In this document: positions 1 through 57,693 of the stretch, piece by piece | Position numbering within the stretch: position 1 is the first letter of the stretch | How the letters are laid out: every line of letters begins with the position of its first letter | Source of the DNA: Acidobacteriota bacterium | GTDB taxonomy: Bacteria; Acidobacteriota; Vicinamibacteria; Vicinamibacterales; UBA2999 | Direction: 5' to 3' | Length of the DNA: 57,693 nt | Assembly: GCA_023265015.1 (NCBI GenBank) | Contig: JAHFUO010000012.1 | Location: forward strand, 1 to 57,693 | Notes under the pieces: model-generated | What the model was told of the DNA's origin: nothing | Seen by the model: only the letters and a program-made list of their open reading frames with translations | Databases searched by the model: none | Position numbers and translations under genes: made by a program

Positions 1-196
1 GGTCCTTCACCTTCTCGAAGAGCGTGCGATCGCGCGCGTCGCCTCCCGGAGGAATCTGAGCCTTCTTGGTCCGCCGCATCCAGCGGATGCTGTACTCGTT
101 GGTCCGCCGGCAGCGTGGGCACTGGAACTGCGCGGGGCGCTGTTCAGGTTTTTCCGTGAAGAACTGTCTCTCGTCCATGTGCTGATCATCATCCAT
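1..196 (-). CDS. partial small Cys-containing (zinc-ribbon-like) protein; 3' end lies outside the window
   Basis: Own translation of the minus strand from ATG at 196: MDDDQHMDERQFFTEKPEQRPAQFQCPRCRRTNEYSIRWMRRTKKAQIPPGGDARDRTLFEKVKD... It runs off the window start, is absent from the ORF track, and is divergent from lon. Confidence 0.4.
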   Translation of the reverse strand, partial: MDDDQHMDERQFFTEKPEQRPAQFQCPRCRRTNEYSIRWMRRTKKAQIPPGGDARDRTLFEKVKD

Positions 197-290
197 CTTT
201 GATTTGAGTATTTCAAAGCCGCCGTCTCACGATAGACTGGAACCGACACAACTGCCGCGTGCGGGCTCCGGCTCGGCGGCGCTTGGCCTC

Positions 291-2636
291 ATGGCCGAAC
301 CGACACCGCCGACGTTTCCGTCCGAACTCCCCGTTCTGCCGCTCCGCCGCACCGTCGCGTTCCCGCTGACGCTGCAGCCACTCGCGGTGAATCGTCCCGT
401 GTCCATTGAATCGGTCAACCGCGCGCTTGGCTCGGACCGGCTGGTGCTCCTCCTGCTCCAGCACGGCGAGGCGGACGACCCGACGCCGAACGACGTCCAC
501 CGCGTGGGCACCGTCGGCATCGTCCGCCAGATGGCGAAGGTCGGCGGCGGCATCAACATCATTATCGAGGGGGTGGCGCGTGTCCGCGCCGATGTGGTCA
601 CGCGCGCCGGGACGTCGATGCGCGCGCAGATCACGCCGATGCCCGAGAGCGTCGAGCGCACGCTCGAGGTCGAGGCGCACGTCCGCCGCATCCGGGAGCT
701 GATCGACAAGGCGTTGTCGCTGGCTACCGGCCTCTCCGAGGAGCTGCGCGGCGTCGTCATGAACATCGACGACCCGTTGCGGCTGGCGTATGTCCTCGCC
801 ACCCTCATCGACATGAAGGCCGAGGACAAGCAGGCGCTCCTCGAGGAAAACAATCTCACCAGCAAGCTGCAGGCCGTGGAGACGTCGCTCACCCGCGAGA
901 TCTCTCTGCTGGAGCTGAAAGGCAAGATCGAATCCCAGGCGCAGCAGGAGATGACCGACGCGCAGCGCCAGTACTACCTGCGGCAGCAGTTGAAGGCGAT
1001 CCAGCAGGAGCTCGGCGAAGGCGAAGGCAACGAGCTCGTCGAGCTGCGCAAGCGCATCGACGATGCGACGCTGCCGGAACCCGTGCACGAAGCGGCGATG
1101 TGCGAGGTGGATCGCCTGGCGCGGATGACCCCGACGTCACCCGAGTACCAGATGCTGCGGACCTACATCGACTGGCTCCTCGATGTGCCGTGGCCGGTGA
1201 CGACACGCGATCGGCTCGATCTGATCGAAGCGCGCAAGGTGCTGGACGAGGATCACTACGACCTCGACAAGGTCAAGGAACGTATCGTCGAGTACCTCGC
1301 CGTCCGGAAGCTGAAAGGCGACATGAAGGGACCGATCCTCTGCTTCGTCGGCCCGCCTGGCGTGGGCAAGACGTCGCTCGGCCAGTCGATTGCGCGCGCC
1401 ATGGAGCGCAAGTTCGTCCGCCTCTCGCTCGGCGGCGTGCGCGATGAAGCGGAGATACGCGGCCACCGGCGCACCTACATCGGATCGATCCCCGGGCGCA
1501 TCGTGCAGGCGCTGAAGCAGGCCGGATCGATGAACCCGGTGTTCATGCTGGACGAGATCGACAAGGTGTCTTCCGGCGGCTACCAGGGCGATCCTGCGTT
1601 CGCGCTGCTCGAAGTGCTCGACCCCGCGCAGAACCACTCGTTCCGCGACCACTACCTCGAGATTCCGGTCGATCTCTCCAAGGTGCTGTTCATCGCGACG
1701 TCGAACCAGCTGGGCACGATTCACCCCGCCCTGCTCGATCGCATGGAGATCATCTCGCTCAGCGGATACACCGAGGAGGAGAAGCTCCACATCGCGCGGA
1801 GGTATCTGCTGCCCCGGCAGGAGAGCGAGCACGGCTTGCCGCCAGGCATCCTCGAAATCACGGACGCCGCGCTGCGGCTGGTCATCTCCGAGTACACGCG
1901 CGAAGCGGGCGTCCGCAACGTCGAACGACAGCTCGGGGCGCTCGCGCGGAAGGTTGCGGCGAAGATCGCGACACGGCCGGCGGATGCGGGGCCCCCGGAC
2001 AAAACGGTCATTGACCGCGACGAGGTGGATGACTACCTCGGGCCGGCCCGCTTCAGGAAAGAAGTGGCGTTTCGGGTCTCCCGGCCGGGCGTCGCAACCG
2101 GAGTGGCCTGGACCGAAGTCGGGGGCGACGTGCTCTTCATCGAAGCGACCTTGCTTCCAGGCGGGAACCAGAACATTATTCTCACGGGTCAGCTCGGCAA
2201 CGTGATGCAGGAGTCGGCCCGCGCGGCCCTCAGCCATATCCGGTCGCGTGCCGGGGAGCTCGGAATCTCGGGCGATTTCCTGGCGAAACACGACCTTCAC
2301 ATCCACGTTCCGGCCGGCGCAATCCCGAAGGACGGTCCTTCGGCGGGCGTGACGATGGCCACGGCCATCCTGTCGGCGGCGCGCGGTCAGCCGGTGCGGA
2401 AGGATGTCGCGATGACCGGCGAGATCACCTTGAGCGGCCTCGTGCTTCCGGTCGGCGGCATCCGTGAGAAGGCGCTGGCCGCGCGGCGGTTCGGGATCAA
2501 AACGTTCGTCCTGCCGGCGCTCAACGAGCCTGACCTCGTGGAGCTGCCCGAGGAGCTCCGGCGCGACATGACCTTCGTGCCGGCAGAGACTCTCGATCAG
2601 GTAATCAAGGTCGCATTCGGGGATACGGTCCAGTAA
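291..2636 (+). CDS. lon: ATP-dependent Lon protease
   Basis: ORF 204..2636. Lon N-domain ([14 protein letters not shown]), Walker [11 protein letters not shown]-terminal Lon protease domain ([14 protein letters not shown]). Start set at ATG 291 (MAEPTPP). Confidence 0.95.
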
Positions 2637-2637
2637 A

Positions 2638-3807
2638 TTGCCAGCAGCCATCGTCTTCTACGTGTCCGGCCACGGCTTCGGTCACGCCGCGCGCGTCATC
2701 GAGGTCATCAACGCCATCCTGGCCAGGCGTCCCGAAGCGCGCATCGGCGTGCGGACGGCCGCCCCGCGGTGGCTCTTCGACCTGACCGTCACGGGCAAGA
2801 TCATGTTCAGCACGCTCGAGTGCGACACCGGCGTCGTCCAGATCGATTCGCTGACGCTCGACGAGGCGGACTCGATCCGCCGCGCGTCGGCGTTCCACAG
2901 CGACCTCGTGACGCGCGCCGCGAGCGAGACGCGCGTGCTCCGCGAGCTTGGCGCCGGCCTCATCGTCGGCGACATCCCGCCGCTGGCCTTTGCCGTCGGC
3001 GGCGCCGCGGGCATTCCGTCGATCGGGCTCGGTAACTTCACGTGGGACTGGGTGTACGCGGACTACCCGCGCGTACGGCTCGCGCCGTCGCTGCTGCCCG
3101 CCATCCGCACCGCCTATTCCAGGGCGTCGATGGCGCTCCGGCTGCCAATGTGCGGCGGGTTCGAGAACTTCTCGAACGTCAAGGACATCCCGTTCATTGC
3201 CCGGCACGCGACCCGGACGCGCGAAGAGGTCTGCAAGCTGCTGAAGCTGCCGGCCGACAAGCCGATCGTGCTCGCGTCGTTCGGCGGCTACGGGCTGCCG
3301 GGGCTCGAGACCGATGCGCTCGCAAAGTTCAAGAAGTACACGGCGGTGACCACGGCGAATCTCCCGCTGGGACGCACGCGCAAGGAGATGCCGGCGGCGG
3401 AGCGGAAGGGTTCGTTCATCAGCCTGAACGAAGAGGCGATGTACGACTCGGGCGTCCGCTACGAGGATCTCGTCGCGGCGGCCGAAGCGGTGGTCACGAA
3501 GCCCGGCTACGGGATCATCTCCGAGAGCATCGCCAACGACACCGCGGTCCTCTACACCTCGCGCGGCCACTTCCCCGAATACGACGTGCTCGTCGAGGAG
3601 ATGCCGAAGTACGTGCGCAGCGCGTTCATCGGCCACGACGATCTGTTTGCCGGGAAGTGGGAAGCGCACCTCGACAAGCTGCTGGCACAGCCGAGGCTCA
3701 AGAAGAAGCCGGAGACGAACGGGGCTGATGTGGCCGCGGAGCTGCTGCTGAAGGCGCTCGATAAACCACCCAAGAAACCGCGCGGCAGACCTCGCGCCAA
3801 GGTCTAG
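2638..3807 (+). CDS. GT-B fold glycosyltransferase-like protein (GT28/MurG-like superfamily) with a basic C-terminal tail
   Basis: N-terminal FYVSGHGFGHAARV motif typical of GT-B enzymes. TTG start 1 nt after the lon stop, so probably co-transcribed. Tail ends KKPRGRPRAKV. Confidence 0.7.
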   Translation: MPAAIVFYVSGHGFGHAARVIEVINAILARRPEARIGVRTAAPRWLFDLTVTGKIMFSTLECDTGVVQIDSLTLDEADSIRRASAFHSDLVTRAASETRVLRELGAGLIVGDIPPLAFAVGGAAGIPSIGLGNFTWDWVYADYPRVRLAPSLLPAIRTAYSRASMALRLPMCGGFENFSNVKDIPFIARHATRTREEVCKLLKLPADKPIVLASFGGYGLPGLETDALAKFKKYTAVTTANLPLGRTRKEMPAAERKGSFISLNEEAMYDSGVRYEDLVAAAEAVVTKPGYGIISESIANDTAVLYTSRGHFPEYDVLVEEMPKYVRSAFIGHDDLFAGKWEAHLDKLLAQPRLKKKPETNGADVAAELLLKALDKPPKKPRGRPRAKV

Positions 3808-3812
3808 CCTTT

Positions 3813-3898
3813 AACCACGAAGGCCACGAAAGACTCGAAGAACACGAAGACCTTACAAGGATTTCGTGACCTTCGCGATTTTCGTGAGCTTCGTGGTT
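3813..3898. repeat. oligomer-array hairpin, family C (9-nt period, CACGAAG units; termini AACCACGAA...TTCGTGGTT)
   Basis: Left arm aaccacgaaggccacgaaagactcgaagaacacgaagacc. Right arm atttcgtgaccttcgcgattttcgtgagcttcgtggtt is its imperfect reverse complement. Confidence 0.8.
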
Positions 3899-3984
3899 AG
3901 TCTTTTTTGCAGGTAACGAGACACCCGCGGGACGTCCATCTACCCCACTGTCTATGTAGTAGTATTACTTGTAAGGGTATTACC

Positions 3985-4221
3985 ATGCGCATCACATCGA
4001 AGGGTCAAGTGACAGTCCCGGTCGAGGTTCGACGAAAACTGGGGCTGCTTCCCAATACCGAGGTCGAGTTCGAAGTACGCGGCGCCGCTGCACGGCTCGT
4101 AAAGGTGCCGGCCCGGCGGGGCCGTAGTCGGGGCGGCGATGTCGTCGAGCGCCTGCACGGCAAGGCCGATGTCCGTATGACGACGGATGAGATTCTTGCG
4201 CTGACGCGAAAACGGGGATGA
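3985..4221 (+). CDS. vapB: AbrB/SpoVT-family antitoxin (VapB-like)
   Basis: MRITSKGQVTVPVEVRRKLGL swapped-hairpin N-terminus. ATGA stop/start overlap with the downstream PIN gene. Start trimmed to ATG 3985. Confidence 0.85.
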   Translation: MRITSKGQVTVPVEVRRKLGLLPNTEVEFEVRGAAARLVKVPARRGRSRGGDVVERLHGKADVRMTTDEILALTRKRG

Positions 4222-4622
4222 AGACGATTCTGGTCGACAGCAACGTCATTCTGGATGTGGCGACCAGCGACCCTACCTGGTTTTCGTGGTCGTCGCGCGC
4301 GCTGGCGGCCGCGGCCGATGACGCGGCGCTCGCGATCAACGCGCTGATCTACGCCGAGGTCTCTGTGGCATTTCGAAGAATCGAGGATCTCGAACAGAGC
4401 GTCCCGGCCTCGTTGTTCCAGCGTGAACCGCTCCCGTTCGAGGCCGCCTTCCTGGCGGGAAAGGCATTTCTCCGGTACCGGCGACATGGCGGGACGCGGA
4501 CATCGCCGCTGCCCGATTTCTACATTGGCGCGCACGCCGCGATTGTGGGGTGTCGCCTGCTGACGCGCGATCCAGTCCGCTATCGCACGTACTTCCCCAC
4601 GGTAGATCTCATCGCTCCTTGA
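4218..4622 (+). CDS. vapC: PIN-domain ribonuclease toxin (VapC-like)
   Basis: ILVDSNVILD N-terminal acidic motif, later LLTRD. 4-nt overlap with vapB. Confidence 0.9.
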   Translation: MKTILVDSNVILDVATSDPTWFSWSSRALAAAADDAALAINALIYAEVSVAFRRIEDLEQSVPASLFQREPLPFEAAFLAGKAFLRYRRHGGTRTSPLPDFYIGAHAAIVGCRLLTRDPVRYRTYFPTVDLIAP

Positions 4623-4720
4623 CGTTCAGCACAGGGGCGGCCGCCCGGCTGCGGCAACGGCCCCCATCACCGTCGTCCTGAACTGGGACGCGGCGCTCCC
4701 GAAGTGAAAGGTTATAAGCC

Positions 4721-4907
4721 GGTTCTCAGGTTGCTTTGGTGCTTGGGTGCTCGGGTTCCGGTGCTCGGGTTCACGGGAACGCTCGTTCACTGGAAGGTTC
4801 TCACGTTCTGCCAGCAAGAAGTGAACCGATGAACGACCCGAGCACCTTGAACCCGAGTACCAGCGAACTGGAACCCAAGCACCCGAGCACCAGAGCAACC
4901 CTAGAAC
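4721..4907. repeat. oligomer-array hairpin, family A (about 187 bp; GGTGCTCGGGTTC-type units; termini GGTTCTCAGG...CCCTAGAAC)
   Basis: Left arm ggttctcaggttgctttggtgcttgggtgctcgggttccggtgctcgggttcacgg. Right arm ...gaacccgagtaccagcgaactggaacccaagcacccgagcaccagagcaaccctagaac is complementary. Fills the convergent spacer between vapC and the methyltransferase. Confidence 0.8.
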
Positions 4908-4911
4908 TGGC

Positions 4912-5595
4912 CTAGTCCTTTATACAAGTCACCAGCGACCAGAGCCTCGGGAAGTTGACCTTCTTGATCGAGATCGGCTGAAGGCCTGCCTGCGCGAGGA
5001 AGCCGGGAAGGTCGAGATCCGACTTGAAGCCGAGGTGGACGGTGAACGGCGAAATCGCGCGCTCGAAGCGCGAGAAGATCGGGCTCGCGCTGCGGAAATG
5101 ATTCAGGACGATGATCTTTCCGCCGGGCCGGCAGACGCGGCGCATCTCCTTCACGACCTGCACGGGATCGGGCACCACGCTGATCAGGTACGGCGCGTAG
5201 ACGATGTCGAACGAGTCGTCCGCGAACATCATGTGCGACGCATCCATCTCGAGCAGGCGGATATTGCGCAGCCCCTTCTGCTCCACGCGATCGCGGCCCT
5301 TGTCGAGCATGGAGGCCGAAAAATCGATGCCGGTGACGTGACAGTTGCGCGGGTAGAGCGCGGCGTTGATGCCGGTTCCGAAGCCGGTCTCGAGGATCCG
5401 ATCCCCCGGAGCGATGCCCATGTGTTCGATGGCGACGAGCCGGCCGTGGTGCAGCGTCGGGCCGAACCACAGGTCGTACCAGCACGCCTGCTTTGCGTAC
5501 ACCCGCGCCATGAAATCGGTTTCGACAGCGGTCACCGACAGTGCGCGCGTCGCAGCGTCTGATCCGAAATCGTCGTCTTCGCGGTCGAACAGCAT
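4912..5595 (-). CDS. class I SAM-dependent methyltransferase (phospholipid N-methyltransferase/UbiE-like)
   Basis: SAM-binding ILETGFGTG motif. Typical 227-aa size. Confidence 0.8.
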   Translation of the reverse strand: MLFDREDDDFGSDAATRALSVTAVETDFMARVYAKQACWYDLWFGPTLHHGRLVAIEHMGIAPGDRILETGFGTGINAALYPRNCHVTGIDFSASMLDKGRDRVEQKGLRNIRLLEMDASHMMFADDSFDIVYAPYLISVVPDPVQVVKEMRRVCRPGGKIIVLNHFRSASPIFSRFERAISPFTVHLGFKSDLDLPGFLAQAGLQPISIKKVNFPRLWSLVTCIKD

Positions 5596-5723
5596 TCTGG
5601 TTGGCCTCCGGGAGGGCGGCTGTCCGAGCCTTCGTGTGAGGCGTGAAGTCCACCGACAGCGAAGCGGACCGCGCGACTATAGCGTTGTCAGGTGTGGATG
5701 GACAAGCCCCGATTTGCCTAGAT

Positions 5724-5807
5724 CAGTTGTCAGTTGCCCGTAGTCAGCTCTCAGTCGTGTTCCGCTTGGGATCGAACTGAGAACTGGCCACTGGGAACTG
5801 AAAACTG
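5724..5807. repeat. oligomer-array hairpin (7-nt period, CAGTTGT / reverse-complement AACTG units)
   Basis: Left cagttgtcagttgcccgtagtcagctctcagtcg. Right cgaactgagaactggccactgggaactgaaaactg (imperfect reverse complement). Confidence 0.75.
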
Positions 5808-5823
5808 CGTTAGCCGGGGCAAA

Positions 5824-7656
5824 TCAGGGGCGGAGCCCGTCCAGGACCGACAGGGCCGCTTCAATTCGCCCCCCGGACGCGGCCACGTGCACACCCTGCG
5901 CCATGCCTCGGACCGCGAGCGCCGTTTCCCGTGCAATCGCGATCCCCTGCGCCGCCGCCGCGGCCCCGTCCTGCGCACCGCGCATCCGCTCGATCACCTT
6001 ATCGGGCACGAGCACGTCCGGCACTTCGTTTGCCATGTACTCCGCCTCGAGCACGCTCTCGAACGGCCACAGCCCGGCGAGGATCGGGATGCGCGCTGAT
6101 TCGATCCGCTTGTAGAGGCGCTCGAACGTCGAGGGATCGAAGACCGGCCGCGTGATCGCGTACTCGGCGCCCGCCTCGACCTTGTACTCGAAGCGGCGCA
6201 CCTCGGCGTCGAGATCCTCGGCGCCCGGGTTCACCATCACGCCGACGTGAAACGCGGTCGGCATGCCGATCGCCTGGCCGCCGATGTCGAGACCACGATT
6301 GAGACGCGAGATGACGTTGGTGAGACCCACGGAGTCGACGTCGAAGACGACGGTGGCGTCGGGATAGTCGCCGACGGTGCGCGCGTCGCCGGTGACGATC
6401 GCGAGGTTCCGCACCCCCATCGCGTGCGCCCCCAGCAGGTCCGACTGCATGCCGAGCAGGTTGCGGTCGCGGCAGGAATACTGCAACACCGTCTCGATGC
6501 CCGCCTTCTGCTGCACGAGCACCGCGAGCGACAGCGCGCTCATGCGGGGGCCGCGCGGACCATCGGGGATGTTGACCACGTCGACGCCGCGGATCTTCAG
6601 CGTGCGCGCCTGCTCCACGATCTCGTCGCTCACATGCCCCTTGGGCGGCATAAGCTCGACGACCGTGGCGAACCGCCCTGCCGCAAGCGCCGCCGCAAAC
6701 TGCGACTTCTCGGCGCGCGGCACGAGCGCTGGCGGCGGGTCCAGAAGGACCGCGCCCGGCGGGTCCGAAGGCCGGGTCCTTTCGGACCCGGCCTGCTTGA
6801 TCGCCGCCTTGATCTGCCGGATGTGCTCGGGCGTCGTGCCGCAGCAACCGCCGACGAGGCGGACACCCTGCTGCACGAAGCGCCGCGCGTACGACGCCAT
6901 GTATTCCGGCGACGAGAGGTAGATGTTGCGCCCCTCGATGTCGCGCGGGCGGCCGGCGTTCGGCTGCGCGGACAGACGCGCCCGCGTCACCGAGGCCATC
7001 CGCTCGACGGTCTCGAGCATGTGCGCCGGCCCGATGCTGCAGTTCACGCCGATGACGTCGGCGCCGCGCTTCTCGAGCTCCGGCGCAAACTGCTCCGGGG
7101 GGGTCCCGTCCAGGCTGTTGCCGTCGTCTTCGATGGTCATCTGCGCGACGATCGGCAGCGGGCAGAGGCTGCGAACGGCCGCGATCGCGGCGCCCACCTC
7201 GTTCAGGTCCCGGAAGGTCTCGATCACGAACAGGTCGACGCCCCCTTCGAGCAGCGCCTCCGCCTGCTCGCGGAAGTACGACTCGGCCTCGTCGGTGCCC
7301 ATCTTGCCCCAGGGCTCGATGCGCACGCCGAGAGGACCGATCGCCCCGGCGACGTACGCCTGATCGCGCGCGGCCCGGCGCGCGATGCGGGCCCCCTCGA
7401 CGTTGATGTCGCGCACGCGATCCCCGAGGCCAAAGGCGCGCAGCTTGACGCGGTTCGCGCCGAACGTGTTCGTCTCGAGGACGTCGGCGCCTGCCCGCAC
7501 GTAATCCTGGTGGATTTCCGTGACGGTATCGGCCGACATGACGTTCAACGAGTCGAAACAGCGGTTGATGAACACGCCCTTGGCGTACAGCATCGTGCCC
7601 ATGGCGCCGTCGCAGACGAGCACGCGTTGATCAAGGGCTTCCAGGAACGGTTTCAT
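5824..7656 (-). CDS. bifunctional homocysteine S-methyltransferase / 5,10-methylenetetrahydrofolate reductase (YitJ-like)
   Basis: N-terminal HMT domain (VLETNTFGAN..., GGCCGTTPEHI) fused to a C-terminal MTHFR domain (VVNIPDGPRG..., RDRN...). The long ORF 5824..8400 is trimmed to ATG 7656 (MKPFLEALD). Confidence 0.9.
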   Translation of the reverse strand: MKPFLEALDQRVLVCDGAMGTMLYAKGVFINRCFDSLNVMSADTVTEIHQDYVRAGADVLETNTFGANRVKLRAFGLGDRVRDINVEGARIARRAARDQAYVAGAIGPLGVRIEPWGKMGTDEAESYFREQAEALLEGGVDLFVIETFRDLNEVGAAIAAVRSLCPLPIVAQMTIEDDGNSLDGTPPEQFAPELEKRGADVIGVNCSIGPAHMLETVERMASVTRARLSAQPNAGRPRDIEGRNIYLSSPEYMASYARRFVQQGVRLVGGCCGTTPEHIRQIKAAIKQAGSERTRPSDPPGAVLLDPPPALVPRAEKSQFAAALAAGRFATVVELMPPKGHVSDEIVEQARTLKIRGVDVVNIPDGPRGPRMSALSLAVLVQQKAGIETVLQYSCRDRNLLGMQSDLLGAHAMGVRNLAIVTGDARTVGDYPDATVVFDVDSVGLTNVISRLNRGLDIGGQAIGMPTAFHVGVMVNPGAEDLDAEVRRFEYKVEAGAEYAITRPVFDPSTFERLYKRIESARIPILAGLWPFESVLEAEYMANEVPDVLVPDKVIERMRGAQDGAAAAAQGIAIARETALAVRGMAQGVHVAASGGRIEAALSVLDGLRP

Positions 7657-7673
7657 GGGGTCGGAGGCCCCAT

Positions 7674-8084
7674 TTACTTCACGAGCAGATCGGCCTTGTC
7701 CCAGATAAAGTCGTCCTTGCTGTAGACGGCGAGCTCGTAGTCCTTGCCCATGAAGATCGCCGACACCGGGCACGCTTCCTCGCAGTAGCCGCAGAAGATG
7801 CAGCGCATCTTGTGGATCTGGTACACCGAGGCGTAGCGCGGGCCCGCCATCACCGTTCCGTCGTTCTCCGCCGCCTCGAGATAGATCGCATCCGCCGGGC
7901 ACGCCACCGAGCAGAGACCACAGGCGACGCACTTCTCCAGACCGTTCTCGTCGCGCAGGAGCACCTGCTTGCCACGGTACTTCGGGAACATCGGCACCTT
8001 CTCGTACGGGTAGTTCACCGTCACCTTCGGCTTGAACATGTGGCGGAACGTCGTGACGAGCCCGGTAATCAGCGGTCGGATCAT
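7674..8084 (-). CDS. nuoI: NADH-quinone oxidoreductase subunit I-like 2x[4Fe-4S] protein
   Basis: GLVTTFRHMFKPKVTVNYPYEK NuoI-type N-terminus. Two CxxCxxCxxxCP motifs (CVACGLCSVACP, CIFCGYCEEACP). Start set at MIRPLITG. Confidence 0.85.
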   Translation of the reverse strand: MIRPLITGLVTTFRHMFKPKVTVNYPYEKVPMFPKYRGKQVLLRDENGLEKCVACGLCSVACPADAIYLEAAENDGTVMAGPRYASVYQIHKMRCIFCGYCEEACPVSAIFMGKDYELAVYSKDDFIWDKADLLVK

Positions 8085-8102
8085 CCTTCGATGATAACTG
8101 AG

Positions 8103-8136
8103 CAATTCCCAATTCCCAACCCCCCAACTCCCAAGG
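8103..8136. repeat. one-armed heptamer array (CAATTCC-type), C-rich on + strand
   Basis: caattcc caattcc caacccc ccaactc ccaagg. Confidence 0.7.
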
Positions 8137-8167
8137 AACCTCGCACGAGTTTGTCGGCCCGGTTAGA

Positions 8168-9529
8168 ATGGCCGGCATAGTGCTCCAGGAAGCCAAATTT
8201 CTCTCTGCGGAGCAGTTCCTGCTCACGACGCTCATCGTCAAGCTCGCCGTCATGGCGGTGCTCGCGACGATGCTCGCGCGGTACCGGCGGTTCCGGCACA
8301 TCCTGATCTTCGAGCAGCGCGGGTGGAACGATCGGCTCGTCTTCACCGCCGCGTTCGGCATCCCGCTGATGGCCGGCGTCACGGCGCGGCTCCTCCTCAA
8401 CTACTACGCCGCGGATCTCTCGCTCGAGGGCGCATTCCTGGCCGGGCTGATCGCGGGCCCGTACGCCGGCGCGCTGGTCGGCGTGCTCGCCGGCACGCCC
8501 GCGCTCATCGCGGGCCAGTTCATCGCGCTGCCGTTTGCCGTCGGATGCGGCTTTGCCGGGGGCGGCCTGCGCGAGGCCTGTCCCAAGGAAACGATCTGGC
8601 AGCTCTCGCCGTTCGTCTTCATGGACCTGCACAAGCACCTGTGGTACATGATCCGGAAGGTCGGCGTGAGCTGGCAGCTGGTGCTGGTCCTCGCCGCCGT
8701 CGCGCTGGAGCTGCTGCGCGAGTCGCTCGGCGTCCGGTTCGGCACGCAGGCGATCTTCTACCTCGGGTCGCTGATCGGCAACACGAACATCCTCGTCAAC
8801 TCGCCGTGGATGATGGCGCTCATCGTGCTGTCAACCGTGCTGGCGGTCGCGACGCCCATCAGGATCTGGAACACCGCGCGCATCGAGCATCGCCTGCAGG
8901 AACAGGAAAAGCTGCTGCTCGCGGCGAAGATTGAAGCGCTCAAGAGCCAGATCAACCCGCACTTCCTGTTCAACACCCTGACGTCGATCTCGTCGCTCAT
9001 TCGCTCGCAGCCGGAGACGGCGCGCACGCTGATCAACAAGCTGTCCGGCCTCCTCCGCCGCCTGCTCCGCAGCCACCAGCACTTCGTCAGTCTGCGCGAG
9101 GAGCTCGAGTCGATCGACGAATACCTCGACATCGAAGTCGTGCGGTTCGGGCCAAAGCTGCGCGTCCGGAAAGAAATCAGCGCCGATACGATCGACGTCG
9201 TCGTGCCGAGCATGATCCTGCAGCCGCTGGTCGAGAACTCCATCAAGCATGGCTTCGCCCGCAAGGTCGGCGTCGGCAACATCGTCATCCGGAGCTGGCG
9301 CGAAAACGGCCGCGTGATGATCGAGGTCCAGGACGACGGGATGGGGTTCATGATGGAGCGCCTGGATCAGCCGATGGCCAGCGGCATCGGCCTGGCCAAC
9401 GTCCGCGAGCGCCTGCGGGTCATCTACGGCGCGGCGTACCAGCTCACGCTCGTGAGCGAGCCGGGCAGGGGGACGAGCGCCCGCGTCGAGATTCCCGAGC
9501 TGATGGCCGCGGAACAGATCACGGCATGA
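8168..9529 (+). CDS. LytS/YehU-type sensor histidine kinase
   Basis: Multi-TM N-terminus, His_kinase motif INPHFLFNTL, HATPase (QDDGMGF, GIGLANVRERL). Confidence 0.85.
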   Translation: MAGIVLQEAKFLSAEQFLLTTLIVKLAVMAVLATMLARYRRFRHILIFEQRGWNDRLVFTAAFGIPLMAGVTARLLLNYYAADLSLEGAFLAGLIAGPYAGALVGVLAGTPALIAGQFIALPFAVGCGFAGGGLREACPKETIWQLSPFVFMDLHKHLWYMIRKVGVSWQLVLVLAAVALELLRESLGVRFGTQAIFYLGSLIGNTNILVNSPWMMALIVLSTVLAVATPIRIWNTARIEHRLQEQEKLLLAAKIEALKSQINPHFLFNTLTSISSLIRSQPETARTLINKLSGLLRRLLRSHQHFVSLREELESIDEYLDIEVVRFGPKLRVRKEISADTIDVVVPSMILQPLVENSIKHGFARKVGVGNIVIRSWRENGRVMIEVQDDGMGFMMERLDQPMASGIGLANVRERLRVIYGAAYQLTLVSEPGRGTSARVEIPELMAAEQITA

Positions 9530-9530
9530 G

Positions 9531-9626
9531 ATTGACGGATTTACGAATCTACGAATTGACGAATTTGGATTCTTCGATTTCAATTCCAATTCGAATCCGT
9601 AAATTCGTAAATTCGTAAATTCGTCC
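9531..9626. repeat. oligomer-array hairpin, family B (8-nt period, TTACGAAT/ACGAATTG units)
   Basis: Left gacggatttacgaatctacgaattgacgaatttggattc. Right gaatccgtaaattcgtaaattcgtaaattcgtc. Occupies the whole 97-nt kinase/regulator spacer. Confidence 0.85.
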
Positions 9627-10415
9627 ATGCCAGGGTTACGCGTATTGGTCGTCGATGATGAGCAGCTCGCGCGCGAGGAGCTGTGTTATCAGCTCGAACA
9701 GCTGGGCAACGCCGAGGTCGTGGCGCAGGCCGGCAACGGGCTCGAAGCGATTGCCGCCGTCGAGCGGCACGAGCCGGACCTCGTGTTTCTCGATATCCAG
9801 ATGCCGGGGCTCACGGGCTTCGAGGTGGCGCGGCGCCTCCTCGAGCGCGACGAGGAGTCGCCCGCGCTGATCTTCGTCACGGCGTTCGATCAGCACGCGA
9901 TCGAAGCGTTCGAGGTGAACGCCGTCGATTACCTGCTGAAGCCGGTCGATGCGTCACGGCTCGAACAGGCGCTGCAACGGGCTCGAAAACGGCTCAGCTC
10001 GGAGCGGCCTCCCGGCAGCGCCCCGCTGAACGATCAGCTCGAGCGCATCGTCAAAATGATGGCCGGCCGGCAGGTCCGCCGCGAGCAGGTGGCGGTCAAG
10101 GTTGGCGAGCGGTTCCTGCTGGTCCAGGCCGACGACATCATCTATGCCTCGCTGGCCGACGAGTCGATTAACATAGTGACAGGCCAGGTAGCCGGAACCT
10201 CCAATCATCGGACGTTGGACGATCTGCAGGCGCGGCTCGACCCGGACGTGTTCTGGCGGGTCCACCGGTCGCACCTGGTCAACATCAACAAGATCAAGGA
10301 GATAGTCCCCTGGTTCAGCCGGAATTACATCCTGAGGATGAAAGACGCGAAGAGCACGGAGATCCCGGTCAGCCGCTCGCAGACGAAACGGCTCCGGGAG
10401 TACCTGAAGCTGTAG
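9627..10415 (+). CDS. LytTR/AlgR-family response regulator
   Basis: Receiver domain (VLVVDDE, LVFLDIQMPGL) and a LytTR DNA-binding C-terminus (RVHRSHLVNINKI). Confidence 0.9.
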   Translation: MPGLRVLVVDDEQLAREELCYQLEQLGNAEVVAQAGNGLEAIAAVERHEPDLVFLDIQMPGLTGFEVARRLLERDEESPALIFVTAFDQHAIEAFEVNAVDYLLKPVDASRLEQALQRARKRLSSERPPGSAPLNDQLERIVKMMAGRQVRREQVAVKVGERFLLVQADDIIYASLADESINIVTGQVAGTSNHRTLDDLQARLDPDVFWRVHRSHLVNINKIKEIVPWFSRNYILRMKDAKSTEIPVSRSQTKRLREYLKL

Positions 10416-10459
10416 ATCCGCCGCCGACCTCAGATGAGGCGTCCGCGTTCACGCTGAAC

Positions 10460-11104
10460 GTGCCGATCGAAGAGGCACTCGCGTCAATGGAGACCACTGT
10501 GCCCTCGCTGGAGGCTGCCACCCCCCGCCAAGCGCCCGACCTGCGCCTCGCGCTGGACGATCGCAGCGCGGCGATGATGCAGCAGATCAGCGTCTGGCGC
10601 GACGAGCTCGTCGCGTGGTTCAAGACGCTGTTCTCGGCTGCCGTCTATGCCACGCTGATCGTGACATTTGGGTTCCAGGTCGCGCGCGTCGAAGGCCTGA
10701 GCATGGCGCCCACGCTCGAAGATCAGGACCGCCTGATCGTCAACAAGTTCGTCTACCGCGTCAGCGCTCCGCGCCGCGGCGACATCGTGATGCTCTATTA
10801 CCCGCTCAACCCGGACAAATCGTTCGTGAAGCGGGTGATCGCGGAAGAAGGCGATACGGTTCGCATCGTCGATGGCCGCGTCTTCGTGAACGATGTGCCG
10901 ATGCGCGACGACTTCGTGGCGCCCGAGTTCCGCAGCCACGACGATTTCGGCCCCTCCGTCGTCCCCGAAGGCTATTACTTCGTGATGGGAGATCATCGGA
11001 ACAACAGCTCGGACAGCCGCCACTGGGGTTTCGTGCCGAAGAAGTACATCATCGGCAAGGTGCAGTTGCGCTGGTGGCCGATTCCGACCGCTCACGTGTT
11101 CTAA
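10460..11104 (+). CDS. lepB: signal peptidase I
   Basis: S26 motifs GLSMAPTL and GDHRNNSSDSRHWGFVP. Start uncertain: GTG 10460, ATG 10487 or ATG 10574. Confidence 0.85.
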   Translation: MPIEEALASMETTVPSLEAATPRQAPDLRLALDDRSAAMMQQISVWRDELVAWFKTLFSAAVYATLIVTFGFQVARVEGLSMAPTLEDQDRLIVNKFVYRVSAPRRGDIVMLYYPLNPDKSFVKRVIAEEGDTVRIVDGRVFVNDVPMRDDFVAPEFRSHDDFGPSVVPEGYYFVMGDHRNNSSDSRHWGFVPKKYIIGKVQLRWWPIPTAHVF

Positions 11105-11979
11105 CCGATCGGCATGCGTCGGTCGTCCGCGTTCTCCGCCGCGTTCTCATCCTGAACCTCGCCGTCTCGGCCGCGAAAATCGCGCTCGGCGCCTACACGG
11201 GCGCGATCTCGATCCTCTCCGACGGATTTCATTCGCTCAGCGACGCCGCCTCGAACGTCGTCGCGCTCGTCGGCGTCTCGGCCGCGCAGCGTCCGCCCGA
11301 CCGGGACCATCCGTACGGCCATCGCAAGTACGAGACGATGGCGTCGCTCGCCATCCTGGTCTTCATGATCATCGTGCTGGTTCAGATCTCGGAGACCGCG
11401 GTGGAGCGGCTGCGGCACGCCAGCACGCCGACGGTGCTGCCCGCCAGCGTCCTGGTGATGCTCGCGACGCTCGCCATGAACGTACTGGTCGTGCGCTACG
11501 AGTCGAGAGAAGGCCGGCGCCTGAACAGCCAGATCCTGGGCGCCGACGCGAAGCACACCCGAAGCGACGTGTGGACGGCGAGCGCGGTGCTCGCGGCGCT
11601 CGTCGGCGCGTGGCTCGGGTACCCGCGGCTGGATCCATTCGCCGGCCTGGTGGTGGCGGGCTTCGTCGGTCACGCCTGCTGGCAGATTGCGAGGGACGCC
11701 TCAGGCGTCCTGGCCGACCACATCGTCATCGCGGAAGAAGGCATCCGATCGGTGGTGGAGCCGACGCCCGGGGTGATCGGGTGCGAGAAGATTCGCACGC
11801 GCGGGCCGGCGGACAGCGTGTTCGTCGACCTGCACCTCTGGATCGATGGGCGGACGCCGCTTGGTGAAGCGCATGCGATCTCACATGTCGTGAAGGACCG
11901 GCTGATGGCGCGGTTCCCCCAGGTGGTCGACGTGGTCATCCATATCGAGCCTCCTCACGAAAACCCCAAACCCCAATAG
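11074..11979 (+). CDS. cation diffusion facilitator (CDF) metal efflux transporter
   Basis: SDGFHSLSDAASN and HPYGHRKYE motifs, C-terminal cytoplasmic domain. Only in-frame start near the TM1 region is GTG 11074, which overlaps the lepB end, so the start is uncertain. The last codons (HENPKPQ) lie in a heptamer array. Confidence 0.8.
   Translation: MADSDRSRVLTDRHASVVRVLRRVLILNLAVSAAKIALGAYTGAISILSDGFHSLSDAASNVVALVGVSAAQRPPDRDHPYGHRKYETMASLAILVFMIIVLVQISETAVERLRHASTPTVLPASVLVMLATLAMNVLVVRYESREGRRLNSQILGADAKHTRSDVWTASAVLAALVGAWLGYPRLDPFAGLVVAGFVGHACWQIARDASGVLADHIVIAEEGIRSVVEPTPGVIGCEKIRTRGPADSVFVDLHLWIDGRTPLGEAHAISHVVKDRLMARFPQVVDVVIHIEPPHENPKPQ
11956..11979. repeat. short heptamer array ending CAATAG (left flank of the A/T-richer island)
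   Basis: cacgaaaaccccaaaccccaatag. Compare with 14258-14304. Confidence 0.65.
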
Positions 11980-11997
11980 TTTTTAAGCCATTAGGTC

Positions 11998-12885
11998 ATG
12001 AAAAAATGTGTCTCGGTGGCTGTCCTCGACCTCGACAACACCCTTTTCGATTGGTTCAGCATCTGGTTCGCCTCCTTTGGCGCGATGCTCGACGTTCTAG
12101 TCGACCAGAGCGGCATAGATCGCCAGCAACTGACGTCCGACTTTCACTTGGTTCACCAACACCACCAAACGTCTGAATATGCCTTCTCAATTTCAGAGCT
12201 GCCATCGCTGCGATCTAAGCATCCTGACGCGGACCCGCGGGACCTATACCAGGACGCAATCGATGCCTTCCGTGCCGCCGAGTCGGCCAATATGCGGCTA
12301 AACCCCGGCGTAGCTGAGACTCTGAGATGTTTGAAGCGGGCGGGCGTGCTGTTGGTCGCCTACACAGAATCGTTGGAGTTCTACGCGTGCTACCGCCTTA
12401 TCAAGCTGGGTCTCGACGAGCAGATCGATTACTTGTATTCCCCTCCTGACCACGCGCTACCAGCCAACATGACACCGGATCAGATCCGACACTACCCTCC
12501 CTCGCACTACGTGCTGCGACACACCCAACGACGAAACACGCCGCGGGGTGAGCTAAAGCCGAACCCGCACCTTCTGAAACAGATCATCGAGGAAGTCGGG
12601 GGCACCATCGAATCAACGTTCTACGTGGGCGACAGCAAGATGAAGGACATCGCGATGGCGAACGCCGCCGGCGTGACCAGTGTTTGGGCGAAATACGGCG
12701 CATCACCGCCCACGCAGCAATACACGCTGTTGCAGCAGGTCACTCACTGGTCTCCCGAGGACGTAGCAAGGGAGGAGGCCATCAAGAACGGCACCGCAGG
12801 GAAAGACTTGATTCCGAGCGTCACCCTCAGAAATACGTTCGACGAACTCCTGGCTCACTTCGAGTTTTCGAGGCACTCCGCATGA
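11998..12885 (+). CDS. HAD-superfamily hydrolase
   Basis: Motif I VLDLDNTLFDW and motif IV-like YVGDSKMKDI. Visibly lower G+C than the flanks. Confidence 0.75.
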   Translation: MKKCVSVAVLDLDNTLFDWFSIWFASFGAMLDVLVDQSGIDRQQLTSDFHLVHQHHQTSEYAFSISELPSLRSKHPDADPRDLYQDAIDAFRAAESANMRLNPGVAETLRCLKRAGVLLVAYTESLEFYACYRLIKLGLDEQIDYLYSPPDHALPANMTPDQIRHYPPSHYVLRHTQRRNTPRGELKPNPHLLKQIIEEVGGTIESTFYVGDSKMKDIAMANAAGVTSVWAKYGASPPTQQYTLLQQVTHWSPEDVAREEAIKNGTAGKDLIPSVTLRNTFDELLAHFEFSRHSA

Positions 12886-12993
12886 GCGACTTTACGTTTG
12901 CGGGGCTCACGGTCGAAGAAAGTCGCCGCGGTCAGCCAAGTCCGGCCGCTGCTTCGCTCATGTGCGGTTTACAATCGAATCGGAGAAAAACAG

Positions 12994-13923
12994 GTGAAAC
13001 ACGCTGAGGACGCGCAGAACAGCCCCATCGTCTGGAAGAGCGATGATGGCAAGTCTCAGTTGCACAACGTCGACTGTCTCGAGTTCATGGAGCGCCTGCC
13101 GGCCGACAGCATCGACTGCATCTGGACGGACCCGCCGTATCTGCTTTCGAACGATGGAATCACCTGCGTGGCGGGGCGCATGGTCAAGGTCAACAAGGGT
13201 GAGTGGGACCGCAGCCGTGGCGTTGACCTGGACCATGAGTTCAACCGGACATGGCTGGCGGCCTGTCATCGCGTTCTGAAGCCCGCTGGCGCGATTTGGG
13301 TAAGTGGCACCTTACACGTCTACCTGAGCGTCGGCATGGCGATGCAGCAGCTAGGATTCCGCATTTTGAACGACATCGTTTGGGAGAAACCTGCCCCCCC
13401 TCCAAACCTCGGCTGCCGCTGCTTCACCCACTCGACCGAGATCTTGCTCTGGGCGACGAAGGCGAAGAAGGGGAGCAAGGATAGGCACACATTCAACTAC
13501 GAGGCAATGAAGGAGGAGAACGCCGGCAAGCAGATGAAGAGCGTGTGGCGCTTCTCGACGCCGAGCGACGAAGAAAAGCGACTCGGGAAGCACCCAACTC
13601 AGAAACCGATTGCTCTCATTGCTCGGTGCCTTCGTGCAACGACAGATCCTGGGGACTTGGTTTTCGACCCGTTCTCAGGGTCCGGTTCGACCGGTGTGGC
13701 TGCAATGAAGTTGGGGCGTCATTTCGTGGGGTGCGAACAGGACCAGACCTGCGCGGCCCTTGCTGCCCGCCGGCTGAACGAGGCGGCCCCCGGTGAGATC
13801 GCAGATACCAACGCCACTTCGGCTTCCGGTCTGCGGGGCCGGCAGCAAGCTCTGTCGCGAAAGCCTAGGTCGCGTGGATCGCGCCGAGGCCCTCATTCGG
13901 CTCAAGACGCTCATCGGCTTTGA
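12994..13923 (+). CDS. beta-class N4-cytosine/N6-adenine DNA methyltransferase
   Basis: Motif IV TDPPY precedes motif I FDPFSGSGSTG (N6_N4_Mtase, PF01555-type order). GTG 12994 with GGAG 8 nt upstream. The 3' tail overlaps the next ORF. Confidence 0.85.
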   Translation: MKHAEDAQNSPIVWKSDDGKSQLHNVDCLEFMERLPADSIDCIWTDPPYLLSNDGITCVAGRMVKVNKGEWDRSRGVDLDHEFNRTWLAACHRVLKPAGAIWVSGTLHVYLSVGMAMQQLGFRILNDIVWEKPAPPPNLGCRCFTHSTEILLWATKAKKGSKDRHTFNYEAMKEENAGKQMKSVWRFSTPSDEEKRLGKHPTQKPIALIARCLRATTDPGDLVFDPFSGSGSTGVAAMKLGRHFVGCEQDQTCAALAARRLNEAAPGEIADTNATSASGLRGRQQALSRKPRSRGSRRGPHSAQDAHRL

Positions 13924-14236
13924 CCTTGTTGATCTTGGCACGCGGTCGGGTGTCACAATTTGGAAGGGCGAGCGCATCAACAAGGGCTGGGCCGGCCACA
14001 CAATCGAGCGGCATCTCGGCCTGCCTTTGAATTCGTCCCGGTCGCCTCACTTCGGCTCTTGGGAACTGAAGGTCGTCCCTGTTCGACGGCTCCCTGATGG
14101 CACCATCCATCACCTCAGCGGATCAATGGGTGCGCTCGTGCAACCGCGCACCAAAGGACCGGGTCACGGCAGCACATCGCGGGCGTTCTACGCGCGATCG
14201 AGAACGGTCGCGAGAATTCTCGGCGTCACGGCCTGA
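13874..14236 (+). pseudogene. decayed MvaI/BcnI/MutH-like restriction endonuclease (N-terminal half only)
   Basis: INKGWAGHTIERHLGLPLNSSRSPHFGSWELKVVP resembles the G-x-x-G-x-x-x-E-R/LG...D-x4-E-x-K core of BcnI/MvaI (MutH-like). His sits where the catalytic Asp is expected. The ORF ends about 45 aa after ELK, whereas family members are about 230-250 aa. Confidence 0.55.
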
Positions 14237-14263
14237 TAGAGGCGGCGACCTCACCGCCACGCG

Positions 14264-14304
14264 AAAATCCCAAATCCCAAAGCCCAAATCCCAAACCTCA
14301 ATAG
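14264..14304. repeat. one-armed heptamer array (AAATCCC units) ending CAATAG (right flank of the island)
   Basis: aaaatcc caaatcc caaagcc caaatcc caaacct caatag. Contains the stop codon of the convergent dehydrogenase gene. Confidence 0.75.
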
Positions 14305-15281
14305 CCGGCTTCCACATCGACGACGTTCAGCAGCGTATCGCCGCGCTCGTAGCGTCGCAGGTTTTCTGAAAAGAGATCGATGACCGCATCGAAGTGATCT
14401 GTGCGGAAGCCGGACGTGTGCGGCGTGACGATGACGTTCGGCATGGACCAGAGCGGGCTGTCGGGCGGCAGCGGCTCCGTCGTGAAGACGTCGAGCACGG
14501 CGCCTCCCAGCTTCCCGCTGGCCAACGCCTCCGCCAGCGCCGCTTCGTCGACGAGTTGACCGCGCGCGACATTGATCACCACCGCGCCAGGCTTCATCCT
14601 CGCGAGCGCCGCCGCGTCGAGAATCCGATCGGTGCCGCTCGTCCATGGCGCGGCGAGCACCAGGACGTCGGCGGCCGTGAGGATGCGATCCAGGCCCGAT
14701 CGACCGACCACTTCGTCCACGCCCGCCGGGTCGTTGCGGCCGGGATTCCGCCGCATCCCGATCACGCGCATGCCGAAGGCTTTGGCGCGCGTGGCAATCG
14801 CCTGCCCGAGGGTGCCAAGGCCAATCACGCCCAGCGTCTTGCCCGCGACGAGCCACGGCGAGGCCGCGCCCGTCATCTGGTCCGGCAGCCAGACGCGCTG
14901 GTCCTGGTCGCGCAGCGCCCGCGGCAGGCGCCGCGCGAGCGCGAGCAGGCACCCCATCACGTGCTCGGCGATCGGCGTTGATTGGACGCCGCGCGAGTTG
15001 GTCACCGTGATTTCCCTTGCGGCAAGGTCACCAAGCGGAAAATGCCCAACGGCGTGCGCCGAGCCGTGCAGCCACCGGAGCCGCACGGCGCGAGCCACCG
15101 CTTCCTTGCCCATCCCCAGGGCAAAGACGATGTCGGCGTCCGGCGCCAGCGTCAGATCGGAATCGCGACTGAGGGAGTGAAGAAACGTGACGTGAGGGAA
15201 CCGCGCGCGAAGCTGCTCGACGTGCGTCGCGGGAATCGTCCATGCGACAACTCGATGATGGATGGCGACGAGAACGTTCAT
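14298..15281 (-). CDS. D-isomer-specific 2-hydroxyacid dehydrogenase (NAD-binding)
   Basis: [13 protein letters not shown] Rossmann motif, catalytic-domain pattern, ATGA overlap with moaC. Confidence 0.85.
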
Positions 15282-15835
15282 CGCCGGACGTAGTGGCCGG
15301 ATCGTCCTCCGCTCTTCTCCACCAGCCTGATGTCGCCGATGACCATGCTCCTGTCGACCGCTTTCACCATGTCGTAGATCGTCAACGCGGCGACCGACAC
15401 GGCCGTGAGCGCCTCCATCTCGACGCCCGTCTGGGCGCTCGTGCGGACGCGCGCTTCGATCTCGTACCCGCGTCGCGTCGGCGTGAGCTCGACGCTGACG
15501 TGGCTGAGCGGGAGCGGATGACAGAGCGGCACGAGCGTGGACGTCTGCTTGGCCGCCATGATGCCGGCCAGCCGCGCCGCCTGCAGGGGATCGCCTTTGG
15601 CCACCTCTCCGCGGCGAATCTGCCGCAGCGCCGCCTGGGTCATCGTGATCGCGCCGCGGGCAACGGCCTCGCGCGCGGTGACGGGCTTCGCGCCCACATC
15701 GACCATCTTCACGCGGCCGCGGGCATCGAGGTGCGACAGCTCTGAAGACGCCCGCGGGGCGGACCTTCCAGGTCCGCCCTTCGGCGAGCTCAGGGCGCCC
15801 CGAGGTTTTCGAGGGGCGCGGCTCTTAGCCATCAA
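15278..15835 (-). CDS. moaC: cyclic pyranopterin monophosphate synthase MoaC
   Basis: KMVDVGAKP..., [10 protein letters not shown]-like [23 protein letters not shown] motifs. Confidence 0.9.
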
Positions 15836-16516
15836 TCTCCCCCTGCGCGAGATAGAACGACAGGCTCTCGAGCGACACCGTCAGATCCACGCTCTTGAGC
15901 TTCACATCCTCAGGCACATGGAGCGCGCCTGGTGAAAAGTTGAGAATGCCCTTGATTCCGGCGGCGACGACCTGGTCGACGACCAGCTGCGCGTGCGGCG
16001 CGGGGACCGCGATCACCGAAATGTCGAGCCGTTCGCGCCGCGCGATCCGCTTCAGCTCCTTGATGTCGTGGATGGGAACGCCGCCGCGCGAGTGCTGGCC
16101 GATCTTCTCGCGGGCCGCATCGAAGAGCGCGGCAATCTCGAAGCCTTCCTGCCGGAACCCGGGATAGTCCGCCAGCGCGAGCCCGAGGTTGCCGGCACCG
16201 ACGATGGCCACGCGCAGCTTTCGATCGAGCCCCAGGATCTGGCGGAGGTGGCGCCGCAGCTCCTTCACGTAGTACCCGACGCCGCGGACGCCGAACTCGC
16301 CGAAGTACGCCAGATCCTTCCGGATCTGCGCCGCGTTCAGCTGGAACTGTTCCGCGAGCGCCTGCGACGAGATCGTCTGAACGCCGTTGGCATCGAGCTC
16401 GTGCAGACACCGCAAGTAGATCGACAGGCGGTTGGTCGTGAGCTCGGAGACCTGATCGGGCGCCTGCCTGCGCTTGTTCGGCCGATTCACAAGGTTCAAT
16501 GCTACCATCACGCGCC

Positions 16517-16523
<7 letters not shown>
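15825..16523 (-). CDS. rex: redox-sensing transcriptional repressor Rex
   Basis: [12 protein letters not shown]...ISSQALAE wHTH and GAGNLG Rossmann. The 5' end is uncertain (GTG 16523, ATG 16508, GTG 16493) because it would overlap the divergent OPT start. Confidence 0.85.
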
Positions 16524-18502
<1,979 letters not shown>

Positions 18503-18506
18503 ATAT

Positions 18507-19667
18507 GTGACCGGTCCAACCACGAAAGCACGAAGACTTCGAAGGTCACGAACGTACATTTGGTTGTTCGTGGTCTTCGGGATTTTCGTGTCTTCGTGGT
18601 CTGGACAGAACAGTGTCGGTGCCCAGACCGCCGCGCGCCGGCTGACCACGCTCGACGCCCTCCGCAGGTTCTCCGGCTACTTTCATCTCCAGTACGTCGT
18701 CCTGCGCGGCGAGTTCGCCGAAGCGGGCACTCGCGTCGTCTTCCGCGGCGGCGACAACGAGATGCAGGTCATGCTGAACGACGCGAGCGCAACGCCGGGG
18801 CCGGTCGAAATGCGCGCGCAGTTGATCGATGTCGGGCGCCTCACAACTACCGACCCGCGGCTCGCGCGCTACGAGAATCGTCCCGACCCTGAGCACTGGC
18901 CGATGCCCGGCGATGAGCTGCTGCTCAGCGTCTCCAGCGTCGCCAGCGCGGAGCCGACCGCGACACCCACGATCCGCGCGCTGACGCTCGAGCCATGGCG
19001 CTTCGAGGGGCAGTCCGTGACGGTGACCGGCCAGTTCGGAGGACGCAACCTGTTCGGCGATCTCCCGGCGGCGCTGGCGAAAGACAAATACGATTTCGTG
19101 CTGCGCGGCACCGAAGGCGCCGTGTGGGTGACCGGACTCCGGCCGAAGGGCAAGGGGTTCGATCTGAATGTCGACGCGCGGGTCGACACGAATCACTGGG
19201 TCGAGGTGACAGGCACCGTCAAGCGCGAACGCGGACTGGTCATGCTGCAGGCCCGGACGATCGTCGCGGCGTCGGCGCCCGCGAGAAAGGTGGTCATCGA
19301 GGAGGCGCCACCACCACCGAAAGAACCCGGCGAGGTCGTCTTCAGCTCGCCTACTGATGGTGAGACGGACGTGTCCGCCGGCAGCCCCATCCGCGTGCAG
19401 TTTTCACGCGGCATCGATCCGCCGACGCTCACCGGGCATCTGCGAATCGGCTACGTGGGGGCTCCGCCGGCAGCGGCATCGGGTCCGCCGGCGACAATCG
19501 AGGTGCGGACGTCCTATGACTTCGGTACGCGGGCAGTGGAGATCAAGTTCTCGAAGCCGCTCGAGGCGTACCGGACGGTGAAGGTGGAACTCCTCGACGG
19601 CGTAAAAACCTTCGACGGCGCGCCCATCAAGCCCTGGACGCTGACCTTCTCCGTCGGCGCGAATTAG
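18507..19667 (+). CDS. hypothetical secreted protein with a C-terminal Ig-like (SbsA_Ig-type) domain
   Basis: ORF from GTG 18507. Predicted signal peptide TKARRLRRSRTYIWLFVVFGIFVSSWSGQNSVGA. C-terminal VVFSSPTDGETDVSAGSPIRVQFSRGIDP Ig-like motif. Start uncertain. Confidence 0.6.
   Translation: MTGPTTKARRLRRSRTYIWLFVVFGIFVSSWSGQNSVGAQTAARRLTTLDALRRFSGYFHLQYVVLRGEFAEAGTRVVFRGGDNEMQVMLNDASATPGPVEMRAQLIDVGRLTTTDPRLARYENRPDPEHWPMPGDELLLSVSSVASAEPTATPTIRALTLEPWRFEGQSVTVTGQFGGRNLFGDLPAALAKDKYDFVLRGTEGAVWVTGLRPKGKGFDLNVDARVDTNHWVEVTGTVKRERGLVMLQARTIVAASAPARKVVIEEAPPPPKEPGEVVFSSPTDGETDVSAGSPIRVQFSRGIDPPTLTGHLRIGYVGAPPAAASGPPATIEVRTSYDFGTRAVEIKFSKPLEAYRTVKVELLDGVKTFDGAPIKPWTLTFSVGAN
18518..18600. repeat. 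oligomer-array hairpin, family C
   Basis: Left aaccacgaaagcacgaagacttcgaaggtcacgaacg. Right ttgttcgtggtcttcgggattttcgtgtcttcgtggt. Lies inside the predicted 5' end of the next CDS. Confidence 0.8.
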
Positions 19668-19726
19668 GCGGGGCGTAAAGCCCCGCCCTACGGCGTAGAG
19701 CGTAGGGCGGCCCTTTACGGGCCGCC
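19667..19726 (+). terminator. three abutting GC-rich stem-loops after the stop codon (REP/terminator-like)
   Basis: ggcggggc-gtaaa-gccccgcc; ccctacg-gcgtagag-cgtaggg; ggcggccc-tttac-gggccgcc. No U-tract. Confidence 0.4.
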
Positions 19727-19802
19727 TCCGGCGCATGTGCGCTACCAGATGAACTTCTTTGCCCGAGCGGCGCTGGCCCTCGTGTGCCTCGCAGGGATCG
19801 CC

Positions 19803-19823
19803 TAGGCGCGCGAAGCGCGCCTA
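19803..19823. other. perfect 9-bp stem / GAA-loop hairpin
   Basis: taggcgcgc-gaa-gcgcgccta. Confidence 0.5.
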
Positions 19824-19837
19824 AGAGATACTGTTCA

Positions 19838-19887
19838 ACCAGTCAAGGGCTCTGCCGAGATATCAAGGGCAGAGCCCTTGGCTGGTT
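19838..19887. terminator. 19-bp stem hairpin (one mismatch) in a convergent spacer
   Basis: accagtcaagggctctgcc / ggcagagcccttggctggt, followed on + by ttgtcttgtt. Could terminate either convergent gene. Confidence 0.45.
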
Positions 19888-19930
19888 TGTCTTGTTACCG
19901 CTGCTGCGTAGCGCTCGATAGGCCGCTGGA

Positions 19931-20407
19931 TTATTTCGTGTTGCCCACGGGTCCGATGACCTGCTGCTGGTTCGCAAACTGAAGCCAGATTGACACGCGA
20001 GGTTCCGTGCCGACGTTCGCCGTCGTGTGCCCCTTGCCCGTCAGGTCATCGATGTATTCGATCGCCCCGGCGGGCAAATCGACTTTGCCTTCCGCAACCT
20101 GGAGTTGCCCGCCCCCCGTCAGATTGATGATGTACCGGCGCTCGGGACCGACATGATAATCGCTGAAGCTTCCGGGCTGGGACACACTCACCCGTGCCCC
20201 CGTGATTTTCTCCATCACGGACTGCGCGTTCAGTTCGATATTTTCCACGTGGGACCGGCCATCGGTACCCGTGTAGACCCGCTGCATCATGAAGGGCTTG
20301 TGCGGTGCCTGAGCCTCGACGACGCCCCGATCGCCTTTGACCGCCCACCCGAGACCGAATCCGACCACGAACGCTCCACCGACCAGCAATCTCGTCGTTG
20401 ACTTCAT
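19931..20407 (-). CDS. hypothetical small secreted beta-rich (cupin-like?) protein
   Basis: MKSTTRLLVGGAFVVGFGLGWAV signal/anchor. No recognised catalytic motif. A/T-richer than the surroundings. Confidence 0.55.
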   Translation of the reverse strand: MKSTTRLLVGGAFVVGFGLGWAVKGDRGVVEAQAPHKPFMMQRVYTGTDGRSHVENIELNAQSVMEKITGARVSVSQPGSFSDYHVGPERRYIINLTGGGQLQVAEGKVDLPAGAIEYIDDLTGKGHTTANVGTEPRVSIWLQFANQQQVIGPVGNTK

Positions 20408-20430
20408 CTGGCGTCCCTCACGTTGAAAAG

Positions 20431-20445
20431 GGGAACAGGGTTCCC
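20431..20445 (-). terminator. short hairpin followed by CTTTTC on the minus strand, downstream of the VWA gene
   Basis: gggaac-agg-gttccc. The minus strand then reads cttttcaacg. Confidence 0.3.
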
Positions 20446-20531
20446 GTGTCATCCCGCTCAGGGGTAATCGCGAAGCCTCGGCGTCCCGTGCTTCCACTCC
20501 GGATGGACCGTATATCCATCACGGGAGTTCT

Positions 20532-22688
20532 TCAGGGCACGAGCTGGAACGCGGTCACCTGCTTCACGCCGTCCAAGGTCGTCTCTATCGCGTAGTCGCC
20601 CGGCGCGAGCGCAGCGAGCGAGGCGTCCGCGACGATCCAGCGGAACGGATTCGTCAAGTCCTGCCTGTCGCTCACCTCCACGGGTATAAGGTTCGGCCGT
20701 CCCAGGCGATCGAGCATCCGCGCCGTCGCAACCCCTCTCGATCGAGTCGGCAGCTCAACGCGAATCCGATCACTCCTCGGAAAACGTGGATCGGCGGTCA
20801 TCAGGTATCTCGGGCCCGTTGACGGCCCCCGCCGCCACAGGATCCCGTCTCCGAGCACAGGCAGGTCGGACGGGACGACCACACGGGCCGTGCCGGTCAC
20901 CGGCAGCCCGTCCTGGTTGTTCGGGCGAAGACGCACGCGAACCGCGTATTCGCCCGGCTTGAGCCCGGCCTCTGGAGCCTGCACCGTGAATGACGTGTCG
21001 GTGGCGGGAATATCGATCGTCTGTGACGCGATCTCGCGTCCGTCCGCCCCGACGACCGTCACATCAGCCGTCCCTCCTGCGGTCCACGCGATCTCCCTGC
21101 GCGTGCGGTAGTCCAACTCTCCTACAACCCACAACGTCGCCGCCGCCTCCTCACCCGTGCGCGCGGCCGCCGTGCGGATGCGGAACGTGGCGCTCGGGCT
21201 GACGGCCGCCACCGTGCCGAACGCGGCATTGACCCCTTCCCTCGCGCTGCCGCCCGGGTTCAGGACGTCCTCCACCGTCACCCCTCGATAGCCGCGCCGC
21301 GTGCGAATGGTCACGCCGGGGCGCAGCGATCGAACGGTGATGGATCTGAACTTCCCGTCAAGCTTGCCGTTGGTCGAACGATAGCCAAGCAGGTCGTACG
21401 AGTTCATGTCGGCCGAAATACGTCCTATTGCGGCATCTATCGCGCTGCTGCTCATGACGGACATGCCGTCGGTATTCCCCGCCAGCTGGCGCATCGCATC
21501 AAGGCGCGACGCCGGATCGCTCTCCTCGTTCGCGACGGCTGCTGGCGGCTTGCCATTCGGTGTCTGGTCGGCAGCGAGGCCCCGCGCGTAAATCGTGTAG
21601 AAGGATGCGACGACACGGTTCGCGGCATCGGCAATCCGATCGAGCCGCAGCGAATCGTCGAGCGCCGCCAGCGTCAGCCGGTCGGCCTCACACTCGGTGC
21701 GCAAGACGCCGCCCACTTCCTGGCCCCGGCCATCACCGTTGTCGCCGCCGGGCGCGTTGCCGCCTCCACCCTGGCCTCCGCCGGCCTGGCCTCCGCCGCC
21801 CTGGCCTCCGCCGCCTGCACCCCCGCGACCGCCGCCGGGAAATCCACCGCGTCCGCCGCCGCCTCCACCGCCTCCTCCGCCACCACCGCCACCACCGCCA
21901 CCGCCGCCTCCGCCACCGCCGCCGCCAACGCCCCCGAAGCCGCCGCGATTGGTCGTCTGGCTGTTACCGAGCCTCGAAGTCGGCCCGAACAGCCGCCAGC
22001 CGTCGGTGAGCGTGATGATCGCCGTCCGTCCCTCGTGTCCGGCCGCCAGCAAGGACATCAGGCGCTCGAGTGCATCGAAGGTCGCTTTTTCGCGATGGCG
22101 CTCCTGCATCTCGCTTGCGACGGCGCGGTACTGATTCGCCGGAAAGCACTGAGCGTACCGATCCTCCTTCGGATCGCGTGAGCCGACGCGGGCGCGATCC
22201 CAGGTTGCTTCGTCCTGCATGATCGCGGAGATCGCCGACGCCTTGCCACCGAACTGGATGTTGGCGGGCGTCATGTCCGGCGTCATCACGCCAACCACGT
22301 CGTCATCGTCGAGGAGACGATCGAGAAACCGCGCGAGCGGCAGCCGCACGTCGCGCGCGCCCTCGAACTGCATGTGGGCGGTATCGAGGAAGATCACGAA
22401 AGAGCGCGCGTCGGCATTGACGTGCTGGAAGGTCTCGATCTTCTGAGGAACGTTGTCCTCGCTCACGTCGACGTCCGACGCGGCAAGGTCGCGGACCGGA
22501 CGGCCCTCCTGCGTCGCGTGCATGTCGAGACGGATCAGTGAGGGCGCATCGGCCGCGGCGGTCTTCGTGTCCGGAGCAGATGTTTGCGAGGTTTGAGCGC
22601 TGAGCGCTTTGCCGTAGTGTCCGCCTTCAGGCGGACCACTCAGGAGCGCAAGGCAGACGACGACCGCGAAAAGCAGGCGAGCGCGCAT
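20532..22688 (-). CDS. VWA-domain protein of the VWFA-related acidobacterial type, with an internal Gly-rich segment
   Basis: Signal peptide MRARLLFAVVVCLALL. N-terminal VWA-like fold (SFVIFLDTAHM..., VGVMTPD). Resembles the TIGR03436-type family as I recall it. Start trimmed to ATG 22688. Confidence 0.8.
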   Translation of the reverse strand: MRARLLFAVVVCLALLSGPPEGGHYGKALSAQTSQTSAPDTKTAAADAPSLIRLDMHATQEGRPVRDLAASDVDVSEDNVPQKIETFQHVNADARSFVIFLDTAHMQFEGARDVRLPLARFLDRLLDDDDVVGVMTPDMTPANIQFGGKASAISAIMQDEATWDRARVGSRDPKEDRYAQCFPANQYRAVASEMQERHREKATFDALERLMSLLAAGHEGRTAIITLTDGWRLFGPTSRLGNSQTTNRGGFGGVGGGGGGGGGGGGGGGGGGGGGGGGGRGGFPGGGRGGAGGGGQGGGGQAGGGQGGGGNAPGGDNGDGRGQEVGGVLRTECEADRLTLAALDDSLRLDRIADAANRVVASFYTIYARGLAADQTPNGKPPAAVANEESDPASRLDAMRQLAGNTDGMSVMSSSAIDAAIGRISADMNSYDLLGYRSTNGKLDGKFRSITVRSLRPGVTIRTRRGYRGVTVEDVLNPGGSAREGVNAAFGTVAAVSPSATFRIRTAAARTGEEAAATLWVVGELDYRTRREIAWTAGGTADVTVVGADGREIASQTIDIPATDTSFTVQAPEAGLKPGEYAVRVRLRPNNQDGLPVTGTARVVVPSDLPVLGDGILWRRGPSTGPRYLMTADPRFPRSDRIRVELPTRSRGVATARMLDRLGRPNLIPVEVSDRQDLTNPFRWIVADASLAALAPGDYAIETTLDGVKQVTAFQLVP
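21714..21950 (-). repeat. low-complexity GGN-codon tract encoding about 79 aa of Gly/RGG-rich sequence
   Basis: NRGGFGGV-(G x about 25 by my codon count)-RGGFPGGGRGGAGGGGQGGGGQAGGGQGGGGNAPGGDNGDGRG. Confidence 0.85.
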
Positions 22689-22720
22689 GTTCCACTTCGA
22701 GCAAGGCTGGCGTACGAAGT

Positions 22721-23443
22721 CTACGTCCACACCGGCCCTTCGTCCAGCAGGAGCCGCACCTGGGCCCGGACGCGTTCAATCAGCACGTCCCGGTCGTCGA
22801 GCGTCAGGCCCACTGTCGGAATCGGCGCGCCGATGCGCACGCTGACGTGAACCGGCCGCACCACCGCGCTCCCCTTCCTCATGGCCGCCCGGCCGCCCTG
22901 GACGGCGACCGGGACGATCGGTGCCTGCGCCCGGATCGCCATGATGAAGCCGCCCTTCTTGAACGGCAGCAGCTCGCCGCTGCGGCTGCGGGTCCCCTCC
23001 GGAAAGATCAGGAACGAATTACCGGCGCGGAGCGACGCGGCGCCGCGCTCGATCGACGCCAGCGCCTTCTCGCGGTTGCTGCGCTCGACCGCGACGAATC
23101 CGCCGGCATCGAACACCATCGCCATGATCGGGACCTTGCGAAGCTCAGCCTTGTAGAGCACGTGCAACTGCGGGTGCAATCCCCGGAACAGGACCGCCGG
23201 ATCGACATTGCTCTCGTGGTTGGCGCAGAACACGACTGCGCCCTCCGGCACCTGCTCACGGCCGACGATCTTGTACCGGATGCCGCTCAGCGTCAGCGCA
23301 AGCCACACGCCCGTGTGCCCGAGCGCATACAGCCCGCGCTTCCACCGCAAACCCGCCGCGATCACGACCCCGAGCGGACCGGCTACGGCAATGTACGCCA
23401 GGGTCGCAATGTAGGTCGTGACCGAGCGAACGGCCGCAATCAT
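22721..23443 (-). CDS. plsC: 1-acyl-sn-glycerol-3-phosphate acyltransferase
   Basis: NHESNVD (HX4D) and FPEGTRS motifs. Start trimmed to MIAAVRS (ATG 23443). Confidence 0.85.
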   Translation of the reverse strand: MIAAVRSVTTYIATLAYIAVAGPLGVVIAAGLRWKRGLYALGHTGVWLALTLSGIRYKIVGREQVPEGAVVFCANHESNVDPAVLFRGLHPQLHVLYKAELRKVPIMAMVFDAGGFVAVERSNREKALASIERGAASLRAGNSFLIFPEGTRSRSGELLPFKKGGFIMAIRAQAPIVPVAVQGGRAAMRKGSAVVRPVHVSVRIGAPIPTVGLTLDDRDVLIERVRAQVRLLLDEGPVWT

Positions 23444-23456
23444 GTCTGCGAACAAT

Positions 23457-23520
23457 CCCCGTCTCCCTGCCCCTGCCCCCGTCTCCTGCCCCCGTCTCAT
23501 GCCCCTGCCCCCTGCCCCCT
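23457..23520. repeat. one-armed C-tract array (CCCCTGC/CCCCGTCT units), C-rich on + strand
   Basis: tccccgtctccctgcccctgcccccgtctcctgcccccgtctcatgcccctgccccctgccccct. Confidence 0.7.
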
Positions 23521-23530
23521 ACAGGGTACA

Positions 23531-23563
23531 GAAAAAAGCCCGGACGGAAGGGCCCGTCCGGGC
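23531..23563 (-). terminator. intrinsic terminator downstream of carD
   Basis: 10-bp stem gcccggacgg / ccgtccgggc with loop aagggc. The minus strand continues with tttttt. Confidence 0.65.
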
Positions 23564-23600
23564 GGCGAAGAGGGTGGAAACAACTACGCGAAGACGACTG

Positions 23601-24206
23601 CTACGAAGCGCGCGCGGCGGCACGCCGCGTCGCGGTGGCCTCGACCGCAACGACGGCTTTGACCGGCTTCGCGATCTTGGCGCGCGCGGCGGTCCTCGCC
23701 ATGTTGCGCGCCTTGACGACGAAGCATTTTTCGAGAGCCTGGTCGACCCGCTCCTCGACGGCCAGCGCCTTCTCGCGAATCACCTCCGAGATTTCAGAGA
23801 TGATCAGCGCCTTGGCGCGGTCGAGCATCCGCTTCTCGCGAAACGACAGGCTCTTGGACTTGCTCAGGAAAGTCAGGCTCTTGAGCACGTCCGCCATGTC
23901 GTAGATCGATCCGGTGCGCATCTTGTCGGAATTGTCCTTGAAGCGGCCTTTCCAGTTCTGATGATTGTCGATCTTGCCGTCGCCCAGGAGCGAGAAGAGG
24001 CGCTCAACCTCGTCGTCGGTGATCGCCTTGCGCAGGCCGACACCGTCGACATTGGCGACGGGCACCAGCACCGTGGTGTCGTTCGACACGATGCGAAGGT
24101 GAAAGAATCCGCACGTGGTGCCAAGGATGGTCTTTTCTTCGATGCGCTCAACAATACCGAGCCCATGGTTCGGGTAGATGACCTTGTCGCCGACCTGGAA
24201 TGTCAC
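23601..24206 (-). CDS. carD: CarD/CdnL-family RNA-polymerase-binding regulator with a basic Ala/Lys/Arg tail
   Basis: FQVGDKVIYPNHGLGIVERIEEK... CarD_TRCF domain. Start set at GTG 24206 (VTFQVGDK). Confidence 0.85.
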   Translation of the reverse strand: MTFQVGDKVIYPNHGLGIVERIEEKTILGTTCGFFHLRIVSNDTTVLVPVANVDGVGLRKAITDDEVERLFSLLGDGKIDNHQNWKGRFKDNSDKMRTGSIYDMADVLKSLTFLSKSKSLSFREKRMLDRAKALIISEISEVIREKALAVEERVDQALEKCFVVKARNMARTAARAKIAKPVKAVVAVEATATRRAAARAS

Positions 24207-24379
24207 GTGTCCCCCGTAGCAGGAAGAATGATGGTAGGGCCGGTGTCGAGCCGGTAACTGCGACGACAAGTATAGCCCACCTGCCCGAGATCAGCAACGA
24301 AAAACGCCCGAAAAATGGGTGTTTTGGTCGGTTTGTCTGACTGCTGCACGGAATGACGCTTTTGGTGGGGTGTCCTCAT

Positions 24380-24410
24380 CCCGAATCCCGAATCCCGAAT
24401 CCCGAATCCC
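24380..24410. repeat. (CCCGAAT)4CCC heptamer array, non-coding copy
   Basis: Four perfect tandem units immediately 3' of the ATP-grasp gene stop. Identical to the array inside uvrA. Confidence 0.9.
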
Positions 24411-24415
24411 GAGAC

Positions 24416-25435
24416 TCAGGCCCGGGAGGTTGTGAGCTCGACGATCTCTTCGATCAACTGGCTATAGGTGCGTCCGGCCTTCCTGGCGGCCATCGCGAAC
24501 TCCGCACGGGAGCTGAGCCAGGGGTTTGGGTTGACTTCGATCACGTGCAGGCCGCCATCGGGCTTCAGGCGCATGTCGACGCGCCCGTAATCCCGAAGTT
24601 CGAGTGCCTGGTAGGCTGCGACCGCCGTCTGCTGAAGACTGGCGATCGTTTCTTCGCTCAGGTCGGCTGCGATCGCCGACTTCGTGTCGCGATACGCCTT
24701 GGTCCCCTTGCCCCATTTCACTTGCGCCGCCGCGATTCGCGGTGTGCCATCGGGGAGCTTGGAGAGATCGAGCTCGACGACCGGCAGCGGCTCGGGCTTG
24801 TCGTTCCCGAGGATGCCGACATACATCTCGCGGCCGTCGATGTATTCCTCGATGAGGACGGGCGAATCGAAGTTGGCGTGCAGCCAGTCCATCCGCTCCA
24901 TCAGCTCCCGAATCGAGTTGACCACCGCGCTGAACTCGATGCCGATCGAGCCATCCTCGCGCGCCGGCTTCACGATCACGGGAAACTGCAGGTCGTGGGA
25001 GAAATCGAGCCGGCCGCGATACGACTTCGCGAACGTCGGGGTGTGGATGCCGTGAAACGCGAAGATCTTCTTCGCGATGGCCTTGTCCTGCGCGAGCATC
25101 AGGCCGTGCGTCCCTGACCCGGTGTATTTCTTCCCGATCAGCTCGAGAAAGCCCGCGATCTTGAAGTCCGCGGTGTCATCGTCGGCAAACGACTCGCAGA
25201 GATTGAACACGAGATCGCAGTCGACACGCGCCAGCCCGAGCAGGCTTTTCGTGGTGCCGTCGATCTCGTACAGCACCGGCTCGTGACCGAGCTTCGTGAG
25301 CGCCTCGGCCACCTCTTCTTCGACTTCCTTCTTGTCGAGCGTGCGGACGACCGGCGCCTTGTCGCCGGCAGCGGCCTCCTCGCTCTCGTCAACGAGCACG
25401 CGGTCGTACAGGACGACGATCTTGAGTCTGCCCAT
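24416..25435 (-). CDS. D-alanine--D-alanine ligase-family ATP-grasp enzyme
   Basis: ATP-grasp layout (…LAQDKAIAKKIFAFHGIHTP…, PVIVKPAREDGSIGI, EVNPNPWLS). Confidence 0.75.
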   Translation of the reverse strand: MGRLKIVVLYDRVLVDESEEAAAGDKAPVVRTLDKKEVEEEVAEALTKLGHEPVLYEIDGTTKSLLGLARVDCDLVFNLCESFADDDTADFKIAGFLELIGKKYTGSGTHGLMLAQDKAIAKKIFAFHGIHTPTFAKSYRGRLDFSHDLQFPVIVKPAREDGSIGIEFSAVVNSIRELMERMDWLHANFDSPVLIEEYIDGREMYVGILGNDKPEPLPVVELDLSKLPDGTPRIAAAQVKWGKGTKAYRDTKSAIAADLSEETIASLQQTAVAAYQALELRDYGRVDMRLKPDGGLHVIEVNPNPWLSSRAEFAMAARKAGRTYSQLIEEIVELTTSRA

Positions 25436-25452
25436 CGTGAAGTGCGGTGTAG

Positions 25453-25474
25453 GGGCGGGTCTTAAGACCCGCCC
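25453..25474. other. perfect 22-nt GC-rich palindrome in a 318-nt divergent spacer
   Basis: gggcgggtctt|aagacccgccc. Confidence 0.6.
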
Positions 25475-25753
25475 GTGTACCTACTCACAATACCAGCCGC
25501 GGGCGTCGATCGGCATTCCGTTCTAGCTCGCCGATACGAAGCCGCAGAAACTCGAGAAGACGGCCGACGCGCTCGAGACGACCCCTGGCTGAGGACAATG
25601 AACGCGCGTCGAGCGGGGCCACGAGCGATAAGAGGTACCTAGAACCAGTAAGATCACCAAAACATTTGATTGTGGGCACTTAGGTGCCGGTTTAGTCAAA
25701 CCTGCGGTCGATGTGCGGTATCCTCTGTCCCGCGTATCTTGCGCTCACCCCAC

Positions 25754-27412
25754 ATGCGCAGACCGGGAGCGACCCTCCGCCGGCTTCTGCCCGTTGCCGG
25801 CTGGATCGCCGTGCTTTGGGTTGTCGTTGTCTGGCGTCTTGGGTATCCGAGCTTCTGGGATCCTGACGAAGCCACGTACGCCGAGACGGCGCGCGAGATG
25901 CTCGCCGCGCACAACTGGTTCGTCCCGCTGTACAACGCGCACCCTTTCTTCGACAAGCCGCCTCTTTTCTACGCGCTACAGATGATGAGCTTCAGCGTGC
26001 TTGGCGCGACGGAGCTCGCCGCCCGAAGCGTTCCTGCGCTTTCGGCTCTGGCGCTGGTCGCCTTCGTTGCCTGGTTCGGGCGCAGGCTTTTTGACGGGCA
26101 CACCGGGCAGACGGGTGCGTTGATGTTCGCTGTGCTGCCGGCGACATTCGCATTGTCGGCCTACGCCATCGTCGACATGACGTTCACGCTGTTCCTCTTC
26201 GGAGGGGCGGCACTCGTCACCATCGCCGCGCTCAGCGACCGTTCGCGCCTCCAGTACGCAGGCTACGTGCTGCTTGCCCTTGCCGTCCTCACCAAGGGGC
26301 CGCTGGCGCTCGTGCTGGCCGGGATCGCATTTCTCCTCAGCCTCGTCATGGCGCCCGCAGCGCGCGCGCCGCTCCTTCGGCTGCGCTGGGGAATCGGATT
26401 GCTCATCGTCGTCGGCCTGTCAGCGCCATGGTTCGTCTACATGTGGCGCCGCTTCGGCGACGCCTTCGTTGACGGCTACCTGCTGAAGGAAAATTTCTGG
26501 CTCTATTCCGGGTCGCTCTATGGCGCCCAGCCCTCGTCGTTCTTCTACACCAGGGTGATGGCGACCGGCCTCCTGCCGTGGACGCCGTTACTCATCGGCC
26601 GGCTCGTCGATGTGGTACGCGGTGCGCGGCTCGAGACCGCGGAGCGGCTCCTCTGGGCCTGGGTGATCGCGATCGTCGGGTTCTTCTCATTCTCGAGCTT
26701 CAAGCTGGATCATTACGTTTTCCCTGCCGCGCCCGCGCTGTGCCTGCTGTGCGCGCACGCATGGGTGACCGCGCGCCGGGCGGAGCGGCCGTCGATCGGC
26801 GTGACCTCCGCCGTCCTGGCAATCGGCGTACTGCTGTTCGTGGCGGGTGTCGTGCTGATTCCGGGGCTCGATCGCGTGCCGCTGGAGCTGCCCACCGGGG
26901 CACGTCTGCTGCCGGTCGCGCTTCTCGCGGCCGGCATCGCGATGATTGGACAGATTGCGCGCGCGTGGCGTCCCGCGTCGGTTCCCTACGCCGCGGTGGC
27001 CGGACTGCTCGCGGCCTATGCGGTCGTGATCGTGGTGGGTCTTCCTGCGTTCGAGCAGGCCAAGCCCACGCGGCGGCTGGCGCGGATCGTGGCGGCCTCG
27101 GCACAGCCCGACGATCACGTCGCCATGTTTCGCCTGAACCGCTGGAGCAGCAGCTGGCGCTTCTACGTCGGCCGCCAGACGGAGAACCTCGAGACACCGG
27201 CCGACATGCGCCGTTTCCTCGCGCGGCCTGGACGACACTACTGCGCGATGCTCCGGCGCGATTACAACGGGCTCGTGTCACAGGGGATGCAGCTGCGTGT
27301 CATTCACGAAGAGCAGGGGCTCTTCACCACGACGGGACGCGCGTTACAGGCAGGAAGCGGGGCGCGACGCGAGCAGTTCATCGTGGTGACCGAGGACCGC
27401 CCGGGAACTTGA
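25754..27412 (+). CDS. GT39/GT83-type (ArnT/PMT-like) membrane glycosyltransferase
   Basis: WDPDEATYAETAREML...FDKPPLFY motif. Polytopic. Start set at ATG 25754. Confidence 0.8.
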   Translation: MRRPGATLRRLLPVAGWIAVLWVVVVWRLGYPSFWDPDEATYAETAREMLAAHNWFVPLYNAHPFFDKPPLFYALQMMSFSVLGATELAARSVPALSALALVAFVAWFGRRLFDGHTGQTGALMFAVLPATFALSAYAIVDMTFTLFLFGGAALVTIAALSDRSRLQYAGYVLLALAVLTKGPLALVLAGIAFLLSLVMAPAARAPLLRLRWGIGLLIVVGLSAPWFVYMWRRFGDAFVDGYLLKENFWLYSGSLYGAQPSSFFYTRVMATGLLPWTPLLIGRLVDVVRGARLETAERLLWAWVIAIVGFFSFSSFKLDHYVFPAAPALCLLCAHAWVTARRAERPSIGVTSAVLAIGVLLFVAGVVLIPGLDRVPLELPTGARLLPVALLAAGIAMIGQIARAWRPASVPYAAVAGLLAAYAVVIVVGLPAFEQAKPTRRLARIVAASAQPDDHVAMFRLNRWSSSWRFYVGRQTENLETPADMRRFLARPGRHYCAMLRRDYNGLVSQGMQLRVIHEEQGLFTTTGRALQAGSGARREQFIVVTEDRPGT

Positions 27413-27447
27413 GTCTTGGGCCCGTCCCGTATTAGGCTCCGGCGAAA

Positions 27448-29256
27448 TTGCTCATGAGCGCGACCAGCCTCTCCGCCGCACGCTTCATCACGTCTTCGTT
27501 CCTTCGAAGCCACCGTTCCGAGGGTCGACATGCCGCGCGCCTGGAGCGCGTGCTCGCGATCGGGCGCGCCTTCCTGACGGTCAGCGGGCTTCTGGCGATC
27601 TATCTCGACCCGACCGAGCCGGCGCGCCTCGCGGAGCTGACCTACGCCATCCTCTTTGCCTACGCGCTGTACAGCGTCATCGTTCTCGCCTTCGTGCACC
27701 GCGCGACGCGTCTCGCGCCGAAGGATGGCGAGGTCCTTCACGGCATCGACATCCTCTGGACGGCGGCGCTGACCTTCGTCAGCAGCGGCCCGGTCAGCCC
27801 GTTCTTCCTGTTCTTCCTGTTCGTCGAGCTCGAGGCCGCATACCGCTGGGGGTTCCGCGAGACGGTCGCGACCGCGGTCCTCACGGTCACGCTCTTCCTG
27901 ATCGAAACGGGGATCGCAGGCGCCTGGAATCCCGCGTGGTTCCCCTGGACCGATCTCGCCCTCAACCGGACCGTCCTGCGCGTCTCGTACTTGCTGCTCA
28001 CGGGCTTCCTCGTGGGGTACCTCGCCGAGCAGGAGAAACAGTCGCGGGCCGAGATCGCCGCCGTGGCCGACGCCGCGCGGCAACCCCGCGTGGATCTCGG
28101 GCTCGGCGGCTCGGTCACCGCGGTCGCACGCGGGCTGCTGCGAACATTCGGGGCGACCGCCGTTGACTTCGTCATCCAGGATTTCGAGACGCGCCGGACG
28201 ATGCTGTGGCGCGTGGACGCGAGCGATACGGAGCCAGCGTCGAAACGGGGGCTGCACCTCGAGCTGGATCCGGCGCAGCAGGCGGCGTGGCTGTTCGATG
28301 ATCCGGGCCGCGCCTGGCACGCGATGAAGTCGGGCGAGGCCGGCGCCGCAACCGCGGTTCGCCTGGCCGAGCCGGGGGTGTGGCCGCTGCAACGAACCAC
28401 GGTGGAGCTGCCACGCGCGCTCGTCGCGGCCCGGACGTTCACGACCGTCACGGCAAGCAACCTCGGGCTGCCGGATGAGTGGCGCGGCCGCGTCTACCTG
28501 TTCGACGCGACGCATGCCGGCAGCCTCGACGGGTGGCTTCACTTCCTCGACGCGCTCACCGAGCACATTACGCCGGCCCTGACGAACGTCTTTCTGCTGC
28601 GGCGCCTCCGGTCCCGCGCCGGCGCCGTCGAGCGCGCGCGCGTCGCGCGCGAGCTGCACGACGGCGCGATCCAGTCGTTGTTCGGGGTCGAAATGAAGAT
28701 CGAGGCGGTGCGCCGCAGCGGCGAGCTGACGCACGCGGCGATGGATGCCGAGCTCGCACAGGTCCAGGAGCTGCTGCGGCGCGAGGTGCTGGCGCTTCGC
28801 GAGCTGATGCAGGCGCTCAGGCCGATCGAGCTGGAGACGAGCGACCAGCTTCCCGACGTGCTGGCCGCCCTCGTCGAGCGCTTCCGGCGCGACACCGGCG
28901 TCTCCGCGCGCTTCGTGTGGACCGGCGGGCCGATCTCGCTCCATCCGTCGACGGCGCTCGAGGTCGCGCGCATCGTCCAGGAAGCGCTCGTGAACGTGCG
29001 CAAGCACAGTCGCGCGCGAAACGTGCTGGTGCGGCTCACGAGCGAAGACCACACGTGCTCGCTCGTGATCGAAGACGACGGGCAGGGATTCGAGTTCGAG
29101 GGACGTCTCTCGGCACGGGAGCTGGACAAACGGCGCATCGGCCCCGCGATCATCAAGGAGCGCGCTCGGATTGCCGGTGCGCAGCTGGCCGTCGATTCCG
29201 CGCCGGGCCTCGGCGCACGGCTCGAGCTGACGTTTGCCGAGGGTGCGCATGCCTGA
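27448..29256 (+). CDS. membrane sensor histidine kinase (HisKA_3 / NarX-like class)
   Basis: RVARELHDGAIQSL H-box and HATPase (IEDDGQGF). N-terminal TM segments. Confidence 0.8.
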   Translation: MLMSATSLSAARFITSSFLRSHRSEGRHAARLERVLAIGRAFLTVSGLLAIYLDPTEPARLAELTYAILFAYALYSVIVLAFVHRATRLAPKDGEVLHGIDILWTAALTFVSSGPVSPFFLFFLFVELEAAYRWGFRETVATAVLTVTLFLIETGIAGAWNPAWFPWTDLALNRTVLRVSYLLLTGFLVGYLAEQEKQSRAEIAAVADAARQPRVDLGLGGSVTAVARGLLRTFGATAVDFVIQDFETRRTMLWRVDASDTEPASKRGLHLELDPAQQAAWLFDDPGRAWHAMKSGEAGAATAVRLAEPGVWPLQRTTVELPRALVAARTFTTVTASNLGLPDEWRGRVYLFDATHAGSLDGWLHFLDALTEHITPALTNVFLLRRLRSRAGAVERARVARELHDGAIQSLFGVEMKIEAVRRSGELTHAAMDAELAQVQELLRREVLALRELMQALRPIELETSDQLPDVLAALVERFRRDTGVSARFVWTGGPISLHPSTALEVARIVQEALVNVRKHSRARNVLVRLTSEDHTCSLVIEDDGQGFEFEGRLSARELDKRRIGPAIIKERARIAGAQLAVDSAPGLGARLELTFAEGAHA

Positions 29257-29902
29257 CCCGCAGCCCAGACGGGTGCGTATCGCGATCGCCGACGATCACC
29301 AGATCTTCCGCGACGGCCTGCGCCGGCTCCTCGAAAGCGAGCCGGGCTTCGAGGTGGTCTCGGAAGCGGCGGACGGCATCGACGCCATCCGCCTGGCGCG
29401 CGACTTCCACCCCGACGTGCTGTTGCTCGACGTCGCCATGCCCCGCATGGGCGGCGTCGAGGCGCTGGCCTCGCTGAAGGGCGAACCGCCGCGGATCATC
29501 CTGTTGACCGCGGCCATCGAGCCGTCGGATCTGCTGAAGGCGATTCAGCTCGGCGCGCGCGGCGTCGTCATGAAGGAATCGGCGACGCGGCTGCTCATCG
29601 ACGGCATCCACCGCGTCATGGACGGCAAGTACATCATCGGCGCCGACGTGGCCGATGACCTGGCGCAGGCGGTGAAACAGGTGGGCGCCGAGCGCGCGCG
29701 GCCCTACAAGCTGACGGCGCGCGAGCTCGAGATCGTCTCGGCAATCGCCGAAGGTCAGAGCAACCGGCAGATCGCCGAGCGCCTCTCCATCAGCCTGCAG
29801 ACGGTGAAGCACCACCTGACGAGCATCTTCGACAAGACCGGCGCCTCGAACCGGCTGGAGCTGGCGCTCCTCGCGATCCGCCAGGGCGTCGTCAGCGACT
29901 AA
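29249..29902 (+). CDS. NarL/FixJ-family response regulator (LuxR HTH)
   Basis: Receiver (IADDHQIFR, LLLDVAMPRMGG) and LTARELEIVSAIAEGQSNRQIAERL. 8-nt overlap with the kinase. Confidence 0.9.
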   Translation: MPDPQPRRVRIAIADDHQIFRDGLRRLLESEPGFEVVSEAADGIDAIRLARDFHPDVLLLDVAMPRMGGVEALASLKGEPPRIILLTAAIEPSDLLKAIQLGARGVVMKESATRLLIDGIHRVMDGKYIIGADVADDLAQAVKQVGAERARPYKLTARELEIVSAIAEGQSNRQIAERLSISLQTVKHHLTSIFDKTGASNRLELALLAIRQGVVSD

Positions 29903-29905
29903 CGC

Positions 29906-29978
29906 GGTTCTCAGGATGCTCTGGTGATCCGGTGCTCGGGTTCCGGTGCACGGGTTCATCGGTTCTTGGGTGCACCGG
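29906..29978. repeat. family A element, left-arm-only copy
   Basis: ggttctcaggatgctctggtgatccggtgctcgggttccggtgcacgggttcatcgg closely matches the left arm at 4721-4776. Confidence 0.75.
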
Positions 29979-30092
29979 TAACACGCGGCTGCACTTGTCG
30001 GCGGCCGCGGTAACATCCGGGCAGGTTGTAACGTCGCCGCGCGGTGGCCGCAAGTGAGCCGCATGAGGTTGGGCTGACGGTGACGGCCTCGG

Positions 30093-30404
30093 CTAAAGAC
30101 GACTCTTCCAATACCCAGGCTTCCGGCGGTCGTGGGCGATCGCGAGGATTCGAATGTGAGGCTGCGCTTCGAGATAGACGACGTGGTAGGGGAAGCGCTT
30201 CACGGCCAGTGTTCGAACCGGTAGCTCCGTCGGGACGCGCGGCACCGGAGCGCCGGATCGGGGCAGATCAACGATCTGATCTATGGCTGCGTCCACGGCG
30301 TCGAAGAATTCCAAGCCGAGGTGTTGTCGACGACTTTCGTACCACCGTCCCGCGAGACGGTACTCCTCATCCGCCTCAGCCTCGAACTGAACGCGGGGAT
30401 TCAC
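30093..30404 (-). CDS. parE: ParE/RelE-family toxin
   Basis: VQFEAEADEEYRLAGRWYE..., FPYHVVYLE..., ILAIAHDRRKPGYWKSR pattern. GTGA start/stop overlap with the upstream antitoxin. Confidence 0.8.
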   Translation of the reverse strand: MNPRVQFEAEADEEYRLAGRWYESRRQHLGLEFFDAVDAAIDQIVDLPRSGAPVPRVPTELPVRTLAVKRFPYHVVYLEAQPHIRILAIAHDRRKPGYWKSRL

Positions 30405-39267: not shown

Positions 39268-39855
39268 CTATTTGGTGCCCTTGTGCATCATCGGCACCTT
39301 CAGATCGGCGAGCTTGCCGATCATGTCCTCAGCGGAGGTCTCCGGCTTCACGGTCTTCTCGATGTACGAAATCTTCCCGCCCTTGTCGATGTAGAACGTC
39401 CAGCGGTTTGCGGTGCCGCGCTCGTTGAGCACGCCGTACGCTTTCGCGATTTCCTTCGTGGGGTCGCTCAGCAGCGGGAAGTCCGCTTCCTTCTTTTCGA
39501 CCACCACCGCGTTCGCACCCTGGCCAAGCGTCACCGACTTGGCCTTCGCAAACTCGGTGTTCTTCTCGATTGGATCGACGCTCGACATGAAATAGCTCAC
39601 GTCGTACATCTTGATCTTGTCGCCGTTCTCCGCCAGCGACTTGCACTCGATCGTGCAGCCGCGGGTAAACGCCGCCGGGAACCAGGCGAGGACGACCGCC
39701 TGCTTGCCCTTGAAGTCCGTCAACTGATAGGTCTTCCCGTCGGTCGCCTGCAGCTTGAAGTTCGGCGCCTGGTCGCCGACCTTGAGATCCGCCGTCTGGG
39801 CCATGGCCGCAGTCGCCAGGCCGAACACGAGACTTGCCGTCAGCAATACACGCAT
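39268..39855 (-). CDS. secreted peroxiredoxin/redoxin (AhpC-TSA/Bcp-like)
   Basis: Signal peptide and [16 protein letters not shown] active-site region. Confidence 0.8.
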
Positions 39856-39903
39856 CTGTCAACCTCCTGGGTTGAAAAGCTTGAGTATACAGTAGTACCC
39901 AGG

Positions 39904-42810
39904 ATGCCCGAGTCCATAAAGCCGTCCCGTGGTCCGCTCATCGTTCGCGGCGCGCGCACGCACAACCTGAAGAACGTCGACGTCACGCTGCCGAATGGCA
40001 AGCTCGTCATCTTTACCGGCGTGAGCGGGTCGGGCAAGTCGTCGCTTGCCTTCGACACGATTTACGCCGAAGGCCAGCGCCGCTACGTCGAATCGCTCTC
40101 CGCCTATGCCCGGCAGTTCCTCGAGCGGATGGAGAAGCCGGACGTCGACAAGATCGAGGGCATCTGCCCGGCGATCGCGATCCGCCAGAAGAACAGCGTT
40201 CGCAACCCGCGCTCGACGGTCGGCACGACCACTGAGATCCACGACTACATGCGCCTGCTCTACGCGCGCGTCGGCCGGACGTTCTGCCGGCAGTGCGGGC
40301 AGGAGGTGATTCGCGAGACGGCTGAGATCGTGGCGAGGCGGCTGGCCGACCTGCCGGTCGACACGCGCGTGCTGATCGGATTTCAGATCCCCGTTGTCGC
40401 GATGTCGGCTGCCCCGGCGAAGGACGCGGGCGGCGACCCAGACGCGTCCGACGAGCTGTTCGAAACGGAGCAGGACGGGGATCCGATTGCCGAGACGCTC
40501 GACGGTCTGCAGCGCCGCGGCTACGCCCGCCTGTTGATCGACGGGCGCGCGGTGACGTTCGACGAGATCGATCGTGCCGCACTCGATGACAGGACCACGC
40601 TCGACGTTGTCCTCGATCGCGTGAAGATTGAAGGCGACCTGCGCAGCCGCCTGACGGATTCGATCGAGACGTCGTATCGCGAGGGCGGAGGAGCGGCCTT
40701 TGCGATCGTGCTCCCGAATCCCGAATCCCGAATCCCGAATCCCCACAGGATCGAGTTCTCAGAGCGTTTCGAGTGCAGAAGCTGCGGGATCGCCTACGAG
40801 ACCCCGCAACCGCGGCTCTTCTCCTTCAACAACCCATTCGGCGCCTGCCCGACGTGTCACGGCTTCGGCAACATCATCGAGCTCGACATGGACCTGGTGA
40901 TCCCGGACCAGTCGAAATCGATCATCGAGGGCGCGATCGAGCCGTGGAGCAAGCCGCACTATCGATCGCAGCTGGCCGAATTGAAGCGCGCCGCGCGCAA
41001 GTCGGCCGTCCGCCTCGACGTGCCGTGGTCGGAGCTGACCGACGACGAGCGGAGGTTCGTGATCGAGGGCAACGATGCCTACGACGGCATCCGCGGATTT
41101 TTCCGCTGGCTCGAGCGCAAGAAATACAAGGTGCACGTCCGCGTGTTCCTGAGCCGCTATCGCAGCTATCTTGCCTGTCCCGATTGCGGCGGCGCGCGCC
41201 TTCGCCGCGAGGCGCGTGACGTCCGCGTGGGCGATCGGACGATTGACGCCGTCTCGGCGCTCACCGTCCGCGAGGCGCAGGCGTTCTTCTCGGAGCTCAA
41301 GCTGTCGGAAAAGGAGTCGACGGTTGCTGACAAGGTCCTGCGCGAGATTCGCCGCCGGCTTTCTTTCCTGAGCGACGTCGGCCTCGACTACCTGACGCTC
41401 GATCGCCTGTCGTCGACGCTGTCGGGCGGCGAGTCGCAGCGCATCAACCTGGCGACCTCGCTCGGCTCCGCGCTCGTCGGCACGCTGTATGTGCTGGACG
41501 AGCCGTCGATCGGCCTGCACTCGCGCGACAACAGGCGGCTCATCGACATCCTTCAACAGCTTCGTGACCAGGGGAACACCGTGCTGGTCGTCGAGCACGA
41601 CGAGGACATGATTCGCGTCGGCGATCACATCGTCGACATCGGCCTCGGCGCCGGCGAGCAGGGCGGCAAGGTCGTCTACTCGGGCGACTACGCGGGATTG
41701 CTCCAGGAGCCGCGGTCGCTCACGGCGAAGTACCTGCGCAACGAGCTCGCGATCCCCGTGCCGTCGCCGCGGCGCAAGGGGCTCGCGCAGAAGATCCGGC
41801 TCACGGGCGCCAGCGAGCACAATCTCAAGGACATCGACATCGAGGTTCCGCTGAACGCGCTGACGTGCGTCACGGGTGTGAGCGGATCGGGGAAGTCGAC
41901 GCTGGTGCACGACGTGCTCTACGCCGCGATCAAGCGGGCCAAGGGCGACTGGGATCGCCGCGTCGGCGCCTTCCGCGAGCTGCATGGGCTCGAGTACATC
42001 ACGGACGTCGTGCTGGTCGATCAGACGCCGATTGGCCGCACCCCGCGATCAAACCCGGTGACCTACCTCAAGGCGTTCGATCCGATCCGCGAGCTGTTTG
42101 CGTCCACGAAGGACGCCCGCGCGCGCGGCCTGACCGCCAGCCACTTCTCCTTCAACGTGCCCGGCGGGCGCTGCGAGGCGTGCCAGGGCGAAGGCGTGGT
42201 GCGCGTGGAGATGCAGTTCCTGGCCGACGTGTTCGTGCCGTGCGAGCAGTGCGACGGCATGCGCTTCAAGTCGCAGGTCCTCGAGGTGCGTTACAAGGGC
42301 AAGAGCGTGCACCAGGTGCTCGAGATGACGGTGCGCGAGGCGTTGACCTTCTTCGGCACGTCTCCGAAGGTACTGCGGCGGCTGCAGGTGCTCGACGAAA
42401 TCGGCCTCGGCTACCTCCGCCTCGGTCAGCCGGCGACGACGCTGTCAGGAGGGGAGGCGCAGCGAATCAAGATCGCGGCGCACCTGGCGTCGTATGGCGG
42501 CGAGCGATTGCTGTACATCCTCGACGAGCCGACCACGGGCCTTCACTTCGACGACATCGCGAAGCTTCTGGCCGCGTTCAAGAAGCTGGTCGAGGCCGGC
42601 CACACGCTGATCGTCATCGAGCACAACCTCGATGTGATCAAGACCGCCGACTACGTCATCGATCTCGGTCCCGAGGGGGGCGACGGGGGCGGCGAGGTGA
42701 TTGCCACGGGCACGCCAGAGCAGATCGTGCAGGTGGAGGCATCGTTTACCGGTCAGGCGCTGCGTCAGGTGCTCGCGGCCGGCAGAGCCAATGCCTACGC
42801 GACCCGATAG
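39904..42810 (+). CDS. uvrA: excinuclease ABC subunit A
   Basis: [18 protein letters not shown]..., [34 protein letters not shown], two ABC modules, zinc fingers. ORF 39121..42810 trimmed to ATG 39904. Confidence 0.97.
40713..40743 (+). repeat. (CCCGAAT)4CCC heptamer array inside the uvrA coding sequence
   Basis: ctC CCG AAT CCC GAA TCC CGA ATC CCG AAT CCC Cac, translated [10 protein letters not shown]. Identical to 24380-24410. Confidence 0.95.
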
Positions 42811-43540
42811 GTCGGCGGGTCCGCTTCGCGTTACCCGCAGTACCCGCCCCACATCGCACAGATCGTACGTGGGCCGGGTGCCGCGTAGCGGACCCGGCAT
42901 CCTACCTCGCGATTTTTACGAGCGCCCCACGCTCGTCGTCGCCGAAGAGCTGCTCGGGAAAGTGCTCGTGACTCGCACGCGCCAGGGCACGACCTCTGGC
43001 GTCATCGTCGAGACCGAGGCGTACATCGGCGAAGACGATCCCGCGTGCCACGCGTCATTGGGCCGCACCGCGCGCAACGAGCCGCTCTACGGTCCTCCAG
43101 GCGTCGCCTACGTCTATCTGAACTACGGCGTCCACTACCTCGTGAACGCGGTAACGGAAGCCGACGGCCACCCGGCCGCCGTGCTCATTCGCGCGCTCGA
43201 GCCAATCGAAGGGATCGCGCTGATGAAGAAGCGGCGCGCGGCCGAGGGCCGGATCATCGACGAAGCGGATCTCTGTCGCGGCCCCGGCAACCTGACGCGC
43301 GCGCTGGGCATCACGCTGGCCGACAACCGGCACGATCTCACCCTTCGACCGCGCTCAGGGCAGGCCCTTCGACTACGCTCAGGGCAGGCCGGCCGCACGC
43401 TCCGGATCGAGGACCACGGCATATTGATCGGCGAAGTCGCGCGAGGGCCACGCATCGGGATTCGCGTTGGCGTCGACCGGCCCTGGCGCTGCTGGATCGA
43501 CGGACATCGGTCGGTGTCCGCGCACCAAAGAAAAAAGTGA
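42791..43540 (+). CDS. mpg: DNA-3-methyladenine glycosylase (AAG/Mpg family)
   Basis: FYERPTLVVAEELLGKVLV..., IVETEAYIGEDDPACHA, GVAYVYLNYGVHYLVN, CRGPGNLTRALGI. Start uncertain (ATG 42791, GTG 42869/42878). Confidence 0.8.
   Translation: MPTRPDRSAGPLRVTRSTRPTSHRSYVGRVPRSGPGILPRDFYERPTLVVAEELLGKVLVTRTRQGTTSGVIVETEAYIGEDDPACHASLGRTARNEPLYGPPGVAYVYLNYGVHYLVNAVTEADGHPAAVLIRALEPIEGIALMKKRRAAEGRIIDEADLCRGPGNLTRALGITLADNRHDLTLRPRSGQALRLRSGQAGRTLRIEDHGILIGEVARGPRIGIRVGVDRPWRCWIDGHRSVSAHQRKK
43341..43388 (+). repeat. 24-nt tandem duplication (2 units, 2 mismatches) in frame within mpg
   Basis: cccttcgaccgcgctcagggcagg / cccttcgactacgctcagggcagg, translated LRPRSGQA LRLRSGQA. Confidence 0.9.
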
Positions 43541-43585
43541 AAGTGGCCGTGCGACGATGACGAGTGCTAGGATTGAAATTCTTCG

Positions 43586-45001
43586 ATGGGTCAAACGCTC
43601 CTTCAGAAAGTGTGGGACCTCCACACGGTTCGGACGCTGCCGACGGGGCAGACACAACTCTTCATCGGCCTTCACCTTATTCACGAGGTGACGACGCCGC
43701 AGGCGTTCGACGCGCTGAGGGAGCACGGGTGGCGCGTGGCGCGCCCCGACCGGACGTTCGCGACCGTCGATCACATCGTGCCGACGCGGCAGCGGCAGCG
43801 GCCGTTCCTCGACGTGATGGCCGAAGACATGATCGCGTCGCTCGAGCGCAACTGCCGCGACTTCGGCATCCCGCTGTACGACATCGGCGACGACCGCCAG
43901 GGCATCGTGCACGTAATCGGGCCGGAGCTCGGCCTCACGCAGCCCGGCCTGACGATCGCGTGCGGCGACAGCCACACCTCCACCCACGGCGCGTTCGGCG
44001 CCGTCGCGTTCGGCGTCGGCACGTCGCAGGTGCGCGACGTGCTCGCGTCTCAGTGCCTGGCGCTGGAGCCGCTGAAGGTTCGCCGCATCCGCGTCACCGG
44101 TCAGCTCCCGCGAGGCGTCTACGCGAAAGACGTCATCCTCACGATCATCCAGCGGCTTGGCGTGGCCGGCGGCAACGGCTACGCGTACGAGTACGCGGGC
44201 GACACGATCGAGCGCATGTCGATGGACGAGCGGATGACGATCTGCAACATGTCCATCGAAGGCGGCGCGCGCGCCGGCTACGTGAACCCCGACGAGACGA
44301 CGTTCACGTATCTCGAGGGGCGGCCCTTCGCGCCGCAGGGGGACGCGTTCGAGCGCGCGAAAGCGTGGTGGCGTTCGATCGCGTCCGACCGCGATGCCGT
44401 CTATGACGACGACGTGGCGATTCGCGCGAAGGATCTGACGCCCGTCGTCACCTGGGGCGTCAACCCGGGCCAGTCGATCGCGATTGACGGCGCCGTTCCC
44501 GCGCCCGCTGGCGCCGATCGGCAATCGACGTCCGATGCGCTGACCTACATGGGATTGCAGGCCGGCCAGCCGATCGCGGGCATGAAGGTCGATGTCGCGT
44601 TCATCGGCTCCTGCACGAACGGACGTCTCTCGGATCTCCGCGAAGCGGCGCGCATCGTCCGCGGCCGGCACGTGGCGCCGCACGTGAAGGCGCTGGTCGT
44701 TCCTGGATCTGCCGCGGTCCGCAAAGCCGCCGAGCGCGAGGGGCTCGACCGGACGTTCCGCGAAGCCGGGTTCGAGTGGCGCGAAGCGGGCTGCTCGATG
44801 TGCCTCGGCATGAACCCCGACAAGCTCGAAGGCAACCAGGTGTGCGCCGCCTCGTCCAACAGGAATTTCAAGGGACGGCAGGGGAGTCCCACCGGCCGCA
44901 CGCTGCTCATGAGCCCCGCGATGGTGGCCGCCGCGGCGCTGGCGGGCGAGGTCACGGACGTCCGGACGCTCGCCGATCCGGCGCCGGCGGGGGTGGCGTG
45001 A
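43586..45001 (+). CDS. leuC: 3-isopropylmalate dehydratase large subunit
   Basis: [10 protein letters not shown]..., aconitase-family Cys motifs ([15 protein letters not shown]). Confidence 0.95.
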
Positions 45002-45606
45002 TGGGCGCCGAGCGCATCGAGACGATCGAGGGTCGCGCGCTGCCGATGCGCGGTGAGGACATCGACACCGATCGCATCATGCCGGCCCGCTTCCTGAGAT
45101 CGATTACCTTCGAGGGACTCGAGACGCACGTCTTCGAGGACGATCGTCTTGCCGCGAGTCGAAGTGGCGACGTACATCCGTTCGACAAGCCGGAGTACGA
45201 GGGCGCCTCGATTCTGATCGTCAACCGCAATTTCGGATCGGGCTCCTCCCGCGAGCACGCGCCGCAGGGCCTTCGGCGCCGGGGCATCCGCGCCATCATC
45301 GGGGAGTCGTTCGCCGAGATCTTCTTCGGCAACTCGTTGATGATCGGGCTTGCGTGCGTGACCGCCGCACAGGGGGACGTCGAACGATTGATGGCCCAGG
45401 TGGAGCACGACCCGGGAGTTGTGCTCCACCTCGACCTCGAGGCGGGCGCCTGTGAGAGCAGGGGATTGAAGGTGCCGGTATCGATGCCGGCGCACGTGCG
45501 CGACGCGCTGATCGCCGGCGCGTGGGACACGACGGGACTTCTGCTGGACCGCTACGAGGCCGTCACTGCGACCGCGGCAAAGCTGCCGTACCTCAGCGGC
45601 TTCTGA
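45001..45606 (+). CDS. leuD: 3-isopropylmalate dehydratase small subunit
   Basis: DIDTDRIMPARFL, NFGSGSSREHAP. 1-nt TGATG junction with leuC. Confidence 0.95.
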   Translation: MGAERIETIEGRALPMRGEDIDTDRIMPARFLRSITFEGLETHVFEDDRLAASRSGDVHPFDKPEYEGASILIVNRNFGSGSSREHAPQGLRRRGIRAIIGESFAEIFFGNSLMIGLACVTAAQGDVERLMAQVEHDPGVVLHLDLEAGACESRGLKVPVSMPAHVRDALIAGAWDTTGLLLDRYEAVTATAAKLPYLSGF

Positions 45607-45707
45607 AATTTACGAATCCACGAATTGACGAATTGACGAATTGGAATTTTCCATTGCATGGATCAATCCACATCCGTCAATTCGTAAGTTCGTCAATTCG
45701 TCAATTC
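45607..45707. repeat. oligomer-array hairpin, family B
   Basis: Left aatttacgaatccacgaattgacgaattgacgaattgg. Right ccgtcaattcgtaagttcgtcaattcgtcaattc. Spans from the leuD stop to (and including) the LysR stop. Confidence 0.85.
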
Positions 45708-46588
45708 TGTTTCCGCTTCTCTTCCACCGAGGCGAGAAATGCCGCCGAGGCGTGTGACCGTTCTCCTCCCTTTCTGAATACGAGGCGCACCTGCCGCCGC
45801 AGCCGGATCTCCGGCACCGGCAGCGCCACCAGCTCGCCGCGCGCGATCTCGGACTCGGCGCATCGCCGCGGCAGCAGCGCCACCCCCATGTTGGTCGCCA
45901 CCGCGCGCTTGATCCCTTCAAGGCTCGGCAGCGACACGAGGATGTTTGCCGGGATGTGATGCTGCTCGAAGAGGCGCAGCACCCGGTCGCGCACATGCGA
46001 CGGATCGTTGTGCGCAATCACGGGGTGGCGTCCGCACTCCGCGAGGGTGACTTCCCTGTTGTGCGCGAGCGTGTGGGTCGGAGGAACCAGCATCACGAGC
46101 TCGTCCTGGCCGAGGACGATCGTGCTGAGCCGCGGCTCCGACGGCTGAAACGTCAGGACACCGAAATCAAGCGTCCCCTGCGCGACCTCGGCGCCAATCT
46201 GCCGCGCCGGGATGCGCCGGACATCGACGTGCACGAGCGGATGGCTTTCCCGGAACCTGGCGATGAGCGGCAGGACGACGTGGACCGAGGCCTCGTTGGC
46301 GCCGATCAGCACGCGTCCACGGCGGAGGTCCCGAAGGTCCTTGACGGCGATCTCGGCTTCCTCGGACAGGCGCATGAGACGCTCGGCGAAGTCGTGCAAC
46401 AGGCGCCCGGCATCGGTCAGGGTGGCGTCCTTGGTGGCCCGATCGAACAGCCGCTCGCCCACGCTCTCCTCGAGGCGGCGAACCGCCTGGCTGACTGCCG
46501 GCTGAGTCCGGTGCAGCTTCATCGCTGCTCTGGAGAAGCTCCGTTCGGCCGCAACCCTGAGGAAAACGCGTAATTCGGCCAGTTCCAC
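45701..46588 (-). CDS. LysR-family transcriptional regulator
   Basis: MELAELRVFLRVAAERSFSRAAMKLHRTQPAVSQAVRRLE HTH. Divergent from the leuA-like gene. Confidence 0.9.
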   Translation of the reverse strand: MELAELRVFLRVAAERSFSRAAMKLHRTQPAVSQAVRRLEESVGERLFDRATKDATLTDAGRLLHDFAERLMRLSEEAEIAVKDLRDLRRGRVLIGANEASVHVVLPLIARFRESHPLVHVDVRRIPARQIGAEVAQGTLDFGVLTFQPSEPRLSTIVLGQDELVMLVPPTHTLAHNREVTLAECGRHPVIAHNDPSHVRDRVLRLFEQHHIPANILVSLPSLEGIKRAVATNMGVALLPRRCAESEIARGELVALPVPEIRLRRQVRLVFRKGGERSHASAAFLASVEEKRKQN

Positions 46589-46611
46589 TGCTTCACCTTC
46601 TCATAAGCACC

Positions 46612-46635
46612 GATAATCCAAACAGAATAATTATC
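46612..46635. promoter_or_regulatory. candidate LysR-type operator (interrupted dyad GATAAT-N12-ATTATC)
   Basis: Sits in a strikingly A/T-rich 104-nt divergent spacer. A further ATTATC lies at 46644-46649. Confidence 0.3.
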
Positions 46636-46692
46636 ATTTTGACATTATCTACCGCGGTCGCGTCTACTGGCTGGGAAGCGGAGAGGTCCCTG

Positions 46693-47940
46693 ATGGCACA
46701 ACACGTCCGAATCTTCGACACGACGCTGCGCGACGGCGAGCAGGCGCCCGGATTTTCGCTCCGGCCGGCCGAGAAGATTCTGCTTGCCCGTCAGCTGGAC
46801 GCGCTGGGCGTGGACATCATCGAAGCGGGCTTCCCGATTGCGTCCCCCGCGGACGCGGAAGCAGTGCGCCAGATCGCGCAGGACGTGCGCCGGCCGATCA
46901 TCGCGTGCCTCGCGCGTTGCCACCGCGCGGATCTCGAGAAGGCGGTGGAGGCTATTCAGCCGGCGGAGCGCGGCCGCATCCACACGTTCATCGCGACCTC
47001 CGATCTCCACCTGCAGGCGAAGCTGCGCATGACCCGCGAGCAGTGTCTCGAGGCGGCGATCGACGCGGTGCGCTATGCGCGCCAGCACACGTCCGACGTC
47101 CAGTTCTCCGCCGAAGACGCCACGCGGAGCGACGTGGATTTCCTCTGCCGCGTCGTTGAAGCCGTCATCAAGGCGGGCGCGACCACGATCAACCTGCCCG
47201 ACACGGTTGGCTACGCGACGCCCGATGAAATCCGCGACTTCTTCACGACCATCCGGACCCGCGTGCCGCACTCGGACGAGGTCGTGTTCAGCACGCACTG
47301 CCACGACGATCTCGGGCTCGCGGTCGCGAACTCGCTCGCCGCGGTGCAGGGGGGCGCGTACCAGGTCGAGTGCACGGTCAACGGCATCGGCGAGCGCGCG
47401 GGCAACGCGTCGCTCGAAGAGATCGTGATGGCCTTCACGGTTCGCCAGGATTGCCTGCCGTATTCAACCGGCGTCGACACGCGCCTGATCTATCCGTCGA
47501 GCGAGATGCTGACCCGGCTGACCGGGGAGAGCGTCCAGGCGAACAAGGCGATCGTCGGCCGCAACGCCTTCGCGCACGAAGCGGGGATCCACCAGGACGG
47601 CATGATGAAGGATCGCCGCACCTACGAGATCATGCGCGCCGAAGACGTGGGCGCGCCGTGGAACCCGCTGGTCCTCGGCAAGCACTCGGGGCGTCACGCA
47701 GTGCAGCACCGGTGCCGGGAGCTCGGCCTGCAGGTTGAGGCCGGCGAGCTCATCGAGGTGTATCGCGCGTTGATGGTGATCGCGGACGAGCGGAAGATCA
47801 TCACGGACAGCGACGTCACGGCCGTCGTCAGCTCGGTCCGCTCGGGGCCGTCGCCGCGCCACGAGCCGGTCGATCCGTTCGATACGCCGTCGACCACGGT
47901 GAGCGCGATGCATCCCTCCGGCTACGGACACGGCGTGTAG
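46693..47940 (+). CDS. 2-isopropylmalate synthase / homocitrate synthase family enzyme, short form
   Basis: IFDTTLRDGEQAPGF, HCHDDLGLAVANSLAA HMGL-like domain. About 415 aa, with no recognisable LeuA C-terminal regulatory domain. Start at ATG 46693. Confidence 0.85.
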   Translation: MAQHVRIFDTTLRDGEQAPGFSLRPAEKILLARQLDALGVDIIEAGFPIASPADAEAVRQIAQDVRRPIIACLARCHRADLEKAVEAIQPAERGRIHTFIATSDLHLQAKLRMTREQCLEAAIDAVRYARQHTSDVQFSAEDATRSDVDFLCRVVEAVIKAGATTINLPDTVGYATPDEIRDFFTTIRTRVPHSDEVVFSTHCHDDLGLAVANSLAAVQGGAYQVECTVNGIGERAGNASLEEIVMAFTVRQDCLPYSTGVDTRLIYPSSEMLTRLTGESVQANKAIVGRNAFAHEAGIHQDGMMKDRRTYEIMRAEDVGAPWNPLVLGKHSGRHAVQHRCRELGLQVEAGELIEVYRALMVIADERKIITDSDVTAVVSSVRSGPSPRHEPVDPFDTPSTTVSAMHPSGYGHGV

Positions 47941-47941
47941 T

Positions 47942-48021
47942 CGGTTGGTGGATGGTGGTTTGCGGTTGGTGGACCACGAACCAGCATCCACTAACCACCA
48001 ACCACCAACCACTAACCACCC
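47942..48021. repeat. oligomer-array hairpin (7-nt period, GGTTGGT / ACCAACC units)
   Basis: Left cggttggtggatggtggtttgcggttggtgg. Right cactaaccaccaaccaccaaccactaaccaccc. Includes the mscS stop and its last two Gly codons. Confidence 0.8.
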
Positions 48022-49103
48022 TTGTCCAGCGTCACGATCATCCGGCCGGTCGGCGGAGCGATCCCGCGCTCGGCGAACACCTTCGCGATCCTCTTTCGCA
48101 GCTCGCGTCCCACGAGCCACTGCTTCAGCGGCACGGTCTTGATGCGCGCCTTCAGCACGAGCTGTCCCTGGTCGAACGCGTCGACACCGTAGACATCCAG
48201 CGGCTCGAGGATGTGCGGCCTGAACGCCGGGTCGCTCATCAGCGTCGCGGCGGCGTCGCGCATCGCCGCCATCACCCGCTCAGGGTCATCGTTGTAGCCA
48301 ATCCCGAATGTGATCACGTAGTACGAGAAATCCTTCGACTTGTTGGCGAGCGTCTTCACCTCGCCGTTCGGGAAGACGTGGACCGTGCCTTCCTCGTCAC
48401 GCAGCACGGTCGTGCGGAGGTTGACCTCCTCGACGAGCCCGCCCTGGCCGTTGACGACCGCCACGTCGCCGACCCGGACCTGGTCCTCGAGAATCAGGAA
48501 GAAGCCCGAGATCACGTCCCGGACGATCGTCTGCGCGCCGAATCCGATCGCGAGCCCCGCGATGCCGGCGCCCGTGAGCGCGGGCGTGATGTCGACGCGC
48601 AGCTCCCGCAGGATCATCAGCGCCGCGATGCCGACCACGAGGACCGACAGCGCCTTCTGGAGGAGCCGTCCCAGCGTCTGCGCGCGCTTGGTCCGCTCCA
48701 CGACGTTGAGGCCGGTGCCGCGGCTCATCTCGCGCTCGAAGCGCCGCGCGGCCGCGGACCCGATGCGGATGACGAAGTAGGCGCCGACGGCGATGATCGC
48801 GATCCGCAAGCCCGCGTCGAGGAACCACAGGACGAGCGCTTCCGGGCTGCCGCCAAATCGCGTCGGGTGGCCGGCGAGCGTCAGCGCCGGGAAGGCCAAC
48901 GCCGCTGCCGTCACGACGAAGATGACCAGCCGCACGACCCGGCGTGGCCGGTCGACGAACAGCGCTTCGACGTCGCGATCTTCGATGATGGCGCGCAGGA
49001 TGGATTGGACGGCGCGCGCGACGATGTCGGCGACGAGATAGGCGACGAGCAGCGCCAGCGCGAGCGCCAGCGTCATTTCAGGCCAGTGGGGGGAGAGGTT
49101 CAC
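48012..49103 (-). CDS. mechanosensitive ion channel (MscS family)
   Basis: TM helices plus the MscS beta-domain pattern (GDVAVVNGQGGLVEEVNLRTTVLRDEEGTVHVFPNG). GTGA overlap with htrA. Confidence 0.85.
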   Translation of the reverse strand: MNLSPHWPEMTLALALALLVAYLVADIVARAVQSILRAIIEDRDVEALFVDRPRRVVRLVIFVVTAAALAFPALTLAGHPTRFGGSPEALVLWFLDAGLRIAIIAVGAYFVIRIGSAAARRFEREMSRGTGLNVVERTKRAQTLGRLLQKALSVLVVGIAALMILRELRVDITPALTGAGIAGLAIGFGAQTIVRDVISGFFLILEDQVRVGDVAVVNGQGGLVEEVNLRTTVLRDEEGTVHVFPNGEVKTLANKSKDFSYYVITFGIGYNDDPERVMAAMRDAAATLMSDPAFRPHILEPLDVYGVDAFDQGQLVLKARIKTVPLKQWLVGRELRKRIAKVFAERGIAPPTGRMIVTLDKGG

Positions 49104-50290
49104 TGTCCGGTCGCGCGCTGAATGACCAGCTTCAGCTGCATCCGCCGTCCGTCACGGATGACGTCGAGCGTCGCCGTGCTCCCGATTGGCGCGTCCTGGA
49201 CGAGCCGTGACAGGGGGCCGGTGTCGTTCACCACCGCGCCGTTGAAGCCGGTGATGATGTCGCCGGGACGCAGGCCGGCGTCATAGGCGGCCGCATCCCG
49301 GCGCATCCGCTGCACGAAGACGCCGCGCGCGTCCGGGGCGCCGAGGTTGGAGGCGTCCTGCGTGGTCAGCGGTGCGAACTCGACGTAGCCGATCGATCCG
49401 CGGCGCACCTCGCCGTACTTCAGGAAGTCGGCGACGACCCGGCGCGCGAGATTGCTCGGGATCGCGAACCCGACGCCCTGGTACCCGCCGCTCTCGCTGA
49501 AGATCGCCGTGTTCACGCCGACCAGCTCGCCGCGCGCGTTGACCAGCGCGCCGCCCGAATTGCCCTGGTTGATGGCGGCGTCCGTCTGGATGAAGTCCTC
49601 GTAGCCCGAAATGCCGAGACTGGTCCGGCCGAGCGCCGACACGATCCCGAGCGTGACGGTCTGACTGAGCTGGAACGGGTTGCCGATCGCGAGCACCCAC
49701 TGCGCGACCTTCAACTGCGACGAGTCGCCCCACGGCATCGTCGGAAGACCCTTCACGTCGATCTTGAGCAACGCGAGGTCGGTGATCGGATCAACGCCGA
49801 CAATCTGCGCGCGCATCTCGCGCTTGTCGCCGAGCGCCACGCTGATCGCCGGCAGCTGACGCAAGGAGATGCGTCCCGATTCACCAGCGACGACGTGGTT
49901 GTTCGTCAGGATGTAGCCGTCGGCGCTGACGATGACGCCGGAGCCGAGGCTGCGCTCGACGTCACGCCGCGGCCCGTAGAGGTCGCTGTCGTCGCCAAAG
50001 AAGTAGCGGAAGAACGGATCGTTCGAGAACGGGGAGTTCTGGCGCGCGATCACCTGCGTCGAGGAGATGTTCGCGACCGCGGGGACCGTGCGCGTCGCCA
50101 CCGCGCTGAAGTCGGGCAACGCGGCCGACGCCGGCCCGGCGGCGGTGACGGCCGGACGCGACGCAGACGGGGCCTGCGGCGGGTTGTCGGCTGCACCGGT
50201 GGCCGCGCGCATCCGCCCCGTCATCACGAGGCCCGCAAGGAATCCGCACCCGAGGATCAGGAACGCGAGGATCAGGCGCCGCGCTTTCAC
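49100..50290 (-). CDS. htrA: HtrA/DegP-family periplasmic serine protease with a PDZ domain
   Basis: TNNHVV (His), GNSGGALV (Ser), C-terminal PDZ. Confidence 0.9.
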   Translation of the reverse strand: MKARRLILAFLILGCGFLAGLVMTGRMRAATGAADNPPQAPSASRPAVTAAGPASAALPDFSAVATRTVPAVANISSTQVIARQNSPFSNDPFFRYFFGDDSDLYGPRRDVERSLGSGVIVSADGYILTNNHVVAGESGRISLRQLPAISVALGDKREMRAQIVGVDPITDLALLKIDVKGLPTMPWGDSSQLKVAQWVLAIGNPFQLSQTVTLGIVSALGRTSLGISGYEDFIQTDAAINQGNSGGALVNARGELVGVNTAIFSESGGYQGVGFAIPSNLARRVVADFLKYGEVRRGSIGYVEFAPLTTQDASNLGAPDARGVFVQRMRRDAAAYDAGLRPGDIITGFNGAVVNDTGPLSRLVQDAPIGSTATLDVIRDGRRMQLKLVIQRATGQ

Positions 50291-50291
50291 G

Positions 50292-50699
50292 TCAGGACAC
50301 GCGAATGCGCCGCGCGCTCCCTTCGGCTTTCGGACAGGTGACCGTGAGCACGCCGTCGCGAAGATCGGCCGTGATGCCGTCGGTGTCGACGGGATGCGGG
50401 AGCTCGAACGCGCGGCTGAAGCTGCCGTGGCCGCGCTCGACGCGATGGTACTGCTCGCAGGAGACGCCGCTCTCGGGGCGCACGCCCGAGAGCCGGAGCT
50501 GGCCGTCGCTCACGTGGATCTGCACATCGTCCTGGCTCAGTCCGGGCAGCTCCGCGGTGAGGACGTACGCATCGGCGGTTTCGTGGAGGTCGATGGGGGG
50601 AACCCAGCCGGCAGGGCCGGGCGCGAAGCGGTCGAGCCGCTGCTGGATTGCCAGCAGGTCGCGGATCGGATCCCAGCGCGCAAACGCCACGACCGGCAT
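50292..50699 (-). CDS. Hsp20/alpha-crystallin small heat-shock protein
   Basis: RWDPIRDL..., alpha-crystallin domain with GVLTVTCPK. Confidence 0.9.
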   Translation of the reverse strand: MPVVAFARWDPIRDLLAIQQRLDRFAPGPAGWVPPIDLHETADAYVLTAELPGLSQDDVQIHVSDGQLRLSGVRPESGVSCEQYHRVERGHGSFSRAFELPHPVDTDGITADLRDGVLTVTCPKAEGSARRIRVS

Positions 50700-50755
50700 C
50701 CTAGCATAGGCATTCGGTGTGCTACGATCCTTCAGATCTGCCGTCGACGAAAATC

Positions 50756-51319
50756 ATGGCATCCCTACAAGCCACACGACTCAAGAAAGGCATGCTGGTG
50801 AAGATCGAGAACGACCTGTTCAGGGTCCTCGAGCTCCAGCACGTGACGCCCGGCAACCTCCGCGGATTCGTCCGCGTGAAGTTCAGGAACATCCGCAGCG
50901 GCGCGCTGGCGGACCAGAAGCTGCGCTCGGAAGATACGGTGGAGCGCGCGACGCTCGACGAGCGCCAGATGCAGTACCTCTACCAGGACGGCGACGACTA
51001 TTACTTCATGGATACGACGTCGTTCGAGCAGACGCACATCACGAGCGAGGCGCTCGGCGAGTCGGTCAATTACCTGAAGGCGGAAATGATGATCCAGGTG
51101 GAGTTCTACGGGAGCGAGCCGGTGGGCATCGAGCTGCCGCCGGCGGTCGATCTGAAAGTGCTCGACACCACGCCCGGCATCAAGGGGGCGACCGCGAGCA
51201 ACCAGGTGAAGCCGGCGACGCTCGAGACCGGCCTCGTCGTGAACGTGCCGCCGTTCGTCAACTCGGGCGACATGATTCGCGTGAACACGGAGACAGGGGA
51301 GTACCTGTCACGCGCGTAA
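50756..51319 (+). CDS. efp: elongation factor P
   Basis: LKKGMLVKIENDLFRVLELQHVTPGNLRGF..., DTTPGIKGATASNQVKPATLETG. ATG 50756. Confidence 0.95.
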   Translation: MASLQATRLKKGMLVKIENDLFRVLELQHVTPGNLRGFVRVKFRNIRSGALADQKLRSEDTVERATLDERQMQYLYQDGDDYYFMDTTSFEQTHITSEALGESVNYLKAEMMIQVEFYGSEPVGIELPPAVDLKVLDTTPGIKGATASNQVKPATLETGLVVNVPPFVNSGDMIRVNTETGEYLSRA

Positions 51320-51320
51320 T

Positions 51321-51407
51321 AACCGCGAAGACCACGAAAACCGCGAAGGTCACGAAACAAACCTTTAGAATATTTCGTGTGCTTCGAGATCTTCGTGATT
51401 TCGTGGT
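51321..51407. repeat. oligomer-array hairpin, family C
   Basis: Left aaccgcgaagaccacgaaaaccgcgaaggtcacgaaac. Right atttcgtgtgcttcgagatcttcgtgatttcgtggt. Confidence 0.8.
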
Positions 51408-51417
51408 GTAGATACGT

Positions 51418-52065
51418 ATGGACGTAGTCCGGCACCAACCCAATCAGGGCTGGATTGAAGTCATCGTCGGCAGCATGTTCAGCGGCAAGAGCGAAGAGCT
51501 GATTCGCCGCCTGCGCCGCGCGCAGATCGCGCGCCAGAAGGTCCAGATCTTCAAGCCGACGGTCGACACCCGGTACGCCGACGACGATATCGTCTCCCAC
51601 AGCGACATGCGGATCTCCTCTCGCGCGGTCAGCACCTCGCGCTCGCTGCTGGACCTGGTCGAGACGGACACCGAGGTCGTCGGGATCGATGAGGGGCAAT
51701 TCTTCGACCAGGAGCTGCCGGCCGTGTGCAACGAGCTTGCGGATCGCGGCACACGCGTCATCGTGGCGGGCCTCGACCAGGATTATCTCGGCAAGCCGTT
51801 CGAGCCGATGCCGCAGCTGCTCGCGATCGCCGAGTACATCACCAAGACCCTCGCGATCTGCATGGTGTGCGGCAACCCCGCCAATCACACGCAGCGCCTC
51901 GTGTCGAGCGGCGACCGCGTGCTCCTCGGCGCGCAGGGCACCTACGAGGCGCGCTGTCGTGCCTGTTTTGATCCGAGCCTTGCGGGTGTACCGGCAAAGC
52001 CCAAATCCCACGCCCCAACAGAGGCCCGATCCCCGATCCCCAATCCCCGATCCCCGAAGGTGTAG
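51418..52065 (+). CDS. tdk: thymidine kinase
   Basis: [13 protein letters not shown]-loop, IDEGQFF, C-terminal CMVCG...CRAC zinc motif. The last 13 or so codons run through a heptamer array. Confidence 0.9.
52025..52059. repeat. one-armed heptamer array (CCCGATC units), C-rich on + strand
   Basis: cccgatc cccgatc cccaatc cccgatc cccgaag, preceded by aaagcccaaatccc. Confidence 0.8.
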
Positions 52066-52069
52066 TCCC

Positions 52070-52633
52070 ATGGGGTTGCAGGTTCTCCTTCAGCAGATCC
52101 TCTTTTTCTTCGGCATCGGCTTTTTCATTGCCAACGTTCTGGTCATCGCCGACCTCCTGCGCTTCCGGCTCCGCAGGCGATCGGCGCTGCTCGTGTGGCA
52201 GGGTGAGAAGCCGCGGTTCTACGGCTTCAGCCTCGCGCTCGGCGTGATGCTCGGGCTGCTGTTTGCCTTCAAGCTGTTCGTCCAGCACCGGCCACTCAAC
52301 CAGCTGTTCGGCGAGACCATGATGTTCTTCTATTACGCGTATGCGTTCCCGTTGAGCACGCGGATCGCGCGGGGATTCTACGACGACGGGATCTGGTCCG
52401 ACAGCGGGTTCATGAAGTGGGCGCAGATCTCGGCGGTGTCGTGGAAGGAGGAGGGGGCGGTGACGCTTGTTCTCATCTCGCATTTCCGCAACATCGCGCG
52501 ACGGATGACGGTGCCAGGCAACCTGTACGGCCAGGCACGGCGGCTTCTCAGGGACAAAATCAAGGCGCATGACATTCATATCGGGGGCACCGGGCTCGAT
52601 CTCGGGAGTCGGGACGAGGCGGATGCTGTTTGA
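52070..52633 (+). CDS. hypothetical membrane protein
   Basis: ATG 52070 within ORF 51689..52633. Three or four hydrophobic helices (ILFFFGIGFFIANVLVIADLL, FYGFSLALGVMLGLLFAF). Confidence 0.55.
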   Translation: MGLQVLLQQILFFFGIGFFIANVLVIADLLRFRLRRRSALLVWQGEKPRFYGFSLALGVMLGLLFAFKLFVQHRPLNQLFGETMMFFYYAYAFPLSTRIARGFYDDGIWSDSGFMKWAQISAVSWKEEGAVTLVLISHFRNIARRMTVPGNLYGQARRLLRDKIKAHDIHIGGTGLDLGSRDEADAV

Positions 52634-52634
52634 G

Positions 52635-52871
52635 GGTTCTCGGGTGCACGGGTGCACAGGTGCACGGGTTCGGTTCACGGGTTCACGGGTGCACGGGTTC
52701 ACGGGTTCGGTTCACGGGTTCACGTTGACGGGACCCTGGTTGAAGGGTGCTCGGGGCGGTTCAAGTTCTTCATTTGCATCGACTTCACGAACCCGAACCC
52801 CACCCGTGAACCTCGAACCCGAACCCTCGAACCGAACCCGTGCACCCGTGCACCCATGCACCCTGAGAACC
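52635..52871. repeat. oligomer-array hairpin, family A, largest copy (about 237 bp; termini GGTTCTCGGG...CCCTGAGAACC)
   Basis: Left arm is tandem GGGTGCAC/GGGTTCAC/GGGTTCGG octamers. Right arm is the reverse complement (gaacccgaac..., gtgcacccgtgcaccc). Ends 16 nt before the ku start. Confidence 0.85.
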
Positions 52872-52886
52872 GATAATCTCGTTCGT

Positions 52887-53759
52887 ATGCCTCCCCGCCC
52901 GACGTGGAAAGGTTTTCTGAAGGTCAGCCTCGTGAACATCCCGGTCAAGGTGTTCCCGGCGACCGAATCGGCGGCCGCGATCTCCTTCAACCAGCTTCAC
53001 GCCGAGTGTCAGACGCGCATCCAGCAGAAGCGGTGGTGCCCCCACTGCGACCGCGAAGTGCCCAACTCCGAGCTGGTCAAGGGATACGAGTTCGAGAAAG
53101 GCCGCTACGTCATCGTCGGCGACGAGGATATCGAGAAGGTCCGCGTGGAGTCGACGCGCGTGATCAACCTCGTCCAGTTCGCAGACGACTCCGACATCGA
53201 TCCGATCTACGTCGATCGCGCCTACTACCTGGCGCCCGATGGCCCGGTCGCCGCCGACGCGTTCGCGGTCATGCGCGAAGGGATGGCGGGGAAGGCGGGC
53301 ATCGGCAAGATGGCGCTCTACGGGCGTGAGTATCTCGTCGCGGTGCGGCCGCAGAAGAACGGGCTCGTGATGTACACGCTGCATCACGACGCCGAGATCC
53401 GCAGCATCGATCAGATCGAGGAGCTCAACTCCGTGCCGGCCAAGGTGAAGCCGGAGGAGATCAAGCTGGCGAAGCAGGTGATCGCCACCTTCGACGGCGA
53501 GCTCAACCTCAAGGATTACAAGGACGAGTACAAGGAAGGCCTCCGGCAGATCATCGACGCCAAGATCGCGGGAGAAGAGATCGTCGCGCCCGATGTGCAA
53601 GAGCCGCCGCGCGTCGTCGACCTGATGGAAGCGCTGAAGCGCAGCCTCGACTCGGTCAGCCGGAAAAAGAAGAAGCCGGCGAAGGCGGAGATCAAGAAGA
53701 TCGCCGCGAAGGCGGCGAAGGGCGCTGCGAACGGCACGAAGAAACGTCGCGCAGGCTGA
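52887..53759 (+). CDS. ku: non-homologous end-joining protein Ku
   Basis: RPTWKGFLKVSLVNIPVKVFPAT, YYLAPDG, Lys-rich C-terminal tail. ORF 52569..53759 trimmed to ATG 52887. Confidence 0.9.
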   Translation: MPPRPTWKGFLKVSLVNIPVKVFPATESAAAISFNQLHAECQTRIQQKRWCPHCDREVPNSELVKGYEFEKGRYVIVGDEDIEKVRVESTRVINLVQFADDSDIDPIYVDRAYYLAPDGPVAADAFAVMREGMAGKAGIGKMALYGREYLVAVRPQKNGLVMYTLHHDAEIRSIDQIEELNSVPAKVKPEEIKLAKQVIATFDGELNLKDYKDEYKEGLRQIIDAKIAGEEIVAPDVQEPPRVVDLMEALKRSLDSVSRKKKKPAKAEIKKIAAKAAKGAANGTKKRRAG

Positions 53760-53787
53760 ACCTGCGCCCTACGGGCACAAGCGATTT

Positions 53788-55074
53788 CTAGGGCACCCGC
53801 GCTGCGTTTGCCTGGCCGGTGACGAACGCACCGCGCTGCTGGGCGAAGGCGGTGAGATCGCGGATCGCCTGCTCGAACTCGTCGTTCGAGAAGTTCCTTT
53901 CGGGATCGCTCAACGCCGCACCTCGGATCTGGTTGGATTCCCGCTCGACCTCCCGTTCAAGCCACCCGCGCGGGTCGGCAGACCCTGCTTCAACTTCATT
54001 CGCCGATTTCACGCACTCGATCAGCGTGTCGAGGTACAGATCGTAGAGATCGCGATACGAGAGAGCGCGCGACAGAAGCCGGTTCCTCTGCGCCGCCGGC
54101 ACGTCTGTGATGTTGTGAAAGATGGGGTACTCGACGCCGCCCTTGAAAGCTTCGCTCTTATCCCATTCGATGAACGCGAACAGCTTCTGGTTGTCGAACC
54201 GGTAGAAATAGAAGTTGTTCATGCCGCCGTAGTCGCTGAGCAAACCGTCCTGATCGGAGAGAAACTTCTCGACAGCCAGGTGCCGGATGAATTTCGTGAG
54301 GTCGAGATAGGCGGTCATGGTCGACCGGAACGCCGCGTCGCCCGTCTGGTTGATGGTCTGCACGAGGTCCACAAGGAACTCCGGCCGTGGGTCGGTGTCG
54401 TGCGTTTCCGGCTTGAAGGGAAGCGGCACGTAGGATTTCGCGTCCGAACCGCGGTCTTCGAAGTAGTACGGCGCACTGTCGGCCGGGTAATCGTACTTGT
54501 ATAGGTAACCTCCGTCTTCGGCGAAGGTGCGCTTCAGGAAATCCTGGTCGACCGCTTCGACGATCAGATACAAGCCCGCATACTGATTGTTGATGAACAG
54601 CCTCGCATGCGCTTCGCGCGACGCGGGAATGTTCATCCGATGGAACAGCAGCATGCTCAACCGTTCGTGGAGGCTGGATGCATCCTGCGTGTTGTTTCGG
54701 AGGACGAACGACTTCAAGCCGAGAAACGATTGCTTGCTCGTGTAGCGATTGAAATCGACGCGCAGTCCCGGCTTGACGCCGCTGCGGCTGCCGGTTCCGC
54801 GTGAGCGAATGCCGACGTTGCGAAGGACCTGATCCCGCCAGCGAAAATCGCATGGGTAGTAGGTATCGTCCAGGTAGTGATCCTTCAGCGCCCGCCAATC
54901 CTTCGAATTGACGCTCAACGAAATGTCGTGAAGAACCGTGTCGTCGAAGAACGAGTCCGACGGGGCCGGCGTCGCCTCCGCTTGACCGATGACCAGATCC
55001 CTGTTGATCTGGCCGCGGACAACCTCGCCCGACAGGACCACCACAACAACGATGAGGAAAGGAAATCGCTTCAT
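53788..55074 (-). CDS. cotH: CotH-family (atypical kinase fold) secreted protein
   Basis: GIRSRGTGSRSGVKPGLRVDFNRY..., LRNNTQDASSLHERL..., INNQYAGLYLIVEAVD. Signal peptide from ATG 55074. Confidence 0.85.
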   Translation of the reverse strand: MKRFPFLIVVVVVLSGEVVRGQINRDLVIGQAEATPAPSDSFFDDTVLHDISLSVNSKDWRALKDHYLDDTYYPCDFRWRDQVLRNVGIRSRGTGSRSGVKPGLRVDFNRYTSKQSFLGLKSFVLRNNTQDASSLHERLSMLLFHRMNIPASREAHARLFINNQYAGLYLIVEAVDQDFLKRTFAEDGGYLYKYDYPADSAPYYFEDRGSDAKSYVPLPFKPETHDTDPRPEFLVDLVQTINQTGDAAFRSTMTAYLDLTKFIRHLAVEKFLSDQDGLLSDYGGMNNFYFYRFDNQKLFAFIEWDKSEAFKGGVEYPIFHNITDVPAAQRNRLLSRALSYRDLYDLYLDTLIECVKSANEVEAGSADPRGWLEREVERESNQIRGAALSDPERNFSNDEFEQAIRDLTAFAQQRGAFVTGQANAARVP

Positions 55075-55117
55075 TGTGTGTTCATCCCCAGAGTGATTTC
55101 CATGGGAACCGTGGCAA

Positions 55118-56653
55118 CTACAGGACGAACTGGAATCGAACGACCCGGCTCCAGGACGCACCGCCATTCGCCACGGGACTGGTTTCCCGATCTTCGACCT
55201 GTTCGCGGATCGCGTTGAACTGCAGTTTGACCCATCGGCTCACGATCCAGTTCACCCCCAACGTCAGAGCCCTCTCGCCGCGTGGAAAGATACTGTTCGT
55301 TCGGGGATTTCTGAAGGAGGCGTCCTTGTCCGCGCCATTGACGCTGTCGAACCACAACCGTTCGTAGCGGGCGGCCGCTTCCACGGCTCCAAACCCGCCC
55401 CGCAGCAGCTCGTTGGCGGCCTTCACGGGGCGCGACTTCGGTTCGCCGGTCAGGATCCAGGTGCCGGAGACGTACCAGGATCGTGCACGAGCGTCCGGAA
55501 GGTCTTGATCGCCGAGCCCTTGCTTCAGCCGGTCGTCTGTCACCCACATGAATTCGGAGCGCGCCGATGCCGGGCCCATCATCCAATCGATGTCGCCCTC
55601 CCATCGGCGTCGATGACCTTTGACGTACACCGGCTCATAGAACGTATCGTGGTTGAAGAGGGTCCGGCCGCGCAGTCCGTTCGGTGTGAATGAATCGTCG
55701 GACAGCGAGCTGATGGTGAGGGCGGTACCAAGCTCGAGGCTGCTGAAGAGCGCCTTGTTCAGCTTCCGAAGCGGCGTACCGGTGACGCGCGCCGCGAACG
55801 TCCCGTCGCCGCCCTTGATCTTCTTCGCGCGTACGTTGTCGCCATCGTGCCGGAACGCGCCAGCCCAGTAGTTCAACCCGCGCTTGAAGAACCGGCCGTG
55901 GAGCATCACGCCGGTGTCGCGCGCCGGCGCCAGGTTGCTCGCGCCAAGCGAGCGATACGCAAAATCATTGTGCGAATCGCCCGTGAGCTCGTCGAGGCTG
56001 AAGGGGACCTTGAACCGCCCGGCCTGGACCTGAACGTTATTGATGTAGCTGACATTCACGTCCACGTCTTTCCACAGTGACGTCGGTGTATAGCCGGCCA
56101 GCAGATCCTTGTCGGTCAGTTCCTGCTCGGTGAGCTCGCGCTCGGCCTCGTATTCGATGCGTTTGAAAAAGTACCCTTCGATGCCGACGCGATTGCGATG
56201 CAGCTCCCACAGGCATGTCGACGGAAGTGGTGTACTCGGACACGCGACACCCCTGGCGCCGGCGTACGACCCGTGCGCATCTTCCTGAAGCTTTGCCTGG
56301 ACATCGAGGCGAAACACCTTACCGTATCGGATCGACGGATGCTGCTTCCAGACGAAGTGGCCGGCGTCTCCGCCGCCATCGACGACCTGATCGGGGTCGA
56401 CCTCCTCGTCCGGAGCGATGGCGTCAGACTTTTTCTTCTTCTTCTTCTCCGGTTTTTTCTCCGACTTCCCGTCAGTAGCCTGGGCCGCCGCCTGCCCGAT
56501 ACCCAGGGCGGATTCATCGGCCGCGTTCCATCCCTGTGAACGCAGGACCGACGCAAACGACGGAGCGAACGCTTCAGTCGGATGCGGGACCGCGCCCGCG
56601 TTCATCGAGCCTGACGCGACAGTGGCGATCGCGACGAGTCCCTGAATCAACAC
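55118..56653 (-). CDS. outer-membrane porin, phosphate-selective OprO/OprP-like
   Basis: Signal peptide, Lys-run (KKPEKKKKKKSD), alternating beta-strand pattern, C-terminal ...VVRFQFVL. The family call is from overall pattern only. Confidence 0.65.
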   Translation of the reverse strand: MLIQGLVAIATVASGSMNAGAVPHPTEAFAPSFASVLRSQGWNAADESALGIGQAAAQATDGKSEKKPEKKKKKKSDAIAPDEEVDPDQVVDGGGDAGHFVWKQHPSIRYGKVFRLDVQAKLQEDAHGSYAGARGVACPSTPLPSTCLWELHRNRVGIEGYFFKRIEYEAERELTEQELTDKDLLAGYTPTSLWKDVDVNVSYINNVQVQAGRFKVPFSLDELTGDSHNDFAYRSLGASNLAPARDTGVMLHGRFFKRGLNYWAGAFRHDGDNVRAKKIKGGDGTFAARVTGTPLRKLNKALFSSLELGTALTISSLSDDSFTPNGLRGRTLFNHDTFYEPVYVKGHRRRWEGDIDWMMGPASARSEFMWVTDDRLKQGLGDQDLPDARARSWYVSGTWILTGEPKSRPVKAANELLRGGFGAVEAAARYERLWFDSVNGADKDASFRNPRTNSIFPRGERALTLGVNWIVSRWVKLQFNAIREQVEDRETSPVANGGASWSRVVRFQFVL

Positions 56654-56775
56654 AGCGCTTCACCTCTGATAGACGTGACGTTGGCCACCGAAGACGACTT
56701 GGCTGATCGCAATCTTATACTACGAAATCTTCCAAAGGAATCGGCACAAAACGACGTGTGGTGCCCTGCGAATCG

Positions 56776-57543
56776 TCAGAATCGTTCCCACAGGCCCATC
56801 CCGTGCGCCGTCGGATCGTGGATCCAGTCTGGTGGCGTGAGCCACACGAACGCGAGGATCGCGATGACCCACAGGTCGTAGGGAAGGGTCGTCCGCTCGT
56901 CGGTCCAGAAGAACGCGCGCCAGCACACGCGGCTCAGCGGATTCGAGCCGCGGGGGACCGGCTTCGCGTTCAGCACGAGATGCGTGTAGTGAATCCGGTT
57001 GGCGACGGTCACGATCGACAGGATGAGGATGACCCACAGGACCGCGCCCATGCGGTTGGTGAATGCGCCGATCATGAAGAGCACGATCCGCTCGGGCCGC
57101 TCCATGAAGCCGACCTTGCACTTGCTGATGAGCGATTCGGCGCGCGCGCGCGCGTAGCTCGTCATGATCGAGAACATCATGGCCAGCGCGGCCACCATCA
57201 CGTAATCGGTACGCCGCAGGCTCGCGTAGAGATAAATCAACCCCAGGAACAGCGCGATGTCGGAGAAGCGATCGAGCGTCGAATCCCAGAAGGCGCCGAA
57301 CGGCGAGACGGTATTCGTCTCCTGCGCGACCTTGCCGTCGATGAAGTCGAAGATGTTCGCGACGATCATGATCAGGCCGGCCGGGAGGAAGCGGTTGACA
57401 CCGAGGGCGGTGGCGGCGGCGACATTGATGAGGACGCCGATGAGCGTGAGGGTGTTCGGGTGGATGCGCAGCGCCACGCAGGCCGAAATGATGGCCCGCA
57501 GCGGGAACATGCACACCTTCCCGATGAATCCGGTAAACGTCAT
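56776..57543 (-). CDS. CDP-alcohol phosphatidyltransferase family protein
   Basis: DFIDGKVAQ...GAFWDSTLDRFSD matches D-x2-DG-x2-AR...G-x3-D-x3-D. Confidence 0.85.
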   Translation of the reverse strand: MTFTGFIGKVCMFPLRAIISACVALRIHPNTLTLIGVLINVAAATALGVNRFLPAGLIMIVANIFDFIDGKVAQETNTVSPFGAFWDSTLDRFSDIALFLGLIYLYASLRRTDYVMVAALAMMFSIMTSYARARAESLISKCKVGFMERPERIVLFMIGAFTNRMGAVLWVILILSIVTVANRIHYTHLVLNAKPVPRGSNPLSRVCWRAFFWTDERTTLPYDLWVIAILAFVWLTPPDWIHDPTAHGMGLWERF

Positions 57544-57651
57544 TCGCCGGTGGTGATCACAGGTGTCGAGTCAGAACCGAACTCGGCATGGTAGCCCATG
57601 GCCATCCAGAACCTCAAGGATGAGACGGCGCGCGTGTACAATCGTCTTCTT

Positions 57652-57693
57652 ATGAACGCGATGCGCGCCGCCGTGATCGCCGGCATCCTGGCT
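57652..57693 (+). CDS. possible 5' end of a gene (signal-peptide-like), truncated by the window end
   Basis: ATG 57652: MNAMRAAVIAGILA... Only 14 codons are visible. Confidence 0.2.
   Translation, partial: MNAMRAAVIAGILA

Follow-up and report, generated by a model that had tools for sequence, protein, structure and literature searches.

Palindromic pairs of short tandem arrays in the intergenic spacers of an acidobacterial genome region

Many spacers in a genome region of a soil acidobacterium (order Vicinamibacterales, Acidobacteriota) carry hairpins whose arms are tandem arrays of 7-9-nt oligomers. This raises the question of whether such elements have spread between loci or have arisen in place, and what they might do at the gene ends where they lie. 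The region analyzed here, called the window, is the whole stretch of 57,693 nucleotides.

Hairpins with periodic arms at gene ends

A preliminary description made from the sequence alone had listed 11 elements as long imperfect hairpins. This reading is borne out by folding, because all 11 are more stable than their shuffled controls (z -3 to -12.7, RNAfold MFE versus 100 dinucleotide shuffles). The elements are given below with their z values; no strand is assigned unless stated.

3813-3898, C1: four 9-nt units (NNN-CACGAA) per arm, termini AACC...GGTT; 5 nt past the stop of a 389-aa gene, 2638-3807 (+), with a T6 run downstream; z -8.5, MFE -43.4
4721-4907, A1: G-rich 6-9-nt units (TGCTCGGG type), termini GGTTCTCAGG...CCCTAGAAC; ends 4 nt before a methyltransferase stop (4912, -); z -10.5
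5724-5807, H1: CAGTTGT heptamer; 16 nt downstream of a metH-like stop (5824, -); z -6.0
9531-9626, B1: 8-nt units ACGAAT+NN; exact fill between a LytS-type kinase stop (9529) and a LytTR response regulator start (9627); z -5.5
18518-18600, C2: begins 15 nt past an OPT transporter stop (18502, +); z -7.3
29906-29978 (+), A3half: left arm only, alignable in register to that of A1; starts 3 nt past a LuxR-type regulator stop (29902); z -3.0
35226-35295, H3: CGGGATT/AATCCCG (= GGGATTC); upstream of an MFS transporter gene (-); z -5.0
45607-45707, B2: fills the gap from the LeuD stop (45606, +) to the LysR stop (45701-45703, -), which lies inside the last unit; z -7.0
47942-48021, H2: GGTTGGT/ACCAACC; fills the space from the isopropylmalate synthase (IPMS) stop (47940, +) to the MscS stop (48012, -); z -7.3
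51321-51407, C3: in the spacer from the EF-P stop (51319) to the thymidine kinase (TK) start (51418); z -4.8
52635-52871, A2: GGGTGCAC/GGGTTCAC subtype with higher-order 29/37-nt repeats; starts 1 nt past the stop of a 187-aa gene (52633) and stops 16 nt short of the Ku start (52888); z -12.7

The arms had been described as tandem oligomer arrays followed by their reverse complements, and this structure was recovered by other routes. Arrays of 7-, 8- and 9-nt units were detected independently in both arms by TRF, and a repeat search of the window returned the inverted arms at 70-91% complementarity. When TRF arrays were matched to arrays with reverse-complementary units, eight inverted pairs were obtained in the window versus 0.00 (maximum 0) in 30 dinucleotide shuffles; the same detector reported 14 pairs, mostly weak, in 1.37 Mb from 80 unrelated Lon loci. 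The copy described as a left arm alone, A3half, indeed lacks a right arm downstream. Each 7-9-nt unit consists of an invariant core and 1-3 free junction bases, an arm typically holds about four copies of it, and at least eight unrelated unit sequences are used within one clade (CACGAA, ACGAAT, TGCTCGGG, GGTTGGT, CAGTTGT, GGGATTC, CCAACTC and CCGTCTA).

Arrays of short period are also found outside the hairpins:

8103-8134 (+): direct-only (CAACTCC)x4.4 in the divergent spacer between a ferredoxin gene (-) and a kinase gene (+)
14265-14295 (-): direct-only (GGGATTT)x4.4, 2 nt from the stop of a 2-hydroxyacid dehydrogenase gene, 14298-15281 (-)
23459-23519 (-): array of 6/13-nt units with a G-rich sense strand, between a canonical terminator (23563-23538, -) and an acyltransferase start
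24378-24412 (-): direct-only (TCGGGAT)x5, the H3 unit; reaches to 3 nt from the stop codon of gene 24416-25435 (-)
31735-31763 (-): direct-only (GGTAGTT)x4.1 that overlaps the stop codon of gene 31758-32795 (-)
40712-40743 (+): in-frame (TCCCGAA)x4.6 inside a uvrA-paralogue ORF, 39904-42810
52025-52057 (+): (GATCCCC)x4.7, coding for the C-terminal tail of thymidine kinase

Hairpins occupy 11 of the 34 spacers of at least 40 nt, and direct-only arrays (6-13-nt units) occupy six more. About one third of these spacers therefore hold a hairpin and about one half hold some short-period array, such that the original statement that most larger spacers carry hairpins was too strong. A stop codon lies 0-16 nt from the start of 10 of the 11 hairpins, H3 being the sole exception, and four of the six convergent spacers bear one. 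Three of the six direct-only arrays are likewise no more than 16 nt from a stop or overlap it. Our gene map, built by self-trained gene prediction and Pfam, agrees with the earlier proposal that B1 fills its spacer from stop to start and that B2 and H2 fill theirs from stop to stop. H1 lies upstream of the promoter-like sequence TTGTCC-18-TATAGT (5705-5676, -) of the methyltransferase gene. Canonical terminators are no more numerous in the window than expected from shuffles, and the genome is poor in them.

A Pfam scan of about 40 window ORFs returned no transposase or Y1 domain, so the suggested search for a mobilizing enzyme of the RAYT/Y1 type gave none there, and no candidate gene for a binding or mobilizing protein was linked to the elements among these ORFs. 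Neither a target-site duplication nor a common insertion motif was visible at the elements examined. The elements matched no Rfam family and no REP head motif.

Dispersal between loci and change in place

The families are true dispersed repeats, with copies at unrelated loci and in related genomes. For family C, the proposed shared termini take the form AACC(A/G)CGAA...TTCGTGGT(T) and recur in relatives. A fourth copy lies at L081:164-246, just beyond the window edge, and more are present in L207, L208, L137, L159, L170 and L102. Copies agree in unit number, termini and the position of a degenerate unit: across nine copies, each 6-nt core outside unit 3 is conserved in at least 8/9 and the spacers are near random, whereas unit 3 is degenerate in 7/8 cases versus 1/24 for the other units (p = 1.8e-5). 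For family A, the shared termini are GGTTCTCNGG...CCNNGAGAACC, again recurring in relatives. The arms of A1, A3half, A2 and an element at L204:6735-6955 align in register, and A1, A3half and the L204 element have one irregular order of unit variants in common, despite lying at loci 25 kb apart and in another genome. The L204 locus corresponds to an empty 45-nt spacer in the window.

Family B was informative on presence and absence at orthologous spacers, for which a check had been proposed. B1 and B2, which on direct reading share about 27 nt with one mismatch, both occupy sites that measure only 0-4 nt in relatives. B1 is missing in L002, L004 and L007, where the kinase/regulator spacer is 0-4 nt; the two genes are translationally coupled in relatives. 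Other hairpins are found at the same spacers in relatives, among them a 33-bp perfect hairpin in L007. B2 is missing in L204-L211, where LeuD and LysR are 0-3 nt apart or overlap. Note that the L204 junction, TGAGATTTACGAATTCG, holds one B-like unit and an 8-nt palindrome (CGAATTCG), and therefore both growth of B2 in place and an excision scar in L204 are possible.

The elements also change where they stand, in a microsatellite-like manner that includes gain or loss of units, gain or loss of whole arms and replacement of one family by another at a single spacer. B1 is longer by one 8-nt unit in strain L082. The DUF/Ku spacer, occupied by A2 in the window, retains only the C-rich right arm in L204 and L207, and the EF-P/TK spacer of L208 likewise holds a half element, as does the A3half locus. 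Relatives carry CCAACTC-heptamer elements at the EF-P/TK spacer instead of C3. At the H2 spacer, L208 has a related GGATGGT hairpin, and L204, L211 and L212 have CCAACTC-type arrays; the unit family of the 8103 array is used in relatives for both the EF-P/TK and the IPMS 3' elements. The uvrA paralogue of L207 and L208 contains a full heptamer hairpin in frame (a 25-aa insert) at the site where the window keeps one arm. Arrays are also found at the thymidine kinase 3' end in L204 and L208. In L141, a short ordinary GC hairpin takes the spot of the 24378 array, and a CACGAAG array that of the 23459 array. The earlier observation that different loci use different oligomers in one architecture holds, with the addition that orthologous spacers in relatives differ in their units as well.

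A purely local origin would have a 7-9-nt seed expand by slippage and its arm be mirrored by intrastrand template switching, yielding neutral filler that grows up to the coding sequence, with nothing mobile involved. The changes just described speak for such a process, namely the unit-number polymorphism of B1 between strains, the coexistence of hairpin and single-arm states at one locus among relatives, and the use of different units at orthologous spacers. So do the higher-order 29/37-nt duplications inside A2, the B-like unit and CGAATTCG palindrome at the empty B2 site of L204, the abutment or overlap of arrays with stop codons, as growth limited by coding constraint predicts, and the finding that adjacent units within one arm share spacer content at 0.50 versus 0.34 for random pairs. 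Nevertheless, we regard this account as unlikely. It does not predict the same irregular order of unit variants at distant loci and in a second genome, the near identity of B1 to B2 even though the B1 site in relatives is a 1-nt gap without a seed, or the agreement among family C copies. Moreover, CACGAA arrays in metagenomes occur in the order [CACGAA]n...[TTCGTG]n 79 times and in the reverse order twice, a bias not expected of undirected mirroring; with the same search pattern, viral contigs gave 77 direct arrays and only four with an inverted partner. The preliminary preference for mobilization over independent slippage is thus sustained as regards dispersal, but slippage also occurs, and the picture is one of dispersal plus local dynamics.

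Possible roles at gene 3' ends

On balance, we favor reading the elements as dispersed, non-coding palindromic repeats of several families, REP/BIME- or MITE-like, which possibly serve the host at 3' ends. They would spread as DNA, by a route that depends on the hairpin and creates no target-site duplication, and would persist at gene 3' ends because insertions are tolerated there. Their transcripts, from either strand, are predicted to form long hairpins with periodic mismatches, and any service to the host might be that of a weak bidirectional 3'-end structure acting as an exonuclease barrier, partial terminator or insulator. Roles as 3'-end hairpin, terminator and selfish DNA are all possible, and on the functions suggested earlier (terminator, insulator, mRNA stabilizer, recombinase target) the observations point in both directions. 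Folding is equally good for the two strands, and the G-U pairs of the hairpins are not biased toward the sense strand, so these features give no positive support for a role at the RNA level.

If the elements were instead selected primarily as bidirectional factor-independent terminators or mRNA 3'-end stabilizers, with repeats as the easiest route to a long hairpin, one could readily understand their start within 16 nt of stops, their presence in convergent spacers, their stability on both strands, the scarcity of canonical terminators, the location of H1 past a stop codon but ahead of the next promoter, and the occurrence of other hairpins at the same spacers in relatives, such as that in L007. 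Paired cores are invariant and internal-loop positions variable, and B1 has 1 substitution in 96 nt versus about 5% divergence of the flanking genes (p = 0.054). Strong termination is nevertheless unlikely, given that B1 lies within the kinase-regulator operon, between genes coupled in relatives, and that a full heptamer hairpin sits inside the uvrA-paralogue ORF of L207 and L208. Direct-only arrays that are unable to fold take equivalent positions, a downstream U-tract is found only at C1, the G-U bias is missing, and the flanks of low-GC family C copies are T-rich on the left and A-rich on the right, the opposite of bidirectional terminators. We consider this alternative quite improbable.

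Still less probable is that the arrays are platforms for a protein (a multi-site transposase, a nucleoid protein or a TRAP-type ring RNA-binder) and that the hairpin is a by-product of inward-facing arrays. In its favor, the CACGAA(G) cores are invariant in sequence in both arms and the 1-3-nt junctions are free in nine copies from at least five genomes, with almost no compensatory substitutions in the alignment; hence, pairing itself is not proven as the selected feature. The fixed inward orientation (79:2) and the preference for about four units, also reported by Rehm et al. 2015, fit as well. Each of the eight or more unrelated units in the clade would require its own binder, however, a spacing of 7-9 bp is short for double-stranded DNA-binding domains, and the ORFs scanned offered no linked candidate gene. 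G-quadruplex or i-motif formation, put forward for the heptamers of Xanthomonas and Nostoc, has scarcely any credence with us as a general explanation. GGG does recur once per 7 nt over about four or more units in H3 and in the 24378, 40712 and 14265 arrays, which fit (GGGANTN)n, and one arm is rich in G in family A and in H2. Yet G-tracts are missing from families C and B and from H1, which match the others in architecture, position and dynamics, and the duplex competes with G-quadruplex formation in the hairpin elements.

Relation to known repeats

As dispersed repeats, the elements resemble REP/BIME sequences, which are mobilized by RAYT Y1 transposases. Both are imperfect palindromes that lie densely outside genes, at 3' ends and in convergent spacers, with conserved ends specific to each family, no target-site duplication and proposed roles in mRNA stabilization and termination. 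REPs are single hairpins of 20-40 bp with a GTAG or CGTC head, whereas the present elements measure 70-237 bp and have internally repetitive arms and AACC, GGTTCTC or ATTTACG ends, and the window showed no RAYT gene. MITEs (Correia/NEMIS, Nezha, Chunjie) are similar as small, non-autonomous, dispersed elements with terminal inverted repeats whose presence or absence differs between relatives. The elements differ from MITEs in showing no target-site duplication, in being without a known cognate insertion sequence, and in that tandem units make up the entire palindromic element, where MITEs have unique sequence flanked by inverted ends. Palindromic repeats that can lie in frame within protein-coding genes, like the hairpin in the uvrA paralogue, are also known as the Rickettsia palindromic elements, but these are not known to be built of tandem oligomers, and most elements here are extragenic.

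Like the present elements, the TAACTGA heptamers of Beggiatoaceae (PMC4679880) and the cyanobacterial STRR are abundant, lineage-typical intergenic tandem heptamers. They are almost all direct (169 direct sets, one inverted) and lie mostly just upstream of starts, unlike the hairpins after stops here.

The preliminary description had held the architecture to be undescribed, but heptamer arrays in convergent inverted pairs beside stop codons were already reported by Rehm et al. 2015 (PLoS One; PMC4692102). In Xanthomonas, 70-75 such pairs of GGGAATC arrays occur per genome, on average 28 nt past the upstream ORF or overlapping it, with four units preferred and a length that varies by species. 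The Xanthomonas and Nostoc heptamers (GGGAATC and GGGGA(T/C)T; PMC4692102) share with the present elements short units with conserved and free positions and a preference for about four units. They form inverted pairs with stem-loop potential, are 89-93% intergenic, lie near or over the upstream stop, and differ in length between related species while usually keeping their single-array or paired state, with no link to insertion sequences. The unit GGGATTC of H3 and of the 24378 and 40712 arrays fits their (GGGANTN)n, and we place the G-rich heptamer members together with the Xanthomonas pairs as one type of element. Unlike those heptamers, most families here have 8- or 9-nt units or no G-tracts (CACGAA, ACGAAT, CAGTTGT); therefore, the common feature is the architecture of hairpin plus array, not G-quadruplex potential. 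Also different are the coexistence of several distinct families, the homology of whole arms between loci, which indicates dispersal, the documented cases of insertion, both at gaps of 0-4 nt and in frame within a gene, and the host. The elements thus extend to Acidobacteriota a little-studied repeat type hitherto known mainly from Xanthomonas.

Hairpins with periodic arms and their position among the genes

The preliminary description had reported eleven elements whose arms are degenerate tandem arrays, and all eleven fold as described when compared with dinucleotide-shuffled sequences. The ten full hairpins have MFE values between −32 and −156 kcal/mol and z-scores from −4.8 to −12.7, and the copy comprising only a left arm gives a z-score of −3.0. 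Arrays of 7-, 8-, or 9-nt units were found by TRF in both arms, and an inverted-repeat search of the window yielded arm-to-arm complementarities of 70–91%. Unpaired positions occur once per unit, within its variable part.

Elements of the window
3813–3898: C1, hairpin of 9-nt units
18518–18600: C2, hairpin of 9-nt units
51321–51407: C3, hairpin of 9-nt units
9531–9626: B1, hairpin of 8-nt units
45607–45707: B2, hairpin of 8-nt units
4721–4907: A1, hairpin of 8-nt units
52635–52871: A2, hairpin of 8-nt units
29906–29978: A3half, left arm only
5724–5807: H1, hairpin of 7-nt units
47942–48021: H2, hairpin of 7-nt units
35226–35295: H3, hairpin of 7-nt units

All ten full elements carry two close arrays in convergent orientation and therefore have stem-loop potential; the inverted repeat extends over the entire element, whose ends are conserved within each family. 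A detector that matches TRF arrays having reverse-complementary consensus units recovered eight pairs in the window compared with none in 30 shuffles; across 80 unrelated genomes (1.37 Mb) it returned only 14 pairs, most of them weak. The tandem-array palindrome is a real and statistically solid feature.

Positions relative to genes were taken from a map self-trained on codon usage, which matches the public gene calls of MAG GCA_023265075.1 and agrees with the Pfam annotation of ∼40 ORFs of the window. Over window positions 1–15339, identity to contig JAHFUN010000105.1 from this MAG is 99.88%. The genes of the window (GC content ∼65%) are ordinary housekeeping genes, including those for Lon, a VapBC pair, a metH-like protein, LytS/LytTR, an OPT transporter, RF3, a uvrA paralogue, LeuCD, LysR, IPMS, MscS, HtrA, EF-P, thymidine kinase, and Ku, along with one tRNA-Thr. 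The Lon protease exhibits 66–72% identity to homologues from Vicinamibacterales/Acidobacteriota MAGs, and synteny with relatives is kept on both sides of the window. Exact-protein look-ups for additional strains returned no record for OPT or EF-P, a short contig only for thymidine kinase, and the same MAG only for the methyltransferase.

The claim that most larger spacers carry such hairpins proved too strong, because 11 of the 34 spacers of at least 40 nt hold one and six others hold a direct-only array (tandem units lacking an inverted partner arm). These 17 arrangements lie within 57.7 kb, one more lies just outside the window, and others are present in relatives. Ten of the 11 hairpins begin 0–16 nt from a stop codon, the sole exception being H3, which resides upstream of an MFS transporter gene. 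B1 indeed extends from the stop of the kinase gene to the start of the regulator gene, and B2 and H2 span stop-to-stop gaps as originally noted, both overlapping the stop codons of the minus-strand genes. Stop codons are likewise adjoined or overlapped by three of the six direct-only arrays (at 14265, 24378, and 31735), and the genes that terminate at 11979 and 52065 have heptamer arrays reaching into their 3′ ends. In thymidine kinase, heptamer arrays taken up by the ORF encode a C-terminal tail that varies among relatives (52025–52065, GATCCCC, in the window; L204:15489–15548, AAAACCC-type; L208:15745–15775; L numbers denote orthologous loci or other contigs compared with the window).

Two other regions bordered by elements were observed. 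The VapB/VapC pair (3985–4622; MazE-like antitoxin and PIN toxin) is present only in this lineage and sits between a 389-aa gene and the methyltransferase gene, with C1 and A1 on either side; relative L003 has only ∼50 nt at this place. The ∼1.8 kb from 29979 to 31757, flanked by A3half and a GGTAGTT array, holds no convincing gene, only a HicB/CopG-like antitoxin fragment (30865–31194).

Dispersed copies and turnover among relatives

Mobility of the elements between loci is well supported. In family A, both arms of A1, the arm-only A3half, A2, and one element from relative L204 align in register, and these copies have in common an irregular order of unit variants (GGTTCTCAGG, TTGCTYTGG, TGCTCGGG, TGCTCGGG, TTCCGG, etc.). 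In L204 the element separates a purine glycosylase gene from leuC, at a site where the window has only a 45-nt spacer. A fourth genomic copy of family C (L081:164–246; z-score of −9.2) is located 130 nt left of the window start, and L207, L208, and several metagenome contigs of high GC content also contain copies that are bounded by AACC...GGTT and have four units in each arm. Direct reading of B1 and B2 reveals the common sequence ATTTACGAATC(T/C)ACGAATTGACGAATT. A BLAST search of a plasmid collection with A1 as the query gave no match.

Contents of orthologous sites in the window and in relatives
Kinase/regulator spacer: window, B1 (96 nt); L002, L004, and L007, 0–4 nt
LeuD/LysR spacer: window, B2; L204–L211, 0–3 nt or overlapping genes
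EF-P/TK spacer: window, C3 (CACGAA 9-mers); L204 and L207, CCAACTC-heptamer hairpins; L208, CCAACTC direct array
Spacer after IPMS: window, H2 (GGTTGGT); L208, GGATGGT hairpin; L204, L211, and L212, CCAACTC/AATTCCC arrays; L138, family A-like direct array
DUF/Ku spacer: window, A2 full hairpin; L204 and L207, C-rich arm only
uvrA paralogue interior: window, one arm (11 aa); L207 and L208, complete in-frame heptamer hairpin (25 aa)

In strain L082 (94.7% identical), the right arm of B1 has one 8-nt unit more than in the window, and the rest of the element differs by only one substitution. Given these spacer comparisons and the additional unit in L082, the elements have therefore been inserted or copied and then altered by unit slippage and by gain or loss of arms, with fast turnover. 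For the B2 locus a different history is conceivable, because the empty site in L204, TGAGATTTACGAATTCG, already holds one B-like unit and the palindrome CGAATTCG; judging from these nucleotides, B2 may have grown in place, or L204 may carry an excision scar.

The element in the uvrA paralogue (window 40712–40743 within ORF 39904–42810; L207:2410–2481; L208:3719–3789) falls in frame between the UvrA_inter and DNA-binding domains, and this in-frame intragenic copy behaves similarly to the Rickettsia palindromic elements. In L204 (3195–6105), gene calling splits the uvrA paralogue into two overlapping ORFs away from the array site, possibly due to a frameshift or an assembly error. Other repeats or hairpins were also encountered in orthologous spacers: five tandem GC-rich hairpins of ∼91 bp that resemble a BIME cluster (L002:13500–13960) and, in the metH/methyltransferase spacer that holds H1 in the window, a perfect but non-periodic hairpin of ∼33 bp (L007:17080–17165). 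A promoter-like sequence upstream of the methyltransferase gene (5676–5705, minus strand) includes a GACTATA motif that is kept in six relatives (orthologous spacers L001–L007).

Internal constraint of family C and CACGAA arrays in other contigs

When nine copies of family C, drawn from five or more genomes, were aligned, every core position outside unit 3 proved to be conserved in at least eight of the nine copies in both arms, and the junction bases (1–3 nt) were near-random. The covariation term is −0.11, and the few one-sided changes all yield G-U pairs. Because the stem barely varies, selection for pairing is neither demonstrated nor refuted by this alignment. Junction bases are common to cross-arm partner units at a frequency of 0.60, compared with 0.50 for neighboring units and 0.34 for random pairs.

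The third unit departs from this pattern. Its first two bases are degenerate in seven of the eight arms of the four genome copies, compared with one of 24 other units (Fisher p = 1.8 × 10⁻⁵); CT, TT, CG, or GG replaces CA in one or both arms of all four, and the same degeneracy recurs in copies from other genomes. Family C elements therefore carry a mismatch at a fixed stem depth.

A metagenome search with a pattern demanding only four phased CGAA/CACGAA cores recovered at least 120 stretches, with GC contents from 35% to 70%. Leaving aside arrays at contig ends, an inverted TTCGTG array comes after the matched array in 79 cases and before it in two, and 53 arrays are of the direct-only type. 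The outer unit (T)CACCACGAAG or AACCACGAAG is common in many of these arrays though the pattern demands neither, the ends of the CACGAAG family are conserved as (T)CACC/AACC...GGTT/GGTG(A), and elements ending in TCACCACGAAG occur on low-GC contigs (L083, L099, L111, and L101). When the same pattern was applied to viral contigs, 77 direct arrays were recovered; most are perfect 9-mers, probably of coding origin, and arrays accompanied by an inverted partner numbered only four. Thus, the hairpin form seen in metagenomes is not an artifact of the query. Phage-like contig L218 (IMGVR_UViG_3300033489_000663) carries the direct array TTAACGCGAATGnCACGAATnnGCGAATAACGCGAAT in at least four dispersed copies (3783, 4702, 6186, and 9446), each shortly before what looks like a gene start, and this could be a repeated regulatory array.

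Arrays of at least three ACGAA units were absent from the 1.37 Mb of 80 taxonomically labeled genomes, so the taxonomic breadth of family C is indicated only by contig GC content. The same architecture built from other units is present in MAGs labeled Nitrospiria, Pyrinomonadaceae, and Anaerolineae.

Possible roles and relationship to described repeats

A role at transcript 3′ ends would fit the stop-adjacent position of the elements, the stability of the hairpins on both strands, their presence in four of the six convergent spacers, the placement of H1 between a stop codon and the conserved promoter-like TTGTCC-18-TATAGT, the number of canonical terminators in the window (equal to shuffle expectation and not above chance), and the occurrence of other hairpins at corresponding sites in relatives. 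However, strong termination is difficult to reconcile with B1, which divides a kinase–regulator pair that is translationally coupled in relatives, with the full hairpin inside uvrA in relatives, or with direct-only arrays at equivalent sites. The U-tract of intrinsic terminators is absent after the elements, except for a T6 run 5 nt downstream of C1, and a search with a terminator consensus picks out, within the elements, only inner sub-stems of C1 and C3. The genome is not devoid of classical terminators, although they are rare, as indicated by a textbook example kept in relative L141. It follows gene 23601–24206 (minus strand) and comprises an 11-bp GC stem and a T6 run (23563–23538, minus strand; 24300–24325 is also recorded for it). 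MFE values and G-U counts of sense and antisense strands, compared as a test for an RNA-level role, reveal no consistent bias. A rule that the purine- or G-rich arm comes first was discarded, as it holds for some families only and L204, L207, and L211 have CCAACTC hairpins with the C-rich arm first. The most likely reading is that the elements represent tolerated selfish DNA that serves the host, at most, weakly as 3′ hairpins.

A bolder proposal is that they belong to a widespread, unrecognized class of mobile hairpin DNA, in which each end repeats a short unit whose core is invariant and whose junction bases are free. Elements of this class would spread without target-site duplication, by a mechanism not yet tied to known transposases. 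Such spread might involve a hairpin-specific single-strand DNA enzyme, or alternatively reiterative templated synthesis that would add units with variable junctions. The conserved ends and fixed inward arrangement of the CACGAAG family, its occurrence on contigs of 35–70% GC, and the degenerate third unit common to its copies are all compatible with this proposal, which we nevertheless regard as rather unlikely.

Stop-adjacent short-period arrays are known in Xanthomonas, Nostoc, Beggiatoaceae, and Chloroflexus, where they have been treated as curiosities and explained singly, for example as G-quadruplexes. In this window, several unrelated units build the same architecture in a soil phylum that has received little study, and comparison with relatives gives evidence that entire elements are copied from locus to locus, that they can land in 0- to 4-nt gaps, that a related heptamer hairpin sits in frame within a gene of two relatives, and that paired cores stay constant as junction bases drift. 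These sequence comparisons argue for a general class of tandem-array palindromes that spreads in a way of its own and possibly acts at the 3′ ends of transcripts in genomes lacking classical terminators. The elements also account for assembly breaks and gene-call artifacts in such MAGs (thymidine kinase C-terminal tails and uvrA inserts) and could be used as VNTR-type (variable-number tandem-repeat) markers for strain typing.

Among described elements, integron attC sites were evaluated by three features: a one-direction cassette array, an adjacent integrase, and RYYYAAC...GTTRRRY cores. The flanking housekeeping genes are syntenic and occupy both strands, an integrase was not found, and AAC...GTT ends occur in family C only. 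Resemblances to attC, CRISPR, parS, Chi, and the tRNA T-arm were dropped as partial or coincidental. No element matches Rfam at the gathering or E-value threshold, which tRNA-Thr alone passes; the best scores for the elements are sub-threshold miRNA-precursor look-alikes (24–36 bits against cut-offs of 63–135).

Like REP/BIME sequences, the elements have many extragenic copies, mostly at gene 3′ ends. However, REP/BIME units are palindromes of 20–40 bp with a GTAG/CGTC head, whereas the window elements span 70–237 bp and have other ends (AACC(A/G)CGAA, GGTTCTCNGG, and A(A/T)TTnACG), and Pfam gave no transposase or RAYT (Y1_Tnp) hit among the ∼40 ORFs. Terminal inverted repeats recall MITEs. 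Neither a target-site duplication nor a common insertion motif was found at the 11 elements or the metagenome copies, comparison of filled and empty B1 and B2 sites likewise revealed no target-site duplication, and the window holds no cognate autonomous insertion sequence with matching ends.

Our literature search returned no description closer than that of Rehm et al. (2015; PMC4692102), who reported GGGAATC heptamer arrays in Xanthomonas, with 70–75 convergent inverted pairs per genome. Those arrays lie on average ∼28 nt past the upstream ORF or overlap it, prefer four units, exhibit 83% positional conservation between species with changes in length, have no link to insertion sequences, and were read as G-quadruplex elements. 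The window elements have the same convergent pairing and stop-codon adjacency, and H3 and the arrays at 24378 and 40712 (GGGATTC) conform to the GGGANTN unit. In contrast, families A, B, and C, H1, and H2 have other units or 8- to 9-nt periods. G3 runs, at least four of which typify the Xanthomonas arrays, are present only in family A, H3, and the GGGATT-type arrays; because families C and B and H1 have no such tracts, G-quadruplex formation is not the common property. The elements are best filed with the stop-adjacent tandem-array palindromes, as a variant of this known but little-understood kind.

What the first reader, a model, noticed from the sequence alone, without database searches (positions are those of the whole stretch)
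11956..14304. A/T-richer 2.3-kb island (HAD hydrolase, DNA methyltransferase, endonuclease remnant) is bracketed by two halves of a heptamer array ending CAATAG
The left flank is cacgaaaaccccaaaccccaatag (11956-11979). The right flank is cacgcgaaaatcccaaatcccaaagcccaaatcccaaacctcaatag (14258-14304). Both are direct repeats of the same A3-4/C3-4 heptamer array and both end in CAATAG. Between them, the sequence is visibly richer in A/T than the surrounding DNA and carries three co-oriented genes unrelated to their neighbours. Without the island, the CDF gene and the dehydrogenase gene would be convergent across a single array, like many other spacers here. This suggests the arrays act as insertion or recombination hot-spots for foreign cassettes. 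No integrase or transposase is present. The HAD hydrolase riding with an R-M module has no obvious role and could be cargo or an uncharacterised accessory component.
Basis: partly seen in the sequence, partly recalled or inferred. Interest (0 to 1): 0.65.

Follow-up and report, generated by a model that had tools for sequence, protein, structure and literature searches.

The report
Decayed defence islet, duplicated gene junction
A 2.3-kb piece of foreign DNA carrying worn-down anti-phage genes sits between two normally back-to-back genes of a groundwater Acidobacterium (Vicinamibacterales), flanked by two copies of the short repeat-filled junction it landed in; it is a tidy example of an ordinary genomic-island scar.

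Summary
Two same-strand A3-4/C3-4 heptamer arrays ending in CAATAG bracket 11980-14253. That segment has the lowest G+C in the window (0.593 vs 0.653±0.022) and holds three co-oriented foreign genes.

Ten relatives have CDF and the dehydrogenase directly convergent, 14-128 nt apart, usually across AAATCCC/AAACCCC arrays. None of about 100 related loci carries the three genes, so the empty-site test is passed.

The flanks are not two halves of one array. They are two diverged copies of the whole junction: the last CDF codons (PP[H/R]ENPK), the array, and the dehydrogenase's terminal CAATAG. They match at 25 of 30 positions, with one 21-nt length difference. Four of the five differences are synonymous.

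The cargo is a decaying defence cassette:
- The HAD protein is the hydrolase of the known Hydrolase-TM anti-phage system, here without its membrane partner.
- A β-class MTase sits next to a MutH/Sau3AI-like endonuclease that has an 83-residue in-frame internal deletion.
- An intervening 192-aa gene, present in sister copies, has been deleted.

Sister copies (79-87% nt identity) lie in integrase-, IS- and defence-rich contexts. One HAD homologue rides a tRNA-Thr island with 48-nt att repeats.

The most likely history is Campbell-type integration at the junction followed by loss of the integrase. Arrays as general hot-spots remains weakly supported.

The parts
11113..11979 (+). CDF-family cation efflux gene (native). 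Its last 10 codons (PPHENPKPQ*) run through the left repeat.
   Evidence: Pfam Cation_efflux 6e-44 plus ZT_dimer; NCBIfam CDF. Orthologues are in conserved synteny in about 100 loci.
11950..11979 (+). Left junction copy (DR-L): CCTCCTCACGAAAAC-CCCAAA-CCCCAATAG. It contains the heptamer array 11961-11976 and the CDF stop TAG.
   Evidence: It resembles the native CDF end and array of empty-site relative L097 (CCTCCTCATTAGGAAACCCCAAATCCCAAACCCC).
11980..11997 (+). 18-nt linker TTTTTAAGCCATTAGGTC between the CDF stop and the HAD start. It marks the left edge of the foreign DNA.
   Evidence: Nucleotide homology to the sister HAD copy in L081 starts at 11997. No promoter-like site was found.
11998..12885 (+). 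HAD-like hydrolase, the 'Hydrolase' component of the Hydrolase-TM anti-phage system. Catalytic motifs are intact (DLDNT, KPNP, GDSKMKD). The membrane partner is absent.
   Evidence: PADLOC PDLC03008, 3.9e-74, residues 1-292 on profile 1-284/288. Pfam HAD families. 43 of the 120 best homologues are about 450-517-aa fusions to the TM domain.
12889..12941 (+). Deletion scar. These 53 nt replace about 680 nt that hold a 192-aa gene in sister cassettes. The 41-aa ORF 12882-13007 is probably not a gene.
   Evidence: L090 and L091 carry the HAD 3' remnant, the 192-aa gene, then MTase and REase. L081 carries HAD plus the same 192-aa gene.
12994..13923 (+). Beta-class (DPPY) N6/N4 DNA methyltransferase with its domain intact. 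A 1-nt deletion near 13853-13863 removes the normal stop and adds 17 residues.
   Evidence: Pfam N6_N4_Mtase 3.6e-54. PDB best hit is CcrM 6pbd, 2.3e-56. 87% nt identity to L089-L091, and the C-terminus was compared directly.
13874..14236 (+). MutH/Sau3AI-like type II endonuclease with an in-frame internal deletion of residues 79-161 (junction at 14106/14107). It is probably inactive.
   Evidence: tblastn against the 204-aa REase of L089: residues 1-78 are 92% identical and 162-202 are 88% identical, in the same frame. L089 REase: Pfam MutH 1.3e-11; PDB Sau3AI 2e-5; PADLOC REase_II.
14240..14253 (+). 14 nt (AGGCGGCGACCTCA) of unassigned origin between the end of the R-M cassette homology and the right junction copy.
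   Evidence: Homology to L089-L091 stops at about 14229-14239.
14254..14304 (+). Right junction copy (DR-R): CCGCCACGCGAAAAT..(5 heptamers)..CCTCAATAG. Read in the CDF frame it gives [16 protein letters not shown]. It is a displaced CDF 3' end and overlaps the dehydrogenase stop.
   Evidence: 25/30 identical to DR-L apart from a 21-nt (3-unit) length difference. 4 of the 5 differences are synonymous (sequence).
14298..15281 (-). D-2-hydroxyacid dehydrogenase (native). Its stop TCA(rc) and last codon lie within CAATAG.
   Evidence: Pfam 2-Hacid_dh_C 2.9e-56. Relatives end tcagtagcc / ctaatagcc.

Best explanation
The segment 11980-14253 is a horizontally acquired, now decaying defence cassette. 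It consists of the hydrolase of a Hydrolase-TM system followed by a type II restriction-modification pair.

It entered the 3'-to-3' junction between the CDF and dehydrogenase genes by a Campbell-type (single-crossover, circular-intermediate) recombination. That kind of event leaves the incoming DNA between two copies of the junction, and it keeps both flanking genes intact:
- CDF ends in the left copy.
- The dehydrogenase ends in the right copy.
- The right copy holds a displaced CDF tail.

The recombinase was most likely a tyrosine integrase carried on a larger element. The integrase, a 192-aa gene, the membrane partner of the hydrolase and the middle of the endonuclease were then lost by deletion.

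What remains probably behaves as an orphan methyltransferase plus a lone hydrolase, transcribed by read-through from CDF.

Shown: foreignness, the empty site, duplication of the junction, gene identities and lesions, and the mobile contexts of sister copies.

Inferred: the circular intermediate, the integrase, the order of events and the expression.
For: Empty sites. L001 and L002 (genomes) and L093, L095, L096, L097, L100, L112, L119 and L120 (metagenomes) have CDF and the dehydrogenase 14-128 nt apart. No HAD, MTase or REase hit occurs in about 100 related loci.

Composition. Island G+C is 0.593, the lowest in the window. The cassette keeps 0.56-0.61 G+C in hosts of 0.62-0.67.

Duplicated junction. 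Both flanks carry the CDF-terminal motif and the dehydrogenase-terminal CAATAG. The motif is unique to them in 1.07 Mb. Both copies stay in frame from the PP codons to the TAG. 4 of the 5 substitutions are synonymous.

Mobile relatives. The R-M part is 87% nt identical to cassettes in L089 (integrase fragments, RepA, ParA) and in L090/L091 (SIR2-HerA, IS66, DDE). HAD is 83% nt identical to the L081 copy, which lies next to IS3.

A direct analogue. L082 is an 8.9-kb tRNA-Thr island with perfect 48-nt att repeats, an integrase and AlpA, and it carries a 72%-identical HAD plus its TM partner.

A second hit at the same junction. L094, the locus with the dehydrogenase most similar to the window's (80%), has a different island there whose edge is a truncated Phage_integrase gene abutting the array.

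No terminal inverted repeats were found.
Against: - No integrase, excisionase or recognisable att core is in the window.
- The two copies are only 83% identical, and their longest identical runs are 6 nt. Any site-specific core is therefore eroded or was never there.
- No excised or empty form was seen in the four source-study runs.
- The 14 nt at 14240-14253 are unexplained.
- Heptamer arrays mutate by slippage, which weakens any argument built on their exact sequence.
- The synonymous-difference signal rests on only 5 sites, two of them at the naturally variable T/C position of the heptamer.
Confidence: 0.6

Rival explanations
1. Break-and-repair duplication. Linear foreign DNA was captured at a staggered or hairpin-associated break in the array-bearing spacer. 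Fill-in synthesis or template switching then duplicated the 30-50-bp junction, giving a long target-site duplication without any site-specific recombinase.
For: There is no recombinase gene in the island. In relatives the junction is a strong hairpin (L001 spacer -68 kcal/mol, z = -10.5), the sort of structure that stalls replication and breaks. Both copies contain the complete junction.
Against: A fresh duplication should give identical copies that then decay neutrally. Instead, 4 of 5 differences are synonymous in the CDF frame and both copies stay in frame. Known transposition and repair duplications are much shorter. Sister cassettes travel in integrase and IS contexts.
Confidence: 0.15
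2. Split array. One ancestral array was cut once by the insertion. The flanks are its two halves, and the arrays themselves are the recombination substrate.
For: Relatives L095 and L100 have a single C-rich array between the genes. L094 has another island abutting the array. The left copy has 2 units and the right copy has 5.
Against: A single cut cannot put the CDF-side prefix (CC.CC.C.CGAAAA) on the right flank and the dehydrogenase-side CAATAG on the left flank. Both motifs are otherwise absent next to arrays in 1.07 Mb. No other array-bracketed cassettes occur at this junction in about 100 loci. Comparable heptamer repeats are reported in regions of increased stability (PMC4692102).
Confidence: 0.1
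3. Import by homologous replacement. The island-plus-duplication structure arose in another Vicinamibacterales lineage. It reached this genome by double crossover in the flanking conserved genes (CDF side and dehydrogenase/MoaC side), so no integration event happened here.
For: The flanking genes are conserved at 76-96% among relatives. The two junction copies look like two different natural CDF-tail alleles: CCTCCT as in L097, and CCGCC as in L001, L095 and L100.
Against: It only moves the origin of the structure elsewhere. No other lineage with the island at this site was found apart from near-identical strains of the same population (L088 at 99.5%, and L173).
Confidence: 0.1
4. Assembly artefact. 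The AAATCCC array is shared by many genomes in the community, and the assembler joined island and dehydrogenase wrongly across it.
For: Word depth jumps to 17-368x over 14152-14399 in all four runs. Logan contigs break inside the right array.
Against: A 2,691-nt contig spans the CDF end, left copy, island and most of the right array (L088). The gene after the array is exactly the syntenic one. An independent NCBI MAG contig (L173) has the same join. The 30-nt overlap includes the distinctive AAAGCCC unit.
Confidence: 0.03

Closest known systems
Integrase-type genomic islands inserted in the 3' end of a gene and flanked by attL/attR direct repeats (for example L082 here: a tRNA-Thr island with 48-nt repeats carrying a HAD homologue)
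   Same: Foreign composition and an empty site in relatives. Imperfect direct repeats made of the target gene's 3' end. The target gene stays intact at one end, with a displaced 3' fragment at the other. Defence cargo.
   Different: No integrase is left. The target is a protein-gene 3'/3' junction filled by a heptamer array rather than a tRNA. The repeats are 83% identical rather than exact. Only 2.3 kb remains.
Hydrolase-TM (DefenseFinder Rst_Hydrolase-3Tm) anti-phage system from P4-satellite hotspots (Rousset et al. 2022, PMC9122126)
   Same: The HAD protein matches the PADLOC hydrolase profile over its full length (3.9e-74). Homologues are fused to, or followed by, the matching TM protein.
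   Different: The TM component is missing here, so the system is incomplete. The host is an Acidobacterium, not E. coli. Activity is untested.
Type II R-M systems with MutH-fold endonucleases (Sau3AI, MvaI/BcnI) and beta-class MTases (CcrM/HinfI-like)
   Same: An adjacent MTase-then-REase pair. The MTase carries DPPY and an N6_N4_Mtase domain. The REase is MutH/Sau3AI-like.
   Different: The REase lacks residues 79-161. The MTase has a frameshifted tail. The recognition site is unknown. Sister copies carry an extra uncharacterised 192-aa gene upstream.
G/C-tract heptamer simple-sequence repeats near stop codons (GGGAATC in Xanthomonas and GGGGA(C/T)T in Nostoc, Rehm et al. 2015, PMC4692102; cyanobacterial STRR, from my own knowledge)
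   Same: Heptamer units with a 3-4 G/C tract. They lie within tens of nt of stop codons, are often in inverted pairs, and vary in number and sequence between relatives.
   Different: Here they occur in Vicinamibacterales, alongside 8- and 9-nt unit families, and often run into coding 3' ends. The published repeats were linked to stability, not insertion.
Defence-island hotspots between conserved core genes
   Same: Variable mobile or defence content between fixed flanking genes. Two independent occupants were seen (the window and L094).
   Different: Occupancy is low (2 of about 100 loci). Most length variation at this junction is ordinary lineage-specific genes.

Membership tests
Integrase-mediated genomic island | Absent from the same site in close relatives (empty site) | tested here: met
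   Ten loci have CDF and the dehydrogenase 14-128 nt apart.
Integrase-mediated genomic island | Flanking direct repeats that include the target gene's 3' end | tested here: met
   11950-11979 versus 14254-14304: 25/30 identical plus a 21-nt gap, and both are in the CDF frame.
Integrase-mediated genomic island | Integrase/recombinase gene at one end | tested here: not met
   Pfam and NCBIfam on all island ORFs found no recombinase. Only sister contexts carry one.
Integrase-mediated genomic island | Atypical base composition | tested here: met
   G+C is 0.593 against 0.653 +/- 0.022. GC3 is 0.70-0.735 against 0.82-0.93.
Transposon / IS | Transposase, terminal inverted repeats and a short target duplication | tested here: not met
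   No transposase domains. No terminal inverted repeats. The repeat is 30-51 nt long.
Hydrolase-TM anti-phage system | HAD-like hydrolase matching the system's profile | tested here: met
   PADLOC PDLC03008, 3.9e-74, full length.
Hydrolase-TM anti-phage system | Adjacent or fused transmembrane partner | tested here: not met
   Only a 53-nt scar and a 41-aa ORF with no match follow HAD. The partner (PDLC03009) is present in P0039, L086 and L082.
Hydrolase-TM anti-phage system | Protects against phage | not testable with these tools
   This needs expression and phage challenge.
Type II restriction-modification system | MTase with an intact catalytic domain (FxGxG, DPPY) | tested here: met
   Pfam N6_N4_Mtase profile positions 1-219 of 221. 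TDPPY is present. 92% identical to 291-aa homologues.
Type II restriction-modification system | Intact cognate endonuclease | tested here: not met
   Residues 79-161 of the 204-aa homologue are deleted in frame.
G-tract heptamer SSR class (Rehm et al. 2015) | Tandem heptamers with a G3-4/C3-4 tract within about 50 nt of a stop codon | tested here: met
G-tract heptamer SSR class (Rehm et al. 2015) | G-quadruplex / i-motif formation | not testable with these tools
   This needs CD spectroscopy or similar. The left copy, with 2 units, has too few tracts.

The most novel reading that the evidence does not exclude
In Vicinamibacterales, the hairpin- or G4-prone heptamer arrays at gene 3' ends may themselves be the recognition and crossover substrate for a class of tyrosine-recombinase islands, in the way integron attC or dif sites serve structure-reading recombinases. 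Integration would then duplicate an array-bearing junction. The same arrays would later act as end-points for the deletions that strip the islands down to defence-gene scars.
Probability: 0.1. Interest if true: 0.7.

Novelty: new member of a known kind. Interest (0 to 1): 0.33.

Why it matters
This is a clean, fully dissected example of how defence genes arrive and erode in an uncultured soil and groundwater phylum.
- It has a documented empty site and a duplicated junction that preserves both flanking genes.
- Its cassette (Hydrolase-TM hydrolase, a 192-aa unknown, MTase, MutH-like REase) can be followed through five other mobile contexts in different states of decay.
- It extends the Hydrolase-TM family to Acidobacteriota.
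- It flags a 192-aa protein that travels with the R-M pair.

It also tempers the idea that the abundant heptamer arrays of this clade are general insertion hot-spots. The evidence here amounts to two occupants of one junction.

Tried and rejected
1. I first read ATAGAG at 14236-14241 as a relic of the CDF codons ATCGAG. This was rejected: ATAG aligns with the stop region of the R-M cassette in L089-L091.
2. The ungapped alignment from 11950/14254 is better and stays in frame.
3. Laying the contigs of four runs from the source study on 11300-15000 found no joint that skips the island. The listed joints have 20-34-nt sides and are noise. The runs are held only as contigs, so read pairs could not be checked.
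4. An exact-pattern scan of metagenome contigs for the CDF-tail motif (ATCGAGCCNCCNCNCGAAAAYCCCAAA) returned nothing.
5. Observed/expected counts for GATC, GANTC, CCWGG and CCSGG are 0.90-0.97. This gives no clue to the MTase specificity.
6. The promoter/terminator scan of the island found no promoter-like site and only chance-level terminators.
7. I looked for same-family arrays bracketing the extra genes that other relatives carry between CDF and MoaC. None were found. Those inserts are ordinary lineage-specific genes.
8. The orphan copy of the MTase in another Vicinamibacterales genome (L092) is not flanked by arrays.
9. A literature search for descriptions of these arrays in Vicinamibacter or Acidobacteria found nothing specific.
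Full report
**1. What is in the sequence**

Tandem Repeats Finder reports AAACCCC x2.3 at 11961-11976 and AAATCCC x4.4 at 14265-14295. CAATAG occurs three times in the window, two of them at these flanks.

The enclosed DNA (11980-14257) is 0.593 G+C. Equal-sized windows elsewhere average 0.653 +/- 0.022, and this is the lowest stretch in the window. Its genes have GC3 of 0.70-0.735, against 0.82-0.93 for the neighbours.

Pfam and NCBIfam confirm five genes:
- a CDF transporter (11113-11979);
- a HAD hydrolase (11998-12885);
- a beta-class N6/N4 methyltransferase (12994-13923);
- a MutH/MvaI_BcnI-like fragment;
- a D-2-hydroxyacid dehydrogenase on the opposite strand (14298-15281).

The left array is translated as the CDF tail (...IEPPHENPKPQ*). 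On the right, CAATAG is the dehydrogenase's last Tyr codon and stop, read from the other strand.

**2. Organism and empty-site test**

A scan of species-representative genomes with the CDF protein returned 55 Vicinamibacterales/Acidobacteriota loci. All have the backbone LytTR, signal peptidase, CDF, then (dehydrogenase) MoaC and Rex on the opposite strand. A metagenome scan with the dehydrogenase added 45 more.

Among the loci with the highest CDF identity (84-87%: L001, L002, L093, L095, L096, L097, L100, L119), and also in L112 and L120, the two genes are directly convergent with 14-128 nt between them. No locus gives a tblastn hit to HAD, MTase or endonuclease. The empty site is therefore well documented.

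The spacer is usually made of AAATCCC/AAACCCC heptamers. It is either one C-rich array (L095, L100) or a C-rich array facing a G-rich one (L001, L097, L119). The L001 spacer folds at -68 kcal/mol, z = -10.5. Neither flank in the window folds better than shuffled sequence.

**3. The flanks are two copies of the junction, not two halves**

The best alignment is ungapped from 11950 and 14254:
- left: CCTCCTCACGAAAACCCCAAA, a 21-nt gap, then CCCCAATAG;
- right: CCGCCACGCGAAAATCCCAAA, then TCCCAAAGCCCAAATCCCAAA, then CCTCAATAG.

Twenty-five of 30 positions match. The length difference is exactly three heptamers, so both copies read in frame from the two Pro codons that end every CDF orthologue (…HIEPP) to the TAG. 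The left copy gives PPHENPKPQ* and the right copy gives [16 protein letters not shown].

Four of the five substitutions are synonymous third positions. That would be expected if the copies are two natural CDF-tail alleles rather than a fresh duplicate decaying neutrally. The sample is only five sites, and two of them sit at the naturally variable T/C position of the heptamer.

The prefix pattern CC.CC.C.CGAAAA occurs nowhere else in 1.07 Mb of loci scanned on both strands. None of the other AAANCCC arrays there is followed by CAATAG.

AATAG on the right is dehydrogenase sequence shared with relatives (ctaatagcc, tcagtagcc). Its presence after the left array therefore means the dehydrogenase end was copied too. 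A single cut through one array cannot produce this arrangement. A duplicated junction, or an attL/attR-like pair, can.

**4. The cargo**

*HAD.* The HAD protein matches PADLOC profile PDLC03008 ('Hydrolase') over its full length (3.9e-74). Its homologues are either followed by, or fused to, a membrane protein that matches PDLC03009 ('Hydrolase-TM'):
- 43 of the 120 best hits are 405-517 aa long;
- P0039 and P0010 are fusions;
- L086 has a separate 201-aa partner;
- L082 has a truncated partner.

[quoted passage not shown] Equating the PADLOC model with that system is my inference from the names. In the window the HAD catalytic motifs are intact, but no membrane partner follows.

*R-M pair.* Window 12942-14229 is 87% nt identical to cassettes in L089, L090 and L091, where a 291-aa MTase is followed by a 204-aa MutH/Sau3AI-like endonuclease. 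The window's endonuclease keeps residues 1-78 and 162-202 in one frame and lacks 79-161. The MTase has a 1-nt deletion two codons before its normal stop, which adds 17 residues.

*The missing gene.* L090 and L091 also carry, upstream of the MTase, a 192-aa gene with no Pfam or PADLOC match. Before that gene lies a 130-nt remnant of the HAD 3' end, 79% identical to window 12759-12888. L081 has the HAD gene (83% nt) followed by the same 192-aa gene and an IS3 element.

The ancestral unit was therefore HAD, the 192-aa gene, MTase and REase. The window has lost the 192-aa gene, leaving a 53-nt scar at 12889-12941. The cassette keeps 0.56-0.61 G+C in hosts of 0.62-0.67.

**5. How it got there**

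Sister copies sit in mobile or defence settings:
- L089 has integrase fragments, RepA and ParA.
- L090 and L091 have SIR2-HerA, IS66 and DDE transposases.
- L081 has IS3.

L082 is a textbook case. It is an 8.9-kb island in tRNA-Thr(CGT), bounded by perfect 48-nt repeats of the tRNA 3' half. AlpA and an integrase sit next to the tRNA, and the HAD-TM pair sits at the far end.

L094 has the dehydrogenase most similar to the window's (80%). It carries a different island at the same junction. Immediately after the dehydrogenase stop and a short array comes the last 83 codons of a tyrosine recombinase (Pfam Phage_integrase 1.2e-11), followed by an HSDR_N protein, a GH16 protein, a DUF1353 protein and an rve transposase.

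Taken together, these favour Campbell-type integration of a recombinase-bearing element at the CDF/dehydrogenase junction, followed by reductive deletion. The window has no recombinase, no terminal inverted repeats and no conserved core longer than 6 nt, so the recombinase step is inferred.

The rivals are described in their own sections: break-repair duplication, a split array, import by homologous replacement and mis-assembly. The mis-assembly risk comes from the 17-368x depth spike over the right array. It is low because a 2.7-kb contig covers everything up to the array, the next gene is the syntenic one, and a separate NCBI MAG contig shows the same join.

**6. Are the arrays hot-spots?**

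The window has at least 15 spacers filled with 7-, 8- or 9-nt unit arrays, many of them as inverted pairs. The orthologous CDF spacer carries quite different units in different relatives.

At this junction only two of about 100 loci hold mobile DNA. The other length variation is ordinary genes not bracketed by arrays. Similar heptamer repeats in Xanthomonas and Nostoc were reported in regions of increased stability (PMC4692102). The hot-spot idea is therefore not excluded, but it is weakly supported.

**7. Verdict**

The feature is a decayed defence islet with attL/attR-like copies of the target junction. That makes it a new member of a known kind, of moderate-to-low interest.

Noticed in passing
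window 3816-3895, 4732-4897, 5723-5807, 8103-8134, 9531-9624, 18567-18602, 24378-24412, 31735-31763, 35230-35300, 40712-40743, 45607-45707, 47973-48020, 51321-51405, 51990-52057, 52634-52863: At least 15 intergenic spacers are filled with tandem arrays of 7-, 8- or 9-nt units. Many form an array facing its own reverse complement, giving long hairpins that start right after a stop codon. I found no description of this for Vicinamibacterales in the held literature.
   Followed up: partly
L001-L055, 3' end of the CDF gene: The same orthologous spacer carries unrelated repeat units in different relatives (AAATCCC, CCCAACT, CAGTAGG, GGGATCC, CCTGGGT, GAAGTGC, GGAAAGT). The arrays often run into the CDF reading frame and give lineage-specific C-terminal tails (IPNPKSQIPNPNR, PGSGIGDPGSE, TPNSQ...) after the conserved HIEPP.
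   Followed up: partly
L094 2460-7459: A different mobile island occupies the same dehydrogenase-side junction. It holds an 83-codon C-terminal remnant of a tyrosine recombinase butted against the array, then an HSDR_N nuclease-like protein, a GH16 protein, a DUF1353 protein and an rve transposase. The CDF side lies beyond the fetched part of the contig.
   Followed up: partly
L090 5342-5920; L091 4537-5115; L081 1843-2365; L089 5824-5916: A 192-aa protein with no Pfam or PADLOC match sits immediately upstream of the MTase and MutH-like REase pair, and immediately downstream of HAD in L081. It could be a third R-M component (a second nicking subunit or a controller) or a replacement partner for the hydrolase.
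   Followed up: no
L082 68-115 and 8961-9008: Perfect 48-nt direct repeats (the 3' half of tRNA-Thr CGT) bound an 8.9-kb island. It carries an integrase, AlpA, PadR and a HAD-TM pair whose TM gene is truncated to 91 aa.
   Followed up: yes
L084/L085 4343-6900 and 7120-10450: Another HAD homologue (53% identity) overlaps the stop of a 553-aa PUA-like plus metallophosphatase protein. It lies beside two radical-SAM genes and HxsD, which may be a different defence-like module.
   Followed up: no
window 14152-14399: Word depth rises to 17-368x in all four groundwater runs over the AAATCCC array and the dehydrogenase 3' end. Many community members therefore share near-identical arrays, which is a hazard for metagenome assembly.
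   Followed up: partly
whole window: CTAG is strongly under-represented (16 observed, 43.6 expected). GATC, GANTC, CCWGG and CCSGG are near expectation.
   Followed up: no

Follow-up and report, generated by a model that had tools for sequence, protein, structure and literature searches.

A heptanucleotide array translated in frame within uvrA of a Vicinamibacterales bacterium: probably a tolerated, always-ON coding microsatellite

The uvrA gene in the analysed window (the whole stretch of 57,693 nucleotides of Vicinamibacterales DNA under study) carries a (CCCGAAT)4CCC array (40713-40743, plus strand), which is read through all three codon phases as UvrA residues 271-280. We suggest that this tract is probably a hypervariable, always-ON coding microsatellite, i.e. 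a tolerated passenger comparable to Rickettsia palindromic elements. Tandem repeats with a unit length not divisible by three are as a rule kept out of genes, the exception being contingency loci in host-adapted pathogens. In this case a core repair gene appears to have long housed a heptamer array, and in some relatives a whole array hairpin, throughout an order-level clade of bacteria that abound in soil and groundwater, with the length of the array changing between otherwise identical strains and the frame being kept.

The heptamer tract and its host loop in UvrA

The in-frame array described in the initial annotation was confirmed by the sequence and by TRF. Positions 40711-40746 read CTC CCG AAT CCC GAA TCC CGA ATC CCG AAT CCC CAC, i.e. 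four perfect CCCGAAT units (40713-40740) followed by CCC, and TRF called the tract at 40712-40743 with a period of 7, 4.6 copies and 100% matches. As a perfect array with a unit in the 5-11-nt range it clearly exceeds chance expectation: CCCGAATCCCGAAT, with at most one mismatch allowed, has 7 matches in the window versus 0.03 expected from shuffled sequences, none of which (0/100) reached 7. Since none of the six reading frames of CCCGAAT contains a stop codon, an array of it within uvrA is simply translated. In the window allele only a single C-rich arm of four units is present, and no hairpin is formed (folding z = +1.3 and +0.3).

The uvrA gene (39904..42810, plus strand) encodes a protein of 968 aa if the true start is placed, as we place it, at 39904; a longer ORF from 39121 runs antisense across a tRNA-Thr gene. 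The product has the features of class I UvrA proteins, namely two ABC ATPase modules, UvrA interaction and DNA-binding domains and three zinc modules. It matches the profiles PF17760, PF17755 and PF00005 (including UvrA_inter and UvrA_DNA-bind) and aligns with the solved structures 3ZQJ (E = 1e-48), 3PIH and 2R6F, and its GSGKS motifs and CxxC pairs are invariant in the UvrA alignment.

The array-coded segment (L270 to 281) ends 10 residues upstream of the zinc-finger segment. It occupies a β-hairpin turn where the UvrB-binding domain ends, shortly ahead of C291 and C294, which form the second CxxC of zinc module 1. AF2 predicted two strands, at residues 265-269 and 281-285, that flank the array-coded residues, and gave 275-277 a pLDDT below 50; the full-length model, built from 54 close orthologues, was poor (mean pLDDT 51.6, pTM 0.31) and only its local secondary structure was used. 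In the PDB alignments the same loop has an equal length in Mycobacterium tuberculosis UvrA and is 7 aa shorter in Thermotoga maritima. The length of this loop thus varies among solved UvrA structures, which, together with the turn in the low-confidence AF2 model, points to a fold-compatible surface insertion. The earlier proposal of a length-variable loop that tolerates the insert was upheld by these structures and by aligned orthologues: among 120 of them (84-91% identical; homology-retrieved proteins are skewed towards intact genes) the insert at this site ranges from about 1 to 41 residues.

A second length-hypervariable segment lies at about residues 165-196 (40396..40491, plus strand), and AF2 gave pLDDT below 50 for residues 166-191. 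Many relatives carry heptamer arrays there, translated as NPESRIPNP or DPGSRIPDP (e.g. L081, 1222-1251); the window allele has none in this segment. Throughout the order-level clade arrays have persisted at these two UvrA loops, which could mean that they are selected and not merely tolerated.

A dispersed class of short-unit arrays

The uvrA tract is a copy of an otherwise intergenic repeat, as had been proposed, for the CCCGAAT unit recurs at 24378 and 35227. The identical non-coding array is real and slightly longer than first reported (24380-24410), comprising 5.0 copies of ATCCCGA at 24378..24412, 4 nt past the stop codon of a minus-strand gene (24416-25480). Unpaired with any inverted copy, this array forms no hairpin (z = +1.6). 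The reported palindromic version is also present, at 35227..35304, as a GGGATTC-type arm followed by a GAATCCC-type arm, and proved degenerate. Its arms (35227-35265 and 35266-35304) are 72-80% complementary and fold into a strong hairpin (-26.3 kcal/mol, z = -5.0); an MFS transporter gene has its likely start downstream of this element. The flanks of the uvrA and 24378 copies showed no similarity when compared, so that neither element ends nor target duplications can be recognised for the single-arm arrays.

These copies belong to a broader class. About 16 arrays of 7-9-nt units occur in the 57.7 kb, with 10 inverted pairs, and the three pairs that were folded (35227, 3812 and 45607) gave z = -5 to -7. 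Nine array elements (eight hairpin pairs and the single array at 24374) begin between -14 and +17 nt from a stop codon. A hairpin of CACGAAGnn 9-mers (3812..3899, z = -7.2), which begins 5 nt past a stop codon, is homologous to copies at 18519-18602 and 51321-51405, and these three copies thus represent a dispersed repeat element. A hairpin of AATTGACG / CGTCAATT 8-mers (45607..45707, z = -5.3) lies at the 3' end of a minus-strand gene (45701-46600) and has a related copy at 9531-9628, and a large one of GGGTTCAC / GTGAACCC 8-mers (52634..52863) separates tdk from a Ku-domain gene. Among the single arrays, (AAATCCC)4.4 lies at 14262..14295, its unit being found also in the relative L161 (18128-18166 and 18243-18279), and (CCCGATC)4.7 of the GGGRYYC family (52021..52057, plus strand) is translated as the C-terminal tail of thymidine kinase, past the end of the TK domain.

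No Rfam family was found for any of the arrays, the sole match being a tRNA. The scan for intrinsic terminators did not call the array hairpins as classical terminators (one hit fell inside the 51321-51405 hairpin), and it is hence from position alone that we infer their role at 3' ends, where the intergenic hairpins may act in a terminator-like manner or at mRNA ends.

The class is abundant in Vicinamibacterales genomes. In four metagenomes the k-mer depth of the uvrA array was about 600-5200 versus 3-10 for the covered flanks, i.e. hundreds-fold higher, and the array was joined to many different flanks. Long arrays keep out of real genes: when (PNPESRI)6 served as the query, only short hypothetical ORFs overlying intergenic arrays were retrieved. 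Perfect (CCCGAAT)14-15 arrays occur in Vibrio campbellii and [Pseudomonas] boreopolis. Our literature search found no description of this array class in Vicinamibacterales or other Acidobacteriota, nor any paper linking Vicinamibacter to tandem repeats or Acidobacteria to heptamer repeats.

Turnover of the array and retention of the frame

Inserts at the uvrA site of the orthologues are translated heptamer arrays in either orientation, and three relatives (L084, L085 and L108) have both arms in frame within the gene. The units found there include CCCGGAT, GGGGATC, GGGACTC, CAGTCGT, CACGAGC, GTCACCG and CCCCAAT. The encoded peptides differ correspondingly (NPESRIP, DPGSRIP, GDQGSGIRDQ, GDSGLGT, SSVGQSSV), and in P0058 and P0049 the loop consists of merely 2-6 unrelated residues. 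A motif at the protein level was considered and rejected, as the peptides change with orientation and unit while the 7-nt period of the DNA persists.

The tract is also unstable between close relatives, as the initial annotation had supposed. In alleles that are 99.3-99.7% identical at the DNA level (L161, L164 and L165, with 9-22 substitutions per 2.96 kb), the differences in length of 15, 21 or 36 nt are confined to the array; all compared sequences are metagenome assemblies, in which repeat paths can be mis-assembled. P0059 and P0079 differ by a 16-aa indel at the site, with all other residues identical, and L161 and L162 differ by 2 substitutions with the array unchanged. The array is thus polymorphic in copy number among close relatives, and such differences between near-identical alleles indicate that the tract is really slippage-prone. 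In the window the four units are perfectly homogeneous and the nearest relatives, 13-15% diverged, have other units, which argues for recent slippage or conversion; homogeneity of this kind would also suit a contingency locus. Some routes of homogenisation use out-of-frame intermediates, as a switch would.

Based on these observations, we propose that the tract is a short heptanucleotide microsatellite with the unit CCCGAAT (GGGRYYC family), and a member of the dispersed class of 7-9-nt arrays, most copies of which are paired inverted arrays forming long hairpins right at gene 3' ends. One such element may have taken up long-term residence in the β-hairpin turn at the end of the UvrB-binding domain, a loop which would accept nearly any stop-free insert. 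Replication slippage, perhaps aided by conversion from arrays elsewhere, would then turn over the resident array; near-identical strains would thereby come to differ by in-frame indels of 15, 21 or 36 nt, and lineages by concerted changes of the unit. Frame-shifting changes must presumably arise as well and would be removed by purifying selection, because intact UvrA is needed. The data show directly what the array is and where it lies, its hypervariability, the bias towards retention of frame, its place in a loop and the presence of a genome-wide family; slippage would be the probable mechanism, and the insert is presumably neutral.

The initial annotation had seen in the tract the geometry of a contingency (mutator on/off) locus. 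At such a locus, heptamer slippage would toggle uvrA at high frequency and generate NER-deficient, damage-hypermutable subpopulations as a form of selected bet-hedging. The geometry fits: the tract lies inside the ORF, and in simulation arrays of 2, 3, 5 or 6 units truncated UvrA at aa 330-441 while 7 units kept the frame, so the original arithmetic (one or two units shift the frame, an addition of three keeps it) is right. Near-identical alleles also vary far more at this site than anywhere else in the gene, and in Xanthomonas microsatellites of 6-7 bp are highly polymorphic (390 haplotypes among 568 strains; PMC8146439). With 4.6 units, the tract passes the PhasomeIt-type in silico cut-off, which for motifs of 6-9 nt is set at 3 or more units (PMC5953494). 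The same source describes the mutability of long-unit tracts as poorly known and reports heptamer tracts of 3 to 26 units, which places 4.6 near the bottom of the range.

We nevertheless consider a contingency locus unlikely, as no sign of ON/OFF use was found. Among 72 loci retrieved as DNA 71 are in frame at the site, and coexisting ON and OFF alleles were not seen among these relatives. Of those with arrays of at least 3 units, 9/10 are in frame, with a binomial probability of about 4e-4 under a one-third chance. The sole frameshifted locus, L027, has its frame change inside the array, which would favour a switch, and comes from a long-read MAG. A bait consisting of both out-of-frame tails retrieved 31 further frameshifted uvrA fragments from long contigs; their frame changes are scattered over many positions, often several per gene, and are thus uninformative on slippage at the array. 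They are consistent with assembly noise, being typical of noisy long-read assemblies. The P0012 allele is unchanged across 8 contigs from different samples. From arrays of 8-12 units we roughly estimate that one in-frame indel is fixed for every 0.15-0.3% of gene divergence, a rate that would be orders of magnitude below those typical of phase variation, and the window tract has only 4 units. Furthermore, the arrays of relatives are frequently degenerate, with 7- and 8-nt units mixed, and the tract lies at codon 270 of 968, far from the 5' end. It is, moreover, just one copy among many in a genome-wide repeat class, with no feature that would set it apart as a dedicated switch, and a strain that has lost uvrA is only a weak spontaneous mutator next to one deficient in mismatch repair.

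The sequencing runs did not reveal the unit-number heterogeneity that such a locus might display: no allele with a 7- or 14-nt contraction was present in the four runs X1-X4 holding the strain, at about 7x coverage and hence low sensitivity. These data are Logan k=31 unitigs, which break at the 32-nt tract, its k-mers being common to hundreds of loci, so that they report on contractions of the array only.

A more far-reaching version, to which we give a slightly slimmer chance, would have an undescribed and actively spreading family of array hairpins colonising coding loops in Vicinamibacterales, with the two hypermutable uvrA arrays providing each population with a reversible supply of NER-deficient, damage-hypermutable cells. 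If true, it would describe a contingency locus inside a repair gene of a free-living soil bacterium. As UvrA has been reported to affect repeat stability in E. coli, this switch could even be self-referential.

Improbable, too, is that selection keeps the array as a protein linker or rheostat, whose variable loop rich in Pro, Glu, Ser and Arg tunes the loading of UvrB by UvrA. The two loops bearing arrays across the clade do belong to one UvrB-binding domain, the length here is that of the M. tuberculosis loop, and the four nearest lineages retain about 11-13 loop residues throughout, though the unit turns over. However, the peptide is not conserved among relatives, some of which manage with the few unrelated residues mentioned above; what is conserved is a 7-nt DNA periodicity with a CCC/GGG core, in any codon phase and either orientation, and the residues are predicted to form a disordered turn.

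An element acting at the DNA level is very improbable, i.e. that the template strand, (GGGATTC)4GGG, forms a G-quadruplex modulating uvrA transcription or replication. The four GGG-N4 repeats noted in the initial annotation do constitute a canonical G3N4 motif, GGGGATTC(GGGATTC)3GGG, with at least four G3 runs and loops of 1-7 nt (minus strand, 40713-40744; GGGGATTCGGGATTCGGGATTCGGGATTCGGG). Tandem arrays account for 7 of the 8 motifs of this type in the window, and the G-rich strand is the minus strand in 6/6 single arrays. On the other hand, many relatives have arrays without G3 runs at the site (CAGTCGT, GTCACCG) or no array, most array families of the window (AATTGACG, CACGAAGnn, TCAGTTG) are incapable of such a structure, and Watson-Crick folding of either strand of the tract is no better than that of shuffled sequence.

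Contigs of several relatives (L024, L107, L108, L111 and L132) start 6-108 nt before the FSERFEC anchor, at or just before the uvrA site, as expected of a repeat. That the array or its unit count was introduced by an assembler crossing a high-copy repeat can scarcely be credited, despite these contig starts and the shared 31-mers, as independent assemblies of at least 14 relatives have in-frame arrays at exactly this codon position, unitigs of run X1 match both junctions (40300-40741 and 40716-40835) with zero mismatches, and ordinary short reads span a 32-nt tract.

Relation to known repeat systems

The closest parallel to a tolerated passenger is offered by the Rickettsia palindromic elements (RPEs), selfish repeats of palindromic structure that occur as in-frame insertions within protein-coding genes (Ogata et al. 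2000, 2002; summary in PMC10969869). In both cases a dispersed palindromic repeat, mostly non-coding elsewhere, is translated in frame within a housekeeping enzyme at a fold-compatible position, and the relatives with both arms inside uvrA (L084, L085 and L108) extend the likeness. In the window allele, with its single arm, there is no palindrome within the gene. RPEs are about 150 bp of unique sequence encoding a conserved peptide, whereas the uvrA inserts have no conserved peptide, their arms are tandem arrays of 7-nt units and their length changes between near-identical strains. The uvrA insert is therefore also a microsatellite.

As such it resembles the long simple sequence repeats whose units measure 5-11 nt (LSSR5-11; Mrazek et al. 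2007, as presented in PMC4679880), among them cyanobacterial STRR heptamers, the TAACTGA repeats of Beggiatoaceae and the 6-7-bp MLVA microsatellites of Xanthomonas (PMC8146439). The likeness lies in the many heptanucleotide arrays per genome, in large-genome free-living bacteria, mostly intergenic and polymorphic in copy number. In contrast, the arrays described here are usually inverted pairs that form hairpins adjoining stop codons, and they occupy two loops of uvrA even though units of a length indivisible by three are reportedly rare inside genes.

Simple sequence contingency loci of Neisseria, Haemophilus and Campylobacter, e.g. the hmw genes of H. influenzae with their heptamer repeats (PMC8262952), share with the uvrA tract the intragenic position, a unit that is not a multiple of three, a repeat number above the in silico cut-off (PMC5953494) and a length that varies between strains. 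They differ in that OFF alleles are absent among the relatives studied here, the uvrA tract is short and mid-gene, the product is a cytoplasmic repair enzyme and not a surface or restriction-modification function, and the array belongs to a genome-wide repeat class.

Another comparison concerns repair genes themselves. In Salmonella mutL an in-frame 6-bp repeat acts as a copy-number switch, the copy changes inactivating a functional motif. It resembles uvrA in being a tandem repeat in a DNA-repair gene, where copy changes could alter repair capacity. In uvrA, by contrast, in-frame variants appear tolerated and only frameshifts would inactivate the protein.

The tract provides a natural experiment that probes how large an insert a loop of UvrA can accommodate, and an example of selfish or structural repeats generating protein length variation outside Rickettsia. 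It can also serve as a very fast strain-typing marker for uncultured Vicinamibacterales, and it is a testable candidate for repeat-mediated repair switching in environmental bacteria. The 7-9-nt array hairpins at stop codons, in turn, break metagenome assemblies and cause mis-called start codons in these genomes.

An in-frame heptamer array in uvrA

Positions 40711-40746 read, codon by codon, CTC CCG AAT CCC GAA TCC CGA ATC CCG AAT CCC CAC, i.e. four perfect CCCGAAT units at 40713-40740 followed by CCC, and Tandem Repeats Finder reports the tract at 40712-40743 (period 7, 4.6 copies, 100% matches). It lies in the frame of UvrA (968 aa), whose start was placed at 39904 because the longer mechanical ORF holding uvrA (39121-42810) begins antisense to a tRNA-Thr (CGT) gene, located on the minus strand at 39103-39178 between a dienelactone-hydrolase-like gene and an AhpC-like gene. 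The tract encodes residues P271-P280, ten residues ahead of the zinc-finger segment. None of the six reading frames of CCCGAAT contains a stop, which accounts for its being read through in coding DNA. Sequence, repeat finder and ORF all agree with the translated (CCCGAAT)4CCC array described in the initial annotation, and the GGG-N4 motif that it reported on the template strand was found as G3N4. The tract has neither an inverted partner nor a hairpin (folding z = +1.3 and +0.3).

With at most one mismatch, CCCGAATCCCGAAT occurs seven times in the window (0.03 expected; 0 of 100 shuffles reach 7). Besides the uvrA tract, the matches lie in an identical array of 5.0 copies at 24378-24412, previously noted as non-coding at 24380-24410, and in one arm of a palindrome at 35227-35304, which is present, in degenerate form, where a palindromic version had been placed at 35226-35295. 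The tract is real, far beyond chance expectation, part of a genome-wide repeat class and evolutionarily unstable.

The nearest UvrA proteins are 84-91% identical, those with a named source coming from Vicinamibacterales or Acidobacteriota metagenome-assembled genomes, and the window is matched by a groundwater metagenome run. The gene order AhpC-like redoxin, uvrA, 3-methyladenine glycosylase, leuC, leuD, lysR is common to the window and its relatives. The 3-methyladenine DNA glycosylase gene carries, at 43341-43390, an in-frame 24-nt tandem duplication of CCCTTCGACCnCGCTCAGGGCAGG (2.1 copies, reading RSGQALRLRSGQA), which looks like another repeat family translated within a repair gene.

A hypervariable loop of UvrA

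The CxxC pairs of this protein are C128/C131 and C291/C294, which we take, from the Bacillus stearothermophilus UvrA structure, to bracket the UvrB-binding domain and to form zinc module 1 jointly. When the protein is aligned to solved structures, the residues encoded by the array occupy the loop just before the strand leading to C291/C294; this loop is equally long in Mycobacterium tuberculosis UvrA (3ZQJ) and 7 residues shorter in that of Thermotoga maritima (3PIH). A model made with AlphaFold2 from 54 orthologues was poor overall (mean pLDDT 51.6); locally, it puts the residues encoded by the array in a turn between strands 265-269 and 281-285 (pLDDT <50 at 275-277). Based on the loop in the structure alignments and these local strands, the insert is predicted to be the turn of a beta-hairpin, in line with the earlier guess of a length-variable segment.

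Nearly all columns are conserved in an alignment of 120 UvrA orthologues, the main exceptions being two segments, one of which is the tract site. This site has 81 distinct variants, the scored segment measuring 4-44 residues including three conserved flanking residues. The inserts are translated heptamer arrays in both orientations, as confirmed by the DNA of related loci: NPESRIPNP (unit CCCGAAT), DPGSRIPDP (CCCGGAT), DPRSPIPDP (GATCCCC), GDQGSGIRDQ (GGGATCA) and GDSGLGTGDS (GGGACTC). In farther relatives this site is filled by different units (CAGTCGT, CACGAGC, GTCACCG, GAGTCGG). One related locus, L084, carries a complete two-arm array hairpin in frame in uvrA, consisting of (CCGGGAT)4, a spacer and (TCCCGAG/TCCCGGA)9, and loci L085 and L108 resemble it. 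The second segment, at about residues 165-196 (window 40396-40491), is a loop of the UvrB-binding domain; many relatives have NPESRIPNP (CCCGAAT) or DPGSRIPDP (CCCGGAT) arrays there, e.g. locus L081 at 1222-1251, and the window allele has no array in it.

Turnover and reading frame of the tract

Length changes at the tract site occur between otherwise identical proteins. With all other UvrA residues the same, a 16-aa indel separates orthologues P0059 and P0079, and the difference is 7 aa between P0008 and P0009 and 12 aa between P0009 and P0012. The P0012 allele was found in 8 contigs from different samples. Among the related loci L161, L164 and L165, separated by 9-22 substitutions over 2.96 kb (99.3-99.7% identity), every indel (15, 21 and 36 nt) lies within the array and comprises whole units or unit pairs, and L161 and L162 differ by just 2 substitutions with the array unchanged. 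The four nearest lineages (the window and loci L169, L168 and L081; 85-91% nucleotide identity) each have 4-5 units in a common register, the unit being CCCCAAT in L168 and CCCGAAT in the other three, and perfect in all four copies of the window. This pattern amounts to concerted evolution and marks the tract as an active microsatellite. By rough estimate, about one in-frame event is fixed per 0.15-0.3% gene divergence in arrays of 8-12 units, a rate hundreds of times above that of a single nucleotide site and orders of magnitude below measured phase-variation rates.

We consider it probable that the tract is a coding microsatellite, hypervariable and always ON, that is tolerated in a permissive loop of UvrA. 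Selection would remove frameshift variants of the array, and the loop would tolerate in-frame length variants. The initial annotation had instead suggested a possible contingency locus, i.e. an ON/OFF switch of uvrA by slippage. Its frame arithmetic is right, as UvrA ends prematurely at residues 330-441 in simulated alleles of 2, 3, 5 or 6 units, and the 4-unit heptamer passes the cut-off for putative phase-variable genes (PMC5953494), which asks for 3 or more units when the motif is 6-9 nt long. However, among loci retrieved as DNA, with no intact ORF required, 71 are in frame across the tract site and 1 is not; for arrays of at least 3 units the count is 9 versus 1 (binomial probability about 4e-4 under a chance in-frame share of one third). 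In the sole exception, locus L027 of the long-read Acidobacteriota MAG MFD05176.bin.2.265, the frame changes at 3874-3904 within (GAGTCGG)n, through either a genuine frameshift in the allele or an indel made in assembly. With the two out-of-frame tails as bait, a database search returned 31 fragments with frame changes at many positions, often several per gene; this scatter is a mark of noisy assemblies, not of slippage at the array. Furthermore, no 7- or 14-nt contraction was seen in the contigs of the four runs holding the strain (~7x coverage; k=31 unitigs, which are blind to expansions). Use of the tract as an adaptive ON/OFF switch thus gains no support and seems improbable.

A wider repeat class and comparable systems

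Some 16 arrays with units of 7-9 nt were counted in the window, of which ten are inverted pairs; folding of three of the pairs gave strong hairpins (z = -5.0 to -7.2). Relative to the stop codon of a high-GC3 ORF, nine array elements begin at -14 to +17 nt, namely the single array at 24374 and eight hairpin pairs: 3812-3899, 4732-4897, 5723-5807, 9531-9628, 18519-18602, 45607-45707, 47926-48027 (between convergent genes) and 51321-51405. The hairpins have arms made of tandem arrays of 7-9-nt units, the unit family differing among loci, and resemble a class of REP- or terminator-like repeats with microsatellites as building blocks. The CACGAAGnn hairpins at 3812, 18519 and 51321 align with one another over their whole length, and are therefore dispersed copies of one element. 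Locus L161 also has the AAATCCC, CACGAAGGA and CCCGAAT unit families, including a hairpin array directly after the stop codon of its own uvrA; at L161 positions 18128-18279 a CACGAAGGA-type hairpin is nested within the loop of an (AAATCCC)5.6 / (TTGGGAT)5.3 array hairpin.

In metagenomes, k-mer depth is ~600-5200 at the uvrA tract versus 3-10 in those parts of its flanks that are covered, and the sequences bordering the array are many and various; five relatives' contigs begin 6-108 nt ahead of the FSERFEC anchor of UvrA, at or just before the tract site.

Heptanucleotide arrays are given, in the account of Mrazek et al. 2007 carried by PMC4679880, as the commonest long simple-sequence repeats in free-living large-genome bacteria, mostly intergenic. 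Comparable to the arrays described here are TAACTGA repeats in Beggiatoaceae and, in Xanthomonas, the 6-7-bp microsatellites on which typing relies (PMC8146439). CCCGAAT itself forms arrays in distant phyla: perfect, intergenic (CCCGAAT)15 in [Pseudomonas] boreopolis (L166, 1511-1612) and (CCCGAAT)14 in Vibrio campbellii (L167, 1553-1655), each annotated as a 67-aa hypothetical protein. Rickettsia palindromic elements, as outlined in PMC10969869, are palindromic repeats inserted in frame at fold-compatible positions. The uvrA case joins heptanucleotide arrays with this kind of insertion: the inserted palindrome is itself a microsatellite, and the host protein loop is therefore hypervariable; it is a variant combining long simple sequence repeats of 5-11-nt units with an in-frame insertion of the Rickettsia type. 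We found no description in the literature of such an array class in Vicinamibacterales or other Acidobacteriota.

Apart from the uvrA tract, the only translated array in the window is (CCCGATC)4.7 at 52021-52057, which forms the last ~13 codons of the thymidine kinase ORF, beyond the end of the TK domain at residue 184. Between tdk and a gene with a Ku domain (NHEJ), 8-mer arrays of the GGGTTCAC type make up a 230-nt hairpin (52634-52863). The Ku gene probably starts near 52899, and the long ORF beginning at 52569 would then be called wrongly.

Of the window's 8 canonical G-quadruplex motifs, 7 are tandem arrays. In all six single-arm arrays (8108, 14269, 23457, 24380, 40713, 52025) the minus strand is the G-rich one, and GC skew is slightly negative in 9 of 11 5-kb bins; in this small sample, the orientation could reflect a replication-strand bias. 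A further long array of CCGCCGCCA-type units (21770-21944; period 9/15/24 nt) would read as poly-Pro or poly-Gly depending on the strand.
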